From Myxococcales bacterium (GTDB taxonomy: Bacteria; Myxococcota_A; UBA9042), in NCBI GenBank assembly GCA_037441385.1, contig JBBISH010000006.1, positions 32,001 through 96,000 of the forward strand: a DNA stretch of 64,000 nt. The letters are read 5' to 3'. The position numbers and the translations under genes are program-made. Below, in pieces: positions 1 to 64,000 of this stretch. The notes under the pieces are model-generated. The model ran no database searches. It was not told where the DNA came from and was given only the letters and a program-made list of their open reading frames with translations. Each line of letters begins with the position of its first letter. Within the stretch, counting starts at the first letter, position 1.

Positions 1-1758
1 CTCGTCGCGCGGCAGCACGCCCGAGATGGCAAAGAAGCAAGTCTGCATCACGGTGTTGATGCGCTTGCCCATGTCATTCTTGCGAGCGACTTCCAACGCA
101 TTGATCGTAAAGAGCTTCAGCCCCTTGCTCAACACCTGCTCCTGCACCTCGATCGGCAGGTGGTCGAACAGCTCGTTGGGACCGTGCGGGCTGTTGATCA
201 GGACCGTGGCGCCCACCGCCGCGTGCTCGAGCATGTCCAGCTTCTCAAAGAAGTTCCACTGGTGCACGGCCACGAAGTTGGCGCTGCGGATCTGGTAGGT
301 CGAGCGGATCGGCCGCGGCCCAAAGCGCATGTGCGAGGTGGTCACCGTGCCCGACTTCTTGCTGTCGTACACAAAGTAACCCTGCGCATACTGGTCGGTT
401 TCCTCGCCAATGATCTTGATCGAATTCTTGTTGGCGCCCACCGTGCCGTCGGCGCCCAGACCGTAGAACATGGCGCGCACGACGTCGGCGGGCTCCAGGT
501 CGAACTCGGGGTCCACGGCCAGCGACTTGAAGGTCACGTCGTCGACGATGCCCACAGTGAAATGATTGAGCTTCTTAGACTTCTTGAGCTCGTCGTACAC
601 GGCCTTGACGTGGGCCGGCGCAAATTCCTTGCTGGACAGGCCGTAGCGGCCGCCGATGACCAGCGGGTTCAGACTGGTCTCGCCGTCGGCGCGAGCTTCG
701 TGCAGGGCGGTCAGGATGTCTTGGTACAGCGGTTCGCCGGCCGCGCCGGGCTCCTTGGTCCGGTCGAGCACCGCGATCGCTTGGGTCGTGGCCGGTAGAG
801 CCTGCAGCAGCGCCGCGCGATCGAACGGGCGGAACAAGCGCACCCGCACCAGACCGACCTTCTCGCCCTGGGCGACCAAGTGCTCGACCGCTTCTTCCGC
901 AGCCTCGGCGCCCGAGCCCATCATCACGATGACCCGCTCGGCATCCGCCGCGCCCACGTAGTCGAACAGCTTGTACTTGCGACCGGATTGTGCGCCAAAC
1001 AGGTCCATGACCTCTTGGACCACGCCGGCGCAGCGGTCGTAGAACGGGTTGCACGCTTCGCGCGCCTGGAAGAAGACGTCGGGGTTCTGCGCCGAGCCGC
1101 GCAGCACCGGGTGATCGGGAGACAAACCGCGCGAGCGCTGCTGAGCGATCAATTCGGGGGGCACGAGCGCGTGCAGCACGGCGTCGGGCAACACCTTGAT
1201 CTTCTGCAGCTCGTGCGACGTGCGGAAGCCGTCAAAGAAGTGCAAGAACGGAATGCGCGTGCGCAGCGTGGCCGCGTGCGAAATCAGCGCAAAGTCGTGG
1301 GCTTCCTGCACCGAGCCGCTGCACAGCATGGCAAAACCGGTTTGCCGGCAGGCCATCACGTCGCCGTGATCGCCAAAGATCGACAGGGCGTGGGTCGCCA
1401 GCGTGCGCGCCGTCACGTGCATGGTGAATGGCGTCAATTCACCAGCGATCTTGTACATGTTGGGGATCATGAGCAGCAGGCCCTGCGACGCCGTGAAGGT
1501 CGTCGTGGGCGAGCCCGCCTGCAGCGAACCGTGGACCGCACCCGCCGCGCCGCCTTCGGACTGCATCTCCACGACGGTGGGCACCGTGCCCCAAAGATTC
1601 GGCTTGCCGTGCGCAGCCCAGTCGTCACTCAGCTCGCCCATGCCCGAAGAGGGCGTGATCGGGTAGATGGCGATCACTTCGCTCAATTTGTACGCCACCA
1701 GTGCCGCGGCTTCGTTGCCGTCCAAGATGGCGACAGGGCTCAAGGTCTTATCGGACAT
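1..1758 (-). CDS. nifJ: Pyruvate:ferredoxin/flavodoxin oxidoreductase (5' part; runs off the left edge of the window)
   Basis: Absent from the ORF track because it has no stop in the window. Hand translation from ATG 1758 gives MSDKTLSPVAILDGNEAAALVAYKLSEVIAIYPITPSSGMGE, then MQSEGGAAG, TTFTASQGLLLMIPNMYKIAGEL and FYGLGADGTVGANKNSIKII, all typical of PFOR. GAGG RBS upstream. Confidence 0.95.
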   Translation of the reverse strand, partial: MSDKTLSPVAILDGNEAAALVAYKLSEVIAIYPITPSSGMGELSDDWAAHGKPNLWGTVPTVVEMQSEGGAAGAVHGSLQAGSPTTTFTASQGLLLMIPNMYKIAGELTPFTMHVTARTLATHALSIFGDHGDVMACRQTGFAMLCSGSVQEAHDFALISHAATLRTRIPFLHFFDGFRTSHELQKIKVLPDAVLHALVPPELIAQQRSRGLSPDHPVLRGSAQNPDVFFQAREACNPFYDRCAGVVQEVMDLFGAQSGRKYKLFDYVGAADAERVIVMMGSGAEAAEEAVEHLVAQGEKVGLVRVRLFRPFDRAALLQALPATTQAIAVLDRTKEPGAAGEPLYQDILTALHEARADGETSLNPLVIGGRYGLSSKEFAPAHVKAVYDELKKSKKLNHFTVGIVDDVTFKSLAVDPEFDLEPADVVRAMFYGLGADGTVGANKNSIKIIGEETDQYAQGYFVYDSKKSGTVTTSHMRFGPRPIRSTYQIRSANFVAVHQWNFFEKLDMLEHAAVGATVLINSPHGPNELFDHLPIEVQEQVLSKGLKLFTINALEVARKNDMGKRINTVMQTCFFAISGVLPRDE

Positions 1759-2075
1759 CGGAAATTCCTCGCAAATGGGCGCCCTGGTGTGCAAGGCGCG
1801 GCCAGCATCCTACTCAATTTGGCGGGCGCAATGTCATCGCATGATACGCACCCCACCTGATTCACGCCTGTACGGCTTCCCGGACCCGCTGTGCAACTGA
1901 CGAGAATCAGGCGGGGACCCCGGTTCGGGCCCGAAGAATTGCCGAATTTTCGATCCGATTTGGACGGAACGGGTATCGCAACGTTGCAGGGCCGCAGCCG
2001 GCTTTGGTGTCGCGATCACTGCGACTTGACGGCGATCGGCGATGCGGCAAGATGCGCGGCGTTGGGAGGACCGCC

Positions 2076-2519
2076 ATGTTCGACTTTCTGGATCCCGGCT
2101 GGACGACCACCTACCGCGGCGTGGTCACCGCGTGGGACTGCGACCACGTCGGCCACCTGAACATCGCCCACTACGTGTCGCGCTTCGACGAGAGCCACTG
2201 GCCCTTTTTTGGCGAAGTCGGCCTGACGCCAGCCTTTCTTCGCAGCGCGGGCTGCGGCATGGCCGCGGTGGAGCAGCACATTCGCTACCTGAAAGAAGTC
2301 CGCGCCGGCGATACCGTGGCGATTCGGTCGCGGGTGGTGGCGATCCGCAACAAAGTGCTGCTCAGCGAGCACGTCCTGGTCGACGACGCCACCGGCGAGG
2401 CCTGCGCGCACGAAGAAATCACGTGTGCGTTCTTGGACTTAACCGCTCGACGCGCGGTCGCCTTCCCGCCCGAGATCGTGGCCCAGGTGCAGGCGCGCCT
2501 GGGGCAGACACGGCCTTGA
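2076..2519 (+). CDS. Acyl-CoA thioesterase (4HBT/hotdog fold)
   Basis: WDCDHVGHLNIAHY motif and IRYLKEVRAGD. ATG 2076 follows GGAGGA. Confidence 0.85.
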   Translation: MFDFLDPGWTTTYRGVVTAWDCDHVGHLNIAHYVSRFDESHWPFFGEVGLTPAFLRSAGCGMAAVEQHIRYLKEVRAGDTVAIRSRVVAIRNKVLLSEHVLVDDATGEACAHEEITCAFLDLTARRAVAFPPEIVAQVQARLGQTRP

Positions 2520-2525
2520 GTAGGG

Positions 2526-4439
2526 CTACAGGTACAGACTCCACCAGCGCAGCGTCGTCAACGCACCGAACACGTGCACTGTGCGCACCGGCCGACGTGG
2601 ATCGTATTTTGCCAGCAATTCGCCGTGATTACCTTGCTCTCGGCCCACTGCCGCGATGGCGCTGCGGAAATCGCCGGCCAGGCGGCGCAGGTGATCTCCA
2701 CCAAAGAACTCAAGGGCTTGCGGCGGTGCCAGCGTCAGTTCCTGCTCCAACCGGTCGACCAGGGCCAGCGGGTAGTCCAGGGTCGCCGGCGTGGGCATCG
2801 GCGCCTTGATCCGCTGCTCGCCCACCGACTTGGGCAGGCGGCGGCGGGCCAGGCTGCGCTCGATCGCCTTGTCGGGCAGGCCCTGGAACCCCGGGAAATT
2901 CCACTCGGGCGGCATGCGCAGGGCGATCTGCACCACCTCGTTCACCAAGAACGGAAAGCGCGCCTCGATCGACCAGGCCATGCCAAAGCGGTCGTTGTCG
3001 GCCAGCAGCCAGTGCAGGAACGTATGCGTGTACCAGGCTTGCACGGCGCGCACGCGGTCCGCGGGGCTGTGCCAGTAGGGCGCGAGCCAGCGCTCGACGG
3101 CGTCGTCTACGGCTTGATCCACCGCCGCCCAGTCCAGCAGCCCGCGTTGCTGCGCCGGACCCAGCAGTTCTTGGGTGCGCTCCAGCTTGCTGCGCCAAAG
3201 AGCTTTGAAATCACTGGGAGACTGTAGCGCTGGGCCACCTGGCTGCCAGCCGGCAAAGCGCGGGTAGTAGCCAAAAAACAGCTCGTCCGCGCCCTCGCCG
3301 CTCAAGGCCACCTTGCAGCCCGCATCGCGCAAAGTCTTGAAATTGGCCATCATGCCCAGCTTGCGCGGCTCCCAGCACGGTTCGTCAAAGGCCCGCACCA
3401 ACGGGTCGATACCGTGCAGCCAGGTCGGCAGCGGCAGGTGGGTCCAGCGGTGCTCCAAGTGGGTGCGGCCGGCGGCACGGAGGTGGTCGGCGACCTCGCG
3501 GGCGGCGCGGGCGTCATCGTCGCCGTGGTCGGCGCGGTAGGTGATGGTCGCCGCCGGCAGGATTTCGCTAGAGGTGGCCAGCAGCTCTGCGGTAATCAAG
3601 CTGGAGTCCAGCCCGCCCGACAGGCACGCCCCCAGCTTGGCCTGACCCATGCGCGTGGCCCGAACTGCCTGCGAAAACGCCGCCTCCAACGCGTCTTCGG
3701 CTTCGCGCGGGCTGGCAAAAGGCGCCTGCACGCCATCCAGCAGGTGCCACCAGCGGCCGGTCCGCAGCGAGCCGGCGCCTTGGGCCGGGCTGAACGACAG
3801 CCACGTGGCGGGCAGCAGGGCCGACAGGCCCGCAAATGCCGTGCGCTCGCCCAGGCCGCACCCCGACGGGAAGCCGGCACCCACCGCAAAGATCTCGGCC
3901 AGCCCCTGCGGATCCAGCTGACCGCGACCGCCGCTCAGGGCCAACAACCCCTTGGGTTCACTTGCAAAGACCAGGCCCTGGCCGCGCATCTGCCAATACA
4001 GGGGCTTGATGCCCAGGCGGTCGCGCACCAGCAGCAGCTCGCCGCCCAGCGCGTCCCACAGGGCGTAGGCAAACATGCCGTCGAACCGCTCGCAGGCGCG
4101 GCGCCCCCAGCGCGCATGAGCGGCCAGCACCACCTCGGCGTCGCCGTGGCTGCGGAAGTGCCAGTCTTCGCGCTCGAGTTGGTCACGCAACTCAAGGTAA
4201 TTGTAGATCTCGCCGTTGTAGGTCAGCCACCAGCGCCCATCCTTGCTGTGCAGGGGCTGCTGGCTGTGCTCCACGTCGACGATGGCCAGGCGGGCGCTAC
4301 CTAGCGTCGCCGCCCCCGCGCTGGTCAGTTGCTGCTGATCGGGTCCGCGGTGCCACAGGGCTCGCAGCATCGCCTGCACTTGCGTGTGCCGGTCCTCGCC
4401 AGGCAAACCAAGGTCCACGACGCCCGCAATCCCGCACAT
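2526..4439 (-). CDS. asnB: Asparagine synthetase B-like glutamine amidotransferase
   Basis: Ntn N-terminus MCGIAG (ATG 4439), HRGPD, NGEIYN, RDRLGIKPLY, PP-loop LSGGLDSS, SGEGADELFFGY and EARFPFL. Confidence 0.9.
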   Translation of the reverse strand: MCGIAGVVDLGLPGEDRHTQVQAMLRALWHRGPDQQQLTSAGAATLGSARLAIVDVEHSQQPLHSKDGRWWLTYNGEIYNYLELRDQLEREDWHFRSHGDAEVVLAAHARWGRRACERFDGMFAYALWDALGGELLLVRDRLGIKPLYWQMRGQGLVFASEPKGLLALSGGRGQLDPQGLAEIFAVGAGFPSGCGLGERTAFAGLSALLPATWLSFSPAQGAGSLRTGRWWHLLDGVQAPFASPREAEDALEAAFSQAVRATRMGQAKLGACLSGGLDSSLITAELLATSSEILPAATITYRADHGDDDARAAREVADHLRAAGRTHLEHRWTHLPLPTWLHGIDPLVRAFDEPCWEPRKLGMMANFKTLRDAGCKVALSGEGADELFFGYYPRFAGWQPGGPALQSPSDFKALWRSKLERTQELLGPAQQRGLLDWAAVDQAVDDAVERWLAPYWHSPADRVRAVQAWYTHTFLHWLLADNDRFGMAWSIEARFPFLVNEVVQIALRMPPEWNFPGFQGLPDKAIERSLARRRLPKSVGEQRIKAPMPTPATLDYPLALVDRLEQELTLAPPQALEFFGGDHLRRLAGDFRSAIAAVGREQGNHGELLAKYDPRRPVRTVHVFGALTTLRWWSLYL

Positions 4440-4479
4440 TTTTCCCCGCTTTGCCGGTCCTTGCGCGCCGTTGCCGTAC

Positions 4480-5538
4480 TCAGCGCGCCCAGCAGGCCGG
4501 CACGCAGTAGCGCGAGTGGCCCGAGTTTTCGCCACCGCCGCTCAGGTTGAAGTCCACGTCCACGCACAGGGCGTTCTTGCCGCAATCGTTGTCGTTTTGG
4601 CAGCCGGTGGTGCAGACGTCGGGCTTGCGGGTCACGCCCGCCAACTGCCGGCCGCATTGCTTGGCCCCGGCGTTGCCGGCGCAGTCGGCGTCTGTCTGGC
4701 AGCGCACGCCGACGCCGAGCGGATTGCCTTTGGGCACCACCCCGTTCTCGGCCTCACACCGATCTAGCTGCGCCGGCTGTTCTTTCCAGGCCCGGTGCTG
4801 CGGCTCGGGGCAGCGTGGCCAGCAGAGCGAAAACGTCTTGAGCGGCCACTGGTAGCCGCAGTAGCCGTAGCTGCCGCAGGTCGACTCGGCCCAGCACTCG
4901 CGCTCGCAAAAGTCTGGGCCGTCGGGGTTGAAGGTGGCCTGGCACGACTGGGCGCGCTTGCCTTTGCAGGTCTCGCCGTGCTTTTCGCGCGACTGCTTGT
5001 CGCAGCGCAGGCCGTACGCCTCGTCTGAAAAGGCGAAGCCACCCGCGCAGATCGCCGCGCCAAGGTGCTTGGGTTCGTCGCCGGCCGCGGGTCGCTCGGC
5101 GCGCAGGTCGCGGCAGTAGGGGTTGTCCTTCTCGCAGCCCGGTGTGTACTTCCAGGCCGTGCAGACGCTGGGGTAGCAGTGGCGCACGCCGTTGACGATG
5201 CCGCAGTAGGCGTTGGGGCCGCAGTCGGTGTCGTCGTCGCACATGCGCGAACACATCGGGGGCCGGCGCGGATTGACCAGGATGTCGCAGAAGTTGGCCC
5301 ACAAGCCCGCGCAATCCTCGCGCTTTTGGCACGGCTTGCCCACGCCCTTGTCGTTGACCTGGCCCGGAGCGCACTGGTTGCCGGCAAAATTGGCGTTGCC
5401 TTCCTTTTTGTGGGCCGCTTCGCGCTCTTCGGCCTCTTCGTCTTCGAGCCACGCGTGCGGACCCGTGCACGCGCTTGCGAGCGCAGCCAGGGCCGCGGCC
5501 GTGGCCAGCCAAAACGGCACGCGACCGTGCACTTGCAT
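4480..5538 (-). CDS. Cysteine-rich lipoprotein with three 10-Cys 'GVGKPC'-type repeats
   Basis: ATG 5538, signal peptide and lipobox (LAALASA-C). Three repeats contain GVGKPC, AYGLRC and GVGVRC. Confidence 0.8.
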   Translation of the reverse strand: MQVHGRVPFWLATAAALAALASACTGPHAWLEDEEAEEREAAHKKEGNANFAGNQCAPGQVNDKGVGKPCQKREDCAGLWANFCDILVNPRRPPMCSRMCDDDTDCGPNAYCGIVNGVRHCYPSVCTAWKYTPGCEKDNPYCRDLRAERPAAGDEPKHLGAAICAGGFAFSDEAYGLRCDKQSREKHGETCKGKRAQSCQATFNPDGPDFCERECWAESTCGSYGYCGYQWPLKTFSLCWPRCPEPQHRAWKEQPAQLDRCEAENGVVPKGNPLGVGVRCQTDADCAGNAGAKQCGRQLAGVTRKPDVCTTGCQNDNDCGKNALCVDVDFNLSGGGENSGHSRYCVPACWAR

Positions 5539-5561
5539 GGTGTCACCCCAGGGAGTTTGGA

Positions 5562-6278
5562 TCACGGCGCGGTGGTCGGCGTCGGCGCTGCCGCGACTCG
5601 GCACGCCAGCGGGGCGCACGAGGCCACCACGATTTCTTGGCCGTGCTCTTCGACTTTGCGCCGCCAGCAGAACGCGCCGCCGCCGCAGTCGCCGTCTTCT
5701 TTGCAGAGCATCGAGCAGTAGCCTGGCTTCTTGGGGTCCACGGCGCGCGGGCAGAAGTGCGCGGCCTTGGTGTCGCGGCAGTCGTCGTGTTTGGCGCAGA
5801 CCTTGCCCACGCCCAGGTCGGTGGCGCCGGCGGTGCAGTCGACGTTGACCTGCACGTCGGTCGCCAGCGGTTGCGCCAGGGTGGTGGCGCAGGCGTTGGG
5901 GACGCACAGCGAGCCACCGGTGCCGCGCGGGACGCAGGTTGCGCCGTCGCCGCACTCGGCCGGGTCGGCGCCGCTGCAGGCGCGGGTGCAGAAGTCGAAG
6001 CCCTTGGGGTCGCGCGAGCGCGGGCAGTCGATGGCCAGCTGGCCCTTGCAGTTCTCTTGCTTGTCGCAGGGTTTGCCCACGCCCAGTGCGTTGGCGGTGC
6101 CGGGGCAGACGGTCGAGGTGGTCGGCGCCGGCAGCTCAGCGGGCTTATCCACCGGCGCAGCGGTCGCCGCCGGGGCCGCAGCGGGCGCCGGAGCCGGAAC
6201 CTCTTTCTTGCCACAGGCCGCGACTGTCACCAGCGCCGCCAGGGCGCCCATCGCCATCCACGCTTTGTTGAGTTGCAT
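5562..6278 (-). CDS. Cysteine-rich lipoprotein with two 10-Cys 'GVGKPC' repeats
   Basis: GGAGG RBS, lipobox VTVAA-C, Pro/Ala linker, repeats LGVGKPC and LGVGKVC...CSMLC...CWRRK. Confidence 0.85.
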   Translation of the reverse strand: MQLNKAWMAMGALAALVTVAACGKKEVPAPAPAAAPAATAAPVDKPAELPAPTTSTVCPGTANALGVGKPCDKQENCKGQLAIDCPRSRDPKGFDFCTRACSGADPAECGDGATCVPRGTGGSLCVPNACATTLAQPLATDVQVNVDCTAGATDLGVGKVCAKHDDCRDTKAAHFCPRAVDPKKPGYCSMLCKEDGDCGGGAFCWRRKVEEHGQEIVVASCAPLACRVAAAPTPTTAP

Positions 6279-6403
6279 GATCGACCTCCTGGCGGCGACA
6301 TTAACACCAACACGGCAGCGGCGCCATGCCCCGAATTGTCAATTCTGACAAAAACCTGTCGACAGAGTGACGGCGGGCGGGGGACGCTTCAGGCCAAAAA
6401 GAA

Positions 6404-7900
6404 CTAGGCGCAAAGCGAAGTTGCGGGCAGTTCGTAGCTGCCGCGCCGCAAGTTCGCCAGCACTTCGCGCAACAGACCCGTGGGCACTTCGCTGAAGTTG
6501 AACCGCTCGGGCACCGCAAAGAAGTTGAAGCCGCGATCAATCCAGCTGCGGAACAGCGCTTCGTCAAAGCGGCCGGCGGCAATCGCTTCGCGGTAGTAGG
6601 GCGTGCCGGGCAGGTACAGCAGGTTGGACCAGCTGGCGGCGTCGATGAGCCCGCGCTGCAACCAGTTGTCGATTTGCCGCACGTCGTGGAACAGCTCGGC
6701 CACGGTCTGGCCCGGAAAGCCCGTCATCATGTACAGGTGCACCTTGAAGCCGGCTTGCCGCAGGGCCCGCCACAGCCCCTCGACCTGCTCCATCGTGTAG
6801 CGCTTGAACAGCTTCTTGTCGTCAAAGTGCGGCGAAAACGTCTCGAGCGAGATGGTGATGAGGTCGGTGCCGGCGCGCCGCAGCAGCTCGATGTGCTCCA
6901 CGTCGGGCTCTTTGCCGTTCATGTAGGTGGGCAAGAACGTGGAGTTTGGGTTGGTCAGCACCAACTCGCCGCCCACGTGGTCGCGGAAATCGGCGATCTT
7001 GCGCACCAGCTTGCGATCCTCGGGGTCCAGGCAGAAGTTTTCGCTGATGTTGTAAAAGATCCGTGCGCCGCGCTCGTGCAGCATGGCGATGTCGTCGAAC
7101 AGGCGGTCCACACCCACCGGCCGCATGTCTGGGGTAAAGTGCGAGCCGCAAAACCGGCAGGCCAGCGGGCAGCCGCGCGTCGGCAGCAAAGGCGCCGAGC
7201 GCAGGGCCGTAGCCGTCTGTTTGTACAGGTGATCCTTGGGCGATCCGTGGAGGATCACCTCTTTGTAGCGCCAGTCGCCGCTCGGCTTCCACAGCACCTG
7301 GTCCCACGCGAAGCGCCCACCCAGCTTGGCTTCGGGCCACGCCTTGGGGCTGGCGGGCTCCAGGTGGCCGGCGCGAAAGACGCCAGGAATCGAGCCGATG
7401 TCTTGATCACTTTGGCCGCTGAGGGCCCGCAGCAGCGCGACCAAGGTCTGCTCGCCCTCGCCTTGGATCAGCCAGTCCACCGCCGGGTTGCCCAAGTGCC
7501 AGTGGGGCATGAGCGACGCGTGGCGGCCGCCCAGGATCAGGGTCGCGCGCGGCAGGGTCCGCTTGACCAGGCTGGCCATGTGGTCCGTGGCCGGAAAGTC
7601 GCTGGTAAACATGGAGGTGAGCAGCACCACTTCGGGCGCCACGTCCTCTAGCCAAGCCGAAACGTCGGCGTCGTCCATGCCCTTGTAGAACAAATTGTCG
7701 TTCCACGGGCGGACCTTGTCGCCGTCCTCGCATGCCACGTCCAGGAAGTGCAGGTCCTGGTAACCGGCGTCCAGCAGAGCGCCCAAAATCGCCAGCCCGG
7801 TGGTCGACACGTTGAAGCTGTGCAGCGCGTCCAAGGCATCGCGCGGAACCAGTTGGCCCGGCTGAAGAAAGGCGACGCGCGGGTTGCGAGAAACGGGCAT
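6404..7900 (-). CDS. Cobalamin (B12)-binding radical SAM protein
   Basis: N-terminal B12-binding domain (ILGGRHAS, LIQGEGEQTL), TRGCPLACRFC (CX3CX2C), YMMTGFPGQT and YLPGTPYY. Confidence 0.9.
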   Translation of the reverse strand: MPVSRNPRVAFLQPGQLVPRDALDALHSFNVSTTGLAILGALLDAGYQDLHFLDVACEDGDKVRPWNDNLFYKGMDDADVSAWLEDVAPEVVLLTSMFTSDFPATDHMASLVKRTLPRATLILGGRHASLMPHWHLGNPAVDWLIQGEGEQTLVALLRALSGQSDQDIGSIPGVFRAGHLEPASPKAWPEAKLGGRFAWDQVLWKPSGDWRYKEVILHGSPKDHLYKQTATALRSAPLLPTRGCPLACRFCGSHFTPDMRPVGVDRLFDDIAMLHERGARIFYNISENFCLDPEDRKLVRKIADFRDHVGGELVLTNPNSTFLPTYMNGKEPDVEHIELLRRAGTDLITISLETFSPHFDDKKLFKRYTMEQVEGLWRALRQAGFKVHLYMMTGFPGQTVAELFHDVRQIDNWLQRGLIDAASWSNLLYLPGTPYYREAIAAGRFDEALFRSWIDRGFNFFAVPERFNFSEVPTGLLREVLANLRRGSYELPATSLCA

Positions 7901-8100
7901 GTCGGGTCACTCCAGCAGCGGCCTGCAGCCTTGGATGATACGGGGCGAGAGCGTGCCGCACAATCAACGCGCGGCCGTTCCAAACAGTTATGCAGACTTG
8001 CCAGCAGGCGCGCGCCACGCGGCCCGCCAGGCCGCTACTTGACAAGCGCAGCGCCGGCACCTTGCATGCGCGGACCGGCCGACTGCCGGGCGAGACCGAC

Positions 8101-9525
8101 ATGGGCGACCGCGGCCTTTCTTGGTTCGCGCCGTTTGGCGTGGATGCGCAGCTGATTTCCAGGGTCCTTGGCGAGGCGACTGCCCGCGGGGCCGATTTTG
8201 CCGACCTGTACTTCGAGCACCGCACCGTGCGTTCGCTGGGGCTGGAGGACGGCGCTGTCAACCGCGCTTACGCCGGCGTGGACCTGGGCGTGGGCGTCCG
8301 GGTGGTGCGCGGCGAGCAAACCGGCTACGCCTACAGCGAAGACCTGAGTCTCGAAGCGGTGTTGCAGGCTGCGCGCACGGCGGCCGCGATCGCCGACGGG
8401 TCGCCGATGCCGCGCACCGCCAACTTTGCCATCCAGCCGGTGGCGGACCGCTATCCGATTCGCCGGCCGTGGACCGAAGTCAGCACCGCGGACAAGTTGC
8501 CGATGCTCCGCGAGCTGGAAAAACAGGCGTTTGCCGCCGATCCGCGGGTCAAGAAGGTCAACCTGTCGTTTGCCGACGCGACCGGTGCGGTGCTGGTGGC
8601 GACCTCGGACGGCCGCCTGGCCTTTGACCTCCAGCCGATGACCTTGCTGTCGCTGTCGTGCACGGCCGAGCACCAGGGCCGGCGCGAGTCGGGCGGCTAC
8701 AACGTAGCGGCGCGCGACGACTTCAGTTTTTACGACCCGAGCCGTCTGGACCGGCTGGTTCACCGCGCCGTGGACCGCACCACCATCTTGTTCGACGCGG
8801 TGCCGGCGCCGGCCGGCGAGATGACTGTGGTCTTGGGTGCCGGCTCGTCAGGGATCCTGCTGCACGAAGCGATCGGCCATGGTCTAGAGGCCGACTTCAA
8901 TCGCAAGGGCGTGTCGATCTACGCGGACAAGCTGGGCAAGGCCATCGCCGGCCCGCTGGTGACCATCGTCGACGACGCCACCCTGCCCCACGCCCGCGGC
9001 TCGATCAACATCGACGACGAGGGCAACCCGGCCGGCTGCACCGAGCTGGTGGTGGGCGGCGTGCTGCAAGGCTACCTGCACGACCAGATCTCGGCCAAGC
9101 ACTACGGCGTGGCGCCCACCGGCAACGGCCGCCGCGAGGATTTTCGCACGCAGCCGCTGCCGCGCATGCGCTCGACCTACATGCGCCCGGGCCCGCACAG
9201 CCGCGACGAGATCATCGCCTCGGTCAAGAAGGGCATCTTCTGTGACCACTTTGCCAACGGCCAAGTGCAGATTGGTGCTGGCGATTTTACCTTCTACGTC
9301 CGCTCGGGCTGGCTCATCGAGGACGGCAAGCTGACCCAGCCGGTCAAGGACGTGAACCTGGTCGGCAATGGCCCCAAGGTCTTGGAACAGATCGACATGG
9401 TCGGCGACGACCTGCTGATCGACGAAGGTGGCTGGACCTGCGGCAAAGACGGCCAATCGGTGCCGGTCAGCCAGGGCATGCCCAGCGTGCGGGTGGGCAA
9501 GATGACGGTCGGCGGCCGCGGCTGA
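8101..9525 (+). CDS. tldD: TldD metalloprotease subunit
   Basis: GADFADLYFE, LLHEAIGHGLEADFNRKG (HExxGH), PRMRSTY and CGKDGQSVPVSQGMP. Confidence 0.93.
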   Translation: MGDRGLSWFAPFGVDAQLISRVLGEATARGADFADLYFEHRTVRSLGLEDGAVNRAYAGVDLGVGVRVVRGEQTGYAYSEDLSLEAVLQAARTAAAIADGSPMPRTANFAIQPVADRYPIRRPWTEVSTADKLPMLRELEKQAFAADPRVKKVNLSFADATGAVLVATSDGRLAFDLQPMTLLSLSCTAEHQGRRESGGYNVAARDDFSFYDPSRLDRLVHRAVDRTTILFDAVPAPAGEMTVVLGAGSSGILLHEAIGHGLEADFNRKGVSIYADKLGKAIAGPLVTIVDDATLPHARGSINIDDEGNPAGCTELVVGGVLQGYLHDQISAKHYGVAPTGNGRREDFRTQPLPRMRSTYMRPGPHSRDEIIASVKKGIFCDHFANGQVQIGAGDFTFYVRSGWLIEDGKLTQPVKDVNLVGNGPKVLEQIDMVGDDLLIDEGGWTCGKDGQSVPVSQGMPSVRVGKMTVGGRG

Positions 9526-9527
9526 GC

Positions 9528-10907
9528 GTGGCGCAAACTGCGAGGATGGGGATGCAAACCCGCGAAGATACAGAAAAGTTCCTGGCCGATCTGGCCGAAT
9601 ACGCCCTGGGTCTGGCGACTCGCTTTGGCGCCCAACAAGCGGCGGCCAGCGTCAGCCACATGCGCGAGGTCGAGGTGGCTTGGCGCGACGGCCAGCTGGA
9701 ACGGCTTCACGAGGCGCAGTCGCGCGGACTGTCGATCGAATTGTACGTCGACGGGCGGTTTGCCAGCGTAAGCAGCAGCGACTTGCGCCGCGAGGCCTTG
9801 GAACCGCTGGTGCGCGACGGCGTGGCCATGACGCGGGCGTTGGAGCCCGACCCCTATCGGCAACTGCCGGATTCGGCTCGCTATCCCGACCCCCGGCGCG
9901 CGTTGGACGACGCCGACTTGCAGCTGAGCGACCCGCGCTATGCCGAGCTGACCGCGTTGCAACGGCGCGAGCAGGCCCAGCAGTTGGAAGAGGCCGCGCG
10001 CAGCGTGACAGGCGCGGACAAGATCCTGTCGGTGTCCACTTCGGTGTCGGACAGCCGTTCCACGGTATTTCGCTGTGACTCTCAGGGATTTCGTGGCAAG
10101 CGCCACGGGACGTCGTTTTGGCGGTCGGCCGAAGTCAGCGTGCAGGACCCCGACGGCCGCCGCCCCGAAGAAAGTGACTACCACGGCGCGCGCTTCCTGG
10201 CCGACGTGGACGCCCCGGCCCTGGTGGGGCAGCGGGCCGCCGAGCGGGCTTTGCAGCGGGTGGGCGCCGTCAAGCTGCCTTCGGGTCCGCGCACTTTGCT
10301 GGTGGATGCCCGCGTCGCCGGTCGGCTGGTCAGCGCCTTGCTGGGCCCCCTGTCGGCCGCGTCGCTGCAGCAGCAGCGCAGCTTCTACACGGGCGAACTG
10401 GGTCAAGTGATTGGCTCGCCGCTGTTGGACCTGATCGACGATCCGTTTGTGCCGCGCGGGTTTGCCTCGCGCTACTTTGATGGCGAGGGCCTGGCCAGCG
10501 AGCGACGGCCGCTGCTGCAGGCGGGGCGCGTGGCCAACTTCTTCGTCGATACCTACTACGGCCGCAAGTTGGGACGCGTCCCCACCAGTGGCCACGCCTC
10601 CAATCTCAGTTGGCGTCTGGGCGACCGCGATCAGGCCGGCCTGCTGGCCAGCGTGGACGACGGGCTGCTGGTGACCGGCTTCCTGGGCGGCAACAGCAAC
10701 GCCACCACGGGCGACTTTTCGTTGGGCATCCAAGGATTTGCCATCCGCGACGGCAAGTTGGCCGAGCCGTTTGCCGAGATGAACCTAGCCGGCTCGCACC
10801 TGACGTTCTGGCAACAGTTGGTGGCGTTGGGCAACGATCCCAACCTGCTCTCGCCCCTGCGCACCCCCACACTGGTGTTTGCCGATGCGGCGGTGGCCGG
10901 TGGGTAG
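9528..10907 (+). CDS. pmbA: TldE/PmbA subunit
   Basis: Follows tldD directly. FDGEG and NATTGDFS motifs, no HExxH. Start may instead be ATG 9546 or 9552. Confidence 0.9.
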   Translation: MAQTARMGMQTREDTEKFLADLAEYALGLATRFGAQQAAASVSHMREVEVAWRDGQLERLHEAQSRGLSIELYVDGRFASVSSSDLRREALEPLVRDGVAMTRALEPDPYRQLPDSARYPDPRRALDDADLQLSDPRYAELTALQRREQAQQLEEAARSVTGADKILSVSTSVSDSRSTVFRCDSQGFRGKRHGTSFWRSAEVSVQDPDGRRPEESDYHGARFLADVDAPALVGQRAAERALQRVGAVKLPSGPRTLLVDARVAGRLVSALLGPLSAASLQQQRSFYTGELGQVIGSPLLDLIDDPFVPRGFASRYFDGEGLASERRPLLQAGRVANFFVDTYYGRKLGRVPTSGHASNLSWRLGDRDQAGLLASVDDGLLVTGFLGGNSNATTGDFSLGIQGFAIRDGKLAEPFAEMNLAGSHLTFWQQLVALGNDPNLLSPLRTPTLVFADAAVAGG

Positions 10908-11000
10908 TTGAATCGAAAGTTGAATACTGGTGTACACTGCGGCGTATTCGGTTGAGGCGGGGCGAAGCCCCATGCGCGTCCCCAGCCCCAGGAGCCCAAA

Positions 11001-11447
11001 ATGTCCCTTGTCCGTTTGCTGGTTGTACTATGTCTGACCGCCTTGCCCGCGGCGGTCTTTGCCGACATTCGCGTCCCGGACCGGCCCGCCCCTGCCGCCG
11101 CTCGCCCGGACCCGGCCCAAGCCGACATTGTACTGGTGCGCGCCCTCCAAGCGGGGCTGGACAATTCGTTCGACAAGTACCTGGCCGAGCTGGCGCCCGA
11201 CCGCTGCGAGACGCCGGAACAGAAGTCGCAGCTGCAGCGCTATGAATTCAAGCGCTTTGCCTCGCAGGCTGCTTGGTACGTTGCCGACCCCAAGAAACCC
11301 GCGCCGCAGATCACCCAGCGCCAGAGCGCCAGCGACAAGAAGGTCAAATTGTTCGTCAAGGACTTGCGCAACAAGGATGCCATGCCGCGGCCTCTGGAAC
11401 TGACCTGGAAAGACGGCCGCTGGTGGATCACCGCCAACTCGCTTTAA
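11001..11447 (+). CDS. Small secreted hypothetical protein
   Basis: AGGAG RBS, signal peptide ending AVFA, C-terminal ELTWKDGRWWI (NTF2-like tail). Confidence 0.7.
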   Translation: MSLVRLLVVLCLTALPAAVFADIRVPDRPAPAAARPDPAQADIVLVRALQAGLDNSFDKYLAELAPDRCETPEQKSQLQRYEFKRFASQAAWYVADPKKPAPQITQRQSASDKKVKLFVKDLRNKDAMPRPLELTWKDGRWWITANSL

Positions 11448-11571
11448 GTACTTGATTAAGGTTGTATTTGTTGGCTCGATCTGGCCCCGGACCTCGCTTG
11501 ACTCGCTGCGCATACGGGCCTACCTTCCCCGTTGAGCGCGGTTGGTTTGCGTTTCGCATTCGGTTCAAGCT

Positions 11572-12504
11572 ATGGTCATGGGCGGCGCACGCGCTGGGCG
11601 CAGGTTGGCATGGTGGCTGGCGCTGGCCCTTGGCGCGCTGACCGCCTGTCGCGAAACGCCGGTGCCCACGGGGCCCACCTACACGGACCGCGAGCCCACC
11701 ACGGCCAAGCTGCGGCTGGAGTTGGCGATCCACCCCCTGCACAACCCGGTGGCGCTGTTTCGCATCTACCAACCGCTGGCCGACTACCTGAACCAGAACC
11801 AGACCGATGTGCAGGTCGTCTTGCAGGCCTCGCGGGACTACGGCGATTACTTGGCGAAAATCCGCCAGCGCGCGCCCGCCCTGTTGCTGCCCAACCCCTG
11901 GCAAACCCTGCAGGCGCAGCGCCACGGCTACCACGTGCTGGCCATGGCTGGAGATCCGCATGATTTTCGTGGCATCATGCTGGCGCGCCGCGACGACACC
12001 GAACTGAAGCACGCCACCGATTTGCGCGGCAGCACGATCGCCTACCCGGCGCCCACGGCCATCGCTGCGTGCGTCTTGCCGCAATTGTGGATGCAGAAAC
12101 AGGGCTTGATGGTGATGCGCGAAGTGACCAACCAGTACGTCGGCTCGCAAGAGGCGGCGATTTTGGCCGTGTCGCTGGGCAAGGCGCGCCTGGGCGTGAC
12201 TTGGCCGCCGCCGTGGCGGCTGTTCCAGCGCGAGCACCCGGCCGAAGCCGCGCAACTGCGCGTGGCCTTTGAAACCGAGTCGCTGCTAAACAATTCGCTG
12301 ATGGTGCGCGACGATGTGCCCGCCGCGGTGGCCGAGCGACTGCGCAACCTGGTGTTGCACCTGGGCGACACGAGCCAGGGCCAGGCACTGCTCGCCGCCA
12401 TGGAGACGTCTGCATTCCTGCCGGCCGACGACCACACCTACGCGCAAGTCAAAGAAGTGATTGACGAGTTTGAGCGCACGCTGCGTCCGGTCGAGGCACC
12501 ATGA
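11572..12504 (+). CDS. PhnD/phosphate-phosphonate-type substrate-binding lipoprotein
   Basis: Lipobox ALTA-C, HPLHNP, YQPLADYL, DLRGSTIAYP and YVGSQEAAIL. Its stop overlaps the next gene's start (ATGA). Confidence 0.8.
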   Translation: MVMGGARAGRRLAWWLALALGALTACRETPVPTGPTYTDREPTTAKLRLELAIHPLHNPVALFRIYQPLADYLNQNQTDVQVVLQASRDYGDYLAKIRQRAPALLLPNPWQTLQAQRHGYHVLAMAGDPHDFRGIMLARRDDTELKHATDLRGSTIAYPAPTAIAACVLPQLWMQKQGLMVMREVTNQYVGSQEAAILAVSLGKARLGVTWPPPWRLFQREHPAEAAQLRVAFETESLLNNSLMVRDDVPAAVAERLRNLVLHLGDTSQGQALLAAMETSAFLPADDHTYAQVKEVIDEFERTLRPVEAP

Positions 12505-14459
12505 AGCTGCCGTCGGCGTGGAGCCAGCGCCTGGCTTCGATCCGTTTTCGCCTGATCGCCGCCGTGATCGGTGTCCACGCCGTGCTCATGGTGGTTTTTG
12601 TCGCGGACTTGGTGCATCGCCAGCAAGCGTTGCTGCTGGACAACCAGCTCGAGCGCAGCCGGTTCCTGGCCGAGTCGCTGTCGCGGGCCGCCGCGCCCTG
12701 GCTGGCCAGCAATGATTACGCGGGCTTGCAAGAGTTGGTCGAGGTCCAGGCGGGCGAGGCCGATCTCTTGTTTGCCGCCATCTTGGACGACCAGGGGCAG
12801 GTGCTCGCCCACACGGACAAGAGCAAACGCGGCAAGTACTTTGAGAATTTTCAATTGCCCCAGGCTCCTCAGGTCATCACGCTCAGTAGTGCGCTCGTCG
12901 ACAGTGCCGCCCCGGTGCAGTTGGCCAAGCACACCATAGGCGCGGCCTGGGTGGGGTTGGGGCAAGAAACCAACCGGCAACGTTGGCAATCGGTGGTGCT
13001 GAGCGGCACGGCCTACGCACTGACCGCGATTCTTTGCGGTGCGGTGCTCGCTTGGCTGATGGCCCGGCGCATGGTGCGGCAGCTCGCCGACCTGCAAGCG
13101 GTGGCCGATGCCGTCCGCAACGGCGACGATCAGCGGCGCGCACCGGTCGCCGGCGGCGACGAAATCGCGACGTTGTCCAAAGAGTTCAACTTGATGCTCG
13201 ACCGCATCGACGAGCAGCGCCGCGAACTGGATCGGCACCGCAGCACGTTGGAGCAGCGCGTGGCCGAGCGGACGGGCGAGCTGCTCCACGCCAAAGAGGC
13301 GGCCGAAAGCGCGGCCCGCGCCAAGAGCACGTTCCTGGCCAACATGAGTCACGAGATCCGCACGCCGCTCAACGCGGTGCTGGGGCTGGTGCACCTAGTC
13401 AAGGCGCAGGGCGTCGCGCCCAAACAGGCCGATCAACTGACCAAGGTGGAGAAGGCGGGCCGACACCTGCTGGAAATTTTGAACAATATCCTGGATCTGT
13501 CCCGTATCGAGGCCGACAGTTTGCCGATCGAGAAGCGCGATTTTGCCCTGAACGAGGTCGTGTACACGGCGACGGCAGCGTCGGGGGTGGCCGCGGCGGC
13601 CAAGGGCCTGGAACTCACGGTCGCGATGGATGGCGTGCCCACCCAACTGCGCGGCGACCCGCTGCGGTTGAGCCAGATGCTCGTCAACTACCTGGGCAAC
13701 GCCATCAAGTTCACGGAAAAGGGCCGCATCGAGCTGCGCGGCCAGCTGGTCGACCAGACCGAAACGGCCTACCGGGTGCGCTTCGAGGTGACCGACACCG
13801 GCATCGGCGTAGAGGCCAGTGAGATCGAACGTTTGTTCCACCCGTTTGAGCAGGCTGACAACTCGACCACCCGGCGTTTTGGCGGTACGGGCCTGGGCTT
13901 GGCCATCAACCGCCGGCTGGCGGCCCTGATGGGCGGCGAGGTGGGCGCAGACAGCGAGCGCGGCCGCGGCAGCACCTTTTGGATCGAGGTATGGCTGGAC
14001 CGGCCCCAAGCGCCTGTGGCCCTGAGCTATGCCGTACGCTTCGAAGAACCGTTCCTGCGCCTCAAGCAGACCTACGCCGGCGCGCAGGTGCTGCTGGTCG
14101 AAGACGACGAACTCAATCTGGAAGTGGCGCGCGACATGCTGCTGACCGCCGGGCTCGTCGTCACCACCGCGGCGGGCGGCGCAGAGGCCGTAAGCCTGGC
14201 GGCGAGTCATCCGTTCGACACGATCCTGATGGATATCCAGATGTCCGACTTGGATGGCCTGGAGGCGACTCGGCGGATTCGCCAGTTGCCGCAGGGGGCT
14301 GCGGTGCCGATTGTGGCGCTCACCGCCAACGCCTTCGCCGAGGACCGCGCCCGCGTCCTGGCGGCCGGGATGGACGACTTTGTGGCCAAACCCATCGAGC
14401 CCGAGCAGCTGTGTCAGGTCTTGGCGCAGCAGTTCGAGCGCCGGCGCCGGGCATCGTAG
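12501..14459 (+). CDS. Hybrid sensor histidine kinase (2 TM, HAMP, HisKA, HATPase, REC)
   Basis: FLANMSHEIRTPLN, NAIKFT, DTGIG, GGTGLGL; receiver LLVEDD...LMDIQM...KP. Confidence 0.95.
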   Translation: MKLPSAWSQRLASIRFRLIAAVIGVHAVLMVVFVADLVHRQQALLLDNQLERSRFLAESLSRAAAPWLASNDYAGLQELVEVQAGEADLLFAAILDDQGQVLAHTDKSKRGKYFENFQLPQAPQVITLSSALVDSAAPVQLAKHTIGAAWVGLGQETNRQRWQSVVLSGTAYALTAILCGAVLAWLMARRMVRQLADLQAVADAVRNGDDQRRAPVAGGDEIATLSKEFNLMLDRIDEQRRELDRHRSTLEQRVAERTGELLHAKEAAESAARAKSTFLANMSHEIRTPLNAVLGLVHLVKAQGVAPKQADQLTKVEKAGRHLLEILNNILDLSRIEADSLPIEKRDFALNEVVYTATAASGVAAAAKGLELTVAMDGVPTQLRGDPLRLSQMLVNYLGNAIKFTEKGRIELRGQLVDQTETAYRVRFEVTDTGIGVEASEIERLFHPFEQADNSTTRRFGGTGLGLAINRRLAALMGGEVGADSERGRGSTFWIEVWLDRPQAPVALSYAVRFEEPFLRLKQTYAGAQVLLVEDDELNLEVARDMLLTAGLVVTTAAGGAEAVSLAASHPFDTILMDIQMSDLDGLEATRRIRQLPQGAAVPIVALTANAFAEDRARVLAAGMDDFVAKPIEPEQLCQVLAQQFERRRRAS

Positions 14460-14493
14460 AAACGCAGGTCCGCGCCCTCCCGCCCGAACCGCG

Positions 14494-16023
14494 CTACTTG
14501 GGCTGGCAGGCCTTGAACGTCGCCGAACTGGTGTCGCTGTAGGGGATGCCGGCCTGGCAAGTCCAGGTGGGGCAGTCGCCGTCGGCCTGGCACTTGGCGC
14601 CGTTGGCCGTGCACTTGCCGCCGCTGCACGCACCTTTGGCGGTGGCGCAGTCGGCGTCGTTCTGGCAGAGCGCGACGCAGCCCTTCCAGGTGCACCAGCC
14701 GGTCTGGCAGAGCGCCAACGTGCCGACGTTGGGGTCGATGTTGCACGCTTGCGACGGGACCGCGGCGGCCGTGCCGATCGGGTTGCTGACTTTGGGGCCG
14801 CAGCGAGCCTGGAAGTCCCCGTAAATTGGCGTTACGCGGCAGACCTCGCCAGGCGGGCATTCGGCCGAAGTTTGGCACGGCGAGAACGTGGTGCCCGGCA
14901 AGCAGAGCGGGTTGCTCTGGCCGGCGGTGACTTGGATGGCGCTGTACTGCTCGACGCAGCGGAAATTGCCGCCCGACGTGCCGATCGCCGCGCCCATGCA
15001 GTCGCTGGGCTGGCCCGGATCTTCGATGCCGTCGGGTCCGGGTGCGCCCGTGACGTTGTTTTGGGCGTCGGCGGCGATCTTGCATTTGCGCGTACACACG
15101 CCCTGGACGCAGTGGCCGTCTTGGCACTGGTTGTCCAGGCACTCGACGAACTGCTTTTGGGCGTACTGGCTGGCGCCAAACAGCGGCACCGGGCAGGCCT
15201 CGCTGGGACCGCACGGCTCGCCGAACTTCTTCTTTTGGCCTGGGTCGTCCAGCTTGCACTGGTTGGTAGAGCAGAACTGGTTGATTTGACAGGATCCGCA
15301 CGACTTGCTGCAGGTCGTCTTGGCAAAGCCACAGGCGATGCCGTTGCACGGGCAGTCGGCACCGCCCGAGGTGCACTTGTTGGCGGTGCAGGTTTCGCCT
15401 GGTCCACAGCTCCCGCAGTTGTTGGGGCAGGCCTTGCCGCTGCTGCCGGTCAAGACGCCGCAGACGCCGGGCTTGCAGGTGCAGCCCGGATCCGGCACGC
15501 ACTGGTACGCTTTGCACATCGAGCCGGCCGCGCAGTCGCCGCAGGTGTTTTCGCACCCAGGCAGCTGGCCGCAGCCCACGCCAGCGCACGAACAGTCAAA
15601 GGTGCAGAAGTTGTTCAGGCAAGTCATGCCTTGGTCGCAGCCGCCGCAGTCCTTGCCGCAAAATAGCTTGCCGCAATCCTGAGGGCCGCACGTGCAGTCG
15701 GGATCGGCCTCGCAGATGTTGCTTTTGCACAGCGCGCCCTTGGGGCAGTCGCCGCACTTCAGGCCGGGGCAGCCGGCTACCTCGCCGCACTCTAGGCCCG
15801 CGCAGCTGCAGGCGTCTTCGACGGGCCCCACGGTCGTCTCGCTGGCGGAGTCGGCGGCGGTCACGTCGGGTACGCTGGCGACATCGGCGGTTTGAAGTGT
15901 CGAGCCCGCGTCTTTGAACGTGAACTGCGTGGGCGACCAGCCCGAGTTCGTGGTGGCGCCGTTGCTGCACGCCAGCAGCGCCAGCACGGCTACGGCCCCG
16001 GCAAGGCATCGAAGGGCGGTCAT
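14494..16023 (-). CDS. Large cysteine-rich lipoprotein (myxobacterial disulfide-repeat type)
   Basis: Lipobox LALLA-C, Ser/Thr/Asp linker, about five tandem C-x-C...CG...CG-x-C...C modules, then further Cys-rich domains. Confidence 0.85.
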   Translation of the reverse strand: MTALRCLAGAVAVLALLACSNGATTNSGWSPTQFTFKDAGSTLQTADVASVPDVTAADSASETTVGPVEDACSCAGLECGEVAGCPGLKCGDCPKGALCKSNICEADPDCTCGPQDCGKLFCGKDCGGCDQGMTCLNNFCTFDCSCAGVGCGQLPGCENTCGDCAAGSMCKAYQCVPDPGCTCKPGVCGVLTGSSGKACPNNCGSCGPGETCTANKCTSGGADCPCNGIACGFAKTTCSKSCGSCQINQFCSTNQCKLDDPGQKKKFGEPCGPSEACPVPLFGASQYAQKQFVECLDNQCQDGHCVQGVCTRKCKIAADAQNNVTGAPGPDGIEDPGQPSDCMGAAIGTSGGNFRCVEQYSAIQVTAGQSNPLCLPGTTFSPCQTSAECPPGEVCRVTPIYGDFQARCGPKVSNPIGTAAAVPSQACNIDPNVGTLALCQTGWCTWKGCVALCQNDADCATAKGACSGGKCTANGAKCQADGDCPTWTCQAGIPYSDTSSATFKACQPK

Positions 16024-16156
16024 CGCAGATCTCCCAGGCGGGCGCTCGCCGCGGAACGCCTGCCAGCGTAGCGAAAATGCCCGTGTGGCTCAAGCTGGTT
16101 GCGCTGGTTCCCGTCCGCCCCTTGCCCTGGCGCCGCAGTCGGGCTAGGCTCGCCGC

Positions 16157-17482
16157 ATGGTCGAGGGCCGCGCCGCCATGGCCAGTGCTGTCCAAGCCGA
16201 CCTTGTCGACCGGCTGGGGCGGGCGCGCGTCTTGGTGGCCGACGAGGCGCGCAAGGTCTGCGGCCTAGAGGCCGGTGCCACGGGTCCCCTGGCGGTGGTC
16301 CGGCCGGCCAGCAGCGAACACGTCGAACATATTGTAAAAGTTGGGCGTCTCCGCCATGCCGCGGTGGTGCCGCGCGGGCGTTTTCCGGTCAGTCAGGCTG
16401 ACGAAGTGCGCGACGTGGTCGTGCTCGACGTGGGCGCCCTGCAGCGGCCGCCCTCGGTCGACATCGGCCGCCGCACGGTTACGGCGGGCGTGGGCGTCGA
16501 GCTCGGGCACATCGACCGGGTGGCGCGGCAGGCGCGGCTGTGTCTGCGCGCCGTGCCGGGCTTTGACGACGGCGAAAAACTGGGCGTGCTGTTGGCGCGC
16601 GGCGTGCCCGGCGAGCTGGGGCTGGGCGAAGGCTCGCTGTTGGGCGACGTGGTCAGCGCGCTGGTGGTGACGGGCGGCGGCCGCGTGTTGGCGGTGGGCG
16701 CGGGCGACATGCTGGCGCAGGCGCCCTGGTTGGGCGAAGGCGTAGCCAATCCTTTGGGGCAGTTGCTGGGCAGCGAAGGCCGGCTGGCGATCCTGTGCGA
16801 GGTGACCTTGCGGCTGCATCCGGCGCCCATTGCCGCATGGAGTTCGGCCGTTTTGCCGCCGACGCGCGATGCCTTGCTGGGCGCCGCGTCGCTGGTTCGC
16901 TCGCTGTACTCGGCGCGCCTGGCCGATACCGGCATCGTGCGCAGCACCGCCACGGGCCAGCAGCTGGATGTGCGGCTGGTCACCTTCCGCGGCGAGGCCG
17001 ACTTGCCGGCGGTGACCGCCCACGCCCGCGAGCTCGCCGGACGACTTGGGGTGCCGCTGAGCGATCCGGCTGCCGAGCCGCGCCGGGTCCGCCTTGGTCA
17101 GCAAGCGGGCGAGTGGCCGCTGCACGCGACGACCCAGCCCGCGTTGGAATTGCGCTTGAGCTGGCCGGACTTGCCCAGCCTGTACGACCTGACTGCGGCG
17201 CTCTATGCCGAGGCGGGTCAAACCGGCGACCGCACCTGGGTGCTGGGCGGCGACTCGGTGCTGCTGCGCTGCGGCTTTCAGTCGACTCGGCCGGAATTGC
17301 ACCCGCTGGTGACTCGGGCGGTGTTGCTGCTGGATGCCGGCGCGGCGCCCCTGGGCTTTGGTTCTCTGCTGCGTGCGGCTGGGCGCGACCGCATGCCCAC
17401 TTCGGCCAAAGTGCTGCTCACGGCGCTGCAGCGGGCCTGGGATCCTGAAGGCGTGCTGGCCAGCCGCGTCGGCGTACTGTAG
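16157..17482 (+). CDS. Divergent FAD-binding oxidoreductase (GlcD/VAO family)
   Basis: AVVRPASSEHV, VTAGVGV and LLGSEGRLAILCEVTLRL; C-terminal AWDPEGVL. Start may be 16178. Confidence 0.65.
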   Translation: MVEGRAAMASAVQADLVDRLGRARVLVADEARKVCGLEAGATGPLAVVRPASSEHVEHIVKVGRLRHAAVVPRGRFPVSQADEVRDVVVLDVGALQRPPSVDIGRRTVTAGVGVELGHIDRVARQARLCLRAVPGFDDGEKLGVLLARGVPGELGLGEGSLLGDVVSALVVTGGGRVLAVGAGDMLAQAPWLGEGVANPLGQLLGSEGRLAILCEVTLRLHPAPIAAWSSAVLPPTRDALLGAASLVRSLYSARLADTGIVRSTATGQQLDVRLVTFRGEADLPAVTAHARELAGRLGVPLSDPAAEPRRVRLGQQAGEWPLHATTQPALELRLSWPDLPSLYDLTAALYAEAGQTGDRTWVLGGDSVLLRCGFQSTRPELHPLVTRAVLLLDAGAAPLGFGSLLRAAGRDRMPTSAKVLLTALQRAWDPEGVLASRVGVL

Positions 17483-17485
17483 ATC

Positions 17486-17953
17486 CTACGTAGAGGGTAG
17501 GATTCCCGCGAAATTCTGTTGCCGCAGCGCTTCATACAGCACCAGCGTCGCAGTGTTCGACAGGTTCAGGCTGCGGATCGCGGGCAGGATCGGCACCCAC
17601 AGCGTGCTGGGCGCCAAGCGCTCGCGCAGGTCGGGCGGGAAGCCGCGGGTCTCGCCGCCAAAAATCAGAATATCGTCAGGCTGGTACGCGACCTGATCGT
17701 AGCGTTGCCCGCCGTGGGACGAAAACGCCCAGGTGCGCCGACCCGGCAGCGCGGCCAGCAGGGCGTCCAAGTCGGCGTGATGGTGCAAGCGCACGTTTTT
17801 CCAGTAGTCCAGGCCGGCGCGCCGCACGTACTTTTCGTCCAGCGAGAAGCCGAGCTTGCCCACCAGGTGCAGATCCGTGCCGGTGCCGACGCAGACGCGG
17901 CCAATGCTGCCGGTGTTGCCAGGGATTTCGGGTTCGATGAGTGCGATGTGCAT
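17486..17953 (-). CDS. trmL: tRNA (cytidine/uridine34-2'-O)-methyltransferase
   Basis: EPEIPGNTGSIGR, RRAGLDYW, FGGETRG and RSLNLSN. Confidence 0.95.
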   Translation of the reverse strand: MHIALIEPEIPGNTGSIGRVCVGTGTDLHLVGKLGFSLDEKYVRRAGLDYWKNVRLHHHADLDALLAALPGRRTWAFSSHGGQRYDQVAYQPDDILIFGGETRGFPPDLRERLAPSTLWVPILPAIRSLNLSNTATLVLYEALRQQNFAGILPST

Positions 17954-17968
17954 GCTGGTGGGTCTAAC

Positions 17969-18760
17969 CTAGAAGTAGTAGCAGAAGCCCGCGCCCCCGG
18001 CGTAGCTGCCGGACGTGCCCAGCCAGGTCTCGCCGGCGGCCATGTGGCTGGTGATGGTGGTACTGGGGTACTCGGGCAGGCGTCCGCGCGCCAGGCCGAT
18101 GGCGATTTGGCCGTAGAACGAGGCGTTGTCGGTCAAGAAGGCCTCGCCAACCAGCGGGATCTCCACGCCCCAGCGCATGGCCGGACTGCTGACGATCGGT
18201 GTGGCGCTGGCCGAGGTCGACGCGCCCGCCGAAGAGACGTTGACGGTGGCTTCGGTCAGGGTTTGCGTCGTCGTCTGCAACCACGGGCGCAGGCCCAGCG
18301 ACAAGCTGGCGCGCGGACCATCGGCAATGCGGTACAGCATCCCCACGGCGACCCGCAAGTACGACAAGTCCAGCGTGGCGCTGCAGTTGGTGGTCGACGA
18401 CGCGGCGGCGCCGATCTCTTTGGCCGCGGTAAGGCAGCCTTGCGCGGCCTGCAGCGTGGGCGTGGCTTGTCCAGCCTTGGGCGGCAGCACTTGGCCGGCC
18501 TGCACCGACACGGGGTCCAAGTCGCGCTGCGTCGACTGCCAGCCAACCATCAGCTCAAAGGCCACCTTGGTGCGCCAATAGCGGATCACGGCGAGCGGCA
18601 TGCCCTGGCCGCTCAGCCCCATGCCGACACCGATTTTTCCTGTCATGTCGCGGGCAAAAGCGGTATTCGCCGCCAGCGTCGCCGCCACGGCCGCCAGCAC
18701 CGCGGACCACCGTCGCAGGCTCTGGCCGGTCACGACAAGGTTGGGGGGGCGTGCTAGCAT
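17969..18760 (-). CDS. Putative small outer-membrane beta-barrel protein
   Basis: Signal peptide ending AFA, RDMTGKIGVG, amphipathic strands, terminal aromatic residues (GFCYYF). Confidence 0.6.
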   Translation of the reverse strand: MLARPPNLVVTGQSLRRWSAVLAAVAATLAANTAFARDMTGKIGVGMGLSGQGMPLAVIRYWRTKVAFELMVGWQSTQRDLDPVSVQAGQVLPPKAGQATPTLQAAQGCLTAAKEIGAAASSTTNCSATLDLSYLRVAVGMLYRIADGPRASLSLGLRPWLQTTTQTLTEATVNVSSAGASTSASATPIVSSPAMRWGVEIPLVGEAFLTDNASFYGQIAIGLARGRLPEYPSTTITSHMAAGETWLGTSGSYAGGAGFCYYF

Positions 18761-18766
18761 CGCGCC

Positions 18767-19441
18767 ATGGTGCCCAAACTGCCCCGTATCCTCAAGCGAG
18801 TGGCGACCGGACTGCGGCGGTTGGCCGCGCTGCGGTGGCTGATGCTGTGGCTGACGCTGGCCTGGGGGTTGGCGGTGGCGCTGCCGATGGCCCTGAACTA
18901 CCCAGAACACGGGCTGGATCGCCCGGCGGTCCTGTGGCTGGGCGCGGCCGGGCCGCTGGGGGCGCTGGTGGCGGGCCTGACGGCGCGGCCGTGGTCGGTC
19001 CTAGCGGCGTGGCTGCTGGGCGCGGTGCCGCCGCTGGTCGCCTGTCCGCCGCTCTTAGAGACTAGCGCTGACAAACCATGGACTTCGTTGCTGCTGGCGC
19101 TGGCGCTGCTGGGCGCCGTCGACTCGGCGCTGCGCCTGGAGACCCAGGGCGCCGCCGACCTGCCGCGCTTCTTGGGGCTGCCGGCTTCGCTGCGCTGGCG
19201 GGTGCTGGCCGGACTGGGGGTCGTGTGGCTGGCCCTGGCCTGGTGGTGGCACCCGCTGGGCGTGCCCTTGCCGGATGCCGCGCGGTCCGTCCGCGTGGCC
19301 GGTGTCGCCTTGTGCTGGTCGCTAGTGGCCGGCGTGCCCATGGTCGGCCCCATTTCAGCGCAACCGTGGAAGGCCTTGCTCTTGCGCCGCGGGGCGTGGC
19401 TGCTGCTGCTGGGCGGGCTCTTGCGCCTGTGGCTGGGCTAG
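18767..19441 (+). CDS. Hypothetical integral membrane protein
   Basis: Several hydrophobic helices; divergent from the previous gene. Confidence 0.55.
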   Translation: MVPKLPRILKRVATGLRRLAALRWLMLWLTLAWGLAVALPMALNYPEHGLDRPAVLWLGAAGPLGALVAGLTARPWSVLAAWLLGAVPPLVACPPLLETSADKPWTSLLLALALLGAVDSALRLETQGAADLPRFLGLPASLRWRVLAGLGVVWLALAWWWHPLGVPLPDAARSVRVAGVALCWSLVAGVPMVGPISAQPWKALLLRRGAWLLLLGGLLRLWLG

Positions 19442-19680
19442 CCCCAAATGGGGCGCAAGCGAGCGCCTGCAGCGACTCGCCGCCCCGAGTTCGAAGGTTT
19501 GGATGCGCGGAGAAATTTCAAATCGATAGGCCCTCGAGGGCCCCGATCGGGCGCGCGCGTGCAGAGGGCTTGTCGGCATGGCTGCCGCGCCGCACAATCA
19601 CCGCCTGGTGCGGCCGGCGGGTCGCAGCGAGGTAGGCGGTGGCGGCAGTGCGCGGTCCCGACAATTCACCGCAGCCCAGT

Positions 19681-19863
19681 GTGCCGTTGTCGCGGCAGTT
19701 GTTGGCGGGCGTGCTGGAGTTGGCGGCGTTGGCGCCGATGGTGTACGCGCTGGATGCGCTAGAGCGCCGCGACTATCTGGCGGGCGGGCTGCTCCTGCTG
19801 CTAACTTGGGTGCTCGCCCGCACGGGCCTGGACTTGCTCCACTCCGCGGAGACGCAAGGATGA
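19681..19863 (+). CDS. Small hypothetical membrane protein
   Basis: Two hydrophobic segments. Its stop overlaps ATG 19860 (ATGA coupling). Start (GTG 19681) is uncertain. Confidence 0.5.
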   Translation: MPLSRQLLAGVLELAALAPMVYALDALERRDYLAGGLLLLLTWVLARTGLDLLHSAETQG

Positions 19864-20921
19864 ACCGCCGCCCGACCGCCCTTGGCCTGCTGCTTGCGGG
19901 GCTGACCGCTTGCACGGCCGCGCCCGCGCCGACGGCGCTCGCGCCCAAGCCACCCGCTTTTGTTGCGCCCAAGCTGCCGATCGGCCCGCTGGCCCATGCC
20001 CCGTGGGTCGCGGCCCCGTGCACGCCGGGCGCGTTGCCGGCCGACGTGCTCGCTTGTGTCGGTGGCCGGCCGATTGCCCGCGCCGAGTTCGATCGCGCCT
20101 GGGCCCAGGCCGAGCCCGGCACCAGCAGCCGCGACCTGCTGCAAGCGATGATCGACGAAGAGCTTTTGGCGCAAGAGGCGGCGCGCAAGGGGCTGTGGGC
20201 CAACGCAGTGGTGCAGCAAACCCAGCGGCGCGCCATGGCTGGGCTGCAGCTCGACCGGGCGATGGCCAAAGTGACGCCCGAGAGCATTGCCCCGGCCGAT
20301 CTGCAAAAGGCCTATCGTTTTCCGCAGATCATCGTCCGCTACGACCACGTCGACGCCTACTTCGTCATCGACGGCCAAATGCTGTGCTGCACGGGCGATT
20401 TCAAGCAGTGTTCGCAACGCGACGACGTGCGCGCCTGTATCGACGAGACGGCGCCCAAAGCCCAGGCCGTGTATGCGCATTTGCTGGCGGATCCGCCACA
20501 GACGCCCGCCGAGATGTTTGCGCGCCTGAAGGTCCTGGGCGAGACCCGCCCCGAGCTGGGCGCGGCCAACGTGCAATTCTACTACGACAAGTCCAAGCCG
20601 TACCGCGAGCAGAAGGGCTACGACGTGATGATTCAAGAGTTTGCCGAGGCGGTGGTGCAGATGCAGCCCGGCCAGCTCCACGAGCCGATCCGTTCCGCTT
20701 TTGGCTGGCACATTCCCTATCTAGAGCGGATCGATCCGGCTGTGCACAAACCCTGGAACGACCCCGACGTGCGCGCCGAGATCAGCGCCAACATCCTGAC
20801 GCCGATTCGCGAGCGCGAGGCGCAGCGCTACGTGTTCGAGCTGCACCGCCAGCAAGGGGTCGAGATCTTTTTCGATGTGCTGGATCCGCCGGCATCGGGC
20901 GAAGCCGCCGAAGAACCTTAG
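19860..20921 (+). CDS. SurA/PrsA-like peptidyl-prolyl isomerase lipoprotein
   Basis: Lipobox GLTA-C, SurA-N-like LQAMIDEELLAQEA, parvulin motif EFAEAV...EPIRSAFGWHI. Confidence 0.8.
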   Translation: MNRRPTALGLLLAGLTACTAAPAPTALAPKPPAFVAPKLPIGPLAHAPWVAAPCTPGALPADVLACVGGRPIARAEFDRAWAQAEPGTSSRDLLQAMIDEELLAQEAARKGLWANAVVQQTQRRAMAGLQLDRAMAKVTPESIAPADLQKAYRFPQIIVRYDHVDAYFVIDGQMLCCTGDFKQCSQRDDVRACIDETAPKAQAVYAHLLADPPQTPAEMFARLKVLGETRPELGAANVQFYYDKSKPYREQKGYDVMIQEFAEAVVQMQPGQLHEPIRSAFGWHIPYLERIDPAVHKPWNDPDVRAEISANILTPIREREAQRYVFELHRQQGVEIFFDVLDPPASGEAAEEP

Positions 20922-21970
20922 GATTTTGCCGAGGTTGGCCCGCCCTGCCACACCGGCTGATCCAGCCCAGGCAGCTTGGCGTCGTCGCCATACAGGCCCT
21001 TGGCGACTTCGGCCAGATCCGCAGGCCAGTCCAGCACAAAGCGCAGCATCGCCCCGGTGCGCGGGTGGCGAAAACCCAGCGCATAGGCGTGCAGGGCCTG
21101 CCGCTGGATCTTGGCCAGCCAGGGCAGGTCGCGCGCCGTTCGCTCGGTGCGGGCATGGCTGCGCTGGCCGCCGTACAGGGCGTCGCCAGCGATCGGGTGG
21201 CCCATCTCGGCCAGATGCATCCGGATCTGGTGCGTACGGCCGGTCTCTAGCGTGCACACCACCAGGGTGGTCAGCGGCGAGCGCGCCAGCACCGTAAAGT
21301 GGCTGACCGCCGCCTTGCCTTCTTTGACCCGGCCCGAAAACTTCTTGCGATCGACCGGATGGCGGCCGTGCAGGGTCCGCAGCGTCAGCTGCGCCTGGGG
21401 CAGATTCCCCAGCGCGATCGCCACGTAGCGCCGCTCTAGCCGGTGCGCGGCAAAGTCCGCCGCCAGCTTTTGCATCGAACGTTCGTTTTTGGACACCACC
21501 AGCAGGCCCGAGGTGTCCTTGTCGATGCGGTGCACCAGCCCCGGCCGCACCTCCACGCCGCCCAGCCCCTGCATCTGCGGCGCGTGGTGCAGCAGCGCGT
21601 TGACCAGGGTGCCCGATTCGTGGCCCGCCGCCGGGTGCACCACCAGCCCGGCCGGCTTGTCCAGCACCAGCAAGTCCTCGTCTTCGTACAGGATCGTCAG
21701 CGGCAGCGCCTCGGGCTCGGCCGAGAGCTCTGGACGCGGCTGCACCGCCACCTGCAGCACCATGGTCTTGTGGACGAGCAGGCTGGGCTTCAGCTTGGCG
21801 TTCTTGGGGCCTTGCACCCACGTCACGTGGCCGTCGGTCAAGTGATCGGTGGCACGGGCGCGGCTCATGCCCTCGATGCGGGCCACCAGCCAGGCGTCCA
21901 GGCGCATCCCCGACTCGTGCGGCGCCACGGCCAGCACCAACGGCTCGGGCAGATCGTGAGGGTGCGTCAC
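20918..21970 (-). CDS. rluD: 23S rRNA pseudouridine synthase (RluA/RluD family)
   Basis: S4 domain (RLDAWL), KPAGLVVHP, HRIDKDTSG, LETGRTHQIR and QALHA. Confidence 0.93.
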   Translation of the reverse strand: MTHPHDLPEPLVLAVAPHESGMRLDAWLVARIEGMSRARATDHLTDGHVTWVQGPKNAKLKPSLLVHKTMVLQVAVQPRPELSAEPEALPLTILYEDEDLLVLDKPAGLVVHPAAGHESGTLVNALLHHAPQMQGLGGVEVRPGLVHRIDKDTSGLLVVSKNERSMQKLAADFAAHRLERRYVAIALGNLPQAQLTLRTLHGRHPVDRKKFSGRVKEGKAAVSHFTVLARSPLTTLVVCTLETGRTHQIRMHLAEMGHPIAGDALYGGQRSHARTERTARDLPWLAKIQRQALHAYALGFRHPRTGAMLRFVLDWPADLAEVAKGLYGDDAKLPGLDQPVWQGGPTSAKS

Positions 21971-21974
21971 GCGA

Positions 21975-24644
21975 TCACTCTTGTGGGGCGGGCGCAGGTT
22001 CCGCAGGCGCTGCCGCTGGTTCGGCGTACCAGGTCTGGGCGGCGGCGATCACCTTGGCCAGCCCGACCGGATCGGCCTTGCTGATCGTCTTCAGATCCTC
22101 GATCTCGCGGATGAGCTCGGCCTTCTCTTTGCGATCCAGGCGCACGGCCTCCCAGCCCTCGTGAATGGCTTGATCGAACTTGCCATTGGCCGCCAGGACC
22201 ACGGAGTAGGCGCGCTTGAGGTCGGCGTGATCGGTGCCCGCCAGCTCGGCGGCGCTCTGGGCCCAGGGCAACGCCTTGTCGAACTGCCCCAACTTGCGCA
22301 GGCCGTCCGAAATTTCCGCAGCCCGCTCGCGGCGTTCCTTGCGCTTGGCCTCTTCGCCGCGGCCGTCGTTGGGGATGCCCAGCGCGTCCAAGATCTGCAG
22401 CCACTCGGTGTACTCCTTCCACTTTTGCAGCTTCTTGGCCGACTTGATGCCGTGGTTCAGCGAGGTCTTGTAGGCGCCGACCAACTGCCCGCCGTCGTCG
22501 CTGGGCCAATTGCCCGAGGCGCGGTAGGCCTGGTACCCCGGCACTTGCTTAGCCACCAGTTCCAGCACCTTGGCCTCGCCGTCGTGGGCCATCAGGTGTC
22601 CCAGCCGCACGTTCAAGGCGATCAGTTCGTCGGGCTTGAGCTCCAGCGACCGGTCCACTGCCTCGTCCATGTTCTTGGTGTCGCCGATGCGCGCCGAGAA
22701 CATCGCGACATTCACCCAGGCATTCAACAGGTTGGGATACAGCGCCAGCGAGCGGTGCAGGCTGTCGATCGCCTCCTTGGTGCGGCCCAGCGAATTGAGG
22801 CACAGCGCCTCGATGAAGTGGTTCTGGAAGTCGTCGGGATTGAGGGCGATCGCCTTGCGGATCTCGATCAACCCTTCGCCAGCGCGACCGGGCTGCTTCT
22901 GCAGGTTGCGGGCGTCGGTAAAGCCGTGCTCGGCGATCATCCAGCGCTCGTGCAGCCCCACATAGCCGCCAAACCCTTGCAGATACACCATGGTGAACAA
23001 GGCCGCGCCGATGAGCCCACTCGACTGGGCGCTGGTCCAGCGGCGCTGCGCGTCCGGCTCCTTGGGGCTCAGCAGGCCGTCGGCCGCGGCGATGATGCCC
23101 AGCTGCACACAGAACAAGAACGTGGGCATCGGCAGCTGCAGCGGGAACGAGGCCATCGCGTCGCCGCAGATCCCCACGATGCCCATCAGCGAGCCGATCG
23201 CCGCAAAGGCGAGCGTCGCCGCGCCGCCCGGATCGTCTTGATTGTTCGAGGCCTTGCGCACCACCCGCAGCGTGGTCCAGGTCGCCAGACCCAGCAGCGC
23301 CAGCAGCGCCAGCAAGCCCTGGAAGCCGTACTCCGAGCCAAACATCAAGAAGTCGTTGTGGGCGCGGATCGGCTGCTTGGCGATGGTGAACATCTCGTTC
23401 TTTTCGCGCTGCAGCAGGTAAGTGGGGAACAGCACGCGCCAATTGCCGGCGCCGCCGCCCAGGGGCTCGTGCTTCATCGCGTTCCACGACGCGGCCAACA
23501 TCGAGCCGCGCCAGCGGTAGGCGCTGGACTCGAAGTCAAAGAACGACTTGAGCAATTCGGGCACCGACTTGGTGCGCTTTTGATCGCCTTCTTCCACGCG
23601 CTCGGCGGCCGGCTTCTTGGCGTCGGCGATCGCGGCGATCCCGCCGTTCAGCGCCACCACCAGGGCGATCGGCACCATCACCGCCTTGGCCGAGCGCCCG
23701 AACAGGCCGATCGGCGCGCGCGCCGGGGGCGTCTCGCCCAATTCGCCACTCGTGGTCTGCTTGGCGTCGCGCTTGGCCCACAGCACGCCGGTCAGCCACA
23801 GCGCCGCGGCCACCCCGATGCCGGCGATCGCCCCGGCCCAAGCCGAGCGCGTCACCGTGAGCATCAGGTAATACAGAAGCAGATCCAGGGTGATCGACAT
23901 CGAGACCATCAGCAGCAGCCCGGTCAGGCGCTTGCCGTGGGCAAAGGCGCGCAGGCCAACGGCCATGCCGACGTAGGCAAACGGCACCACCGCGACCACG
24001 ACCTCGGCCGCCATGTTGCGGTTGCCAAAGGTCGAGCCCGGTTTGCTGATGATTGTCCAACGTTTTTCGGGCAGCAGGCTGGCGATGCTGTGCTGCTCGC
24101 CGATGCCGATCAGCGCCACGATCAGGCCGCCGATGAGCAGGCCGCCGATCAGGTACGCCAAGTGCCGTGGTCGCCGCACGCCTACCACCGTCACCCAAAA
24201 CACCGCCGCCGCGGCCAGCCAGCGGTGCACGTCGTAGCGCGCAAAAATCGACAGGATGCCGCCGGTGTGCGACGGCGCCAGCGCCAGCGAGAACAAGATC
24301 GACGCGATCAGCGCGAAGCCGGCCCACACCATCGGCGTGATCCGGAAGCGCAGTGGCCGCCCCATCGCCGCCAGCACGCCGGCCAGACCGACCAGCAAGG
24401 TGGCGCCGGTAGCCAAGTACAACTGCTTGGGAAGCTGGAATAAATCGCGGATGCCCGGCTCGACGGCTCGCGCCATGACCATCGCCAGCAGGCCGATTCC
24501 CAGGGGCAACAGGTCGTCCAGGGGCGAGTCGTCGCTCGCCTCGTGATCCGCGCCCGCGCGCGGCTTGGCTTGCGCCGGGGCGGCCGTATCGGGCGCAGCG
24601 TCGGCACGGATCACTTCAATTTGCTTGCGATTCTTCTTGGACAC
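21975..24644 (-). CDS. O-antigen ligase / O-oligosaccharyltransferase-family membrane protein with C-terminal TPRs
   Basis: GTG 24644 after GGAGG; many TMs; STFGNRN, TRSAW, PLGGGAGNW and AHND motifs; TPR-like helices. Confidence 0.8.
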   Translation of the reverse strand: MSKKNRKQIEVIRADAAPDTAAPAQAKPRAGADHEASDDSPLDDLLPLGIGLLAMVMARAVEPGIRDLFQLPKQLYLATGATLLVGLAGVLAAMGRPLRFRITPMVWAGFALIASILFSLALAPSHTGGILSIFARYDVHRWLAAAAVFWVTVVGVRRPRHLAYLIGGLLIGGLIVALIGIGEQHSIASLLPEKRWTIISKPGSTFGNRNMAAEVVVAVVPFAYVGMAVGLRAFAHGKRLTGLLLMVSMSITLDLLLYYLMLTVTRSAWAGAIAGIGVAAALWLTGVLWAKRDAKQTTSGELGETPPARAPIGLFGRSAKAVMVPIALVVALNGGIAAIADAKKPAAERVEEGDQKRTKSVPELLKSFFDFESSAYRWRGSMLAASWNAMKHEPLGGGAGNWRVLFPTYLLQREKNEMFTIAKQPIRAHNDFLMFGSEYGFQGLLALLALLGLATWTTLRVVRKASNNQDDPGGAATLAFAAIGSLMGIVGICGDAMASFPLQLPMPTFLFCVQLGIIAAADGLLSPKEPDAQRRWTSAQSSGLIGAALFTMVYLQGFGGYVGLHERWMIAEHGFTDARNLQKQPGRAGEGLIEIRKAIALNPDDFQNHFIEALCLNSLGRTKEAIDSLHRSLALYPNLLNAWVNVAMFSARIGDTKNMDEAVDRSLELKPDELIALNVRLGHLMAHDGEAKVLELVAKQVPGYQAYRASGNWPSDDGGQLVGAYKTSLNHGIKSAKKLQKWKEYTEWLQILDALGIPNDGRGEEAKRKERRERAAEISDGLRKLGQFDKALPWAQSAAELAGTDHADLKRAYSVVLAANGKFDQAIHEGWEAVRLDRKEKAELIREIEDLKTISKADPVGLAKVIAAAQTWYAEPAAAPAEPAPAPQE

Positions 24645-24909
24645 CCCTGCCTCCGACGCCCGTAGCGGGCGGTAGCCCGCCGCAAAAAACGGGCAAGAGT
24701 ATAGATCATTTTCGCCGCCGTGTAGATCGCCGCCGACGTTCTGATGTGGGCGCTGCAAAATTGCAGAGTTAGGTCCTGCCGGCCAACTATTTTTGCGGCA
24801 GACGAAAAAAGTTGCGCCGGAGCCGCGGCAAAAGTCGCGCTCGCATCGATCAACAAGATGACGCGGACGAACCGCGCGCCACCACCCCAAGCCCCGCAGG
24901 AGCCCAACC

Positions 24910-25293
24910 ATGCTTTTGACGACCCCGACCGCGACCTTGGCCCCCGACCTGGACCCCAGTGTGGAGTTGCACTTGGACCATGCCGCAGACCCGCACCACT
25001 GGCACTGCGCGCCGCCGCAACTGCATCGCGAATTGGATCGCTTGGAGCACCTGCTGGTCGTGGCCCGCCAGCACCCGCGGTTGTGGCAGCAAGCGATTGC
25101 GGGGCGGGAACAGCCGCTCGCCCTGTGGCTGTTCGGCGTGGCGCTGGGCGTGGCGCAGTGGGGTTGCGGCGATACCGCGTTGCTGCTGCTAGAGGCGCTG
25201 CCGGGAGTGCCCGGCGCGGCCGGCGGTCGCGGCGAACTACTGCGCGAAATCCTGGATTGCGACAATACTTGTGCGGAATTGCGGGCAGCTTAG
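24910..25293 (+). CDS. Hypothetical protein
   Basis: ATG after AGGAG; fills the gap upstream of the sigma54 activator; no recognisable motif. Confidence 0.45.
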   Translation: MLLTTPTATLAPDLDPSVELHLDHAADPHHWHCAPPQLHRELDRLEHLLVVARQHPRLWQQAIAGREQPLALWLFGVALGVAQWGCGDTALLLLEALPGVPGAAGGRGELLREILDCDNTCAELRAA

Positions 25294-25407
25294 GCCGGCC
25301 TTGGTCCGGCCGGGAAGCGAACACCGGCCCTCTTTGCTTGCGGCGTAGGCAAGCACTCCAGACTCCCTCCCTGCGGGCGGCGCCGCCCGCCCTTGCTCAA
25401 GGAAGCC

Positions 25408-26649
25408 ATGAACATGCAAACGAATCATTCGGGTTTTGCCGTCTTGCTGCCCACGGCCCAAGGCTGGCGGGCCGTGCCCGTGGCTCAAAAGCTGGTGGTG
25501 GGCTCGGCTTGCGTGCCCGGCTTGGTCGACGTGGCGGAGGTCGCCCCGCAACACTGTGTTTTTGAAGCCATCGGCGCCAAGCTGCTGGTGCGCGACGCCG
25601 GACCGGGCACCACTCGTGTCGACGATGTCGACGCCAGCTGCCGGGCCGTGCCCGTCCAAGCCGGCGCGGTGGTTCGCCTGGGCCGGGTACCCCTGGTAGT
25701 GGTCCAGCAACGCCGCGACCCCAACGGGTGGTGGTGCGGTGTCGGCGACCTGGGCTCGTGGTCGGCCAGCATGTGGCCCGTTCTGGCCCAACTGGCGCTG
25801 CTGGCGCCCGCGACGTGTCCGGTCCTCCTGCGCGGCGAGACGGGCACCGGCAAGGAAGTTGCCGCGCGGGCGTTGCACCAGCTTTCGGCGCGCGCCCATC
25901 GGCCGCTGGTGGCCGTCAACTGTGGAGCCTTGCACGGGGATTTGCTGCTGGCCGAGCTGTTCGGCGCCGAGCGTGGCGCCTACACCGGCTGCACAGAGCG
26001 GCGCAAAGGGGCCTTTGAGCGCGCCGACGGCGGGACACTGTTCCTGGACGAATTGGGCGAGTTGCCGGCCACGGCCCAGGCGGCGCTGCTGCGCGCGCTG
26101 GAATCGGGCGAGATCCAGGTCCTGGGCGGGGCGACGCGCAAGGTCGACGTCCGGCTGATTTGCGCCACCCACCGCGACCTGCCGGCGCTGGTTGCTATGC
26201 AACGTTTCCGCCTGGACCTGCTGCACCGCATCCACGTGGCCGAGCTGGCGCTGCCGGCGCTGCGCGATCGCCGCAACGACGTGGCCGGTCTGGCGCACCT
26301 CTGGTGGCCCGACGCGGAGTTGAGCGAGGCGCTGCTCGCCGCCCTGGCCGGCTACGCATTTCCGGGCAATCTCAGGGAATTGCGCAACGTCCTGCAGCGC
26401 TTGCAGCTGGTGGCGCGCTTTGGCGTGCCCGACCTGGGCGACTTGGCCACGGTCCTCGGCCCGGCGCGGCTGGGTGGCCCGGGGCGCGATGCGGCGGGTC
26501 AGACCTCGGCGCTGTTGGCCAGCCCCGGCGAGCTCGACTTCGAGCAACTGCGCGCCGCGGGGTTGTCGGCGCAGCAGGTGTGGCGGGCCAGTGGGCTGCC
26601 GCGCGCGACGTTTTACCGACGTTGGCGGCAGGCCAAGCAGGCTGCGTGA
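25408..26649 (+). CDS. Sigma54-dependent enhancer-binding protein (degenerate FHA, AAA+, HTH)
   Basis: GETGTGKE, AELFG-ERGAYTG, GGTLFLDE, FRLDLLHR, FPGNLREL; terminal HTH GLPRATFYRR. Confidence 0.88.
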   Translation: MNMQTNHSGFAVLLPTAQGWRAVPVAQKLVVGSACVPGLVDVAEVAPQHCVFEAIGAKLLVRDAGPGTTRVDDVDASCRAVPVQAGAVVRLGRVPLVVVQQRRDPNGWWCGVGDLGSWSASMWPVLAQLALLAPATCPVLLRGETGTGKEVAARALHQLSARAHRPLVAVNCGALHGDLLLAELFGAERGAYTGCTERRKGAFERADGGTLFLDELGELPATAQAALLRALESGEIQVLGGATRKVDVRLICATHRDLPALVAMQRFRLDLLHRIHVAELALPALRDRRNDVAGLAHLWWPDAELSEALLAALAGYAFPGNLRELRNVLQRLQLVARFGVPDLGDLATVLGPARLGGPGRDAAGQTSALLASPGELDFEQLRAAGLSAQQVWRASGLPRATFYRRWRQAKQAA

Positions 26650-26778
26650 TGAGCGCCAGGCGATGCCCCGGTTGGGCTTGGATTGGCGGCCAATTCGGGT
26701 TGCGCGGGCGATTTTGTTGACAGGCGCCGTGATCGGCCTTCCTCTAACCGCAGCGCCGGTGCGCGCTGAACTGAGTTC

Positions 26779-27471
26779 ATGCCGATGTTCCCCTCTTGCC
26801 GTCTTGGTCCTTTTGCGGTCGTTCTGGCCGTCGCCGCGGGGCTGGCGCTTGAAGCACAAGCCGCTGAGCCGTCCGTATGGGGGGCAACGCCGCTGGATCA
26901 GGGGCAATGGGGCGTGTGGGGCACGCTCGGCGCTCCCGATGTCGAGGGCGGCGCGCGTTTTGGTCTGTCCAGCGTCGCCGACGTGGGGGCTCGCCTGCGC
27001 TTGTCGGGCGGGACGGGCGCGACCATGGGCGGCTTTGGCGTGACCATGAGCGGACTTACGCGGCTGCGGCTAGCGCGGCTGGGCGATTGGGAGGTGGCGC
27101 TGCAGGCCGAGCCGGGCCTCAACATCCACGGCTCGGCGCAGCATTGGGCGCCCCTGGTCAAAGCCAAGGCCGACAAAGCGGCCAATCTTGTCGCTTTGGA
27201 TCTTGGTCTGCCTGCCGTGACGGCCTCGACCTGGCTCACCCCTTCGCTGCTGCTGGCCGTGGGGCTGGCCGCGCCGCTGCGCGTCTACGTGTTGCCCGAG
27301 GCCACGTTGGAGGTGCCGGTGCTGCTGCAGGTGGCGACCGAGGCGAAGGTCTCTGGCCATTGGTCGGCCCTGGCCGGCGGCGAATTGGGCGGCAATTTCT
27401 ATGGTCCCGGCGCGGGCGCGGCGACCGCCGACTGGTCGTGGCGGCTGCGCTTGGGGCTGGGCTGGCGCTGA
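26779..27471 (+). CDS. Putative outer-membrane beta-barrel protein
   Basis: Signal peptide ending AQA, alternating beta strands, C-terminus RLGLGWR. Confidence 0.55.
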   Translation: MPMFPSCRLGPFAVVLAVAAGLALEAQAAEPSVWGATPLDQGQWGVWGTLGAPDVEGGARFGLSSVADVGARLRLSGGTGATMGGFGVTMSGLTRLRLARLGDWEVALQAEPGLNIHGSAQHWAPLVKAKADKAANLVALDLGLPAVTASTWLTPSLLLAVGLAAPLRVYVLPEATLEVPVLLQVATEAKVSGHWSALAGGELGGNFYGPGAGAATADWSWRLRLGLGWR

Positions 27472-27510
27472 CCGCAAGCTGGCGGGCAGGCGCAAAACGT
27501 GCGGCGCGGC

Positions 27511-27538
27511 TTGACTTTTTGACCCAGGATGGTAGAAC
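27511..27538 (+). promoter_or_regulatory. Candidate sigma70 promoter for the glycosyltransferase
   Basis: TTGACT, 16-nt spacer, TAGAAC with a TG extension; 24 nt upstream of ATG 27563. Confidence 0.45.
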
Positions 27539-27562
27539 GCCGCGGCTTTTGGGTACCGCGCC

Positions 27563-30202
27563 ATGACCGACACTTCGCTCCCTCCCGATCCCAACGCTGA
27601 GTCCGATGTGGCCAATCTGGCTACAGAATCGGCCGACGCCCCCCTGGACTCCGCTGCTCTGGCCGCCGGGGATCCCGCCCCTGTGGCGCTGGGCGAGCTG
27701 CCGAGCGTGGCGACCAGTGGTGGGGCCAGTAAGTCCGGGTATGTCATGGCGATCTTGGCCGACGCCCTGAGCGTGCCCGCCTTTGCGCCGGACTCCCCTG
27801 GCCAGAAGAGCCGCGACCGCCTGTGGCGCTGGGGCACGATCTTTGCCGTCTTTGCCCTGTATCTGCTGAACGCGGGCAGCTTTGGCCTGTGGGATCCATG
27901 GGAAACCCACTACGGCGAAGTGACCCGAAACATGGTCGAGACCTTTGACTGGGTCAACCCATGGTGGGGCTACCAGCGCAAGATCGGCAGCGAGCCCATC
28001 GGCGGCGAGTGGTTCTACAGCAAGCCGATCTACATTTTTTGGGCCGAGTGCACCTTCATCAAGCTGATCGGCCTGACGGACTGGGCCTTCCGCTTGCCGC
28101 AAGCCCTGCTGGGCGCCAGCGCGGCCGCATCCGTCCACCTGGGCGTCGAGCGCATTGCCAGTCGTCGCCTGGCCTTCTGGTCCACGACCGTGCTGGCGCT
28201 GTCGCCCTTCTTCTACATGGTGGCCCGCCAGGCCCAGACGGACATGCCGTTCGTCGCCACGCTGACCATCGGCCTCATGCTGCTGCTGACCGCCATGCTC
28301 GGCCGCCGCCAGGTGCTGACTGCGCGCGGTTTTGCCTTTGCCACCGCGGGGTTCGTGGGGTTCATGCTGCTGAACCTGCTGCCGCAGTTCGCCATCATCG
28401 CCACCGACCTGTACGACGGCAACACGCAGGACCTGGGCTCGACGATTCAGCAAAACGGCGTCTGGCATGTGGCGCTGTTCTATGCCCCGGCCACCGTGGC
28501 GATCCTGGCGTCGGTGCTGCTGCCCGTGTTCCGCCAGCGCAAGACCGAAGCGGGTTGGAGCGACCCAGCCTTTGTCGATCGCTGGTTCCGCCGCTACCTG
28601 CTGCTTTCTGGCTACATGCTGCTGGCGCAGTCGACCTACGCCAAGGGTTTGCTGGGCTTTATGTTGCCCGGCGCCATCCTGCTGTTCTTTGTCATCGCGA
28701 CCAAGCAGTGGCGCCTGTTCAAGGTGCTGGAGCTGGCGCGCGGCGTGCCGCTGTTCTTTGTCACCGTGCTGCCCTGGTACGTGGCGATGTTCTGCCGGCA
28801 CGGCATGCCCTACTACCAGCGCTTCTTCATCCACGACCACTTCAACCGCGTGGGCGCGGGCGTGCATCAGATCGACACGGGAACCTTTGAATACTTTGTC
28901 GAGTGGCTGGGTTACGGCCTGTGGCCCTGGTCGGCCTTTGCGCCCTTGGCGGTGGTGGCCGTGCTGGCCTACGCGCGCCGCGACGACGACGACCGCCAGC
29001 CCAACGCCGATGCCCTGGAGCTGTCCGAGGCGGCGGCCCGCTTTGACCGCGCCGCGCTGCGCGACTTCCAAGTGTTCGCCCTGCTGTGGTTCCTGGTGTC
29101 GTTCATCGTCTTTACCCTGAGTTCCACGCGGTTCCACCACTACATCCTGCCCGGTGTTCCGCCGCTCGCGGCCATCACCGCGATCTTCTTGGCCAACCTG
29201 GCGCAGGATCGCCGGCCGCAGGCGCGGCTGTCGGTGGTGCTGGGTCTGGGGTTCCTGGCGCTGCTGACCGTTGGCGTCATGAGCGAATTCCAGAACTTGC
29301 GCAGTCTGTTCACCTACAAGTACGACCGCCCCATGCCCGAGAACATGCCGTTTGACTGGGGCGCGACGGTGACCTGGGCCTCGGACGGTGCGCCGCTGCA
29401 GCGCTGGGCCGAACAGCCCTTTGGTCGCCACGTTGGGCCGATGGTCGCCAACATCTTGGCCATCCAATGGTTCCGCTTCGAGACCTTCTGGAAGATCGCG
29501 GGCGGTCTGGCCGGTCTTGGCATGGTCGCCATGCTTGCCGGTCGGCTGCGGCGTCTGGGCCTTGGCCTGGTCACGGCGGCGGCGGCCCTGGCGGCGTTTT
29601 GGGCGCTGAACTACTACATGCCCAGCTTGGCGCCGCACTGGTCGCAGAAGTACCTGTTCGAAAAGTACTACGAAGACTGCCACTTGCACCCCAATCCGCA
29701 GCTCGTCCAAGAGGCGTTTACGCCGCTGGTCCGGCGCGCCGGTCTCGGGTTCGTGGCCGACTTCTTCGACGCCAAGCCCAAGCGCGTCTGCACGGAAGAC
29801 ATCGTCAGCTGGCTGATCACTTGGCGCGGCGAGACCTATTACTCGAACAACGAGATCCGGCCACTGAACAAGGCCACCCAGCTCGGGCCGTACCTGCAAG
29901 AGATGAACCGGGGCAAGACCTTCTATGCCTTGGCCGAGCGAGGTCGCACCCAGGCGTTCGAGAGCAAGGTCAAGAGCGAAAGCAAGAAGCTCCGCGACGA
30001 CGGCGTCGCCGGGTTTACCGAGATCAAGGACTGGAATTGCGACGTGATGTCGAACGACTCGGCCTACTTCGTCCTGATCAAGTGCGTCCCCTTGCAGGGC
30101 GATGCCGCCGCGCGTCCCGGCCGCCCCGAGGGGCAGCGCCCGCCGCGACCGGCCACGCCACCGCCCGCCGAAGCGCCCAGCTCGCCCAATCCCAGCTTCT
30201 GA
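27563..30202 (+). CDS. ArnT/PMT-like (GT-C) membrane glycosyltransferase
   Basis: LWDPWETHYGEVTRNM, FYSKP, WAFRLP, ARQAQTDMP, AKG, LPWY, LWPWS and HHYILP; many TMs. Confidence 0.88.
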   Translation: MTDTSLPPDPNAESDVANLATESADAPLDSAALAAGDPAPVALGELPSVATSGGASKSGYVMAILADALSVPAFAPDSPGQKSRDRLWRWGTIFAVFALYLLNAGSFGLWDPWETHYGEVTRNMVETFDWVNPWWGYQRKIGSEPIGGEWFYSKPIYIFWAECTFIKLIGLTDWAFRLPQALLGASAAASVHLGVERIASRRLAFWSTTVLALSPFFYMVARQAQTDMPFVATLTIGLMLLLTAMLGRRQVLTARGFAFATAGFVGFMLLNLLPQFAIIATDLYDGNTQDLGSTIQQNGVWHVALFYAPATVAILASVLLPVFRQRKTEAGWSDPAFVDRWFRRYLLLSGYMLLAQSTYAKGLLGFMLPGAILLFFVIATKQWRLFKVLELARGVPLFFVTVLPWYVAMFCRHGMPYYQRFFIHDHFNRVGAGVHQIDTGTFEYFVEWLGYGLWPWSAFAPLAVVAVLAYARRDDDDRQPNADALELSEAAARFDRAALRDFQVFALLWFLVSFIVFTLSSTRFHHYILPGVPPLAAITAIFLANLAQDRRPQARLSVVLGLGFLALLTVGVMSEFQNLRSLFTYKYDRPMPENMPFDWGATVTWASDGAPLQRWAEQPFGRHVGPMVANILAIQWFRFETFWKIAGGLAGLGMVAMLAGRLRRLGLGLVTAAAALAAFWALNYYMPSLAPHWSQKYLFEKYYEDCHLHPNPQLVQEAFTPLVRRAGLGFVADFFDAKPKRVCTEDIVSWLITWRGETYYSNNEIRPLNKATQLGPYLQEMNRGKTFYALAERGRTQAFESKVKSESKKLRDDGVAGFTEIKDWNCDVMSNDSAYFVLIKCVPLQGDAAARPGRPEGQRPPRPATPPPAEAPSSPNPSF

Positions 30203-30293
30203 ACGGGTTGCGCTAGGTGGGGCACGGGTAGATACTCTGCAGCCACAAGGCTCCGCCGCAAGCGACCGAAGCGCGGCCTTGGGAGAAAATACC

Positions 30294-30325
30294 AAGGGGG
30301 CGCGCCGCCCCCTGCGACCCCCGCG
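30294..30325 (+). repeat. REP-like palindromic element, copy A
   Basis: AAGGGGGCGCGCCGCCCCCTGCGACCCCCGCG; 31/32 identical to 44701-44732; intergenic. Confidence 0.75.
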
Positions 30326-30417
30326 CACGGCCGGCTGCACGGCCGCGTAGTCCAACATGCTGCTCGTCATCGATGCCGGCTGCCGGTAGGGCATGTTGAA
30401 CTGGGAGAACTTGAGCA

Positions 30418-31743
30418 GTGGCCAAGACCTGCCCAACCTGCCATAGCCACCACAGCGACGAGCTGGAGTTCTGTCCACTCGACGGCGCGCATCTGCAAGT
30501 GGCGCCGCCGGCCATCCATCCGCCGCCTCCGCCCGCCAACCGGGCTCGACGTCCCCCTCCGGGGCAGGCGCCCGCTATGGCGGCGTCTGGCGAAGTGTCG
30601 CACGCCCAAGGCCTGCACCGCCCAACCTTGCTCCACGTGGGCGGAATTCTGCCCGCCAATGCGCCCACGCCGGCCGCGGAACCGATCGCACCCGCCTCGA
30701 CCTTTGCCACGGCCCTGTCGCGCGGCCCAATGACCACCGATCAGGCGGTGGCCCGGCTCGAACTCATCGCCAAGCTGGTCAGCGATGCCCGTGCCGATCG
30801 CCATGGGGCGCTGACGCCCTGGCACCTGCAGTTCCTCAGCGCCGATGGCACGGGCCGGCCCAGCCTGGCCGAGCCCAGCGCCGTGACCGATCCTCTGCAG
30901 TTGGCACTCTACTCGGCCCCTGAACTCCAACAGGCCGCCGGCCAGTACACGCCAGCAACCGAAGTGTACGCGCTGGGTTGCATGCTCTTCGAGGCGATTG
31001 CCGGGCGGGTGCCGTTCCCAGGCGCCAGCCTGGCGGAGGTGCAAAAACGCCATGCCAGTGCCGCGGTTCCGGCGGTGCGCATGGTGCGCCGCGACTGCGA
31101 CCTGCCGCCCAGCCTGGAAGTGGAGATCCAGCGCGCCTTGAAGAAGCGGCCGGGCGATCGCCACCCCACCCCGCTCGCTTTTGCCGAAGCGATCCGCAGT
31201 GCCAATCGCGAAGATGACCGCGCGACCATGGCCTTTGACATGAAGAGCCCGGCCGTGCAGCGCGAGATCGCCGCGCGCTTGGCCGCCGCCGAGGCCGCCC
31301 GTGCCCCAGCGGCAGCGAACAGTTCGTCTGCGCCAGCGGTTGCCCCACCACCGGTCGCTGCGCCCGCCCCGCCAAAGAGCAACAAAGCCATGCTGATCCT
31401 GGCTCTGGTCGCCATCGTGGCGTTGGGCGTTGGCGTGGTCGTGCTCATGCAGCGCCAGCCCGAGAAGGTGGTGGTGCCGCAGCCCGTGCTGGTGCCCGTG
31501 CCCGTCGTTGCCGACGTGGTGGCGCCCGCGCCCGATGTCGCCCAACCCGACACGCAAGATACCGTGGATACAGCGGATACCGAAGACAGTCAGGACGCAG
31601 AGGACGACGCGGCGCCCGACGCTGCGGCCGAAGCGACTCGACCCAAGGCGGGCCACACCCACGCCCCCGTCAAGACCCGCGACACGCCGCCGGACACCAA
31701 GACCGAAGAGCCCAAGAAGGGGAATCACCCCGCGGTGTTCTGA
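30418..31743 (+). CDS. Membrane-anchored Ser/Thr protein kinase-like protein (probable pseudokinase) with N-terminal Zn ribbon
   Basis: CPTC...FCPLDG; kinase C-lobe motifs YSAPE, EVYALGCMLFEAIAGRVPF and ALKKRPGDR; a TM helix, then an acidic tail. Confidence 0.8.
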   Translation: MAKTCPTCHSHHSDELEFCPLDGAHLQVAPPAIHPPPPPANRARRPPPGQAPAMAASGEVSHAQGLHRPTLLHVGGILPANAPTPAAEPIAPASTFATALSRGPMTTDQAVARLELIAKLVSDARADRHGALTPWHLQFLSADGTGRPSLAEPSAVTDPLQLALYSAPELQQAAGQYTPATEVYALGCMLFEAIAGRVPFPGASLAEVQKRHASAAVPAVRMVRRDCDLPPSLEVEIQRALKKRPGDRHPTPLAFAEAIRSANREDDRATMAFDMKSPAVQREIAARLAAAEAARAPAAANSSSAPAVAPPPVAAPAPPKSNKAMLILALVAIVALGVGVVVLMQRQPEKVVVPQPVLVPVPVVADVVAPAPDVAQPDTQDTVDTADTEDSQDAEDDAAPDAAAEATRPKAGHTHAPVKTRDTPPDTKTEEPKKGNHPAVF

Positions 31744-31756
31744 TCGCCACGCGCGC

Positions 31757-32434
31757 CTACGGCGTCGAGTTCAGCCACTCGCTGCCGTCCGTGCTCGTCT
31801 CTTTCTTCCAGATCGGCACGCGCGCTTTCAGTTCGTCGATGACGAATTGGCAGGCATCAAAGGCCTCTTTGCGGTGGGCCGCGCCGCAGGCGATCGACAC
31901 AGCTACTTCGCCGATCTGCAGCACGCCCAGCCGGTGGATCACGCGCACATCGCACAGGCCGAAGCGCTCGATCGCCTCGCCGCAGATGCGCTCCATTTCC
32001 TTTTGCGCCATCGGCTCGTAGGCCGTGTACTCCAGCTGGGTGATGGCCCTGCCCAGGTTGTGGTCGCGCACGGTGCCGACAAAGGTGGCGATGCCGCCCA
32101 CGCCGGTCAGGGTCAAGGCCCGCTCGGTCGCGCCCGGCTCGATGGGCGTGGGTTGCAGGGTCGCCCGCGGGCTGCCGCCTGCGGCCGGGGGCAGCACCAA
32201 GATCTCCTCGCCGCTGTACAGCTCCTCGGCTTCGAAAAGGAATTCGTCGTCGCGGGCAAAGCGGCTGTGGCGGGCCAGGTGCTGCCACTTGCCGCCGCGT
32301 TTGGCCAGAATTTTGCGTAGTTGCGCGACAGTGGTGCCGTCTTGCCACTCCAGCTGCTCGCTGTCCGAGCCCGCCAGGTCGCGGGCGGCGGCGAAGTGCC
32401 GCAGAGTCAACGTGGTGCCATGGGCGGTGCGCAT
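31757..32434 (-). CDS. Fused MoaD-MoaE molybdopterin synthase (MoaX-like)
   Basis: MoaD part (FAAARDLAG...LPPAAGG) followed by MoaE part (GGIATFVGTVR, LEYTAYEPMA, HRLG, HRKEAF, PIWKKE). Confidence 0.9.
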   Translation of the reverse strand: MRTAHGTTLTLRHFAAARDLAGSDSEQLEWQDGTTVAQLRKILAKRGGKWQHLARHSRFARDDEFLFEAEELYSGEEILVLPPAAGGSPRATLQPTPIEPGATERALTLTGVGGIATFVGTVRDHNLGRAITQLEYTAYEPMAQKEMERICGEAIERFGLCDVRVIHRLGVLQIGEVAVSIACGAAHRKEAFDACQFVIDELKARVPIWKKETSTDGSEWLNSTP

Positions 32435-32467
32435 AGTGTCCCCAAATCGACAAAGAAAATCGCCAGC

Positions 32468-34852
32468 TCAGGCTGGCTTCAAAAAGCGTGCGACGATCTT
32501 CTTGATCCCGACGCCAGGAAACTGCACGGTCAGCTGGGCCTCGCCCCCGTAGCCGGCGATGTCCAGGATTTTGCCAGTGCCAAAGCGGACATGCAGGGCC
32601 TTGCCCCCGACTTGGAACCCACTCTCGCCGTCGGACCGTTGGATGGCCGGGACGTCGTCGTCGTGGTGGGCCACGGTTCGGCTCGCGAGCGGATTGCCGT
32701 TGGACCAGGCGCCTGCAGCGGGCGCGGCGCGCTGACCCAGGCCGCTTGGCGCGCCCCAAGTCGGTCGGGCTGGGGCCGCGGTGGCGCTCCGAGTCGGCTG
32801 TCCCCACGAGCTGCCCCACGAGCTGGCGCTGCGCATGCCGTAGCCGGCGTCGTCGATCTGCACCAACTCGCGCGGGACGGCCTGCAGAAACCGGCTGGGC
32901 TCGCTGGGCATTTCCCGGCCGTCAAAGCGCCGCCGCAGCCGCGCGTGGCTCAGGTGCAGCTTCTTGCGGGCGCGCGTCATCGCCACGTAGAACAGCCGCC
33001 GCTCCTCTTCCAGGTCGCGCGGGTCGGCCTCGCGCTCGGCCGTGCCGCCCAGCACGTTGGCATGGGGCAGCAGCCCTTCTTCCAGGCCGACCACGAACGC
33101 CACATCGAATTCCAAACCCTTGGCCGAGTGCATCGTCATCAGCGACACCCGCGCCTGCGCGTCGCTCAGCTTGTCCACGTCGCTGACCAGCGCCACGGTC
33201 TCCAAGAAGCTCCGCAGCCCGGGATCTTCGGCCGAGTCGGCATGCTCGCCCATCGCCGCCAGCAATTGCTGAAGATTCTCAAGGCGATCAGCGGCATCGG
33301 GATCCTTGTCCTCTTGCAGCGCCTTCTTCAAGCCCGACGCCTCCAGGATCCGCGCCCCGGCCTGGTCGGCGCGCATCGGCTCGATCTCCTCGCGCAGGCG
33401 CCCGATCAGCTCGTGAAAAGTCTTCAGCTTTTCGCTCGCCCGGCCCGCGCCGCCCAACCGGAGCAAGTCCAACGCCGCCGCCGGCAAGCTCCGCTCGATC
33501 TGACTGGCGTGCTTTTGCACCGCCTCGATGGTCGTGTCGCCGATGCCGCGCCGCGGGCTGACCACCGCGCGCAGCCACGCCGCCGAATCGTCCTGGTTGA
33601 CCAGCAAGCGGCACCACGCCAAGGCGTCTTTGACCTCGGCGCGCTCGTAGAACTTCATGCCGCCGATGAGCACGTAGGGCAGGCGGAAGCGCCGCAGCGA
33701 GTCTTCCAGCACCCGCGAGCAGGCGTTGGTGCGATAGAACACCGCGAATTCGCCAAGCGGGGTCTCGTGTTGCCGGCGCTCGATCTGCCGCGCCACCCAA
33801 TCGGCCTCGTCGCGATCACTGGCAGCGACGTGCAGGGTGATGGGGTCGCCCAGGCCGCGGTCGGTCCACAGCACCTTGCCGTGGCGGGTGGTGTTGCGCG
33901 ACACCACGGCGGTCGAGGCCCGCAAGATCGTCTCGGTCGACCGGTAGTTGCGCTCGAGCTTGATCACCTCAGCGCCGTCGAACATCTTGGGGAAGCCAAG
34001 AATGTTGCCCACTTCGGCGCCGCGCCAGCTGTAGATCGACTGGTCGTCGTCGCCCACCACGCACAGGTTTCCGTGGACCGAGGTCAGGTACTTGAGCAGC
34101 TCGAACTGAGCGAAGTTGGTGTCCTGGAACTCGTCGACCAGCACATAGCGGAAGCGTTGCGCCAGGTTGTGGCAGATGTTGGGATCGCTCGCCAAGGCCT
34201 GGGTCGGCAGCATGATCAGGTCGCCAAAGTCGACGGCATTGGCCAGCCGCATCTCTTTTTCGTAGGCTTGGTAGATACTTAGGGCCTTCTTGTCAAAGGC
34301 CGACGCGGCCAGCTCCTTCAGGCGCGGGTCCTGCGGTCCCATACAGCGGTTCTTGGCGCGATCGATGTAGCTCGCGAACATCTTGGGCTTGTGGGTCGCC
34401 TCCGAGATGCCCAGCTCCTTCATGACGCGCACGATCACCCGCTGCTGATCGTCGGTATCGTAGATGGAAAAGGTAGGTTGCAGGCCCACATAGCCCGCCA
34501 GTTGCCGCAGCAGCCGCACGCCGACCGAGTGGAACGTGCCCAGCCACAGCTGGCTTGCCGAATCGCCTACCGCGTGCGCTACCCGCTCGCGCATCTCGCC
34601 CGCGGCCTTGTTGGTAAAGGTCATCGCCAGGATTTGCCAAGGGAACACGCCCAGCTCGCTGATCAGCCAGGCGATACGGTGGGTGATGACACGGGTCTTG
34701 CCCGAACCAGCGCCGGCCAAAACCAGCACAGGTCCTTGAGTGTGCAAAACCGCTTGCTTTTGCTCCGTATTCAGCATCGAGAGCAGGGGGTGCTCACCGC
34801 CCTCTGCCCCGCCCGCGTCGCTCCCGTACCCGTTGCCTTGTTGCGGCTCCAC
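32468..34852 (-). CDS. uvrD: ATP-dependent DNA helicase PcrA/UvrD
   Basis: LAGAGSGKTRV, TFTNKAA, VDEFQDTN, VGDDDQSIY, NYRST, TMHSAKGLEF and EERRLFYVAMTRA; Tudor-like CTD. Start is either GTG 34852 or ATG 34777. Confidence 0.93.
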   Translation of the reverse strand: MEPQQGNGYGSDAGGAEGGEHPLLSMLNTEQKQAVLHTQGPVLVLAGAGSGKTRVITHRIAWLISELGVFPWQILAMTFTNKAAGEMRERVAHAVGDSASQLWLGTFHSVGVRLLRQLAGYVGLQPTFSIYDTDDQQRVIVRVMKELGISEATHKPKMFASYIDRAKNRCMGPQDPRLKELAASAFDKKALSIYQAYEKEMRLANAVDFGDLIMLPTQALASDPNICHNLAQRFRYVLVDEFQDTNFAQFELLKYLTSVHGNLCVVGDDDQSIYSWRGAEVGNILGFPKMFDGAEVIKLERNYRSTETILRASTAVVSRNTTRHGKVLWTDRGLGDPITLHVAASDRDEADWVARQIERRQHETPLGEFAVFYRTNACSRVLEDSLRRFRLPYVLIGGMKFYERAEVKDALAWCRLLVNQDDSAAWLRAVVSPRRGIGDTTIEAVQKHASQIERSLPAAALDLLRLGGAGRASEKLKTFHELIGRLREEIEPMRADQAGARILEASGLKKALQEDKDPDAADRLENLQQLLAAMGEHADSAEDPGLRSFLETVALVSDVDKLSDAQARVSLMTMHSAKGLEFDVAFVVGLEEGLLPHANVLGGTAEREADPRDLEEERRLFYVAMTRARKKLHLSHARLRRRFDGREMPSEPSRFLQAVPRELVQIDDAGYGMRSASSWGSSWGQPTRSATAAPARPTWGAPSGLGQRAAPAAGAWSNGNPLASRTVAHHDDDVPAIQRSDGESGFQVGGKALHVRFGTGKILDIAGYGGEAQLTVQFPGVGIKKIVARFLKPA

Positions 34853-34983
34853 GCCTTGCCCCACCTCGGCCGCCGGCCGGTGCGGCAGTGTCGCCAAAGC
34901 GCGGCCGTCGTTCAAGCGCCATCGACGCTCATGCCGGATCCGAACCGGACCCTTGTCGACTGGGTTCTGTGAACTGGGTTCTC

Positions 34984-36039
34984 TCAGCTGGGCTCGGCCA
35001 AGAAGCCGCGCAGCTCCGAAGGCCGCACTTCGTAGCGCTCCTTGCAGTAATCGCACAGCAATTCCAACGGCTCGTTGCCTGCGGCCAAATCGTGCAGGTC
35101 GCGCTTGGGCAGGGTCGACAGCATCGACAGCATGCGGTGGCGGCTGCAGCGGCACAGAAACGCCACGGCCTCGCGGGCGCACTGGTCCCAGACAAAGCCC
35201 TTGAGCAGCGCGCTGGCCCAGCCGCGCCCATCGGGATCATCGGCCGTCATCGCCTGGTGCAGCGGCGGCAGCGGGGCCAAGTTTTCTAGGATTTTCTGGA
35301 TGTCGCCGCGCGTCCCTTCGGGCATCAGCTGGACCAGGTAGCCCACGGCGTGCTGGACCGTGCCATCCTCGGCCACGGCCACGTCGGTCTGCAGCAGCGA
35401 CAGGATCTGCTCGGAGTCCAGCAGATAGTTCATGAAGTAGTCGGCCACGTTGTCGCCGTCCAGGGCCGTGGTGCTGCTGTACGACCGTGCGCCGGGAGCG
35501 CCCACGCCGGCCGACCGCGACACCAGCAACGTGCCCGCGCCGATCAAGAAGCCAAAGGCTTCGTTGACCTCTTGCGGGTGCGCCACATACGCGCGCATGC
35601 CGCCTTCGCGCCAGGCGTCCACGGTCACGCGGCCCATCGGCCCCTGGTGCTCCAGGGTCACCTGTAGCTGGTCGTCGGGGTTCAGGGTCGAGCGCACCAG
35701 CAGCGTGCCCACCATCAGCTCGCCCAGGGTCTTGGTCACGTCGGCCGAGCACTCCAAACGCCGCGCGGCCTCGGCCACCGTGCGGGTCGCGCGGACCACC
35801 AGCAGGCGCAATTCGCCGTTGCGGCTCAGGCTGCGCCACAGCGTGTCCACCTCCAGCGCTGGCGCCGGGTCCATCAGCTGGGTAGGGGCGGCCAGGCGCT
35901 GGGCCTCGCGCTCGCGCTGCAGGGCCTGCCGGCGCAGCACCGCCTCGGCGGTGATAGCCACGGGCCGATCGGCAAAGGCCTGTCCTTGGTTGTCTTTGGG
36001 GGTGTTGCTCATGACACTCGTCCTGGCCGTTCTTTTCAT
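34984..36039 (-). CDS. hslO: Redox-regulated chaperone Hsp33
   Basis: DSEQ and GYLVQLMP motifs; zinc motif CRCS...CDYC. Start may be ATG 36012. Confidence 0.88.
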   Translation of the reverse strand: MKRTARTSVMSNTPKDNQGQAFADRPVAITAEAVLRRQALQREREAQRLAAPTQLMDPAPALEVDTLWRSLSRNGELRLLVVRATRTVAEAARRLECSADVTKTLGELMVGTLLVRSTLNPDDQLQVTLEHQGPMGRVTVDAWREGGMRAYVAHPQEVNEAFGFLIGAGTLLVSRSAGVGAPGARSYSSTTALDGDNVADYFMNYLLDSEQILSLLQTDVAVAEDGTVQHAVGYLVQLMPEGTRGDIQKILENLAPLPPLHQAMTADDPDGRGWASALLKGFVWDQCAREAVAFLCRCSRHRMLSMLSTLPKRDLHDLAAGNEPLELLCDYCKERYEVRPSELRGFLAEPS

Positions 36040-36049
36040 TGGGGCGCGG

Positions 36050-37903
36050 TCAGCCGTCGATGTCGGCCGTCACGCGCAGCACTTCGTCAAAGGTCGTCAG
36101 CCCCAGGGCCATCTTTTTCAGCGCCGCCTCGCGCAGGGTGACCATGCCCTCTTCCACGGCCTGGCGCGTAATGCGCCCCGCGTCGGCCGACTCGGCGATC
36201 AGGCGCCGCAGCTTGTCGCTCATGGGCATCACTTCGTACACACCGGTGCGGCCTTTCAAGCCCGTCTCGCGGCAAACGGCGCAGCCGTGGCCTTGCCAAA
36301 CCGCAAATTGGTCGCCGCCCAGCTCTAGCCCCAGCGCTTGCGCCTGCTCGGGCGAAAGCACTGTCTCTTGGCGGCACTGCAGGCACACGGTCCGCACCAA
36401 CCGCTGCGCCACCACCCCCAACAGCGACGCCGACAGCAGGTACGGCTGCACCCCCAGGTCCACCAGGCGCGCCACCGTCGACGGCGCGTCGTTGGTGTGG
36501 ACTGTGCTCAGCACCAGGTGACCGGTCATGGCGGCCTGGATGGCGTTGTGGGCGGTCTCGCTGTCGCGGATCTCGCCCACCATGATCACGTCGGGATCCT
36601 GGCGCAGCAGCGTGCGCAGCGCCCCGGCAAAGGTCAGCCCCACCTTGGGTTGCACGGCGGTCTGGTTGAAGGCCTCCAGCACCATCTCGATCGGATCCTC
36701 GATGGTGGCGATGTTCAGCTGCGGCGAGGCGATGGCCCGCAAGCACGAGTAAAGCGTGGTGGTTTTGCCGGAACCGGTCGGACCGCACACCAGCACCAGC
36801 CCGTGCGGCCGGTGGATCATCTTTTGCACGTGCTCCAGGTCGCGTGGAAACAGGCCCAGGCCGGGCAGATCCTGCAGCAGCACTTCGGGATCAAAGATGC
36901 GCAGCACGATCTTTTCGCCAAAGGCCGTGGGCATGGTCGACGCGCGCAGCTCCACCTCGCGGTCGCCGCCCTGCGGCCGCTGATGCTGCAGCTTGACCCG
37001 GCCGTCTTGCGGGCGGCGCTTGTCGGCGATGTCCAGGCGCGCCATGGTCTTGATCCGCGAGCTGATCGCCGCGAACACCAGCTTGGGCAACTGGTGCACC
37101 GTGTGCAGCACGCCGTCGATGCGCAGCCGCACTAGGGCTTGCTCGCGCTTGGGCTCCAGGTGAATGTCCGACGCGCCCTGATCCAGGGCGTAGCGCAGCA
37201 AGAAGTCCACCGCGCGGACCACATGGCGATCGTCGCCCTCGACCTCGCGACCGGCGGCGCCCAGCTTGACTAGCTGCTCCAAATTGCCCAGGTCGGTCAG
37301 GGGTTCGCCCAGGTCCGCCGCAGCGCCGCGCAAGGTGGCGCGGAAATGGAAGGTGTCGTCGATGGCCGGCACGATCTCGCTGCGCAGGCCCAGCACCAGT
37401 TCGACCGGCTGGCCCGTGCGGGCCGCCAAGGTGTCGGCCACATCGCGGCTGAGCGGCGAGTCCACCGCCACCACCAGCTTGCCGCCTTCGATCCCCAGCG
37501 GCAGCGCGCAGTTGCGGCGAGCATAGGCGCGCGAGACGCTCGCCGTGATCAGCTTGGCGTCTAGGCGCAAGGCGTCGATGCGCTGCAGGCGCAGGCCCGC
37601 GGCCTTGGCCAGCGTCTGAGCGATCCGCAGTTCGCTGACCGGGGTGCCATCGTCGGCGCCGATCAGGCCAAAACTGGCCAGCACATCCGCGGCACTGACC
37701 GGCACGCCCTCGTCGCCCTGATCCAGCTGGCGCTGGCGATCGAGCATCCGCCGCCGCCGTTCGCCGGCCGGCAGCACCTCGACCACCTGGGCGCGCCGAA
37801 GCACGCCTTGGTTCTCCAAGACATCCAGCAGAGTAGCCAAGTCCAGGTTGCCCGGCCACGGGCTGCCCTGGCGGTCGGCGGCGCCGGGTTCAGGCAAAGG
37901 CAT
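36050..37903 (-). CDS. GspE/PilB-family secretion/pilus assembly ATPase
   Basis: ASDIHLEP, RLRIDGVL, LDIADKRRPQDG, GPTGSGKTTT, TIEDPIE, LRQDPDVIMVGEIRD, AMTGHLV; tetracysteine motif. Confidence 0.92.
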   Translation of the reverse strand: MPLPEPGAADRQGSPWPGNLDLATLLDVLENQGVLRRAQVVEVLPAGERRRRMLDRQRQLDQGDEGVPVSAADVLASFGLIGADDGTPVSELRIAQTLAKAAGLRLQRIDALRLDAKLITASVSRAYARRNCALPLGIEGGKLVVAVDSPLSRDVADTLAARTGQPVELVLGLRSEIVPAIDDTFHFRATLRGAAADLGEPLTDLGNLEQLVKLGAAGREVEGDDRHVVRAVDFLLRYALDQGASDIHLEPKREQALVRLRIDGVLHTVHQLPKLVFAAISSRIKTMARLDIADKRRPQDGRVKLQHQRPQGGDREVELRASTMPTAFGEKIVLRIFDPEVLLQDLPGLGLFPRDLEHVQKMIHRPHGLVLVCGPTGSGKTTTLYSCLRAIASPQLNIATIEDPIEMVLEAFNQTAVQPKVGLTFAGALRTLLRQDPDVIMVGEIRDSETAHNAIQAAMTGHLVLSTVHTNDAPSTVARLVDLGVQPYLLSASLLGVVAQRLVRTVCLQCRQETVLSPEQAQALGLELGGDQFAVWQGHGCAVCRETGLKGRTGVYEVMPMSDKLRRLIAESADAGRITRQAVEEGMVTLREAALKKMALGLTTFDEVLRVTADIDG

Positions 37904-38921
37904 CGTCGTCTCGCTCGTCGCCACCGGGCTGCGGCGTCGAGGCAAAGTCATACAGATCGCGGTCGTACAAGAAGCGCGGCGACACGTTCTGGATGGCGTT
38001 GAGGGCGGACGGCAGCGCACCGGGGTAGCGCTTGTCCAGCTCGCGCAGCAGGTCGTTCATCTGGGCGCGCTTCAGGTCGGGCTGCTTGCTGCACAGGTTG
38101 CAGGGAAGCACGGGATACTGCTTGATCTCTGCCCACTTGATGAGCATCGCTTCGGGCACGTAGGCCAGCGGCCGAATCACCGTGTTGACCCCGTCGTCCG
38201 CGCGCAGCAGCGGCGGCATCGACTTCAACTGCCCGCAAAAGAACAGGTTCAGCAGCAGCGTCGACAGGGCGTCGTCGCGGTGGTGACCCAGGGCAATCTT
38301 GCTGCAGCCCAGCCGCTTGGCGGTGTCGTACAGGATGCCGCGCCGCAGCCGCGAGCACAGCGAGCAGGTGGTCTTGCCGGGCTCCAGCTTGTCCATCACG
38401 ATGTCGTAGGTGTTGTAACGAACGACTTCGTAAGGCGAACCGGCGGCGGCCATATAGGCCTCGAGTTGGTCGGACGGAAAGCCCGGCTGCCCTTGGTCCA
38501 GGTGCACGGCGATCAGGTCGAACTTGACGGGCGAGTGCTTCTGCGTGCGCTGCATGAAGTGCAGCAGGGCGTAGCTGTCCTTGCCGCCCGACATGCAGAC
38601 CATGACGCGCTCGCCGGCCTCGATCATGCCAAAGTCTTTGATGGCCTTGACGAACAGGTGCGAGATGCGCCGCTCTAGCAGCTGCGGATCCTCGGGGATC
38701 TCCATCCGCCGCGGGACCCGAATCTGCGCCGGGCCAAGCTGGTCGATGCCCAGATCCCCAGGCCCCGACTCGGCTTGCCGCAGCGAGCGCGGCAGGGCCA
38801 CGGTATTGGCCGGATTAGGGGCGCGCGCCGCCGGCTCTTCGTGAACCAGGTCGGCCAGGGGCACCGCGGGCTGTGGAGTAGCGTCGGCGCGCACAGCACC
38901 GGCGTCGGCAAGAGCGGCCAA
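37890..38921 (-). CDS. ttcA: tRNA 2-thiocytidine(32) synthetase
   Basis: SGGKDS, CSLCSRLRRG, GHHRDD, IRPL and CNLCS. TTG 38921 follows GAGG; alternative ATG 38705. Confidence 0.92.
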   Translation of the reverse strand: MAALADAGAVRADATPQPAVPLADLVHEEPAARAPNPANTVALPRSLRQAESGPGDLGIDQLGPAQIRVPRRMEIPEDPQLLERRISHLFVKAIKDFGMIEAGERVMVCMSGGKDSYALLHFMQRTQKHSPVKFDLIAVHLDQGQPGFPSDQLEAYMAAAGSPYEVVRYNTYDIVMDKLEPGKTTCSLCSRLRRGILYDTAKRLGCSKIALGHHRDDALSTLLLNLFFCGQLKSMPPLLRADDGVNTVIRPLAYVPEAMLIKWAEIKQYPVLPCNLCSKQPDLKRAQMNDLLRELDKRYPGALPSALNAIQNVSPRFLYDRDLYDFASTPQPGGDERDDDAFA

Positions 38922-39073
38922 GCAAACCTCGCACGCAAATTCAGGTGGAACGGGTTCGGAGGGAACGAATTCAGACCGAACGAAGCGATCGCCAAGCGGG
39001 CAGGCCCCGCGCGCAGCTCAAAGCGTAGCACAGCCGCGCGGCCGTCGGGCCTAAATTCGCCAGCGGTCTTGGG

Positions 39074-39496
39074 CTAGCCCTCTTTCTTCTTGCCCTTCTT
39101 GTCGGGCTGCTTGTCGGCGTGGCCTTCCTCGGCGGCCGGAGCGGCTTCGGCGGCGGGCGCGTCGGCGGCCGGGGCGGCCTCAGCGGCGGGCGCCTCGGCA
39201 GCGACTGGTTCGGCAGCGACTGGTTCGGCAGCTGGAGCGGCGGCGACGGGGGCGGGCGCAGCAGCCGGCGCGGGTGTGGCGGCGGGACCGGCGCTCAGGC
39301 GCTGCAGCACCGGCGCGGGGCGCGACACCACTTTTTCGATGGCCACGGTCACCTTGGCCAGCGCCGCGGCGTCGTAGGCGTTCGACTTGGCAAGGCCGGC
39401 GTTGTCAAGCACTTCGCCGAGCATGGTCCGCGCGGTCAGGTAATCGAACCGGGCCTCGAAGGCCGCGACGAGCTGGTCGTGAGTCAGAGCTGCCAT
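39074..39496 (-). CDS. Hypothetical protein with Ala/Pro/Glu-rich tail
   Basis: GGAGG RBS; small globular N-terminus, PAAE repeats, basic C-terminus. Confidence 0.7.
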   Translation of the reverse strand: MAALTHDQLVAAFEARFDYLTARTMLGEVLDNAGLAKSNAYDAAALAKVTVAIEKVVSRPAPVLQRLSAGPAATPAPAAAPAPVAAAPAAEPVAAEPVAAEAPAAEAAPAADAPAAEAAPAAEEGHADKQPDKKGKKKEG

Positions 39497-39691
39497 AGAA
39501 GCGTCCTCCGTGAATTCATCGGCCTACGTGCCGAGATCGATCGTGCGGTTCAGCCCAGACGCCCAGGTCGCCTGCGCGCCATGCGCCATTGCGTTGGGGC
39601 AAGCCGATCCGCGCCGCAAGCCTAGCAGGGCACCCGAAAATCGCAACTGTACGCCGCCGATCCGGACTGCGCCGCGTAGCGACCGCCGACA

Positions 39692-40909
39692 CTACGCAAC
39701 GATGCGCCGTTGCACATGTTCGCCGATACGCGTCACCACCTCGTAGTGGATGGTGCCCAGCCAACCGGCCACCTGCTCGGCGCTGATCTCGTCGCCCGGT
39801 TCGCCGTGGCGGCCGGCCTGGGCCCCCAGCAGCACCACTTCGTCGCCTACCGCCACGCCTGCGCAATCGGTCGCGTCCACGGTGACCATGTTCATCGCCA
39901 CGCGGCCGATCACGTGGGCGCGCTGGCCGTGGATCAGCACTTGCGCCAGGTTCGACAGGCCGCGGTCGTAGCCGTCGTAATAGCCGATCGGCAACAGCGC
40001 CACCTTGGTCGGCCGCACGGTGCGGAACGTGCGACCGTAGCCGATGTATTCCCCTGCAGGCATATCGCGCAGCTGGGCGATGCGGGTCTTCCACGTGAGC
40101 GCCGGTCGCAGCTCCACGGGCTGCCTGCCCGCCAGCTGGACCGAGAGCAGGGTCTCTTTGGACGGCCACAGCCCGTAGGCCGCGATGCCAAAGCGCACCA
40201 TGGCGCCGCACACTTCGGGCCACAGCATCAGCGCCGCCGAATTGCTCACGTGCGTCAGCAGTTGGTCGCCCGGCTGGCCGGCGGGCGGCAGGCCCAGGCG
40301 CTCGCGCACCGCCGTGGCACAGGCCTCGAACCGCTGCAACTGGCTGCGGGCAAACGCATGGTTGGTCGTATCTTCCACGTCGGCGAAGTGAGTGGCCAAG
40401 CCTTCCAGCTGCAGGTGTGGGTCGGCCGCGATCCGCATGGCCATCGCGACCGCAGCATCGTGGCGCAAACCTTGGCGGTTGTTGCCGGTTTCTACCTTGA
40501 CGTGCAGCCGCGCCGGTCGCCCACAGGCCCGTGCCGCCGCCGCCGCGGCCGCCACCACGTCCTCGTCGTACACCACAAAGCGGGCGTCCAGCTCCACGGC
40601 GCGCGCCGCGTGGTGGGGCGGCAAATAGCACACGGCGTAGAGGGGCGCCGTGATGCCGCTGGCACGCAAGTATTCGATTTCGCTTAGGTCGCCTACACCC
40701 AGCCAGTCGACACCGGCGGTCAACAGCGCTTGCGCCGCCGCCAGCAGCCCGTGGCCGTAGGCGTTGCCCTTGACCATGGCGCACAACAGAGGCGATCGCC
40801 CGCCCGCGCGGCTGGCGTGCTGCAAGACGTTGATGTTATGCTGGAACGCCGATTGCGAGATCTCGACCCAGGTCAAGGGATCGGACAGCGTGCGGACAGG
40901 ATCGGACAT
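39692..40909 (-). CDS. alr: Alanine racemase
   Basis: MVKGNAYGHG (PLP lysine), HVKVETG, THFA, SNSAA, PIGYYDG, GRVAMN and TIHYE. Confidence 0.95.
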   Translation of the reverse strand: MSDPVRTLSDPLTWVEISQSAFQHNINVLQHASRAGGRSPLLCAMVKGNAYGHGLLAAAQALLTAGVDWLGVGDLSEIEYLRASGITAPLYAVCYLPPHHAARAVELDARFVVYDEDVVAAAAAAARACGRPARLHVKVETGNNRQGLRHDAAVAMAMRIAADPHLQLEGLATHFADVEDTTNHAFARSQLQRFEACATAVRERLGLPPAGQPGDQLLTHVSNSAALMLWPEVCGAMVRFGIAAYGLWPSKETLLSVQLAGRQPVELRPALTWKTRIAQLRDMPAGEYIGYGRTFRTVRPTKVALLPIGYYDGYDRGLSNLAQVLIHGQRAHVIGRVAMNMVTVDATDCAGVAVGDEVVLLGAQAGRHGEPGDEISAEQVAGWLGTIHYEVVTRIGEHVQRRIVA

Positions 40910-40970
40910 GGCAAGTACCGGCCGCCAAGCGAGCGGCGGGCGTAGGCTACACCAATTCAGCAGAGCCGGC

Positions 40971-42761
40971 TCAAGGTCCGGAGTCGCACGGAGCGCGCCG
41001 CGGATCGCCCGGAAAGCGCACGACCACGTCGTAAGTCTGTGGGTCGGCGTCGCCCGGAATGCCTAGATCTCCGGCAAATCGGCCGTCGGTGTCGGTGGGC
41101 AAGACACCCAGCAGGCGCCCCTGTTGCGGGTGGCCTGGGTCGATGAGCCAGACCTCGACGGCAAGCCGCTGCGCGCCCGCCTCGCTGACCAACTGACCGG
41201 CCAAATGCAGCGGTTCGCCCAGCCACGCCATCGCCGCCACGGGTTGCAGCGCGATCCGCGTGGCGCTTCGCCGATTGGTGTCGCTGGCTTGGCTGCGCGC
41301 CATCGCAGGCGGCACTCGCGGCGCGGCCAGCTCCTGTGCGCGTTGCTGCAGCCACAGTCGCCGGGCCGCGTCTTGATCTTGCGGGCGGCCCAGGCCGCTA
41401 CCGTTGCTCGCGCCGGCCATCGTGCTGCTTTCGCCAGGTTCGGTACTCAACGTCCCGCCAGCCAGCCCCTCGGCGCCTTTGAGCTTGCGCGCGCCCGCCA
41501 AGGGCTGGGGCACGGCCACGCCATCGACTTTGACCTGTCCAGTCTGGCTGGTATACGCCTCTGGGCGGGGAAACGGGTCACCAAACTGCGGTTGGTGCAA
41601 GTGCTTTCCGGTCGCCGCGTGCAATTCCAGCGAGTCGGCACCGCCGCCCAAGTCCACGCGCAGCCAATGCCCGGCGCCGCTGGCCTCGGGAGCCCACACC
41701 TCGGCAAAGGCGTGGGCGTCGTTCATCACGTAGTGGGCCGGGATGCCTAGCGAGTGGCACAGCACCACAAAAGCCAACGTGCGGTGCCGACATACGCCCT
41801 TCTTGGCCAGCACGAGATCGGCCAGATCGTCGCCGCTGCTCGGCGGCGGTTCCCCGGGCTGGTAGCTGCGAAAGTACTCGACCAGGCGCGTCAATTGGCC
41901 GTCCCGCTCTTGCCCCGATCCCAAGCCGAGCGCAGGCCACAGCTTCTGGGCGCGCGCCTGCAACGCCGCTCCCAGCACTGGCTGTTCCGGGTCGTCGTCG
42001 CCACGCCAGCGCCCCAGCGGCGCGGCAAAATAGGTCGACGGCGCGTCCATCAAGAAGCGCAGGTCGACTTCGGCATCGGCTGGACCCGATACACTGTAAT
42101 TGCCTGCATCGTCTCGCGAAAACTCCAGCGCCTGCGGCGGCACCGCCTGCCACTGCAGGATGCGCGAAGTCGGCGCGACCGACGGCAACGCCACGCTCTG
42201 CCCGGCCAGCAGCTTCAGGCGCACATGCCCCCAGAACAGCTCGTGATCTGCGCGCGGCTTCTGCCCCGTCGGCAGCGGCTTCAACCCTTGGCCCGAGCGG
42301 TCCAGCGTCAAGTCGTCGCGCACCCGATCGAAGGAATGCTCGCGCTTGAACGGAGCTACCGTGGGGTCGAACACCACCTGGTAGTGCAGGTCCAGGTCGG
42401 CGCCCGTACGGCGGTCCATCCCGACCCGCGGCGGCGGCCGCGGCTGGTAGGTCGGCACGCCTGGATCATCGGTTTTCGGCTTCTCGATGCGGCCTTGGGC
42501 GGTCAAGATGGCGTCGGGCAGGTCGCTTGTGGCGCCGGGCGCGGCGGGACCCGGCTCGATCTGGTCGCTGCGCGGGGCCGAGGTCACGCCTTCGGGCAGC
42601 GGCTCGTGCAACACCGCCGCCAGCGGCGCGGCTTGGCTCCACAGAGCCCCCAGGGTCAGCGCGGCCATCCCGGCCAGCCCCACCGCTCCCACCGCGATCG
42701 CGATGTTTCTTGGAGTCTTCGTCGCCTGCCCCACGCCAGCGCTGGCCAGCTCGTCCAGCAT
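40971..42761 (-). CDS. Membrane-anchored transglutaminase-like protein
   Basis: N-terminal TM; Cys-His-Asp triad pattern GVCRHR / HAFAEVW / WLRVDLGG; C-terminal Ig-like segment. Start ATG 42761 is inferred. Confidence 0.75.
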   Translation of the reverse strand: MLDELASAGVGQATKTPRNIAIAVGAVGLAGMAALTLGALWSQAAPLAAVLHEPLPEGVTSAPRSDQIEPGPAAPGATSDLPDAILTAQGRIEKPKTDDPGVPTYQPRPPPRVGMDRRTGADLDLHYQVVFDPTVAPFKREHSFDRVRDDLTLDRSGQGLKPLPTGQKPRADHELFWGHVRLKLLAGQSVALPSVAPTSRILQWQAVPPQALEFSRDDAGNYSVSGPADAEVDLRFLMDAPSTYFAAPLGRWRGDDDPEQPVLGAALQARAQKLWPALGLGSGQERDGQLTRLVEYFRSYQPGEPPPSSGDDLADLVLAKKGVCRHRTLAFVVLCHSLGIPAHYVMNDAHAFAEVWAPEASGAGHWLRVDLGGGADSLELHAATGKHLHQPQFGDPFPRPEAYTSQTGQVKVDGVAVPQPLAGARKLKGAEGLAGGTLSTEPGESSTMAGASNGSGLGRPQDQDAARRLWLQQRAQELAAPRVPPAMARSQASDTNRRSATRIALQPVAAMAWLGEPLHLAGQLVSEAGAQRLAVEVWLIDPGHPQQGRLLGVLPTDTDGRFAGDLGIPGDADPQTYDVVVRFPGDPRRAPCDSGP

Positions 42762-42872
42762 GCCAATTCGACGCCCGCGCCGCCACTGCGGTCTGCGCCC
42801 ACCGGCCGGTGGCCAAGAACTTCGGCGCCCGCTACGCTTGGTTCGCGGCCTTGCGCCGCTGTGGACTAGCCC

Positions 42873-43757
42873 GTGCCCTGGCTCCCGCTCACCGTTGCGC
42901 TTTTCGCCCTGCTCTGGGGCAGTTTGTGGGGCTCGTTCCTGAACGTGGTGGTGTATCGCCTGCCCGCCGGGCTGTCGGTGGTCCGGCCGCGGTCGCGCTG
43001 TGGCAGCTGCGGCACGCCGATCGCCGCTTGGCACAACATCCCAGTGGTATCGTGGCTGTGGCTGCGTGGCCGCTGCGCCGCGTGTCAGGCGCCGATCTCG
43101 CCGCGTTATCCGGTCGTCGAGGCCACCGTGGCGGTGCTGTCGCTCGCCCTGGCCATGCCCTGGCTGCCGCTTCTGCTGGACCCGGCGGCGCTTTTGGACC
43201 CGGCGGGGCTGCCGTGGCGACCGGCGCTGGCCCTGCTGGGCGAGCAGGCGGTGGTGTTCACCTGGGTGGCGATCGCCCTCATCGACGCCGATACCTTCCT
43301 GATTCCCGATGTTTTGAGCCTGCCCTTGCCGCTGGTGGCGATCGCGCTGGCGGCTGCAACCGGCGACTTGCGCGGCGTGGACCTGCGCATGGCGGTGTTG
43401 GGTGCAGTCGTCGCCGGCTTGGGGTTGTGGTTGCTGATGTGGCTGTACGCGCGCATGACCGGTCGCGAGGGCCTGGGGTTCGGCGACGTCAAGCTGCTGG
43501 CCAGCATTGGCGCCTTGCTGGGTCTGGCCTCCGTGCCGGTGGTGCTGCTGGCCGCAGCGCTGCAGGGGCTGGCTTTTGCATTGCTGTATGCGGTGTTGTC
43601 GCGCGGCAAGGCGACCGAGGAGCGCGGCCTGACCTCGCTGCGCCAACTGGCGATCCCCTTTGGCCCGTTCTTGGTGCTGGGGGCGGTGGAGTGGCTGCTG
43701 CTGCACCGCCTGGGCGCCGGCTTGATGGCCGCCCAGGGCTTGTGGTTGCCGTCCTGA
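42873..43757 (+). CDS. pilD: Type IV prepilin peptidase / N-methyltransferase
   Basis: GSFLNVVVYRLP, SRCGSC, NIPVVSW, GRCAAC, ISPRYP, GLGFGDVKL and IPFGPFL. Confidence 0.95.
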   Translation: MPWLPLTVALFALLWGSLWGSFLNVVVYRLPAGLSVVRPRSRCGSCGTPIAAWHNIPVVSWLWLRGRCAACQAPISPRYPVVEATVAVLSLALAMPWLPLLLDPAALLDPAGLPWRPALALLGEQAVVFTWVAIALIDADTFLIPDVLSLPLPLVAIALAAATGDLRGVDLRMAVLGAVVAGLGLWLLMWLYARMTGREGLGFGDVKLLASIGALLGLASVPVVLLAAALQGLAFALLYAVLSRGKATEERGLTSLRQLAIPFGPFLVLGAVEWLLLHRLGAGLMAAQGLWLPS

Positions 43758-43824
43758 AGGCTGCTGGTGGCGGCGTGGCAACGGCCAAAATCCACCACCA
43801 GAATTGGTTCCGGCCGTCGATTTG

Positions 43825-43986
43825 GGATGCAAATCAAGGCGCAAGGAGCGGAGCGACTGAGGCGACCTAAAGGTCGCCGCAGGGAGAAGGGCCCCAGCGG
43901 TCGCCCGAAGGGTGAACGGGTCGCCCCAGTGGGGCAACCCGTAGCTGGGACGACGCAGCAACGCCGAGTTGCGCCCAAAGCGGCGG
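43825..43986 (+). repeat. 162-bp structured intergenic repeat, copy 1
   Basis: Exact reverse complement of 56127-56288 (checked base by base); contains nested hairpins. Confidence 0.95.
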
Positions 43987-44006
43987 GTCGGCAAAGGCGC
44001 GTGCGA

Positions 44007-44035
44007 TTGACCGGGTAGGGCAACCCTGCTATAAC
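44007..44035 (+). promoter_or_regulatory. Sigma70-type promoter upstream of yajC-secD-secF
   Basis: TTGACC (44007-44012), 17-nt spacer, TATAAC (44030-44035) with an extended TGn. Confidence 0.7.
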
Positions 44036-44157
44036 TTTGCGGCTTCGCATCCCGGCTCTGGGTCGGCCTGCGAGCAAATGCCTTGCAATGGCGCACGGTT
44101 AGCTGCCGATTTCGCCCGCTCGCAAGTCCGCTTAGCGGAACCTAGGCCGAAGGGAAG

Positions 44158-44628
44158 ATGATGTTCGTACACATGCTGGGTACGGCCTTGAGCTCAGGGG
44201 TGATGCGGCTGGTAGCAGCCCACAACCTGTTGCTTGCACAGGCAGATCCCCTTGCGGCCGGTTCGGCGCCTTCCGCCTCGGCTGCCGCTGCGGCTCCGGC
44301 CGCCGCTGGATCGGCGAGCGCGGGTCCGGGCGGCGCTTCTGGATGGGTCACGTCGGCGATGATGCTGGGCATTTTCGCGGTGTTCTACTTCCTCGTGCTG
44401 CGGCCCCAGCAGAAGCGCGCCAGCCAGCACAAGACGTTCTTGGATGCCCTGCAGGTGGGCTCGTCGGTGATCACCACCGGCGGCATCTACGGCACCATCG
44501 TCGCCATCGAAGATCAGATCGTCCGCGTCGAAGTGGCGCCGCGCACCGAGCTGCGCGTGCACAAGAGCCACATTGCGGGCAATTCGGCCGACGCGGCCAA
44601 CGCCCTGGCTTCGGCCAATCAGCGCTAG
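44158..44628 (+). CDS. yajC: Preprotein translocase subunit YajC
   Basis: FYFLVLRPQQKR and VITTGGIYGTI; lies upstream of secD. Start uncertain. Confidence 0.93.
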   Translation: MMFVHMLGTALSSGVMRLVAAHNLLLAQADPLAAGSAPSASAAAAAPAAAGSASAGPGGASGWVTSAMMLGIFAVFYFLVLRPQQKRASQHKTFLDALQVGSSVITTGGIYGTIVAIEDQIVRVEVAPRTELRVHKSHIAGNSADAANALASANQR

Positions 44629-44686
44629 TACTACAAACCCGAATTCCACATCGGGTTGGGATAGTCCAATGGTTTGTAGTACTAGC
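44624..44686. repeat. Miniature inverted-repeat element 1
   Basis: Perfect 16-bp IR: GCTAGTACTACAAACC (44624-44639) and GGTTTGTAGTACTAGC (44671-44686). Overlaps the yajC stop codon. Confidence 0.85.
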
Positions 44687-44700
44687 CTCTTCAGCAACCA

Positions 44701-44732
44701 AAGGGGGCGTGCCGCCCCCTGCGACCCCCGCG
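44701..44732 (+). repeat. REP-like palindromic element, copy B
   Basis: AAGGGGGCGTGCCGCCCCCTGCGACCCCCGCG; 31/32 identical to 30294-30325. Confidence 0.75.
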
Positions 44733-44747
44733 TGCGGCAAACGCCGC

Positions 44748-44800
44748 TTAGTACACCAAGGGGTTGCATCTCGTTGCGAATCTACGATTTGGTGTACTAA
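44748..44800. repeat. Miniature inverted-repeat element 2
   Basis: Perfect 12-bp IR: TTAGTACACCAA (44748-44759) and TTGGTGTACTAA (44789-44800). Confidence 0.8.
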
Positions 44801-44869
44801 CGCCCTACTCTGTATCGCTTTCTGCCGTCGCGCGACGGCCCGCCGCATCGGCGTTTCCTGGAGTCCCTG

Positions 44870-46708
44870 ATGGAGAACAAGCGCAACTGGAAGGCCTACT
44901 GGGTTTTTGGCCTCCTCGCCGTCGCGATTCTGCAACTTCTGCCGACGTTTGCGCGCTACAAAGACGCCGACGGCACCGAGAAGTCGTACCTGCCTGCCGC
45001 CTACACCGCGATCTTTGACCGTACGCTCAGCTACGGCCTGGACCTGAAGGGCGGCTTGGAGTTGCGCTACACCGTCGACTACAAGAAAGCGATCTCGGAC
45101 AACACCGGACGCCTGCTCGACACGTTGCAGGACCGCCTGGGCGACGGCTATGCCAAGAGCCAGAAGAAAGACTGGGCCACGCTGGGCGAGACCGAGAAGA
45201 AGGCGATCCTGGACCGCTTCGAACTCAAGCGCGAGCGCTTCAACAAGATCGTCGTCAAGTTCAAGAGCCCCGGCGACAAGGCGCTGCTCGACAGCGACAT
45301 GGTCAACACGGTCGATCGCGAGTTCCGCCTGGCCTCGGAAGGCGCCGACAGCGTCTCGCTGACCATGCCCGACAAGCACATCTTGGAACTGAAGGACAAG
45401 ATCGTCTCGCAGACGCTGGATGTGATCCGCAAGCGCGTCGACGCCTTTGGTCTGGTCGAGCCCGATGTGCGCTCGTCGGGCGACGCCGACATCGACCTGC
45501 AGCTGCCGGGTCTGACCGGTCCGCAGATGGCTCGCATCCGCGAGCGCATTGGCCAGGCCGCCCAGTTGACGTTCCGTATGGTCAAGCCCGACGCCAAGGT
45601 CTTTGACGACAAAGCGGCCGCAGTCGACGAGTGGAAGAAGGGCCACGCCGAAGAAGCCAAGTCCCTGACGCTGGTGCCCGACGGTCGCGGCGCCTACCTC
45701 AAGGCCGACCACAAGTCCGAGATCCTGCGCTTCGTCAAGGACCTGCCCCTGCCGCAGGGCGTGATGATCGGCTACGAGCTGGTCGAGAACCGCGAGATGA
45801 ATGGCAAGGTCGGCTCCAGCTTCTGGCGCACCCACGCCGTGGAAGACCGCGCCGAGCTGAGCGGCGACAACCTGACCCGCGCCAACATCGGCTACGCCCA
45901 GCAGGGCCGCCAAGAGCCGGTGGTGCATCTGGAATTCAACGCCCGCGGCGCCTCGATCCTGGGCGAAGTGTCCGAGAAGAACGTGGGCAACCAGATGGCG
46001 ATCATGCTCGACGACGACGTCGCGTCGGCCCCACAGATCAAAGAGAAGCTGGGCGCCCGCGTGCAAATCACCTTGGGCCGCGGCACGGGCGCGCAGCAGA
46101 TGATGGAAGAGGCCAAGGCCCTGGTCACCGTGCTGAACAACGGCGCCTACAAGGCCCCGGTCATCAAGGTCCACGACATCGAAGTCGGCCCCTCGCTGGG
46201 TGCGGACGCGGTCAAGGGCGGCCTGATTTCGATGGTGGTCGGCGTGGTGCTGGTGATCTCGTTCATGGTGATCTACTACCGCCAGGGCGGCATGATCGCC
46301 AACGCGGCGCTGCTCCTGAACCTGATCCTGCAGCTGGCCTGCCTGGTGTGGTTCAACGCGGCGCTCACGCTGCCGGGCATGGCGGGCCTGACCCTGACCA
46401 CCGCCATGGCCGTGGACGCGAACATCCTGATCTTCGAGCGCATTCGTGAAGAGTTGCGCGCCGGACGCGGGGTGCGCAATGCCCTGGACCTGGGCTATGG
46501 CCGCGCGTTCTGGACCATCTTCGACTCGCACATCACCGCCGGCATGGCGGGCGGCGTGCTGATGGTCTACAGCTCGGGCCCGATCTACGGCTTTGCGGTG
46601 ACCCTGCTGATCGGCATCGGCACGTCGATGTTCACGTCGATCGTCGCCACCCGCCTGGTCTACGACTGGATGATTCAAAAGGGCAACATCGAACAGCTTT
46701 CGGTCTAG
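44870..46708 (+). CDS. secD: Protein translocase subunit SecD
   Basis: YGLDLKGG, IRKRVDAFGLVEP, VGPSLG, LTLPGMAG and MAVDANILIFERIREE. Confidence 0.96.
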   Translation: MENKRNWKAYWVFGLLAVAILQLLPTFARYKDADGTEKSYLPAAYTAIFDRTLSYGLDLKGGLELRYTVDYKKAISDNTGRLLDTLQDRLGDGYAKSQKKDWATLGETEKKAILDRFELKRERFNKIVVKFKSPGDKALLDSDMVNTVDREFRLASEGADSVSLTMPDKHILELKDKIVSQTLDVIRKRVDAFGLVEPDVRSSGDADIDLQLPGLTGPQMARIRERIGQAAQLTFRMVKPDAKVFDDKAAAVDEWKKGHAEEAKSLTLVPDGRGAYLKADHKSEILRFVKDLPLPQGVMIGYELVENREMNGKVGSSFWRTHAVEDRAELSGDNLTRANIGYAQQGRQEPVVHLEFNARGASILGEVSEKNVGNQMAIMLDDDVASAPQIKEKLGARVQITLGRGTGAQQMMEEAKALVTVLNNGAYKAPVIKVHDIEVGPSLGADAVKGGLISMVVGVVLVISFMVIYYRQGGMIANAALLLNLILQLACLVWFNAALTLPGMAGLTLTTAMAVDANILIFERIREELRAGRGVRNALDLGYGRAFWTIFDSHITAGMAGGVLMVYSSGPIYGFAVTLLIGIGTSMFTSIVATRLVYDWMIQKGNIEQLSV

Positions 46709-46787
46709 CGGCGTCTGCCAAGGCCACCGACTCGAGACGTGCCCGGCCTGCGCCAGCGGCCCCATCCGAAGGGAATGCGAGAACGAA

Positions 46788-48158
46788 ATGAGCAACGACC
46801 ACAAGCACTTTAACTTGTTCAATCCCGACGCCAACTACGACTTCGTCGGTCGGCGGCGCCTGTACTACGCGCTGACCAGCGTCGGCATCGTCGCGTCGAT
46901 CATCGCGTTGGCCACGGTCGGCTTCAACAAGGGCATCGACTTCAAGGGCGGCACCAAGCTGATCGTCGCCTTTGACGAAAAGACCCCGGTCGATCGCCAC
47001 GAACTGCACGACGTGGTGACCAAGGTGCTGCAGGAAGCTACCAAGAAGCAAGACGTCGGCCAGGTCGAAGTCCAGGACTTCTCGATGGGCGCTGGCGCCG
47101 CTGCGCAGAAGAACTTCTCGGTCATCACCGAAAAGACCTCGCTGGTCACCGACGTGAGCCGCAAGGACATCGACACCAAGCTGAACGCGCAGTTCCCCGG
47201 CGCCGAGATCCAGTGGGCGACCGAAGGCGAAGACCGCGTGTTCATTGGCCTCAAGGCGCCCGCGCCGGTCGAGAAGACCTACGGCGACCTGCAAAAGATC
47301 TTTGCCGACAGCGGCTTCCCCAAGGTGGCCACCGGCTCGGACGAAGAGAGCAAGCTGGACGTCGAGCTGTTCCGCAACCTGCAGATGATGGCGAGCGAAG
47401 GCAAGAAGCAGGATCAGGTCAACGCCGAAGAGCAGAAGCTGCGCGCCGCCAAGACCCAGGCTCTGCAAAGCCGCAGCGATCAGCACTACACGGTGGTCGT
47501 GGAAGAATTCCGCGGCAAGCTCGAGACCGGCATCTCGGGCAAGTACGGCAAGGCCTTCATCGGCGTCGTCTCGTCGACCTCGGTGTCGTCGTCGGTCGCC
47601 GGCGACATGCTGAGCCAGGGCCTAGTGGCGATCCTGTACGCCATCCTGGGTATCGTGCTCTACATCATCTTGCGCTTCGACATCCGCTACGCCCCCGGCG
47701 CGCTGATCGCCACCGTCCACGACGTGGTGCTGGTCATCGGCGCCTTCTCGGTGGCGCAGGTCAAGTTCTCGATGCCCGTCGTGGCGGCGGTGCTGACGGT
47801 GGCCGGCTACTCGCTGACCGATACGATCGTGGTGTTCGACCGAATTCGCGAGAATCAAGAAAAGCACCCCGGCGTGGAGATCGGCGTGCTGATCAACAGC
47901 GCGGTCAACACCACCATGAGCCGTACCGTGCTGACCTCGCTGACCACCCTGATGACCTCGCTGTCGATCTTCTTCTTTGGCGGCGGTCTGATCCGCGACT
48001 TCGCCTTCGCCATGGTCATCGGCGTCATCGTCGGCACGTTCTCGTCGATCTTCGTCGCCAGCCCGGTGTTCATGTGGCTGCACGAGCGCTTCGAAGCCCG
48101 CAAGGCGGCCGGCAAGGTCCACACGCGCCACATTCCCGAAGAAGCGGCCGTCGGCTAA
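46788..48158 (+). CDS. secF: Protein translocase subunit SecF
   Basis: GIDFKGG, HDV, GYSLTDTIVVFDRIRE, TMSRT and GTFSSIFVA. Confidence 0.95.
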   Translation: MSNDHKHFNLFNPDANYDFVGRRRLYYALTSVGIVASIIALATVGFNKGIDFKGGTKLIVAFDEKTPVDRHELHDVVTKVLQEATKKQDVGQVEVQDFSMGAGAAAQKNFSVITEKTSLVTDVSRKDIDTKLNAQFPGAEIQWATEGEDRVFIGLKAPAPVEKTYGDLQKIFADSGFPKVATGSDEESKLDVELFRNLQMMASEGKKQDQVNAEEQKLRAAKTQALQSRSDQHYTVVVEEFRGKLETGISGKYGKAFIGVVSSTSVSSSVAGDMLSQGLVAILYAILGIVLYIILRFDIRYAPGALIATVHDVVLVIGAFSVAQVKFSMPVVAAVLTVAGYSLTDTIVVFDRIRENQEKHPGVEIGVLINSAVNTTMSRTVLTSLTTLMTSLSIFFFGGGLIRDFAFAMVIGVIVGTFSSIFVASPVFMWLHERFEARKAAGKVHTRHIPEEAAVG

Positions 48159-48176
48159 GCCCGCTATTTCCTGCCC

Positions 48177-49937
48177 ATGACCGCGAGCCCCACGCCTCTG
48201 CGTCAGCCGCCCGTGTGGCAGGTGCTGACCGCGGATCCGCAGGCCGTGGCGCGCTTGACGACCGCGGGCATCGACCCGTTGGTGGCGCAGCTCCTGGTCC
48301 AGCGCGACATCGTCGAACCCCAGGTGGCTCAGGCATTTCTGGCCCCGGCCCTGCGCGATTTGCCCGACCCGTACCTGATGGCCGACGCCCAGCGCGCCGC
48401 CGAGTTGATCGCCCAGGCGATGCAGCAGCGGCAGAAGATCTGCGTGTACGGTGACTACGACGTCGATGGCGTGACCGCGGCGGCCTTGCTGCACGATGTG
48501 TTTGGCAAACTGGACTATCCAGTCCAGATCTTCTTGCCCGACCGGATGCGCGACGGCTACGGACTGCACGGCGAGCGTCTGGGCGAGTTGGTGGCGCAAG
48601 GGGTGCAGCTGTTCATCGCGGTGGACTGCGGCTCGACGGCGCTGGCCGAGATCGCGCAAGCCCGTGCAGCTGGTTGCGAATTCGTGGTGGTCGATCACCA
48701 CACGCTGGGGCCATCTTGGCCCAACGCCAGCGCGCTGCTGAATCCCAAGCGCCAAGATTGTACGTATCCCGACAAGCACTTGTCGGCTGTGGGCGTGGCC
48801 CTGGTCTTGGCGCAGGCGCTGCGGCGCACGCTGGCGGGGCGGCAGTGGTCGGGCGCGGCGGCGCTGGACATGGGCGATCTGGTCGAATTGGCGGCCCTGG
48901 GCACCATCGCCGATGTGGTCGAGCTTCGCCAGGTCAATCGGACGCTTGCCTGGCACGGTCTGCGCCGTCTGGGCAAGACCGGGCGATTGGGTCTGCGGGC
49001 GCTGGCCAAGAAGCTGCCGCTCGACGGGGTCGATGCCCAGCGGGTTGGCTTTCACCTGGGGCCCAAGATCAACGCCGCCGGTCGCATCGCCGACGCGCGC
49101 ACGGCCTTTGAACTGCTGACCGAGAGTGACGCCGCCCGTGCCGAAGATCTGGCCATGCGTCTGGATTTGCACAACAACCATCGCCAGGACCTGACCGCGG
49201 TGGCCTTGGAGCAGGCGCTGGCGCAGGCCCACAGCCACGCCACTTCGGCCGATTGCGTGGTGGTGGCCGGCCAGGGCTGGCACCCCGGCGTGGTCGGCAT
49301 CGTGGCTGGGCGGCTGCGCGAGCAGTTTGGGGTGCCCGCGTTCGCCTTGGCCGTGGACGAGGACGGGCTGGCGCGCGGCTCGGGTCGCTCGATCGCCGGC
49401 CTGGACTTGGTGGCGGCGCTGCAGGCGCTGGACCGCGACCAACCCGAGCTACTCCAACGCTTTGGCGGGCACGCCTTTGCCGCTGGGGTCACGCTGGCCA
49501 GCCAGCAGATCGAGCCCCTTCGGCAGGCGCTGGCCGAGCACGTGGCCCGCGTGTTGCCGCCCAGCGAGCGGGCCGAGGTCTTTCGCATCGACGCCGAACT
49601 GGCCGTTGAGCAAGCCAACCTGACGACACTGCAGCAGATCGAGCAGTTGGAGCCCTTTGGCAAGGGCAATCCGGCGCCGCTCTTCCTGCTGCGCGGCGTT
49701 GAGGTTCAAGGCGCGCAAGTAGTGGGAAAGACGCGCGGTTACCAGCGGGCTAAGCTGCACAGTCCCGGCAAGCAGCCCGCCTGGGCGCGGCCTTCGGTGG
49801 CAGCGTTTGCGGGTGTCGACGCCTGGGCCGGCGCGAAGTCGGGCGATCACGTCGACGCCGTGATCAAGTTGCAGCGCAATCACTTCCAGGGCACCACCAC
49901 GGTCCAGGCCGACGTTTTGGCCGTGCGCCCGGCCTGA
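48177..49937 (+). CDS. recJ: ssDNA-specific exonuclease RecJ
   Basis: YGDYDVDG, VDCG, DHH, GTIADVV, PKINAAGR, WHPGVVGIVA, GSGRS, GGHAFAAG and LEPFGKGNP. Confidence 0.95.
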   Translation: MTASPTPLRQPPVWQVLTADPQAVARLTTAGIDPLVAQLLVQRDIVEPQVAQAFLAPALRDLPDPYLMADAQRAAELIAQAMQQRQKICVYGDYDVDGVTAAALLHDVFGKLDYPVQIFLPDRMRDGYGLHGERLGELVAQGVQLFIAVDCGSTALAEIAQARAAGCEFVVVDHHTLGPSWPNASALLNPKRQDCTYPDKHLSAVGVALVLAQALRRTLAGRQWSGAAALDMGDLVELAALGTIADVVELRQVNRTLAWHGLRRLGKTGRLGLRALAKKLPLDGVDAQRVGFHLGPKINAAGRIADARTAFELLTESDAARAEDLAMRLDLHNNHRQDLTAVALEQALAQAHSHATSADCVVVAGQGWHPGVVGIVAGRLREQFGVPAFALAVDEDGLARGSGRSIAGLDLVAALQALDRDQPELLQRFGGHAFAAGVTLASQQIEPLRQALAEHVARVLPPSERAEVFRIDAELAVEQANLTTLQQIEQLEPFGKGNPAPLFLLRGVEVQGAQVVGKTRGYQRAKLHSPGKQPAWARPSVAAFAGVDAWAGAKSGDHVDAVIKLQRNHFQGTTTVQADVLAVRPA

Positions 49938-50069
49938 TCCGGCAAACCCATCCACCGTCGAACCCCGGCACACGTCCTGGCCCCTACCTTGGCGTTGTCC
50001 GGAGGCCCTTGGATTCGCGATCTGTCTTGCGATAAAAGAGTCTGCAGAAAAAACCAACAATATCGGATT

Positions 50070-50083
50070 TTCATGACGATCAA
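50070..50083 (+). promoter_or_regulatory. Possible FNR/DNR-type box upstream of the fasciclin gene
   Basis: TTCAT-GACG-ATCAA, one mismatch to TTGAT-N4-ATCAA, inside an AT-rich intergenic patch. Confidence 0.4.
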
Positions 50084-50165
50084 CGGATATATTCATCTTG
50101 CGATCGTTGGGCACGCAGGCTACGCTCTTGCACCAGCGACATTGCCGTTGCATCGCGAGGTCACC

Positions 50166-50804
50166 ATGCGTTCATTTGCTCCTTTTACCCGTGTTGTTGC
50201 TCCCTTGGCCCTGGCCACGGCGGTCCTGTTGGCGTCCGCCTGTGCCAAACAGGCCGAAGCGCCCGCCCCTGCGCCTGCCCCTGCACCTGCACCTGCCGGT
50301 GAACCGGCCCCTGCGGCTCCCGCCGCCAAGGTGGAAGCCAAGCCGGCCGAACCGGCGGCTCCGGCCGCCCCCAAGGCCGACAGCGAGAAGACCGTGGTCG
50401 ACGTCGCGCTGGGCTCCAAGGACCACACCACGCTGGTGGCCGCCGTCAAAGCCGCCGACCTGGTGGTCAGTCTGTCCAGCCCCGGCGGCGCCTACACCGT
50501 GTTCGCCCCCACCAACGCCGCCTTCGAGAAACTGCCCAAGGGCACGGTCGAAGAGCTGCTCAAGCCCGAAAAGAAAGCCGATCTGGCTGCGGTTCTGAAG
50601 CACCACGCCACCGTGCCGATCCTGAAGCTCGCTGACTTGAAGGACGGCCAGGTGATCCCCATGTCGGACGGCCAGAAGGTCACCGTGCACATCCAGGGCG
50701 ACAAAGTGATGGTCGAGAACGCCACCATCCTCGCCTCGGTGCCCGCCATGAACGGTGTCGTCCACGTGGTGGACACCGTGCTGCTGCCGGCCGCGCCCAA
50801 GTAG
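50166..50804 (+). CDS. Fasciclin (FAS1) domain lipoprotein
   Basis: Lipobox LASA-C, PA-rich linker, TTLVAAVKAA, YTVFAPTNAAF and NGVVHVVDTVL. Confidence 0.92.
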   Translation: MRSFAPFTRVVAPLALATAVLLASACAKQAEAPAPAPAPAPAPAGEPAPAAPAAKVEAKPAEPAAPAAPKADSEKTVVDVALGSKDHTTLVAAVKAADLVVSLSSPGGAYTVFAPTNAAFEKLPKGTVEELLKPEKKADLAAVLKHHATVPILKLADLKDGQVIPMSDGQKVTVHIQGDKVMVENATILASVPAMNGVVHVVDTVLLPAAPK

Positions 50805-50873
50805 GCTGCCTGCGCCACGGCGAGGAATTCGGCCGCTCCAGTGCACTTCTGACCCAGTTTGCCGTCATTTGGT

Positions 50874-50902
50874 TTGACGGGCGCTCGGGGCGACGCTACC
50901 CT
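50874..50902 (+). promoter_or_regulatory. Candidate sigma70 promoter for the fibre gene
   Basis: TTGACG, 17-nt spacer, TACCCT; about 200 nt upstream of ATG 51112. Confidence 0.4.
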
Positions 50903-51111
50903 ACGCGCTGAGCCCTGTCTTGCCTGTGCTTGGCGCAGGCCGTCTCGTCAAGTCGAAGATTCATCGCAGTCGATGACTTTTGGGGATGCATGTTCCCCAG
51001 CCTCCGCGGCAGTCCCTCGGTGCGGCCTGCGTTCAACCTGCCGCGGTCAGGTTCACTTTGTCCAAGGGGTGCCGCGCAGCCGGCATGTCGAACAAGTCTG
51101 AAGGGTCAATC

Positions 51112-53028
51112 ATGACGTATCGCAATCGATTCCGTACTTTGCTGGCCATGTCCGGCGTGCTGGGAGCCCTGTGGGCTGTCGGCGCGCAGGCGGCCGTGCC
51201 GACCTCTGCCACGGTCGAAGGCCTGTTGCTTTCGGCGGGCGGTGGGCCCGCGGCCGACGGCACCTACACGGCCAACTTCGCCATCTACGCCGCCGAGTCG
51301 GGCGGCACGGCCGTTTGGGCCGAAACGGGCGTCAGCGTCGTTGCCAAGGGCGGCCAGTTCACCTACTTGTTGGGCAGCAAGACGCCGCTCAGCGCTGCGG
51401 CGATCAACCTGCAGACCGCGTACATGGGCGTGCAGATTGGTACCGACCCCGAGCTGCCGCGTAAGCCCCTGGGCGCTTCGCTGTTCGCGTTGCGCGCGGC
51501 GGTAGCTGAGTCGCTCGAGTGCTCGGGCTGCGTCAAGGCTACTGCGTTGGACGCCGCTGTCCTACAACCCTTTGCCAAGACTGCGGATCTGTCGGCCTAC
51601 GCCAAGACGACCGACCTGAGCGCCTACGCCAAGTCCACGGACCTGAGCGCCTACGCCAAGTCGGCCGACCTGAGCGCCTACGCCAAGTCCACGGATCTGG
51701 GCGCCTACGCCAAGAGCACCGACCTGAGCGCCTACGTCAAGGCGGCCTCGCTCGCCACGGTCGCCGGCACGGGCAGCTACACCGACCTGACCAACACCCC
51801 GGTGCTGGCCAAGGTAGCGACCACGGGCGACTACGCCGACCTGAAGAACGCTCCGGCCATCCCGGCGGTGGGCAAGCTGTGTGGCACGGGCCTGTTCTTC
51901 AAGGGTTTCAACGCGGACGGCAGCATCAACTGCGTCGCGCTGAAAGAGACGGACATGCCGCCCGACGGCATCAACGAGATCAGCAACGGTTTGATCGCCA
52001 ACCAGTTTGTCGACTCGACCGCCGGCACCGCCAACGTCAAGATCCCCGACGGTTTGGGCGCCGGCACCACCGACTCGCTGACCTTCCCCGACATCGGCGT
52101 AGCTCAGAAGATCTGGGTCAACATGACCATCACCAACTCGGACCTGAGCGGCGTGCGCGTCGAGCTGTACGGCCCCGGCATCTCGACGCCGTACGTCCTG
52201 TACGACAAGGGCAAGACCGGCACCACCCTGACCACCAATTTCAACACCGACACGCCGCTCGTCTCGGGCGACCTGACCGGCGACTGGGTCGGCAAGAACA
52301 TCAAGGGCGCCTGGTCGATCACGGTCAAGGACCTGAAGGCCGGCGGCGGCTCGGGCACTCCGGCGACCGACGGCACCTTCAACTGGGCCATCAACATTCA
52401 GACCCTGTCGAGCAAGAAGGTGCAGATCAAGGGCAACGTCATCATCGACGGCAACACCACCCTGGGCGGCAGCATCGTGCCGGGTAACGACACGGCCGCC
52501 TGCGGTGCGACCAACCAGGGCGCGCTGCGCTACACGGCCTCCAAGGGTCTGGAGACGTGCGCGGGCACCTTCTGGGTGGCTGCGCTGCCCAAGAAGGTCT
52601 TGTTTACCGGTGGCTGCAATCACCACGGCACGGCCAGCCTCTGGAGCAACCCGTACTGCCTGACCGACACCTATGTGGCCACGTCCAACTACACCGACTA
52701 CTTCACGGTCACCGATACTGCAAACGGCATCATCACGGTGAAGATCCCGGGATACTACCGCCTGTACGGCAACTGGCTCACCAACCACTGCCCCAACAGC
52801 GACGGCGGTCAGTTGCTGATCAACGGCGCGCGGACCGGGTCGACCTACTCCAACCAGGTCAATGGCATCTGGCAGATGCAGCACATCGACATCACTTGGC
52901 CGCTCAAGGCGGGTGATACCGTGCAAAGCATCTGGTACAACGCTGGCTGCACCGGCTACGCCTACCACGTGGGCAGTGCTGCCGGCACCTGGAGCAAGTT
53001 CACGATGGAGTACGCTGGCCAGAACTAG
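51112..53028 (+). CDS. Secreted tail-fibre-like adhesin (N-terminal domain, repeat shaft, P-domain-like module, C1q-like head)
   Basis: Signal peptide ending AQA; six AKxxDLSAY repeats; LATVAGTGSYTDLTNTP repeats; proprotein convertase P-like GKNIKGAWSITVKD; C1q-like GIITVKIPGYYRL. Confidence 0.75.
   Translation: MTYRNRFRTLLAMSGVLGALWAVGAQAAVPTSATVEGLLLSAGGGPAADGTYTANFAIYAAESGGTAVWAETGVSVVAKGGQFTYLLGSKTPLSAAAINLQTAYMGVQIGTDPELPRKPLGASLFALRAAVAESLECSGCVKATALDAAVLQPFAKTADLSAYAKTTDLSAYAKSTDLSAYAKSADLSAYAKSTDLGAYAKSTDLSAYVKAASLATVAGTGSYTDLTNTPVLAKVATTGDYADLKNAPAIPAVGKLCGTGLFFKGFNADGSINCVALKETDMPPDGINEISNGLIANQFVDSTAGTANVKIPDGLGAGTTDSLTFPDIGVAQKIWVNMTITNSDLSGVRVELYGPGISTPYVLYDKGKTGTTLTTNFNTDTPLVSGDLTGDWVGKNIKGAWSITVKDLKAGGGSGTPATDGTFNWAINIQTLSSKKVQIKGNVIIDGNTTLGGSIVPGNDTAACGATNQGALRYTASKGLETCAGTFWVAALPKKVLFTGGCNHHGTASLWSNPYCLTDTYVATSNYTDYFTVTDTANGIITVKIPGYYRLYGNWLTNHCPNSDGGQLLINGARTGSTYSNQVNGIWQMQHIDITWPLKAGDTVQSIWYNAGCTGYAYHVGSAAGTWSKFTMEYAGQN
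51574..51735 (+). repeat. Intragenic tandem repeat, 6 x 27 bp
   Basis: Units of the type GCCAAGnnnnnnGACCTGAGCGCCTAC, encoding AK(S/T)(T/A)DL(S/G)AY. Confidence 0.9.
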
Positions 53029-53043
53029 CGAACATCCGGTTCC

Positions 53044-53103
53044 AACACAGCGCCCGCCTCGCGCCCGGTTTGCCGGTGTCGCGACGGCGGGCGCGGTGTT
53101 TTT
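53044..53103 (+). terminator. Probable intrinsic terminator between convergent genes
   Basis: Long GC stem (AACAC-GCGCCCGCC ... GGCGGGCGC-GTGTT) followed by a T run. Confidence 0.6.
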
Positions 53104-53121
53104 GGGGCCCTGCAGCGACGG

Positions 53122-54758
53122 CTAGTCGGCGTCGAGCATCCCCGCCTGCACGGCCTGCATCATCACGTCGGCCATCAGGCCATCGCGGCACGGCGTCGGC
53201 GGCTCATAGGTGCTGCCGTCCAGGCACTTGCGCTCGCCCTGGGTCAGGGGCAAAAAGCCGCTGCCCCCGCGCGCCAGGTAGTCGATGGTGGCGACTGTGT
53301 AGCGCGCACCGAGGTCTACTGGCGCACCGTTCACGCTGGCACCCTGCAACCGCTCGCCGCGCTTGAGGATCTCGACCGGTCGGCCATCGACCACCCGGTA
53401 CTGCGGCGTGGCCGCCTTGAAATTGCACGTGCCGGTCACGCCCCACAGCACCAGGCCCTGACCGTGACCTTCGCTGCCGGGGATGCAGGAATGCTCCAGG
53501 GTATCCAGTAGTTGCTGGCCGGTCAGCGTCACCAGCACCAGCCGGTTGTCAAAGGGGTGGATGGCCTTGACCTCCAGGTTGGTGACCGGGCCCGGCGGGT
53601 ACAGGGTGTCGCTGCGGAAGCCGCCCACGTTGAGCAACGCCCCGATCACGCTGGGGACTTTGGCCTTGGCCCACAGACCAAAGGCGCGGCTGGCGCGCCG
53701 GCTGTAGTCGCCGCGGGCGTCGCGCAGGTCCCAGGCGAGCTTGCGCTGCCCGATCACCACCTCTTGCACCAGCGTTTGCCGCAGCGTGTCGACCTGCGCC
53801 TGCACTTGCGGGTCCTTGGCTTGCAGTTGCTCGATGGGCTGCAGTTTCCAGCTGCTGTGGGCCGGGTCGAAGTGGCCGGCGTCGTCGATCGCCAGCTCCA
53901 AGGCGCCCAGGTGCGAAAACCGCGAGCCGCTTTGGGTAATCCAGGTCTGGCCGCGCTGCTGCACCTGCGGGGTCTCGCTGTGCGAGTGCCCGCCGACGAT
54001 GGCGTCCAGGCCGGTGACGTCGGCCGCCAGTTCCACGTCGTTGTCCAGGCCCAGGTGCGACAGAACCACCACCAACTGAGCACCTTGCGCACGCAGTTTT
54101 TGGGCTTCGATCTGCTGACTTGTGCGGTGGTGGCCTTGGCAAAGCGCACGTCGCCCAGCTGGCTGATGGTGCGGGTGGTGGGCGTGGTCAGGCCGATCAG
54201 GCCCAGCTGGATGCCGCCGCAGCGCACCAGCGCCGACGGGCCAAAAAGTCCTTGCGGATGTTGGGGATCGCTGGGGTCCAGCGAGGTGCCTTTGGCGTCC
54301 AGGTTGGCCGAGAGCAGGCGCATCTTGGTCAGGCCCTGCATCGCCATCCGCAGCGCCTTGGGCCCCGCGTCGAACTCGTGGTTGCCGACGGCGGCGTAGT
54401 CGTAGCCGGCAGCCTGATAGACCTGCCAGGCGTTCTGCATCGCCAGCGGGCGGTTGCCGTCTTTCCGCTCCATGTAGCGGCCCTGCAACATGTCGCCGCC
54501 TTCTACCAGCAGCACGCCGCCGGGGCGCTGGGCCAAAAGACGCAGCTTTTCTGCGGCGATGCGGGCGATGCGGTCTTGGAAGCCGGCGCCTTCCTTGGGG
54601 CCGTCCAAGTTGGCTTCGCTGTCGTTGCTGGTCAGCAGCAGGCACCGCTGGGCCTGGTCCGCCGCTGCACCCGCCAGATCTGCGGGCGCCGCTCGCTCCA
54701 CGCCGCCACATGCGCTCAGCCCCAGCAGCAGGGTCAGCACGATCGACAGTTTCTGCAT
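53122..54758 (-). pseudogene. Bifunctional metallophosphoesterase / 5'-nucleotidase lipoprotein, frameshifted near 54097-54120
   Basis: The N-half (lipobox LSA-C, GGD, VGNHEFD, LLSANL) is in one frame. The C-half (LSHLG, IVGGHSH, NVGGFR, HPFDN, TIDYLARGGSG) is in another. One extra base would join them. Confidence 0.8.
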
Positions 54759-54773
54759 GTGTTTTCCTGTAGT

Positions 54774-55484
<711 letters not shown>

Positions 55485-55505
55485 GGTGGTCCTTTTCTGG
55501 GTCGG

Positions 55506-55778
55506 TTAGGCGGCCGGGGTCACGGCGTCGACGACACCCACGATCAGGCAGCGAATCGGGTTCTTGGGGTCGGCCAGGATCTGGCGGATGCCGTTGCCCT
55601 CGCGCAGGATGATCACCGTGTCGCCGGGTCCCGACTGGGCGTGGTCGACGGCGAGGAAGGTCTCGCCGGCGTCTTGGCCATGCTCGTCGATCGGCTGCAC
55701 GCTGAACACCGCGTAGCTTTTCAGCCCCGGGTGCTTGATGGTCGAGACCACGTTGCCGATGACGCGCGCAAGAATCAT
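55506..55778 (-). CDS. Bacterial microcompartment vertex pentamer (EutN/CcmL, BMC-P)
   Basis: [27 protein letters not shown] and IVGVVD; GGGAG RBS. Confidence 0.93.
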
Positions 55779-55800
55779 CTGGGGCTCCCTGCTGGATCGC

Positions 55801-56070
55801 CTACGCCTCGACGTGGACGTGGTCGACGATGGCGATGATGGCCGCGTCGACGGGCACGAACGCATCGGGCAACGCCAGCGCCGCCTCGCGGGATTCGGTG
55901 ACATGCACCAGATCGCCGGGCCCAGCCTGGGTCACGTCGGCGGCACACACCGGCTTGCCGCGCGGCTGGTCATCCTCGCCAACCGGCTGGACCATGAGCA
56001 AGCGAATGCCGCCAAGCCCTTCGGCTTTCTTGGTGGCGACTACGGTTCCAATCACGCGGGCGAGAAACAT
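55801..56070 (-). CDS. Bacterial microcompartment vertex pentamer (EutN/CcmL, BMC-P)
   Basis: [26 protein letters not shown] and [11 protein letters not shown]. Confidence 0.93.
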
Positions 56071-56126
56071 GCGCGCGACTTTGGCACAAGCACGCCCCCA
56101 CCGCAAGCGGACACGGGCCCCCCGAT

Positions 56127-56288
56127 CCGCCGCTTTGGGCGCAACTCGGCGTTGCTGCGTCGTCCCAGCTACGGGTTGCCCCACTGGGGCGACCCGTTCA
56201 CCCTTCGGGCGACCGCTGGGGCCCTTCTCCCTGCGGCGACCTTTAGGTCGCCTCAGTCGCTCCGCTCCTTGCGCCTTGATTTGCATCC
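56127..56288 (-). repeat. 162-bp structured intergenic repeat, copy 2
   Basis: Exact reverse complement of 43825-43986. Confidence 0.95.
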
Positions 56289-56395
56289 AGGGGTCCTCGT
56301 GGTGGCCGCAGGCCAGAAAAGCAGTCCAGTGGACTGCTTTTCAGCGGGGATCGGCGGCCGGGGCGAATTTCGATGCTGGATCCTGGGGTGCAGCC

Positions 56396-57559
56396 TCAAC
56401 CCTCTTGGCCGTCGATGCGCGGCCGGGTCAGGATCGGCCAGTACACCACCGCAAACACCGCGTAGCCCGCCGCCCACAGCACGCCCGCAAGCAGCACCAG
56501 GTTGGGGTCGCCGCCAAAAACCCGCAACAGCGCGCCCGCGATGACCAAGTAGTAGGCCACCACGGTCGGCGGCGCCGCCACCAGCGGTCGGCCCGAGTGC
56601 CCCAGCGCCGCGCGCGATGCCACCGCCAGGATCATCACGCCGATGGCACCGGCGGTCAGGGCGTGCAAGGCGGCAAACGCGCCGATCGGCCCGCCCAGGT
56701 CGCTGATCCCCTTGAGCAGAAACCCCAGCGGAATGAAGGCATAGCCGGCGTGCAGGATCCACACGAGCGGCAGCCGGCGCGTCTGCCAGGTCCGCCAATG
56801 ACGCATGCGCAGCCCCGTCACCAGCGCCGCCGCCAGCGCCCCCCCACCGCTCGTCGCCGAAAATGGCACGGCCAGCTCGGACACCACCACCAGCGCGACC
56901 AACGGCACCGCCGCGCGATCGAGCCAAGCTGGCGTGCTGCAGGCGTGCTCGGCATGGCCGGCCTGGCGCAGCGCGTTTTGGGTGAAGCTGGGCACGATCC
57001 GCCCGCCGATCAGCGCAATCAGCGCGGCGATCAGGTACACGGCGGCGTGCAGGGCCTGGGCCTGCAACGGCCCAGCGGGCGCCAAATGGTACAGCAGGTT
57101 CAAGCCCCACAGCGCCAAAAGCATCGCCACCACCTGGTAGTTGCGGGCGTTCTTGGCGCGCAGGATGTCCAGGCCCACCCAGCCGGCCAGAATCGGCAGG
57201 AACAGCAGGTCCAGCGGCCAGGCCGGGATCCCGGCCGGGGTCAGCGCCATGCCCAGCCGCCCCAACAGCCACGCCACCGCCAGCACCCCGGCGCGCGTGC
57301 CGCGAAACAGCGGGCCCTGCGTCCACTTGGGCACCGCCGCCTGCAGGAAACCGCCCACTGCGGCCACCGCAAAGCCAAAGATCAATTCATGGCCGTGCCA
57401 CCACGGCGACAGCGGCAGGTGACCGCGCCAGGCCAGCAGCCACGCGGTCAGGGCCAGCGGCGCAAAAATCCCGGCGGCCAGGAACAGGCTGCGGTGGCCC
57501 GAGGCCAAGAAAACCGGGCCTTGCCAGCGCTGCGATGTCGGTCCAAGAGGTATCGGCAT
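56396..57559 (-). CDS. nnrS: NnrS family nitrosative-stress membrane protein
   Basis: GHRSLFLAA, WHGHELIFGF, GFLQAAVPKWT, IGGRIVPSFT, ILHAGY, HALTAG, RAALGHSGR and RIDGQEG. Confidence 0.92.
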   Translation of the reverse strand: MPIPLGPTSQRWQGPVFLASGHRSLFLAAGIFAPLALTAWLLAWRGHLPLSPWWHGHELIFGFAVAAVGGFLQAAVPKWTQGPLFRGTRAGVLAVAWLLGRLGMALTPAGIPAWPLDLLFLPILAGWVGLDILRAKNARNYQVVAMLLALWGLNLLYHLAPAGPLQAQALHAAVYLIAALIALIGGRIVPSFTQNALRQAGHAEHACSTPAWLDRAAVPLVALVVVSELAVPFSATSGGGALAAALVTGLRMRHWRTWQTRRLPLVWILHAGYAFIPLGFLLKGISDLGGPIGAFAALHALTAGAIGVMILAVASRAALGHSGRPLVAAPPTVVAYYLVIAGALLRVFGGDPNLVLLAGVLWAAGYAVFAVVYWPILTRPRIDGQEG

Positions 57560-57676
57560 GGTCGTCTCTCTGTCCACTGCGGGGGCAAGCGCCTATACTC
57601 CCCCGCGTCCGGCCATGTTAGGATAAAACGATAAATAAGTCTATAGACGATCGCACCGCGGTCGAGAGAGCCTGCG

Positions 57677-59110
57677 ATGAGCCGCAAGAATCGCCCGTAC
57701 CAGTTCTACGACACCACTGGCGCCGTGTGCAGCACCTGCCTGCGGCAGATCGAGGCCAAGGTGGTCATCGAAGCCGAACGCGTACTGCTGGACAAGTGGT
57801 GCCCGGTGCACGGCATGGAGCGCGTGTTGCTGGCCGATGACCCCGAGTGGTACCGCCTGGGCCGCGAGGTGTTTGTCAAACGGCCCGAGATGCCGGAAAA
57901 GTTCAGCACGCAGATGGAGTTCGGCTGCCCGTACGATTGCGGCCTGTGCCCGGACCACATGCAGCACTCGTGCCTGACCGTGCTCGAGGTCACCGACCAC
58001 TGCAACCTGCGCTGCCCCACCTGCTACGCCGCCTCGGGGCCCGAGCGCACCACCCACCGGCCGCTGACGACGGTGATCGCCATGCTGGACGCGGCGGTGC
58101 GCAATGAGGGCGAGGCCGACGTGGTGCAGATCTCGGGCGGCGAGCCGACCTTGCACCCCGACTTCTTTGCGATTTTGGACGCGGCGCGCGCGCGGTCGAT
58201 CCGCCACTTGATGGTCAACAGCAACGGTCTGCGCATCGCCCAGGACCAGGACTTTGTGACGCGGCTGGCCGAGTACAAGAAGGGCTTCGAGATCTATCTG
58301 CAATTCGACTCGCTGCAACGCGAGCCCCTGCTGGACCTGCGCGGCGCGGACCTGCGCTCGGTGCACAGCAAGGCCCTGGACAACCTGAACGCCGCTGGGA
58401 TCTCCACCACCCTGGTGATGACCGTCAAGCGAGGCGTCAACGACGGCGAGATCGGCGCGGTCCTCGACTACGCCCGCCAGCAACCCTGCGTGCGCGGTGT
58501 GACGCTGCAACCGGTGCAAGAGGCGGGGCGCTGCGATCACTTCGACAGCCGGCAACACCGCCTGACCGTGAGCGAATTGCGCCGCAAGATCGCCGAGCAG
58601 TTCCCGACCCTGACCTTGCGCGACATCGTGCCGGTGCCGTGCAACCCCGACACGCTGGCGATGGCCTATGCGATTCGCCAGGGGCCCGAGCTGGTGCCTC
58701 TGACCCGCTACCTGGACTACCAGACCTTGGTCGAGGGCGGCGGCAACACCATCGCTTTCGAGCGCGACCCGCAGTTGCGCGACAAGGTCTTCAGCCTGTT
58801 GTCGACGGGGCACTCGCCCGAGAGTCAGGCGAATTGTTTGTCGGATTTGCTGTGTTGCCTGCCGCAAGTCGCCGCGCCCAGCCACCTGGGCTACCAAGAC
58901 GTGTTCCGCGTGCTGATCGTGCAGTTCATGGACGCCCACAACCTGGACCTGCGGGCGCTGAAAAAGAGCTGTGTACACATGGTCCAGCCCGACGGGCGCA
59001 TGATCCCGTTCGAGAGCTACAACCTGCTGTACCGCGACGAGCGGGCGCAGACGCTGGCGCAATTGCGCAGCGAGCTCAAGGCTTTTCATCAACTCCGCTT
59101 GGGTCGCTAG
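57677..59110 (+). CDS. Radical SAM protein of Tes/MJ0619-like architecture
   Basis: N-terminal CSTC...CPVH and GCPYDCGLCPDH; radical SAM CNLRCPTC; QISGGEPT and YLQFD; C-terminal KKSCVH...DGRMIPF. Confidence 0.85.
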   Translation: MSRKNRPYQFYDTTGAVCSTCLRQIEAKVVIEAERVLLDKWCPVHGMERVLLADDPEWYRLGREVFVKRPEMPEKFSTQMEFGCPYDCGLCPDHMQHSCLTVLEVTDHCNLRCPTCYAASGPERTTHRPLTTVIAMLDAAVRNEGEADVVQISGGEPTLHPDFFAILDAARARSIRHLMVNSNGLRIAQDQDFVTRLAEYKKGFEIYLQFDSLQREPLLDLRGADLRSVHSKALDNLNAAGISTTLVMTVKRGVNDGEIGAVLDYARQQPCVRGVTLQPVQEAGRCDHFDSRQHRLTVSELRRKIAEQFPTLTLRDIVPVPCNPDTLAMAYAIRQGPELVPLTRYLDYQTLVEGGGNTIAFERDPQLRDKVFSLLSTGHSPESQANCLSDLLCCLPQVAAPSHLGYQDVFRVLIVQFMDAHNLDLRALKKSCVHMVQPDGRMIPFESYNLLYRDERAQTLAQLRSELKAFHQLRLGR

Positions 59111-59115
59111 CGCAG

Positions 59116-59826
59116 CTACTTCGGTTTGTTGCAGCAGATCGCGGGCGCGCATGAGCCGATCACGAATTCCACGCCATATTCCACGGTTTTGCGTCGCCAG
59201 CACAGGGCGTTGTCGCCGCATTCCGAGTCGTCGGTGCACAGCATCGAGCACCAGGCTGGCGCGTCGGGACGGATCGCCACGGGGCAAGTCTTGGCGGCCA
59301 GGTTGCCCGCGCAGTCGCTCATGGTCGTGCAGGGCTTGCCCACGCCAAAGTTGTTGACGCTTCCCGAGTTGCAGGGCTGCGTGCAGGTGGCGCCGTCGGG
59401 AATGTCGATGGAATACGTCGCGGCGCACTGGACCGGCATGCAAACCTTGGGCTCCTTGGGGCCGCGCGGCACGCAGACGCCGCCGTCGCCGCATTCGTTC
59501 GGCATGCCAAAGCAGTACTGGGCGCAGAAGTGCGGGGCGCCGTTGCCCAGGTTGTTCAAACAGGTCACGGCGTCCTGGCCGTAGCAGTCTTCTGGCTTGT
59601 TGCAGGGCTTGCCCAAGCCGCTGCTGTTGACGGGCGTGGCGGCGCAGGGCGGGCCCACGGCAGCGTCGCCAGCGTCCAACGAAGTATCTGATTTTGAGTT
59701 GGTTGCGCTGTCCGTGTCCGCGCTGGCGTCTACGGCGCCGCTCGTAGCCGGAGTGGTGGCGGGGCTGCTGCAGGCCAGCGCAAGCCATGTGGCCACGGCG
59801 GCGAGCGGGCGGATCGGGTACGGCAT
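59116..59826 (-). CDS. Cysteine-rich lipoprotein with two 10-Cys 'GVGKPC' repeats (paralog of 5562-6278)
   Basis: Lipobox WLALA-C; repeats GLGKPC...ECGDG.CVPRG and GVGKPC...CSMLC...CWRRK...SCAP. Confidence 0.85.
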   Translation of the reverse strand: MPYPIRPLAAVATWLALACSSPATTPATSGAVDASADTDSATNSKSDTSLDAGDAAVGPPCAATPVNSSGLGKPCNKPEDCYGQDAVTCLNNLGNGAPHFCAQYCFGMPNECGDGGVCVPRGPKEPKVCMPVQCAATYSIDIPDGATCTQPCNSGSVNNFGVGKPCTTMSDCAGNLAAKTCPVAIRPDAPAWCSMLCTDDSECGDNALCWRRKTVEYGVEFVIGSCAPAICCNKPK

Positions 59827-59994
59827 GGTGGCCTGGCACGGGCAGCGGCCCACCGTTGCAGTCTACGCGGCGCATCCGGCAAAAGCACCCGCAACTTCTG
59901 GGCAATGGTTTGGCCGGCTTGCCCTTGCGGCCTTGTTGCAAGGGTCGAAAGCGACTAGCCTTCTTGGCACCGGCTTCTTGCTGGGCGGTGTGCG

Positions 59995-61362
59995 ATGCGC
60001 GTAGCCCTGGTCAATCCGCCGTGGATGTACAAGCGCCTGTATACGCACGGGATCTACCCGCCCTACGGCATCTTGATGCTGGCGACGCAGCTCAAGCTGG
60101 CCGGCCACGACGTGCACCTCCTGGACGCCAACGCGCTGGAGTGGAGCGAGGACGAGACCCGCGCCCGCATTGCCGCGTGCGACCCCGATGTACTGGGAAT
60201 TACAATTTTTACCGATGGGTTTGGCTTTGCCGAACGCACCGGGCCGTGGTGGAAGCGCCATTCCGGCGGCAAACCGCTGCTCATTGGCGGGCCTCTGGTG
60301 TCGGGCGCGCCGCAGACGCTGCTTCGGGCCAGTCAGGCGGACGTGGCGGCAATCGGTGAGTCGTTTGTCTCGGGGCCGCAGCTCGTGGCGGCGCTCGAAA
60401 AAGGCACACCGCTGAGCGAGGTTGCGGGTCTGATCCTGCACCACGCCGACGGCAGCTTGCAGCCCACCGGACCCACGCCGGCCTGGGGCGACCTGGACAC
60501 GCTGCCCCTGCCCGACTGGGACCTGTTGCCGGTGGAGCTGTACCTGCAGGGCGGCATGCAGCCGTTCTTCAAGAAGCGCAGGATCAATCGCTACTTGTCG
60601 ACCATCACCACACTGGGCTGCGCCTGGCGCTGCAGTTTTTGCCAGGTGCCCGACCTGTACCCAGGCGTGCGGGCCCGCGATCCCGAGCGGGTGGCCGACG
60701 AGATCGCCCTGTATCGCGAAAAGTATTCCATTGGGGGAATGTACTTTCGCGACGACATCCTGTTCCGTCCCGGCAAGATCGCCGAAGCACTGGGTCGCAA
60801 GGTTCCGGGCCTGCCCTGGAGTTGTCTGCTGCGCGCCGACATGATGACCGACGCCGTGCTGGCCAAGATGGCGGCGGGTGGCTGCGTGGAGATCCGCGTG
60901 GGGTTCGAGAGCGGCGACGACTTGGTGCTGTCGCTGGCCAACAAGAAGACCGAGGTGGCGCAGAATCGCCGCTGCATCGAGCTGGCGCGCAAGCACGGCA
61001 TCGCCATCTCGGGCTTTCTGATCGTAGGTTTGCCCGGCGAGACGGAAGAGAGCCTGGCGGCCACCGAGCGGTTCGTGCGCGAGATGCAGGTCCGCGTTTC
61101 GGTTCACTTTCCTTTGCCGCTCCCTGGCACGGACCTGTACCGTCAGACGCTGGCGCGCGGCGAGATCGGCGACGAGGCGGCCCTGTTGCGCAAGTTTTCG
61201 GAGCCGCAGCTGCCCGGCGCGGTCCTGCAACCGCCGCCCATCAACCAGTGCGATCTGCCCGAGGACGTGCTGGTGCACTGGGCCATGCGGCTTGCCGCCG
61301 CTGGTCAGGCCGCCGATGATGCGGCGAGCGCGCCCACTGGCCACGCCGACGCGCCGTTTTGA
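59995..61362 (+). CDS. Cobalamin (B12)-binding radical SAM protein
   Basis: MRVALVNPP, PPYG, LLDAN, IGGPL, GE; TTLGCAWRCSFC; GFESG, IVGLPGET and PLPGTDLY. Confidence 0.92.
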   Translation: MRVALVNPPWMYKRLYTHGIYPPYGILMLATQLKLAGHDVHLLDANALEWSEDETRARIAACDPDVLGITIFTDGFGFAERTGPWWKRHSGGKPLLIGGPLVSGAPQTLLRASQADVAAIGESFVSGPQLVAALEKGTPLSEVAGLILHHADGSLQPTGPTPAWGDLDTLPLPDWDLLPVELYLQGGMQPFFKKRRINRYLSTITTLGCAWRCSFCQVPDLYPGVRARDPERVADEIALYREKYSIGGMYFRDDILFRPGKIAEALGRKVPGLPWSCLLRADMMTDAVLAKMAAGGCVEIRVGFESGDDLVLSLANKKTEVAQNRRCIELARKHGIAISGFLIVGLPGETEESLAATERFVREMQVRVSVHFPLPLPGTDLYRQTLARGEIGDEAALLRKFSEPQLPGAVLQPPPINQCDLPEDVLVHWAMRLAAAGQAADDAASAPTGHADAPF

Positions 61363-61378
61363 GCCCGCACGAGGTGCC

Positions 61379-63949
61379 GTGAGCCTTCCTTTGCCGACCC
61401 TGGACCAACTCCGCCACGACTTGGGCGCGTTGGGGCTCGATCGCATGGCCCGAGCGGGGTTGCGGCGCGATCCGGGGCAGTACAACCTGCTGGTGCACAT
61501 CGTGCCGCCCGAGGTGGCCAAGGATCACGCCGCCAGCGACCTGGTGGCCGATCGCCTGGCCGAGCCGCCGGGGCCGCTGTGCCTCTATGTCCACATCGCC
61601 GCTTGCACCGGCCGCTGCACCTTTTGCCACTACGCCATCGAGGTCAACCCGAGCGACGAGCAGACTGAGCGGTACCTACGGGCGCTGGAGACGGAGATCA
61701 CGGCCCGCTGGTCCGGCTTGGACGAGCGCAGCCCGGTCCGCTCGCTGATGATCGGCGGCGGCACCCCCACCTACCTCAGCGCCAAGCAACTTGACAGACT
61801 TTTCAAGCACTTGCATGGCACGGTTCGCCTGGATCCCGGCATCGAGCTGACCATCGAGGGCTCGCCCGAGACCATCACCCGCGACAAGCTGCAGGTGCTG
61901 AAGGACCACGGCGTCAACCGCCTGAGCCTGGGCATCCAGAGCTTTGACGACGCCATGCTGCGGCTGCTGGGCCGGCGCCACGACCAGCGCGGGGCCCTGC
62001 ACAGCCTGGAGCTGGCGAGGGAAATCGGCTTCGATCACCTGAACTTGGACCTGATCTACGCCTTGCCGGGCCAGACCCTGGAGGGGTGGCTGGCCGACGT
62101 GGCCCGCGCCGCCGACTTTGGCATCGACAGCCTGACCACCTACCACCTGCGCAAGCGGCCCGACACGGTCATCTCGCGCCACGCCTCGCCCGCCGAAGAC
62201 CTGAATCTTTTGATGCATGTCGGGGCACTGCGGGTGCTGGAGGAGCGCGGTTACCGGCAGTCGCTGGTCGACTACTTCTGCAAGCGGGAGTTGGAGACCG
62301 CCCAGGTCCAGGCCCGCGACAAATGGCGCGACATGCAGCCGGTCGACGGGGTGGGGCTAGAGGCCTGTTCGCGCCGCCGTGGGGTGATCGCTTTTGATCA
62401 CGCCGAGTTTTCGACGTGGATCGCCGCGGTGGAAAACGGCGACGGGCCGCGCGGCTGGCCGCTCGCGCATGGGCGGCTGCTGTCGATCGAAGAACAGATG
62501 GCGCAGCAGGCCATGTTCGGCCTCAAGGTCCTGGATCCGGGCGGTGGTCTGGACAAGGCGGCGTTTGCCCGCGACTTCGGCAAGACTGTGGACGAGGTTT
62601 TTGGCAGCGTTCCCAGCGAGTTGATGGACGCCGGCGCGCTGACCGACACCGGGACGCACCTGCAGTTCACGCCCGGCGGGACGCTGCTGGGCGACGAAGT
62701 GTGCCAGCGCTTCTACACCGAGGAGCTGCGCCGCAAGATGGTGTCGCGGGTGCGGGTGCGCGCCGAGGGCAGCACTGTGGCCGTGCCCCGGGGCAGCGAG
62801 CGGCAGGCGATTGACTCGGCCGAGGTCTTGGTCATTGGCGCCGGCGTGGCCGGCCTGCACACCGCCGCGGCGCTGGCGGCGGATCTGGGCGCGGGCGTGC
62901 TGCTGGTCGAGGCCGAGGGCGAGATCGGCCGTGGCGCTACGGCCGCCGCTCTGGGCGGCTTTCGCACGCAATTTGCCGATCCGCTGCTGGCCGAGCTGAC
63001 GGCGCGGTCGCTGCAGTACTATCAGAAGCGGGCGCTGGGACCGGACGGCCATCGCCTGGGCCTGCAGCGCGACGGCTACGTGTTCTTGGTGGCCACTGCG
63101 GCGGACCGCGCGCTCTGCGAGGCTCAGGCCACGATCGCCCGCCAGCACGGGCAGGCGCTGCAGTGGCTGGAGCCCAAGCAACTGGCTGATCTGATTCCAG
63201 GTATCGCCACGGACGACCTGCTGGGCGCCTGGTACGGGCCCGACGACGGCCGCTTGGACCCGCACGGGGTGGCTTGGCTGGCGCGGCGCGATCTGCTCGA
63301 GCGCGGCGGCCGGCTGCGGCTCGACACGCCCGTCCAAAAGCTGAGGCTGCACAAGGGCTCGGTGGTGGGCGTGGACACGGCGCGCGGCTGGATCGCGGCG
63401 CGGCAGGTGGTGCTGTGCACGGGTGCGGCTACGCCCCAGCTGCTGCAGCAAGCCGGCGTGACGCTGCCCCTGGCGGTGGACAAGCGCCGCATCTTGATGG
63501 CCCAAGGCGCGGATCTTCCAGGCTATCCTGGGCCGCTGGTGCTGGGGCAGACGCCGCCGCTGTACTTCCGGCCCGAATCCAACGGTCTGCTGGTGTCGGC
63601 GCGCGAGCTGAGCAACGACGACGACTTGCCCTGGGACGCGGTGGTCCGCGAGCGGGCGATGGCGCGGCTTCCAGTGCTGAAAACTGCCCGCTGGATCCCG
63701 GGTTGGAGTGGTCAGCAGACCCACAGCCGCGACGGCCGGCCGCTGGTGGGGCCGTGCCCAGGGTTGGAGGGCGCGTTCCTATGCACTGCGTTGGGCGGCG
63801 CGGGGATCATGCACGCTCCGGCGGTGGCGACCCTGGCGGCGGGTTGGGTGCTGGGTACCGCCGATGGCGCGCTGGCGGAGGAGCTGGATCCGCGGCGGGA
63901 CCTTGGTCGCGGTCTGACACAGCTGCGCGATTTGCCGCCAGTAGGGTGA
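61379..63949 (+). CDS. HemN-like (class C) radical SAM domain fused to an FAD-dependent oxidoreductase (DAO/sarcosine oxidase-beta family)
   Basis: GTG 61379 after GAGG. LYVHIAACTGRCTFC, GGGTPT, NRLSLGIQSF and DLIYALPGQT, then VIGAGVAG, GATAAALG, DGRLDP, VVLCTG, DGRPLVG and GAGIMHAP, all in one open frame. Confidence 0.88.
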   Translation: MSLPLPTLDQLRHDLGALGLDRMARAGLRRDPGQYNLLVHIVPPEVAKDHAASDLVADRLAEPPGPLCLYVHIAACTGRCTFCHYAIEVNPSDEQTERYLRALETEITARWSGLDERSPVRSLMIGGGTPTYLSAKQLDRLFKHLHGTVRLDPGIELTIEGSPETITRDKLQVLKDHGVNRLSLGIQSFDDAMLRLLGRRHDQRGALHSLELAREIGFDHLNLDLIYALPGQTLEGWLADVARAADFGIDSLTTYHLRKRPDTVISRHASPAEDLNLLMHVGALRVLEERGYRQSLVDYFCKRELETAQVQARDKWRDMQPVDGVGLEACSRRRGVIAFDHAEFSTWIAAVENGDGPRGWPLAHGRLLSIEEQMAQQAMFGLKVLDPGGGLDKAAFARDFGKTVDEVFGSVPSELMDAGALTDTGTHLQFTPGGTLLGDEVCQRFYTEELRRKMVSRVRVRAEGSTVAVPRGSERQAIDSAEVLVIGAGVAGLHTAAALAADLGAGVLLVEAEGEIGRGATAAALGGFRTQFADPLLAELTARSLQYYQKRALGPDGHRLGLQRDGYVFLVATAADRALCEAQATIARQHGQALQWLEPKQLADLIPGIATDDLLGAWYGPDDGRLDPHGVAWLARRDLLERGGRLRLDTPVQKLRLHKGSVVGVDTARGWIAARQVVLCTGAATPQLLQQAGVTLPLAVDKRRILMAQGADLPGYPGPLVLGQTPPLYFRPESNGLLVSARELSNDDDLPWDAVVRERAMARLPVLKTARWIPGWSGQQTHSRDGRPLVGPCPGLEGAFLCTALGGAGIMHAPAVATLAAGWVLGTADGALAEELDPRRDLGRGLTQLRDLPPVG

Positions 63950-64000
63950 GGCCGCGATGGCGCTCGACGATGGGCGGCAACGGGGACAAGCTAGGTATCT

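What the first reader, a model, noticed from the sequence alone, without database searches (positions are those of the whole stretch)
2526..63949. Candidate new system: 10-Cys 'GVGKPC' lipoproteins repeatedly paired with cobalamin radical SAM enzymes at two separate loci
Seen: all three proteins carrying this domain (4480-5538, 5562-6278, 59116-59826) lie in clusters with the only two B12-radical SAM genes in the window. The gene at 6404-7900 heads the first cluster, and 59995-61362 is divergent from the third lipoprotein. The two loci are about 51 kb apart with mostly housekeeping genes between them. Together they add an AsnB-type amidotransferase, a HemN-like/FAD-oxidase fusion and a Tes-like radical SAM. 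Established: B12 (class B) and HemN-like (class C) radical SAMs, AsnB-like enzymes and FAD amine oxidases are typical tailoring enzymes of RiPP and other secondary-metabolite pathways. Inference: this is one split or duplicated pathway. The lipoproteins could be modified substrates, carriers or display scaffolds, or binding/immunity proteins for the product. I do not recognise a described system with this composition.
Basis: partly seen in the sequence, partly recalled or inferred. Interest (0 to 1): 0.82.

Follow-up and report, generated by a model that had tools for sequence, protein, structure and literature searches.

The report
Cysteine-knot lipoproteins tied to radical-SAM enzymes
Three exported, cysteine-rich lipoproteins of a previously undescribed family really do travel with two vitamin-B12-dependent radical enzymes in a few uncultured myxobacteria, and probably work outside the cell as partners of propeller-shaped lipoproteins, but what the whole gene set does is still unknown.

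Summary
Three lipoproteins carry seven copies of an ~80-residue, 10-Cys domain with no Pfam, NCBIfam or PDB sequence match. They flank the only two B12-radical SAM genes of the contig.

The link is not chance. Among the 37 genomes of the order, 8 carry the domain. Orthologues of both B12-rSAMs and of the HemN-like/FAD-oxidase fusion each occur in 7 of those 8 and in 0 of the other 29. A YVTN beta-propeller lipoprotein and an XDH-type molybdoenzyme show the same 7-of-8, 0-of-29 pattern. Two neighbouring control genes do not: NnrS and the Tes-like rSAM.

In other genera both B12-rSAMs lie in one enzyme cluster, so this genome holds a fragmented version of it.

The steadiest neighbour of the lipoproteins is a beta-propeller lipoprotein, not a radical SAM. 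It lies within 5 kb at 6 of 9 loci outside the genus. A natural fusion exists, and a complex model scores ipSAE 0.64 against 0.00 for controls.

Best reading: an envelope complex of propeller plus cystine-knot-like subunit, coupled to a cytoplasmic, rSAM-rich pathway of unknown product. Modification of the lipoproteins before export remains a serious rival. The Tes-like rSAM and TldD/PmbA are not part of the set. Function is unproven.

The parts
6404..7900 (-). B12-binding radical SAM enzyme 1 (498 aa), first gene of locus 1
   Evidence: PF02310 and PF04055. All NCBIfam equivalogs are far below cut-off; the best is BchE at 74.5 bits against 481. Orthologues of at least 67% identity are found in 7 of the 8 domain-bearing genomes and 0 of the 29 others.
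5562..6278 (-). Lipoprotein with two 10-Cys domains (238 aa)
   Evidence: Translation, domain alignment, no Pfam or NCBIfam hit. It lies 126 bp downstream of rSAM 1. One sigma70-like site falls in that gap at 6362-6335, where 0.3 sites are expected by chance.
4480..5538 (-). Lipoprotein with three 10-Cys domains (352 aa)
   Evidence: Translation. hmmsearch finds 3 domains at 69.8-89.4 bits. It lies 24 bp after the previous gene.
2526..4439 (-). AsnB-type glutamine amidotransferase (ORF runs to 4535; probable start MCGIAG at 4439)
   Evidence: GATase_7 plus Asn_synthase domains. TIGR01536 scores 324.3 bits against a cut-off of 267.1. It is adjacent to the 3-domain lipoprotein in two genera, g1 and g2.
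59116..59826 (-). Lipoprotein with two 10-Cys domains (ORF to 59853; Met at 59826)
   Evidence: Translation. AlphaFold2 model has domain pLDDT of 80-98 per 10-residue block, mostly above 90. It is divergent from rSAM 2, 168 bp away.
59995..61362 (+). B12-binding radical SAM enzyme 2 (455 aa)
   Evidence: PF02310 and PF04055. The best NCBIfam hit is HpnJ at 123 bits against 577.6. Orthologues of at least 61% identity are found in 7 of 8 and 0 of 29 genomes. The orthogroup has only 23 clusters in 5.8 billion proteins.
61316..63949 (+). HemN-like radical SAM fused to a ThiO/DAO-type FAD oxidase (ORF from 61292; overlaps the end of rSAM 2)
   Evidence: Radical_SAM, HemN_C and DAO domains. STM4012 family scores 222.5 against 380 and HemW 189.5 against 205.4. 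Orthologues are found in 7 of 8 and 0 of 29 genomes.
57677..59110 (+). Tes/TrsS-like radical SAM with Zn ribbon: a neighbour, NOT part of the conserved set
   Evidence: Pfam. TrsS scores 310.9 against 490 and Tes 257.3 against 450. It is absent at this site in G005. It occurs in 3 of the 8 domain-bearing genomes against 8 of the 29 others.

Best explanation
The three genes encode exported lipoproteins, tethered by a flexible linker and built from tandem modules with five probable disulfides each and a partly cystine-knot-like shape. On the cell envelope they serve as the small partner subunit of YVTN-type seven-bladed beta-propeller lipoproteins.

This envelope pair belongs to a gene set of roughly 15 genes restricted to one lineage. 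The cytoplasmic part comprises:
- two B12-radical SAM enzymes;
- a HemN-like/ThiO-like fusion;
- a three-subunit XDH-type molybdoenzyme;
- a PF12831 flavoprotein;
- a GGACT-like protein;
- a HisC/CobD-like aminotransferase with a HAD hydrolase;
- an HpcH-like protein and an LdpA-like Fe-S protein.

This part most likely makes or transforms a small nitrogen-containing molecule, a cofactor or ligand, that the envelope complex binds or uses.

In other genera the enzymes form one cluster. In this genome the cluster is broken into at least five loci, and each B12-rSAM fragment has stayed next to a lipoprotein gene.

Shown: the domains, co-occurrence, clustering and the fusion. Supported by a model only: physical binding. 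Inferred: the disulfides, the location, the coupling and any chemistry.
For: (1) Phyletic pattern. Of the 37 genomes of the order, 8 carry the domain at E<=1e-10. Orthologues of each of the following are found in 7 of those 8 and in 0 of the other 29:
- rSAM 1;
- rSAM 2;
- the HemN/DAO fusion;
- beta-propeller A;
- the XDH Mo subunit.
Two neighbouring control genes do not follow the pattern: NnrS is in 5 of 8 against 13 of 29, and the Tes-like rSAM is in 3 of 8 against 8 of 29.

(2) One cluster elsewhere. G019 and G022 carry this gene set in one cluster, with gene order differing between them: FAD_oxidored, GGACT, XDH, rSAM 2, HemN/DAO, a hypothetical/HAD gene, aminotransferase, LdpA_C, HpcH-like, rSAM 1. 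In G013 everything, including a 5-domain Cys lipoprotein, lies within 20 kb. The remaining genes are present in G000 on contigs C5, C32 and C180.

(3) Propeller link.
- A beta-propeller lipoprotein (family A or its paralogue B) lies within 5 kb at 6 of 9 Cys-gene loci outside genus g1.
- In G022 the two ORFs as called overlap by 19 nt.
- Every propeller orthologue has a lipobox.
- P0033 is a natural fusion of Cys domains with this propeller family (hhalign probability 99.7%, E 2.7e-25).
- The complex model scores ipSAE 0.64 (three runs: 0.64, 0.59, 0.70) against 0.00 for the best of 3 controls. The runs share at least 73% of contacts, and the partner's pLDDT is at least 83. In the tool's calibration this mark was reached by 116 of 157 solved complexes and 2 of 215 mismatched pairs.
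- The propeller's predicted interface includes invariant residues D66, K84, P319, E322, G385, G390 and P395.

(4) Fold. The AlphaFold2 model is confident in both domains, at 80-98 pLDDT per 10-residue block and mostly above 90. The best structural matches are small disulfide-knotted peptides: Z 4.3, rmsd 1.3 A over 32 of 32 residues, and Z 3.8, rmsd 1.9 A over 35 aligned residues.

(5) More distant domain homologues also sit beside or are fused to extracellular proteins: FG-GAP/ASPIC proteins, a weak Sortilin-like match, and Cu-monooxygenase-like proteins.

(6) In G000 contig C32 the order is lipoprotein B, FAD_oxidored, GGACT, propeller A, all on one strand. This repeats the pattern of lipoprotein genes interleaved with cytoplasmic enzyme genes.
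Against: - No product, substrate or transporter has been identified.
- In this genome no propeller gene lies near either window locus; both propeller genes are on contig C32.
- The tightest enzyme core (XDH, rSAM 2, HemN/DAO) occurs on 8 metagenome loci with no Cys domain in the flanks held. Those flanks are short, and 2 of the loci are syntenic with G017.
- G011 has the lipoproteins, the propellers, AsnB, XDH, FAD_oxidored and GGACT, but none of the three rSAMs was found there. That genome is 84% complete and only 3.5 Mb.
- The 8 genomes are kin, so the co-occurrence may reflect only a few gain or loss events.
- No shared upstream motif, riboswitch or expression data supports co-regulation.
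- The complex model is a prediction made with my own shallow alignments of 8 and 20 rows.
- The operon order rSAM, lipoprotein, lipoprotein, AsnB fits an enzyme-substrate arrangement at least as well.
Confidence: 0.42

Rival explanations
1. The lipoproteins are the substrates. Before Sec export and lipidation, the B12-rSAMs, the HemN-like/FAD fusion and AsnB install modifications such as C-methylation, cross-links, amidation or a protein-derived cofactor. The matured small subunit then docks on the beta-propeller. The logic is that of quinohemoprotein amine dehydrogenase.
For: - The gene order rSAM 1, lipoprotein, lipoprotein, AsnB has gaps of 126, 24 and 41 bp.
- AsnB, Cys3 and Cys2a are adjacent in a second genus as well.
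- A HemN-like paralogue abuts Cys genes in two further genera: G019 and G022, 76% identical to each other.
- In G013 the order HemN/DAO, propeller, Cys gene is on one strand.
- Precedents in print: QhpD (rSAM) plus QhpG (flavoprotein) mature the small gamma subunit of QHNDH in the cytoplasm (PMC7876137, passages read). A SPASM rSAM cross-links a Cys-rich protein encoded next to it (PMC13692751, abstract read). RiPP precursors with lipoprotein signal peptides are modified in the cytoplasm and then lipidated (PMC13056109, passages read).
- rSAM 2 has a weak match to the methyl-coenzyme M reductase glutamine C-methyltransferase family, at 93.7 bits against a cut-off of 360.
Against: - No SPASM, RRE or MNIO domain was found.
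- Most of the conserved enzymes (XDH, aminotransferase, aldolase-like, HAD, GGACT) are small-molecule types.
- Apart from Cys, only Gly, Ala and Pro are invariant across the 7 copies, and the Lys of GVGKPC is present in 5 of 7.
- Copy number ranges from 1 to 8 stretches per protein.
- Distant homologues exist with no rSAM within 10 kb.
- An rSAM lies within 5 kb at only 3 of 9 loci outside genus g1.
- G011 shows no rSAM orthologue.
Confidence: 0.3
2. There is no functional link. The lipoproteins and the enzymes are merely co-inherited accessory genes of one sub-lineage, and their adjacency in this genus is a rearrangement accident.
For: - All carriers belong to a single family of uncultured Myxococcota.
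- The PFOR...TldD interval is a variable spot. In G001 it holds four unrelated genes.
- Enzyme-only contigs exist.
Against: - Two independent loci in this genome each pair a Cys gene with a different B12-rSAM.
- Four different rSAM lineages abut Cys genes in different genera.
- Neighbouring control genes do not share the phyletic pattern.
- Only 3 of 11 genomes of the same genus carry any of the six families, and those three carry all or nearly all of them.
Confidence: 0.13
3. The propeller and Cys-rich lipoproteins capture cobamides outside the cell to feed the B12-dependent radical SAM enzymes. This would be analogous to the Bacteroides surface lipoproteins BtuG and BtuH.
For: - The pairing is specifically with B12-dependent enzymes.
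- Surface lipoproteins that bind B12 are known. BtuH was seen only in the search listing and abstract start of PMC8941943 and PMC13616437. That BtuG is a propeller is recalled, not checked.
- The conserved set includes a CobD-like aminotransferase or decarboxylase: TIGR01140 scores 180.9 bits against 290.55.
Against: - No cobalamin riboswitch, nor any Rfam family, was found in the window, L015, L020, L042 or L014. The 10 further loci gave only one unrelated sRNA match.
- The genome has 8 other candidate B12-rSAMs with no such neighbours.
- The first-look searches of the 29 genomes without the lipoproteins still returned 2-45 candidates per genome for the two B12-rSAM queries.
- No BtuB or BtuFCD genes lie adjacent.
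Confidence: 0.05
4. The radical SAM enzymes tailor membrane lipids or hopanoids, and the lipoproteins are unrelated envelope proteins.
For: Weak NCBIfam similarity to HpnJ, HpnR and the ladderane-type lipid B12-rSAM. A Tes-like rSAM and an acyl-CoA thioesterase are neighbours in this window.
Against: - All these scores are far below cut-off: HpnJ 123 against 577.6, TIGR04072 108.5 against 360, Tes 257 against 450.
- The Tes-like gene does not co-occur with the set.
- The conserved partners are XDH, an aminotransferase and GGACT, and no lipid genes are among them.
Confidence: 0.05

Closest known systems
Quinohemoprotein amine dehydrogenase system (qhpABCDEFG)
   Same: It combines a periplasmic beta-propeller subunit with a small Cys-containing subunit, and is encoded together with a cytoplasmic radical SAM enzyme and a flavoprotein that act before export (PMC7876137, passages read).
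   Different: - The propeller here scores 34.3 bits against the 223.2 cut-off of the QhpB family.
- The Cys proteins match no family.
- The rSAMs are of B12 and HemN type, not SPASM type.
- Export would use a lipoprotein signal, not a leader peptide with an ABC exporter.
- No haem subunit, protease or exporter is conserved.
- The Cys content suggests five disulfides per module, not thioethers.
Crp-type systems: a Cys-rich protein cross-linked by an adjacent SPASM radical SAM enzyme (PMC13692751, abstract and outline read)
   Same: Genes for Cys-rich proteins lie directly beside radical SAM genes. The proteins are full-sized, not short peptides.
   Different: - The enzyme class differs, with no SPASM or RRE detected.
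- The proteins here carry lipoprotein signals.
- A large small-molecule-type enzyme set co-occurs with them.
DAG-RiPPs: RiPP precursors routed through the lipoprotein pathway (PMC13056109, passages read)
   Same: A signal peptidase II signal plus lipobox on a protein encoded next to cytoplasmic tailoring enzymes. This shows that modification before export is feasible.
   Different: Those systems use MNIO enzymes and a CPxCGxG motif. No MNIO gene and no such motif is found here.
Methylamine dehydrogenase: a beta-propeller heavy subunit with a small disulfide-rich, cofactor-bearing light subunit
   Same: The proposed architecture is the same: a propeller plus a small disulfide-rich subunit in the periplasm.
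   Different: - The Cys proteins have no Pfam hit at all, so no light-chain match.
- No MADH heavy chain is among the 60 rows shown of 75 PDB sequence matches for the propeller. The best matches are a YVTN S-layer propeller and hydrazine synthase beta.
- No mauG-like gene is conserved.
Inhibitor cystine-knot (knottin) mini-proteins
   Same: Residues 169-205 of the model superpose on a cystine-knot peptide (Z 4.3, rmsd 1.3 A, 32 of 32 residues, 34% identity). Residues 167-206 superpose on a knottin carboxypeptidase inhibitor (Z 3.8, rmsd 1.9 A).
   Different: - The module is about 80 residues with 10 Cys and has an added beta-hairpin.
- Z values are low, and Foldseek finds nothing at E<=0.001.
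- There is no evidence of protease inhibition.
Class B (cobalamin-dependent) and class C (HemN-like) radical SAM enzymes
   Same: The domain architecture and the CxxxCxxC motif match.
   Different: The enzymes match no characterised subfamily. Every curated equivalog scores far below its cut-off. The HemN-DAO fusion is confined to about 16 database clusters.

Membership tests
Class B (B12-binding) radical SAM superfamily | N-terminal B12-binding domain plus a radical SAM core with CxxxCxxC | tested here: met
   PF02310 scores 53.9 and 55.7 bits against a cut-off of 32.1. PF04055 scores 70.7 and 76.2 bits. CxxxCxxC is present in both ORFs.
Named B12-rSAM equivalogs (BchE, HpnJ, HpnR, PhpK, BzaD, RiPP C-methyltransferases, MCR Gln methyltransferase) | Score at or above the curated NCBIfam cut-off | tested here: not met
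   The best scores are BchE at 74.5 against 481 for the first enzyme and HpnJ at 123.1 against 577.6 for the second. All other families score lower relative to their cut-offs.
HemN/HemW/STM4012 (class C radical SAM) | Radical SAM plus HemN_C domains, and an equivalog cut-off reached | tested here: inconclusive
   The domains are present. STM4012 scores 222.5 against 380, HemW 189.5 against 205.4 and HemN 164.5 against 324.95. The protein is a superfamily member of no assigned subfamily.
Asparagine synthase (glutamine-hydrolysing), AsnB | N-terminal Cys nucleophile, GATase plus Asn_synthase domains, TIGR01536 cut-off reached | tested here: met
   MCGIAG at the probable start. Domains found. TIGR01536 scores 324.3 against 267.1. 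The lasso cyclase family scores 152.4 against 525 and is not met. The biochemical substrate was not tested.
Quinohemoprotein amine dehydrogenase system | QhpB-family propeller, QhpC gamma subunit, SPASM rSAM QhpD | tested here: not met
   TIGR03907 scores 34.3 against 223.2 for the propeller. The Cys proteins have no NCBIfam or Pfam hit. The rSAMs show only B12-binding or HemN_C accessory domains.
RiPP / protein-modifying rSAM maturase systems (Crp, ranthipeptide, sactipeptide types) | SPASM and/or RRE domain in the enzyme, with the substrate gene adjacent | tested here: not met
   No SPASM or PqqD-like hit at E<=0.01. RiPP rSAM families are below cut-off: ApyD 94.6 against 750 and rSAM_ocin_1 67.9 against 281.85. 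Adjacency is met in genus g1. Modification itself cannot be tested with these tools.
DAG-RiPP (lipoprotein-pathway RiPPs) | SPII signal with lipobox on the precursor; MNIO enzyme adjacent | tested here: not met
   Lipobox-like signals are present, read by eye. No MNIO family appears among the Pfam hits of the genes scanned in the window, at E<=0.01 or 1e-4.
Tetraether lipid synthase Tes / TrsS (the neighbouring rSAM at 57677-59110) | NCBIfam cut-off reached | tested here: not met
   TrsS scores 310.9 against 490 and Tes 257.3 against 450.
Knottin / inhibitor cystine-knot fold | Three-disulfide knot topology | tested here: inconclusive
   VIA-align gives Z 4.3 and 3.8 over 32-35 residues. Foldseek finds no match at E<=0.001. 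Disulfide connectivity could not be read from the model output.
YVTN beta-propeller lipoproteins (the partner protein, outside the window) | YVTN repeat; seven-bladed propeller | tested here: met
   TIGR02276 beta_rpt_yvtn scores 46.8 against 27.85. The PDB profile search gives 1l0q, an S-layer YVTN propeller, at E 1.2e-33.
Cobamide-capture lipoproteins (BtuG/BtuH-like) | Cobalamin riboswitch or btu transport genes in the locus | tested here: not met
   No cobalamin riboswitch was found at gathering threshold in 15 sources. Homology to BtuG or BtuH was not tested.

The most novel reading that the evidence does not exclude
This is a new kind of protein-maturation system. Two cobalamin-dependent radical SAM enzymes, a HemN-like/flavin-oxidase fusion and (in some genera) an AsnB-type amidotransferase modify tandem cystine-knot-like lipoprotein precursors in the cytoplasm. 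The precursors are then exported, lipidated and docked onto YVTN beta-propeller lipoproteins. The result is a previously unknown envelope enzyme or receptor carrying a protein-derived cofactor or unusual C-methylated residues. B12-rSAM chemistry on lipoproteins has not been described in the papers I searched.
Probability: 0.28. Interest if true: 0.85.

Novelty: categorically new. Interest (0 to 1): 0.64.

Why it matters
If the coupling is real, it defines three things:
- an unannotated 10-Cys domain family, with 184 representatives at E<=0.001 among 1.84 billion proteins;
- two orphan B12-radical SAM subfamilies and a unique HemN-FAD oxidase fusion;
- a two-component envelope lipoprotein complex.

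All are confined to a few uncultured Myxococcota.

The set offers a compact, contiguous cluster of about 17 kb in relatives (G019, G022) that could be expressed to find new radical SAM chemistry. That chemistry would be either a new small molecule or cofactor, or the first B12-rSAM modification of a lipoprotein.

The limits are a narrow host range, no cultured host, and a function that rests on inference.

Tried and rejected
- **The search for related loci.** Resent with one protein, it found only two near relatives.
- **Metagenome scan with the rSAM 2 alignment.** It gave 8 loci, none with a Cys domain. Most flanks are short, so this says little either way.
- **Structure and sequence look-ups for the Cys proteins.** Foldseek against the PDB found no match at E<=0.001. 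A PDB sequence search with the Cys-protein profile found nothing at E<=10. The ESM Atlas gave only unnamed Myxococcota clusters at 0.81-0.85, below the trust level.
- **Rfam.** No family was found in the window and 4 loci. One unrelated sRNA match appeared in 10 further loci (one search was over the size limit).
- **Promoter and terminator scans.** Counts were at chance level, apart from one sigma70-like site upstream of the 2-domain gene.
- **Shared upstream motifs.** I looked for shared 11-mers or sigma54 sites among 8 upstream regions of the G000 loci and found nothing convincing.
- **Expression.** No RNA holder was listed for 2400-8100.
- **TGA codons inside HemN/DAO matches.** The match ends lie one codon (G005) and four codons (G013) beyond the ORF bounds I called, so I take these to be flanking stop codons, not selenocysteine. 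This rests on comparing coordinates.
- **TldD/PmbA as a RiPP protease.** The pair is adjacent only within this genus.
- **The AsnB near the distant paralogue on contig C24.** It is separated from the paralogue by an aspartokinase/homoserine dehydrogenase gene and is probably housekeeping.
- **Earlier notes of this scan on the same genome.** None bore on this finding.
- **Literature.** Searches for the composition found no description of such a system. Subscription-only journals were not searched.


Full report
**Observation**

The window is about 68% G+C. It is contig C6:32001-96000 of a 6.6-Mb, 221-contig genome that is 91% complete. Record titles of its two nearest relatives call them uncultured Myxococcales or Deltaproteobacteria MAGs.

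Each begins with a hydrophobic signal ending in a lipobox-like A-C, followed by an Ala/Pro/Thr/Asp-rich linker. After the linker come 3, 2 and 2 copies of a module of about 80 residues.

Aligning the seven copies gives ten invariant Cys plus invariant G14, A28, G56 and P73, with the consensus N-x-x-G-V-G-K-P-C. None of the three proteins hits Pfam or NCBIfam at E<=0.01.

The flanking enzymes are as described:
- two proteins with B12-binding plus Radical_SAM domains;
- an AsnB that passes the TIGR01536 cut-off;
- a fusion of Radical_SAM, HemN_C and DAO domains;
- an rSAM with an HMPTM-type zinc ribbon.

Every specific rSAM family in NCBIfam scores far below its curated cut-off. The genes between the loci are housekeeping. 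Downstream of the window, locus 2 ends at the fusion gene, followed by an AAA ATPase gene and then rpsB-tsf-pyrH-frr.

**Is it chance?**

An HMM of the seven copies finds strong matches in the whole genome only in these three genes. Weaker matches lie on contigs C24 (5e-11), C61 and C71. The C24 and C71 paralogues have no rSAM neighbours.

The genome has 15 B12-binding matches, and ten of those ORFs also carry CxxxCxxC. Two separate lipoprotein loci each touching one of ten such genes is very unlikely by chance. My rough estimate is about 1e-5.

**Comparative genomics**

The order contains one family of 37 species genomes, and 8 of them carry the domain at E<=1e-10. These are G000, G005 and G007 (3 of the 11 genomes of the genus) and one genome each from five other genera.

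Orthologues have nearly the same distribution:

| Gene family | In the 8 with the domain | In the other 29 |
|---|---|---|
| rSAM 1 (>=67% identity) | 7 | 0 |
| rSAM 2 (>=61% identity) | 7 | 0 |
| HemN/DAO fusion (>=51% identity) | 7 | 0 |
| YVTN beta-propeller lipoprotein A | 7 | 0 |
| XDH-type Mo subunit | 7 | 0 |
| AsnB | 4, plus one 39% copy | 0 |
| NnrS (control neighbour) | 5 | 13 |
| Tes-like rSAM (control neighbour) | 3 | 8 |

The one genome missing differs between families:
- G011 (84% complete) lacks the three rSAMs.
- G019 lacks the propeller.
- G007 lacks XDH.

The Tes-like gene is also missing at this site in G005.

Outside this family, a 401-genome sample of the phylum gave only two moderate domain hits and no rSAM 2 orthologue. 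Only 4 to 13 candidates per genome were scored in that sample.

In the large protein collections every component is rare:
- 184 domain representatives at E<=0.001, of which 43 are at E<=1e-10, among 1.84 billion proteins;
- 23 clusters for rSAM 2;
- about 16 clusters for the fusion, several with the same longest-contig lengths as the rSAM 2 clusters.

The carriers are kin, so these counts overstate independence.

**One system, fragmented here**

In G019 and G022 the enzymes form one cluster. Its members, in an order that differs between the two genomes, are: PF12831 FAD oxidoreductase, GGACT, XDH (FAD/2Fe-2S and Mo subunits), rSAM 2, HemN/DAO, a hypothetical/HAD gene, a HisC/CobD-like aminotransferase, an LdpA-like Fe-S protein, an HpcH-like protein, and rSAM 1.

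In G013 all of this plus a five-domain Cys lipoprotein lies within 20 kb. Metagenome contigs repeat the core XDH, rSAM 2, HemN/DAO.

G000 holds the missing members on other contigs:
- XDH on C5;
- lipoprotein B, FAD_oxidored, GGACT and propeller A on C32;
- HpcH-like and LdpA_C at the start of C180, which probably continues into the aminotransferase and HAD genes at the end of C32.

After this fragmentation each B12-rSAM piece still sits beside a Cys-lipoprotein gene. I read this as selection for linkage.

In a same-genus genome without the system (G001), PFOR and TldD remain on one contig with four unrelated genes between them.

**What the lipoproteins do**

There are 9 strong Cys-gene loci outside this genus. 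Within 5 kb of them:
- an rSAM lies at 3 loci (G013, and a HemN-like paralogue in G019 and G022);
- some member of the enzyme set or AsnB lies at 6 loci;
- a beta-propeller lipoprotein lies at 6 loci. This is either family A or a paralogous family B of about 450-500 aa with no Pfam hit.

Further evidence ties the Cys module to the propeller:
- All propeller orthologues have lipoboxes.
- In G022 the propeller and 2-domain Cys ORFs as called overlap by 19 nt.
- One metagenomic protein, P0033, fuses Cys domains to this same propeller family (hhalign probability 99.7%, E 2.7e-25).
- A complex prediction for the G022 pair scored ipSAE 0.64 (three runs: 0.64, 0.59, 0.70) against 0.00 for the best of three controls. 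At least 73% of contacts were shared between runs, and the partner's pLDDT was at least 83. In the tool's calibration 116 of 157 solved complexes and 2 of 215 mismatched pairs reached the mark. My own shallow alignments were used, so those counts hold only roughly.
- The predicted interface uses invariant propeller residues (D66, K84, P319, E322, G385, G390, P395) and both Cys modules, including positions next to the GVGKPC loops.

The AlphaFold2 model of the third lipoprotein is confident in both modules, at 80-98 pLDDT per 10-residue block and mostly above 90, and disordered in the linker. Foldseek finds no PDB match at E<=0.001. The wide aligner's best rows are cystine-knot mini-proteins (Z 4.3 and 3.8) and WAP-type inhibitors (Z about 2), which are weak leads only.

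More distant domain homologues lie beside FG-GAP/ASPIC proteins, or are fused to proteins with a weak Sortilin-like match or to Cu-monooxygenase-like proteins. None has an rSAM within 10 kb.

I conclude that the module is an extracytoplasmic, disulfide-rich partner domain for propeller-type proteins. Confidence in that part is about 0.7.

**How the envelope pair relates to the enzymes**

Two readings remain.

(a) The cytoplasmic set makes or transforms a small molecule that the envelope complex binds or uses. The enzyme types favour this: XDH-type hydroxylase, aminotransferase, aldolase-like, HAD, GGACT and flavoproteins. So do enzyme-only contigs, the lack of SPASM or RRE domains, and the absence of any invariant modifiable residue other than Cys.

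(b) The lipoproteins are modified before export. Favouring this:
- the operon order rSAM, lipoprotein, lipoprotein, AsnB, conserved in part in a second genus;
- HemN-like genes abutting Cys genes in three further genera;
- published precedents, namely QHNDH maturation by an rSAM plus a flavoprotein (PMC7876137, passages), rSAM cross-linking of an adjacent Cys-rich protein (PMC13692751, abstract) and cytoplasmic modification of precursors that carry lipoprotein signals (PMC13056109, passages).

I put (a) at about 0.4 and (b) at about 0.3. Mere co-inheritance gets about 0.13, cobamide capture about 0.05 and lipid tailoring about 0.05.

No riboswitch, shared upstream motif or RNA data helped decide.

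**Comparison with known systems and novelty**

The set fails the tested defining features of QHNDH, of Crp- or RiPP-type maturase systems and of DAG-RiPPs. It also fails the cut-offs of Tes/TrsS and every named B12-rSAM equivalog. The methylamine dehydrogenase comparison rests on recalled architecture and only partial tests (see Closest known systems). Details are in the membership table.

My four literature searches on the composition found no description. Subscription-only journals were not covered.

I therefore rate the set as lying outside known kinds of system. Its function is inferred, its host range is narrow, and the strongest mechanistic evidence (the complex) is a model.

Noticed in passing
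window 7990-10907 (+): A TldD/PmbA metalloprotease pair lies divergent from rSAM 1. It is conserved next to rSAM 1 only within this genus. In G001 it sits 9.4 kb from PFOR with unrelated genes between, which suggests a variable insertion spot.
   Followed up: partly
window 11542-14459 (+): A PhnD-like periplasmic binding protein (PF12974) is immediately followed by a hybrid histidine kinase, overlapping it by 4 nt. This is probably a sensor pair.
   Followed up: no
window 54774-55904 (-): A class II aldolase lies next to an EutN/CcmL-type microcompartment vertex protein. G005 has two EutN-like ORFs here. No shell hexamer genes were seen in the stretch I annotated.
   Followed up: no
G012:C64:1917-3296 (relative, not fetched): The homologue of the Tes/TrsS-like radical SAM carries one in-frame TGA. 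The best-matching NCBIfam family is a (seleno)protein family, so this could be a selenocysteine form.
   Followed up: no
L042:8058-8631 (G000:C32, upstream of the beta-propeller A gene): This is an unusually long intergenic region (about 570 bp) that looks AT-richer than the flanking genes by eye (composition not measured), inside the block lipoprotein B, FAD_oxidored, GGACT, propeller. No Rfam family was found in it.
   Followed up: partly
L045:1946-5998 (G000:C180, -): A 1351-aa ORF full of short C-x-C-rich repeats (e.g. DDxNxCTxDxCD) lies next to the HpcH-like/LdpA-like genes. It is a different Cys-rich family from the one studied here.
   Followed up: no
L017:12655-12700 (G017:C44, +): An Acido-Lenti-1 sRNA match (39.9 bits against a gathering score of 37) lies about 2 kb from a Cys lipoprotein gene.
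   Followed up: no
G000:C24:10139-11344 (-) and G000:C71:3435-4100 (+): These are distant paralogues of the 10-Cys module in other lipoproteins. Neither has a radical SAM neighbour. The C71 copy lies near a multihaem cytochrome and a molybdopterin oxidoreductase.
   Followed up: partly
window 50980-53028 (+): A 682-aa ORF with coding-like GC3 (0.89) has no Pfam hit.
   Followed up: no
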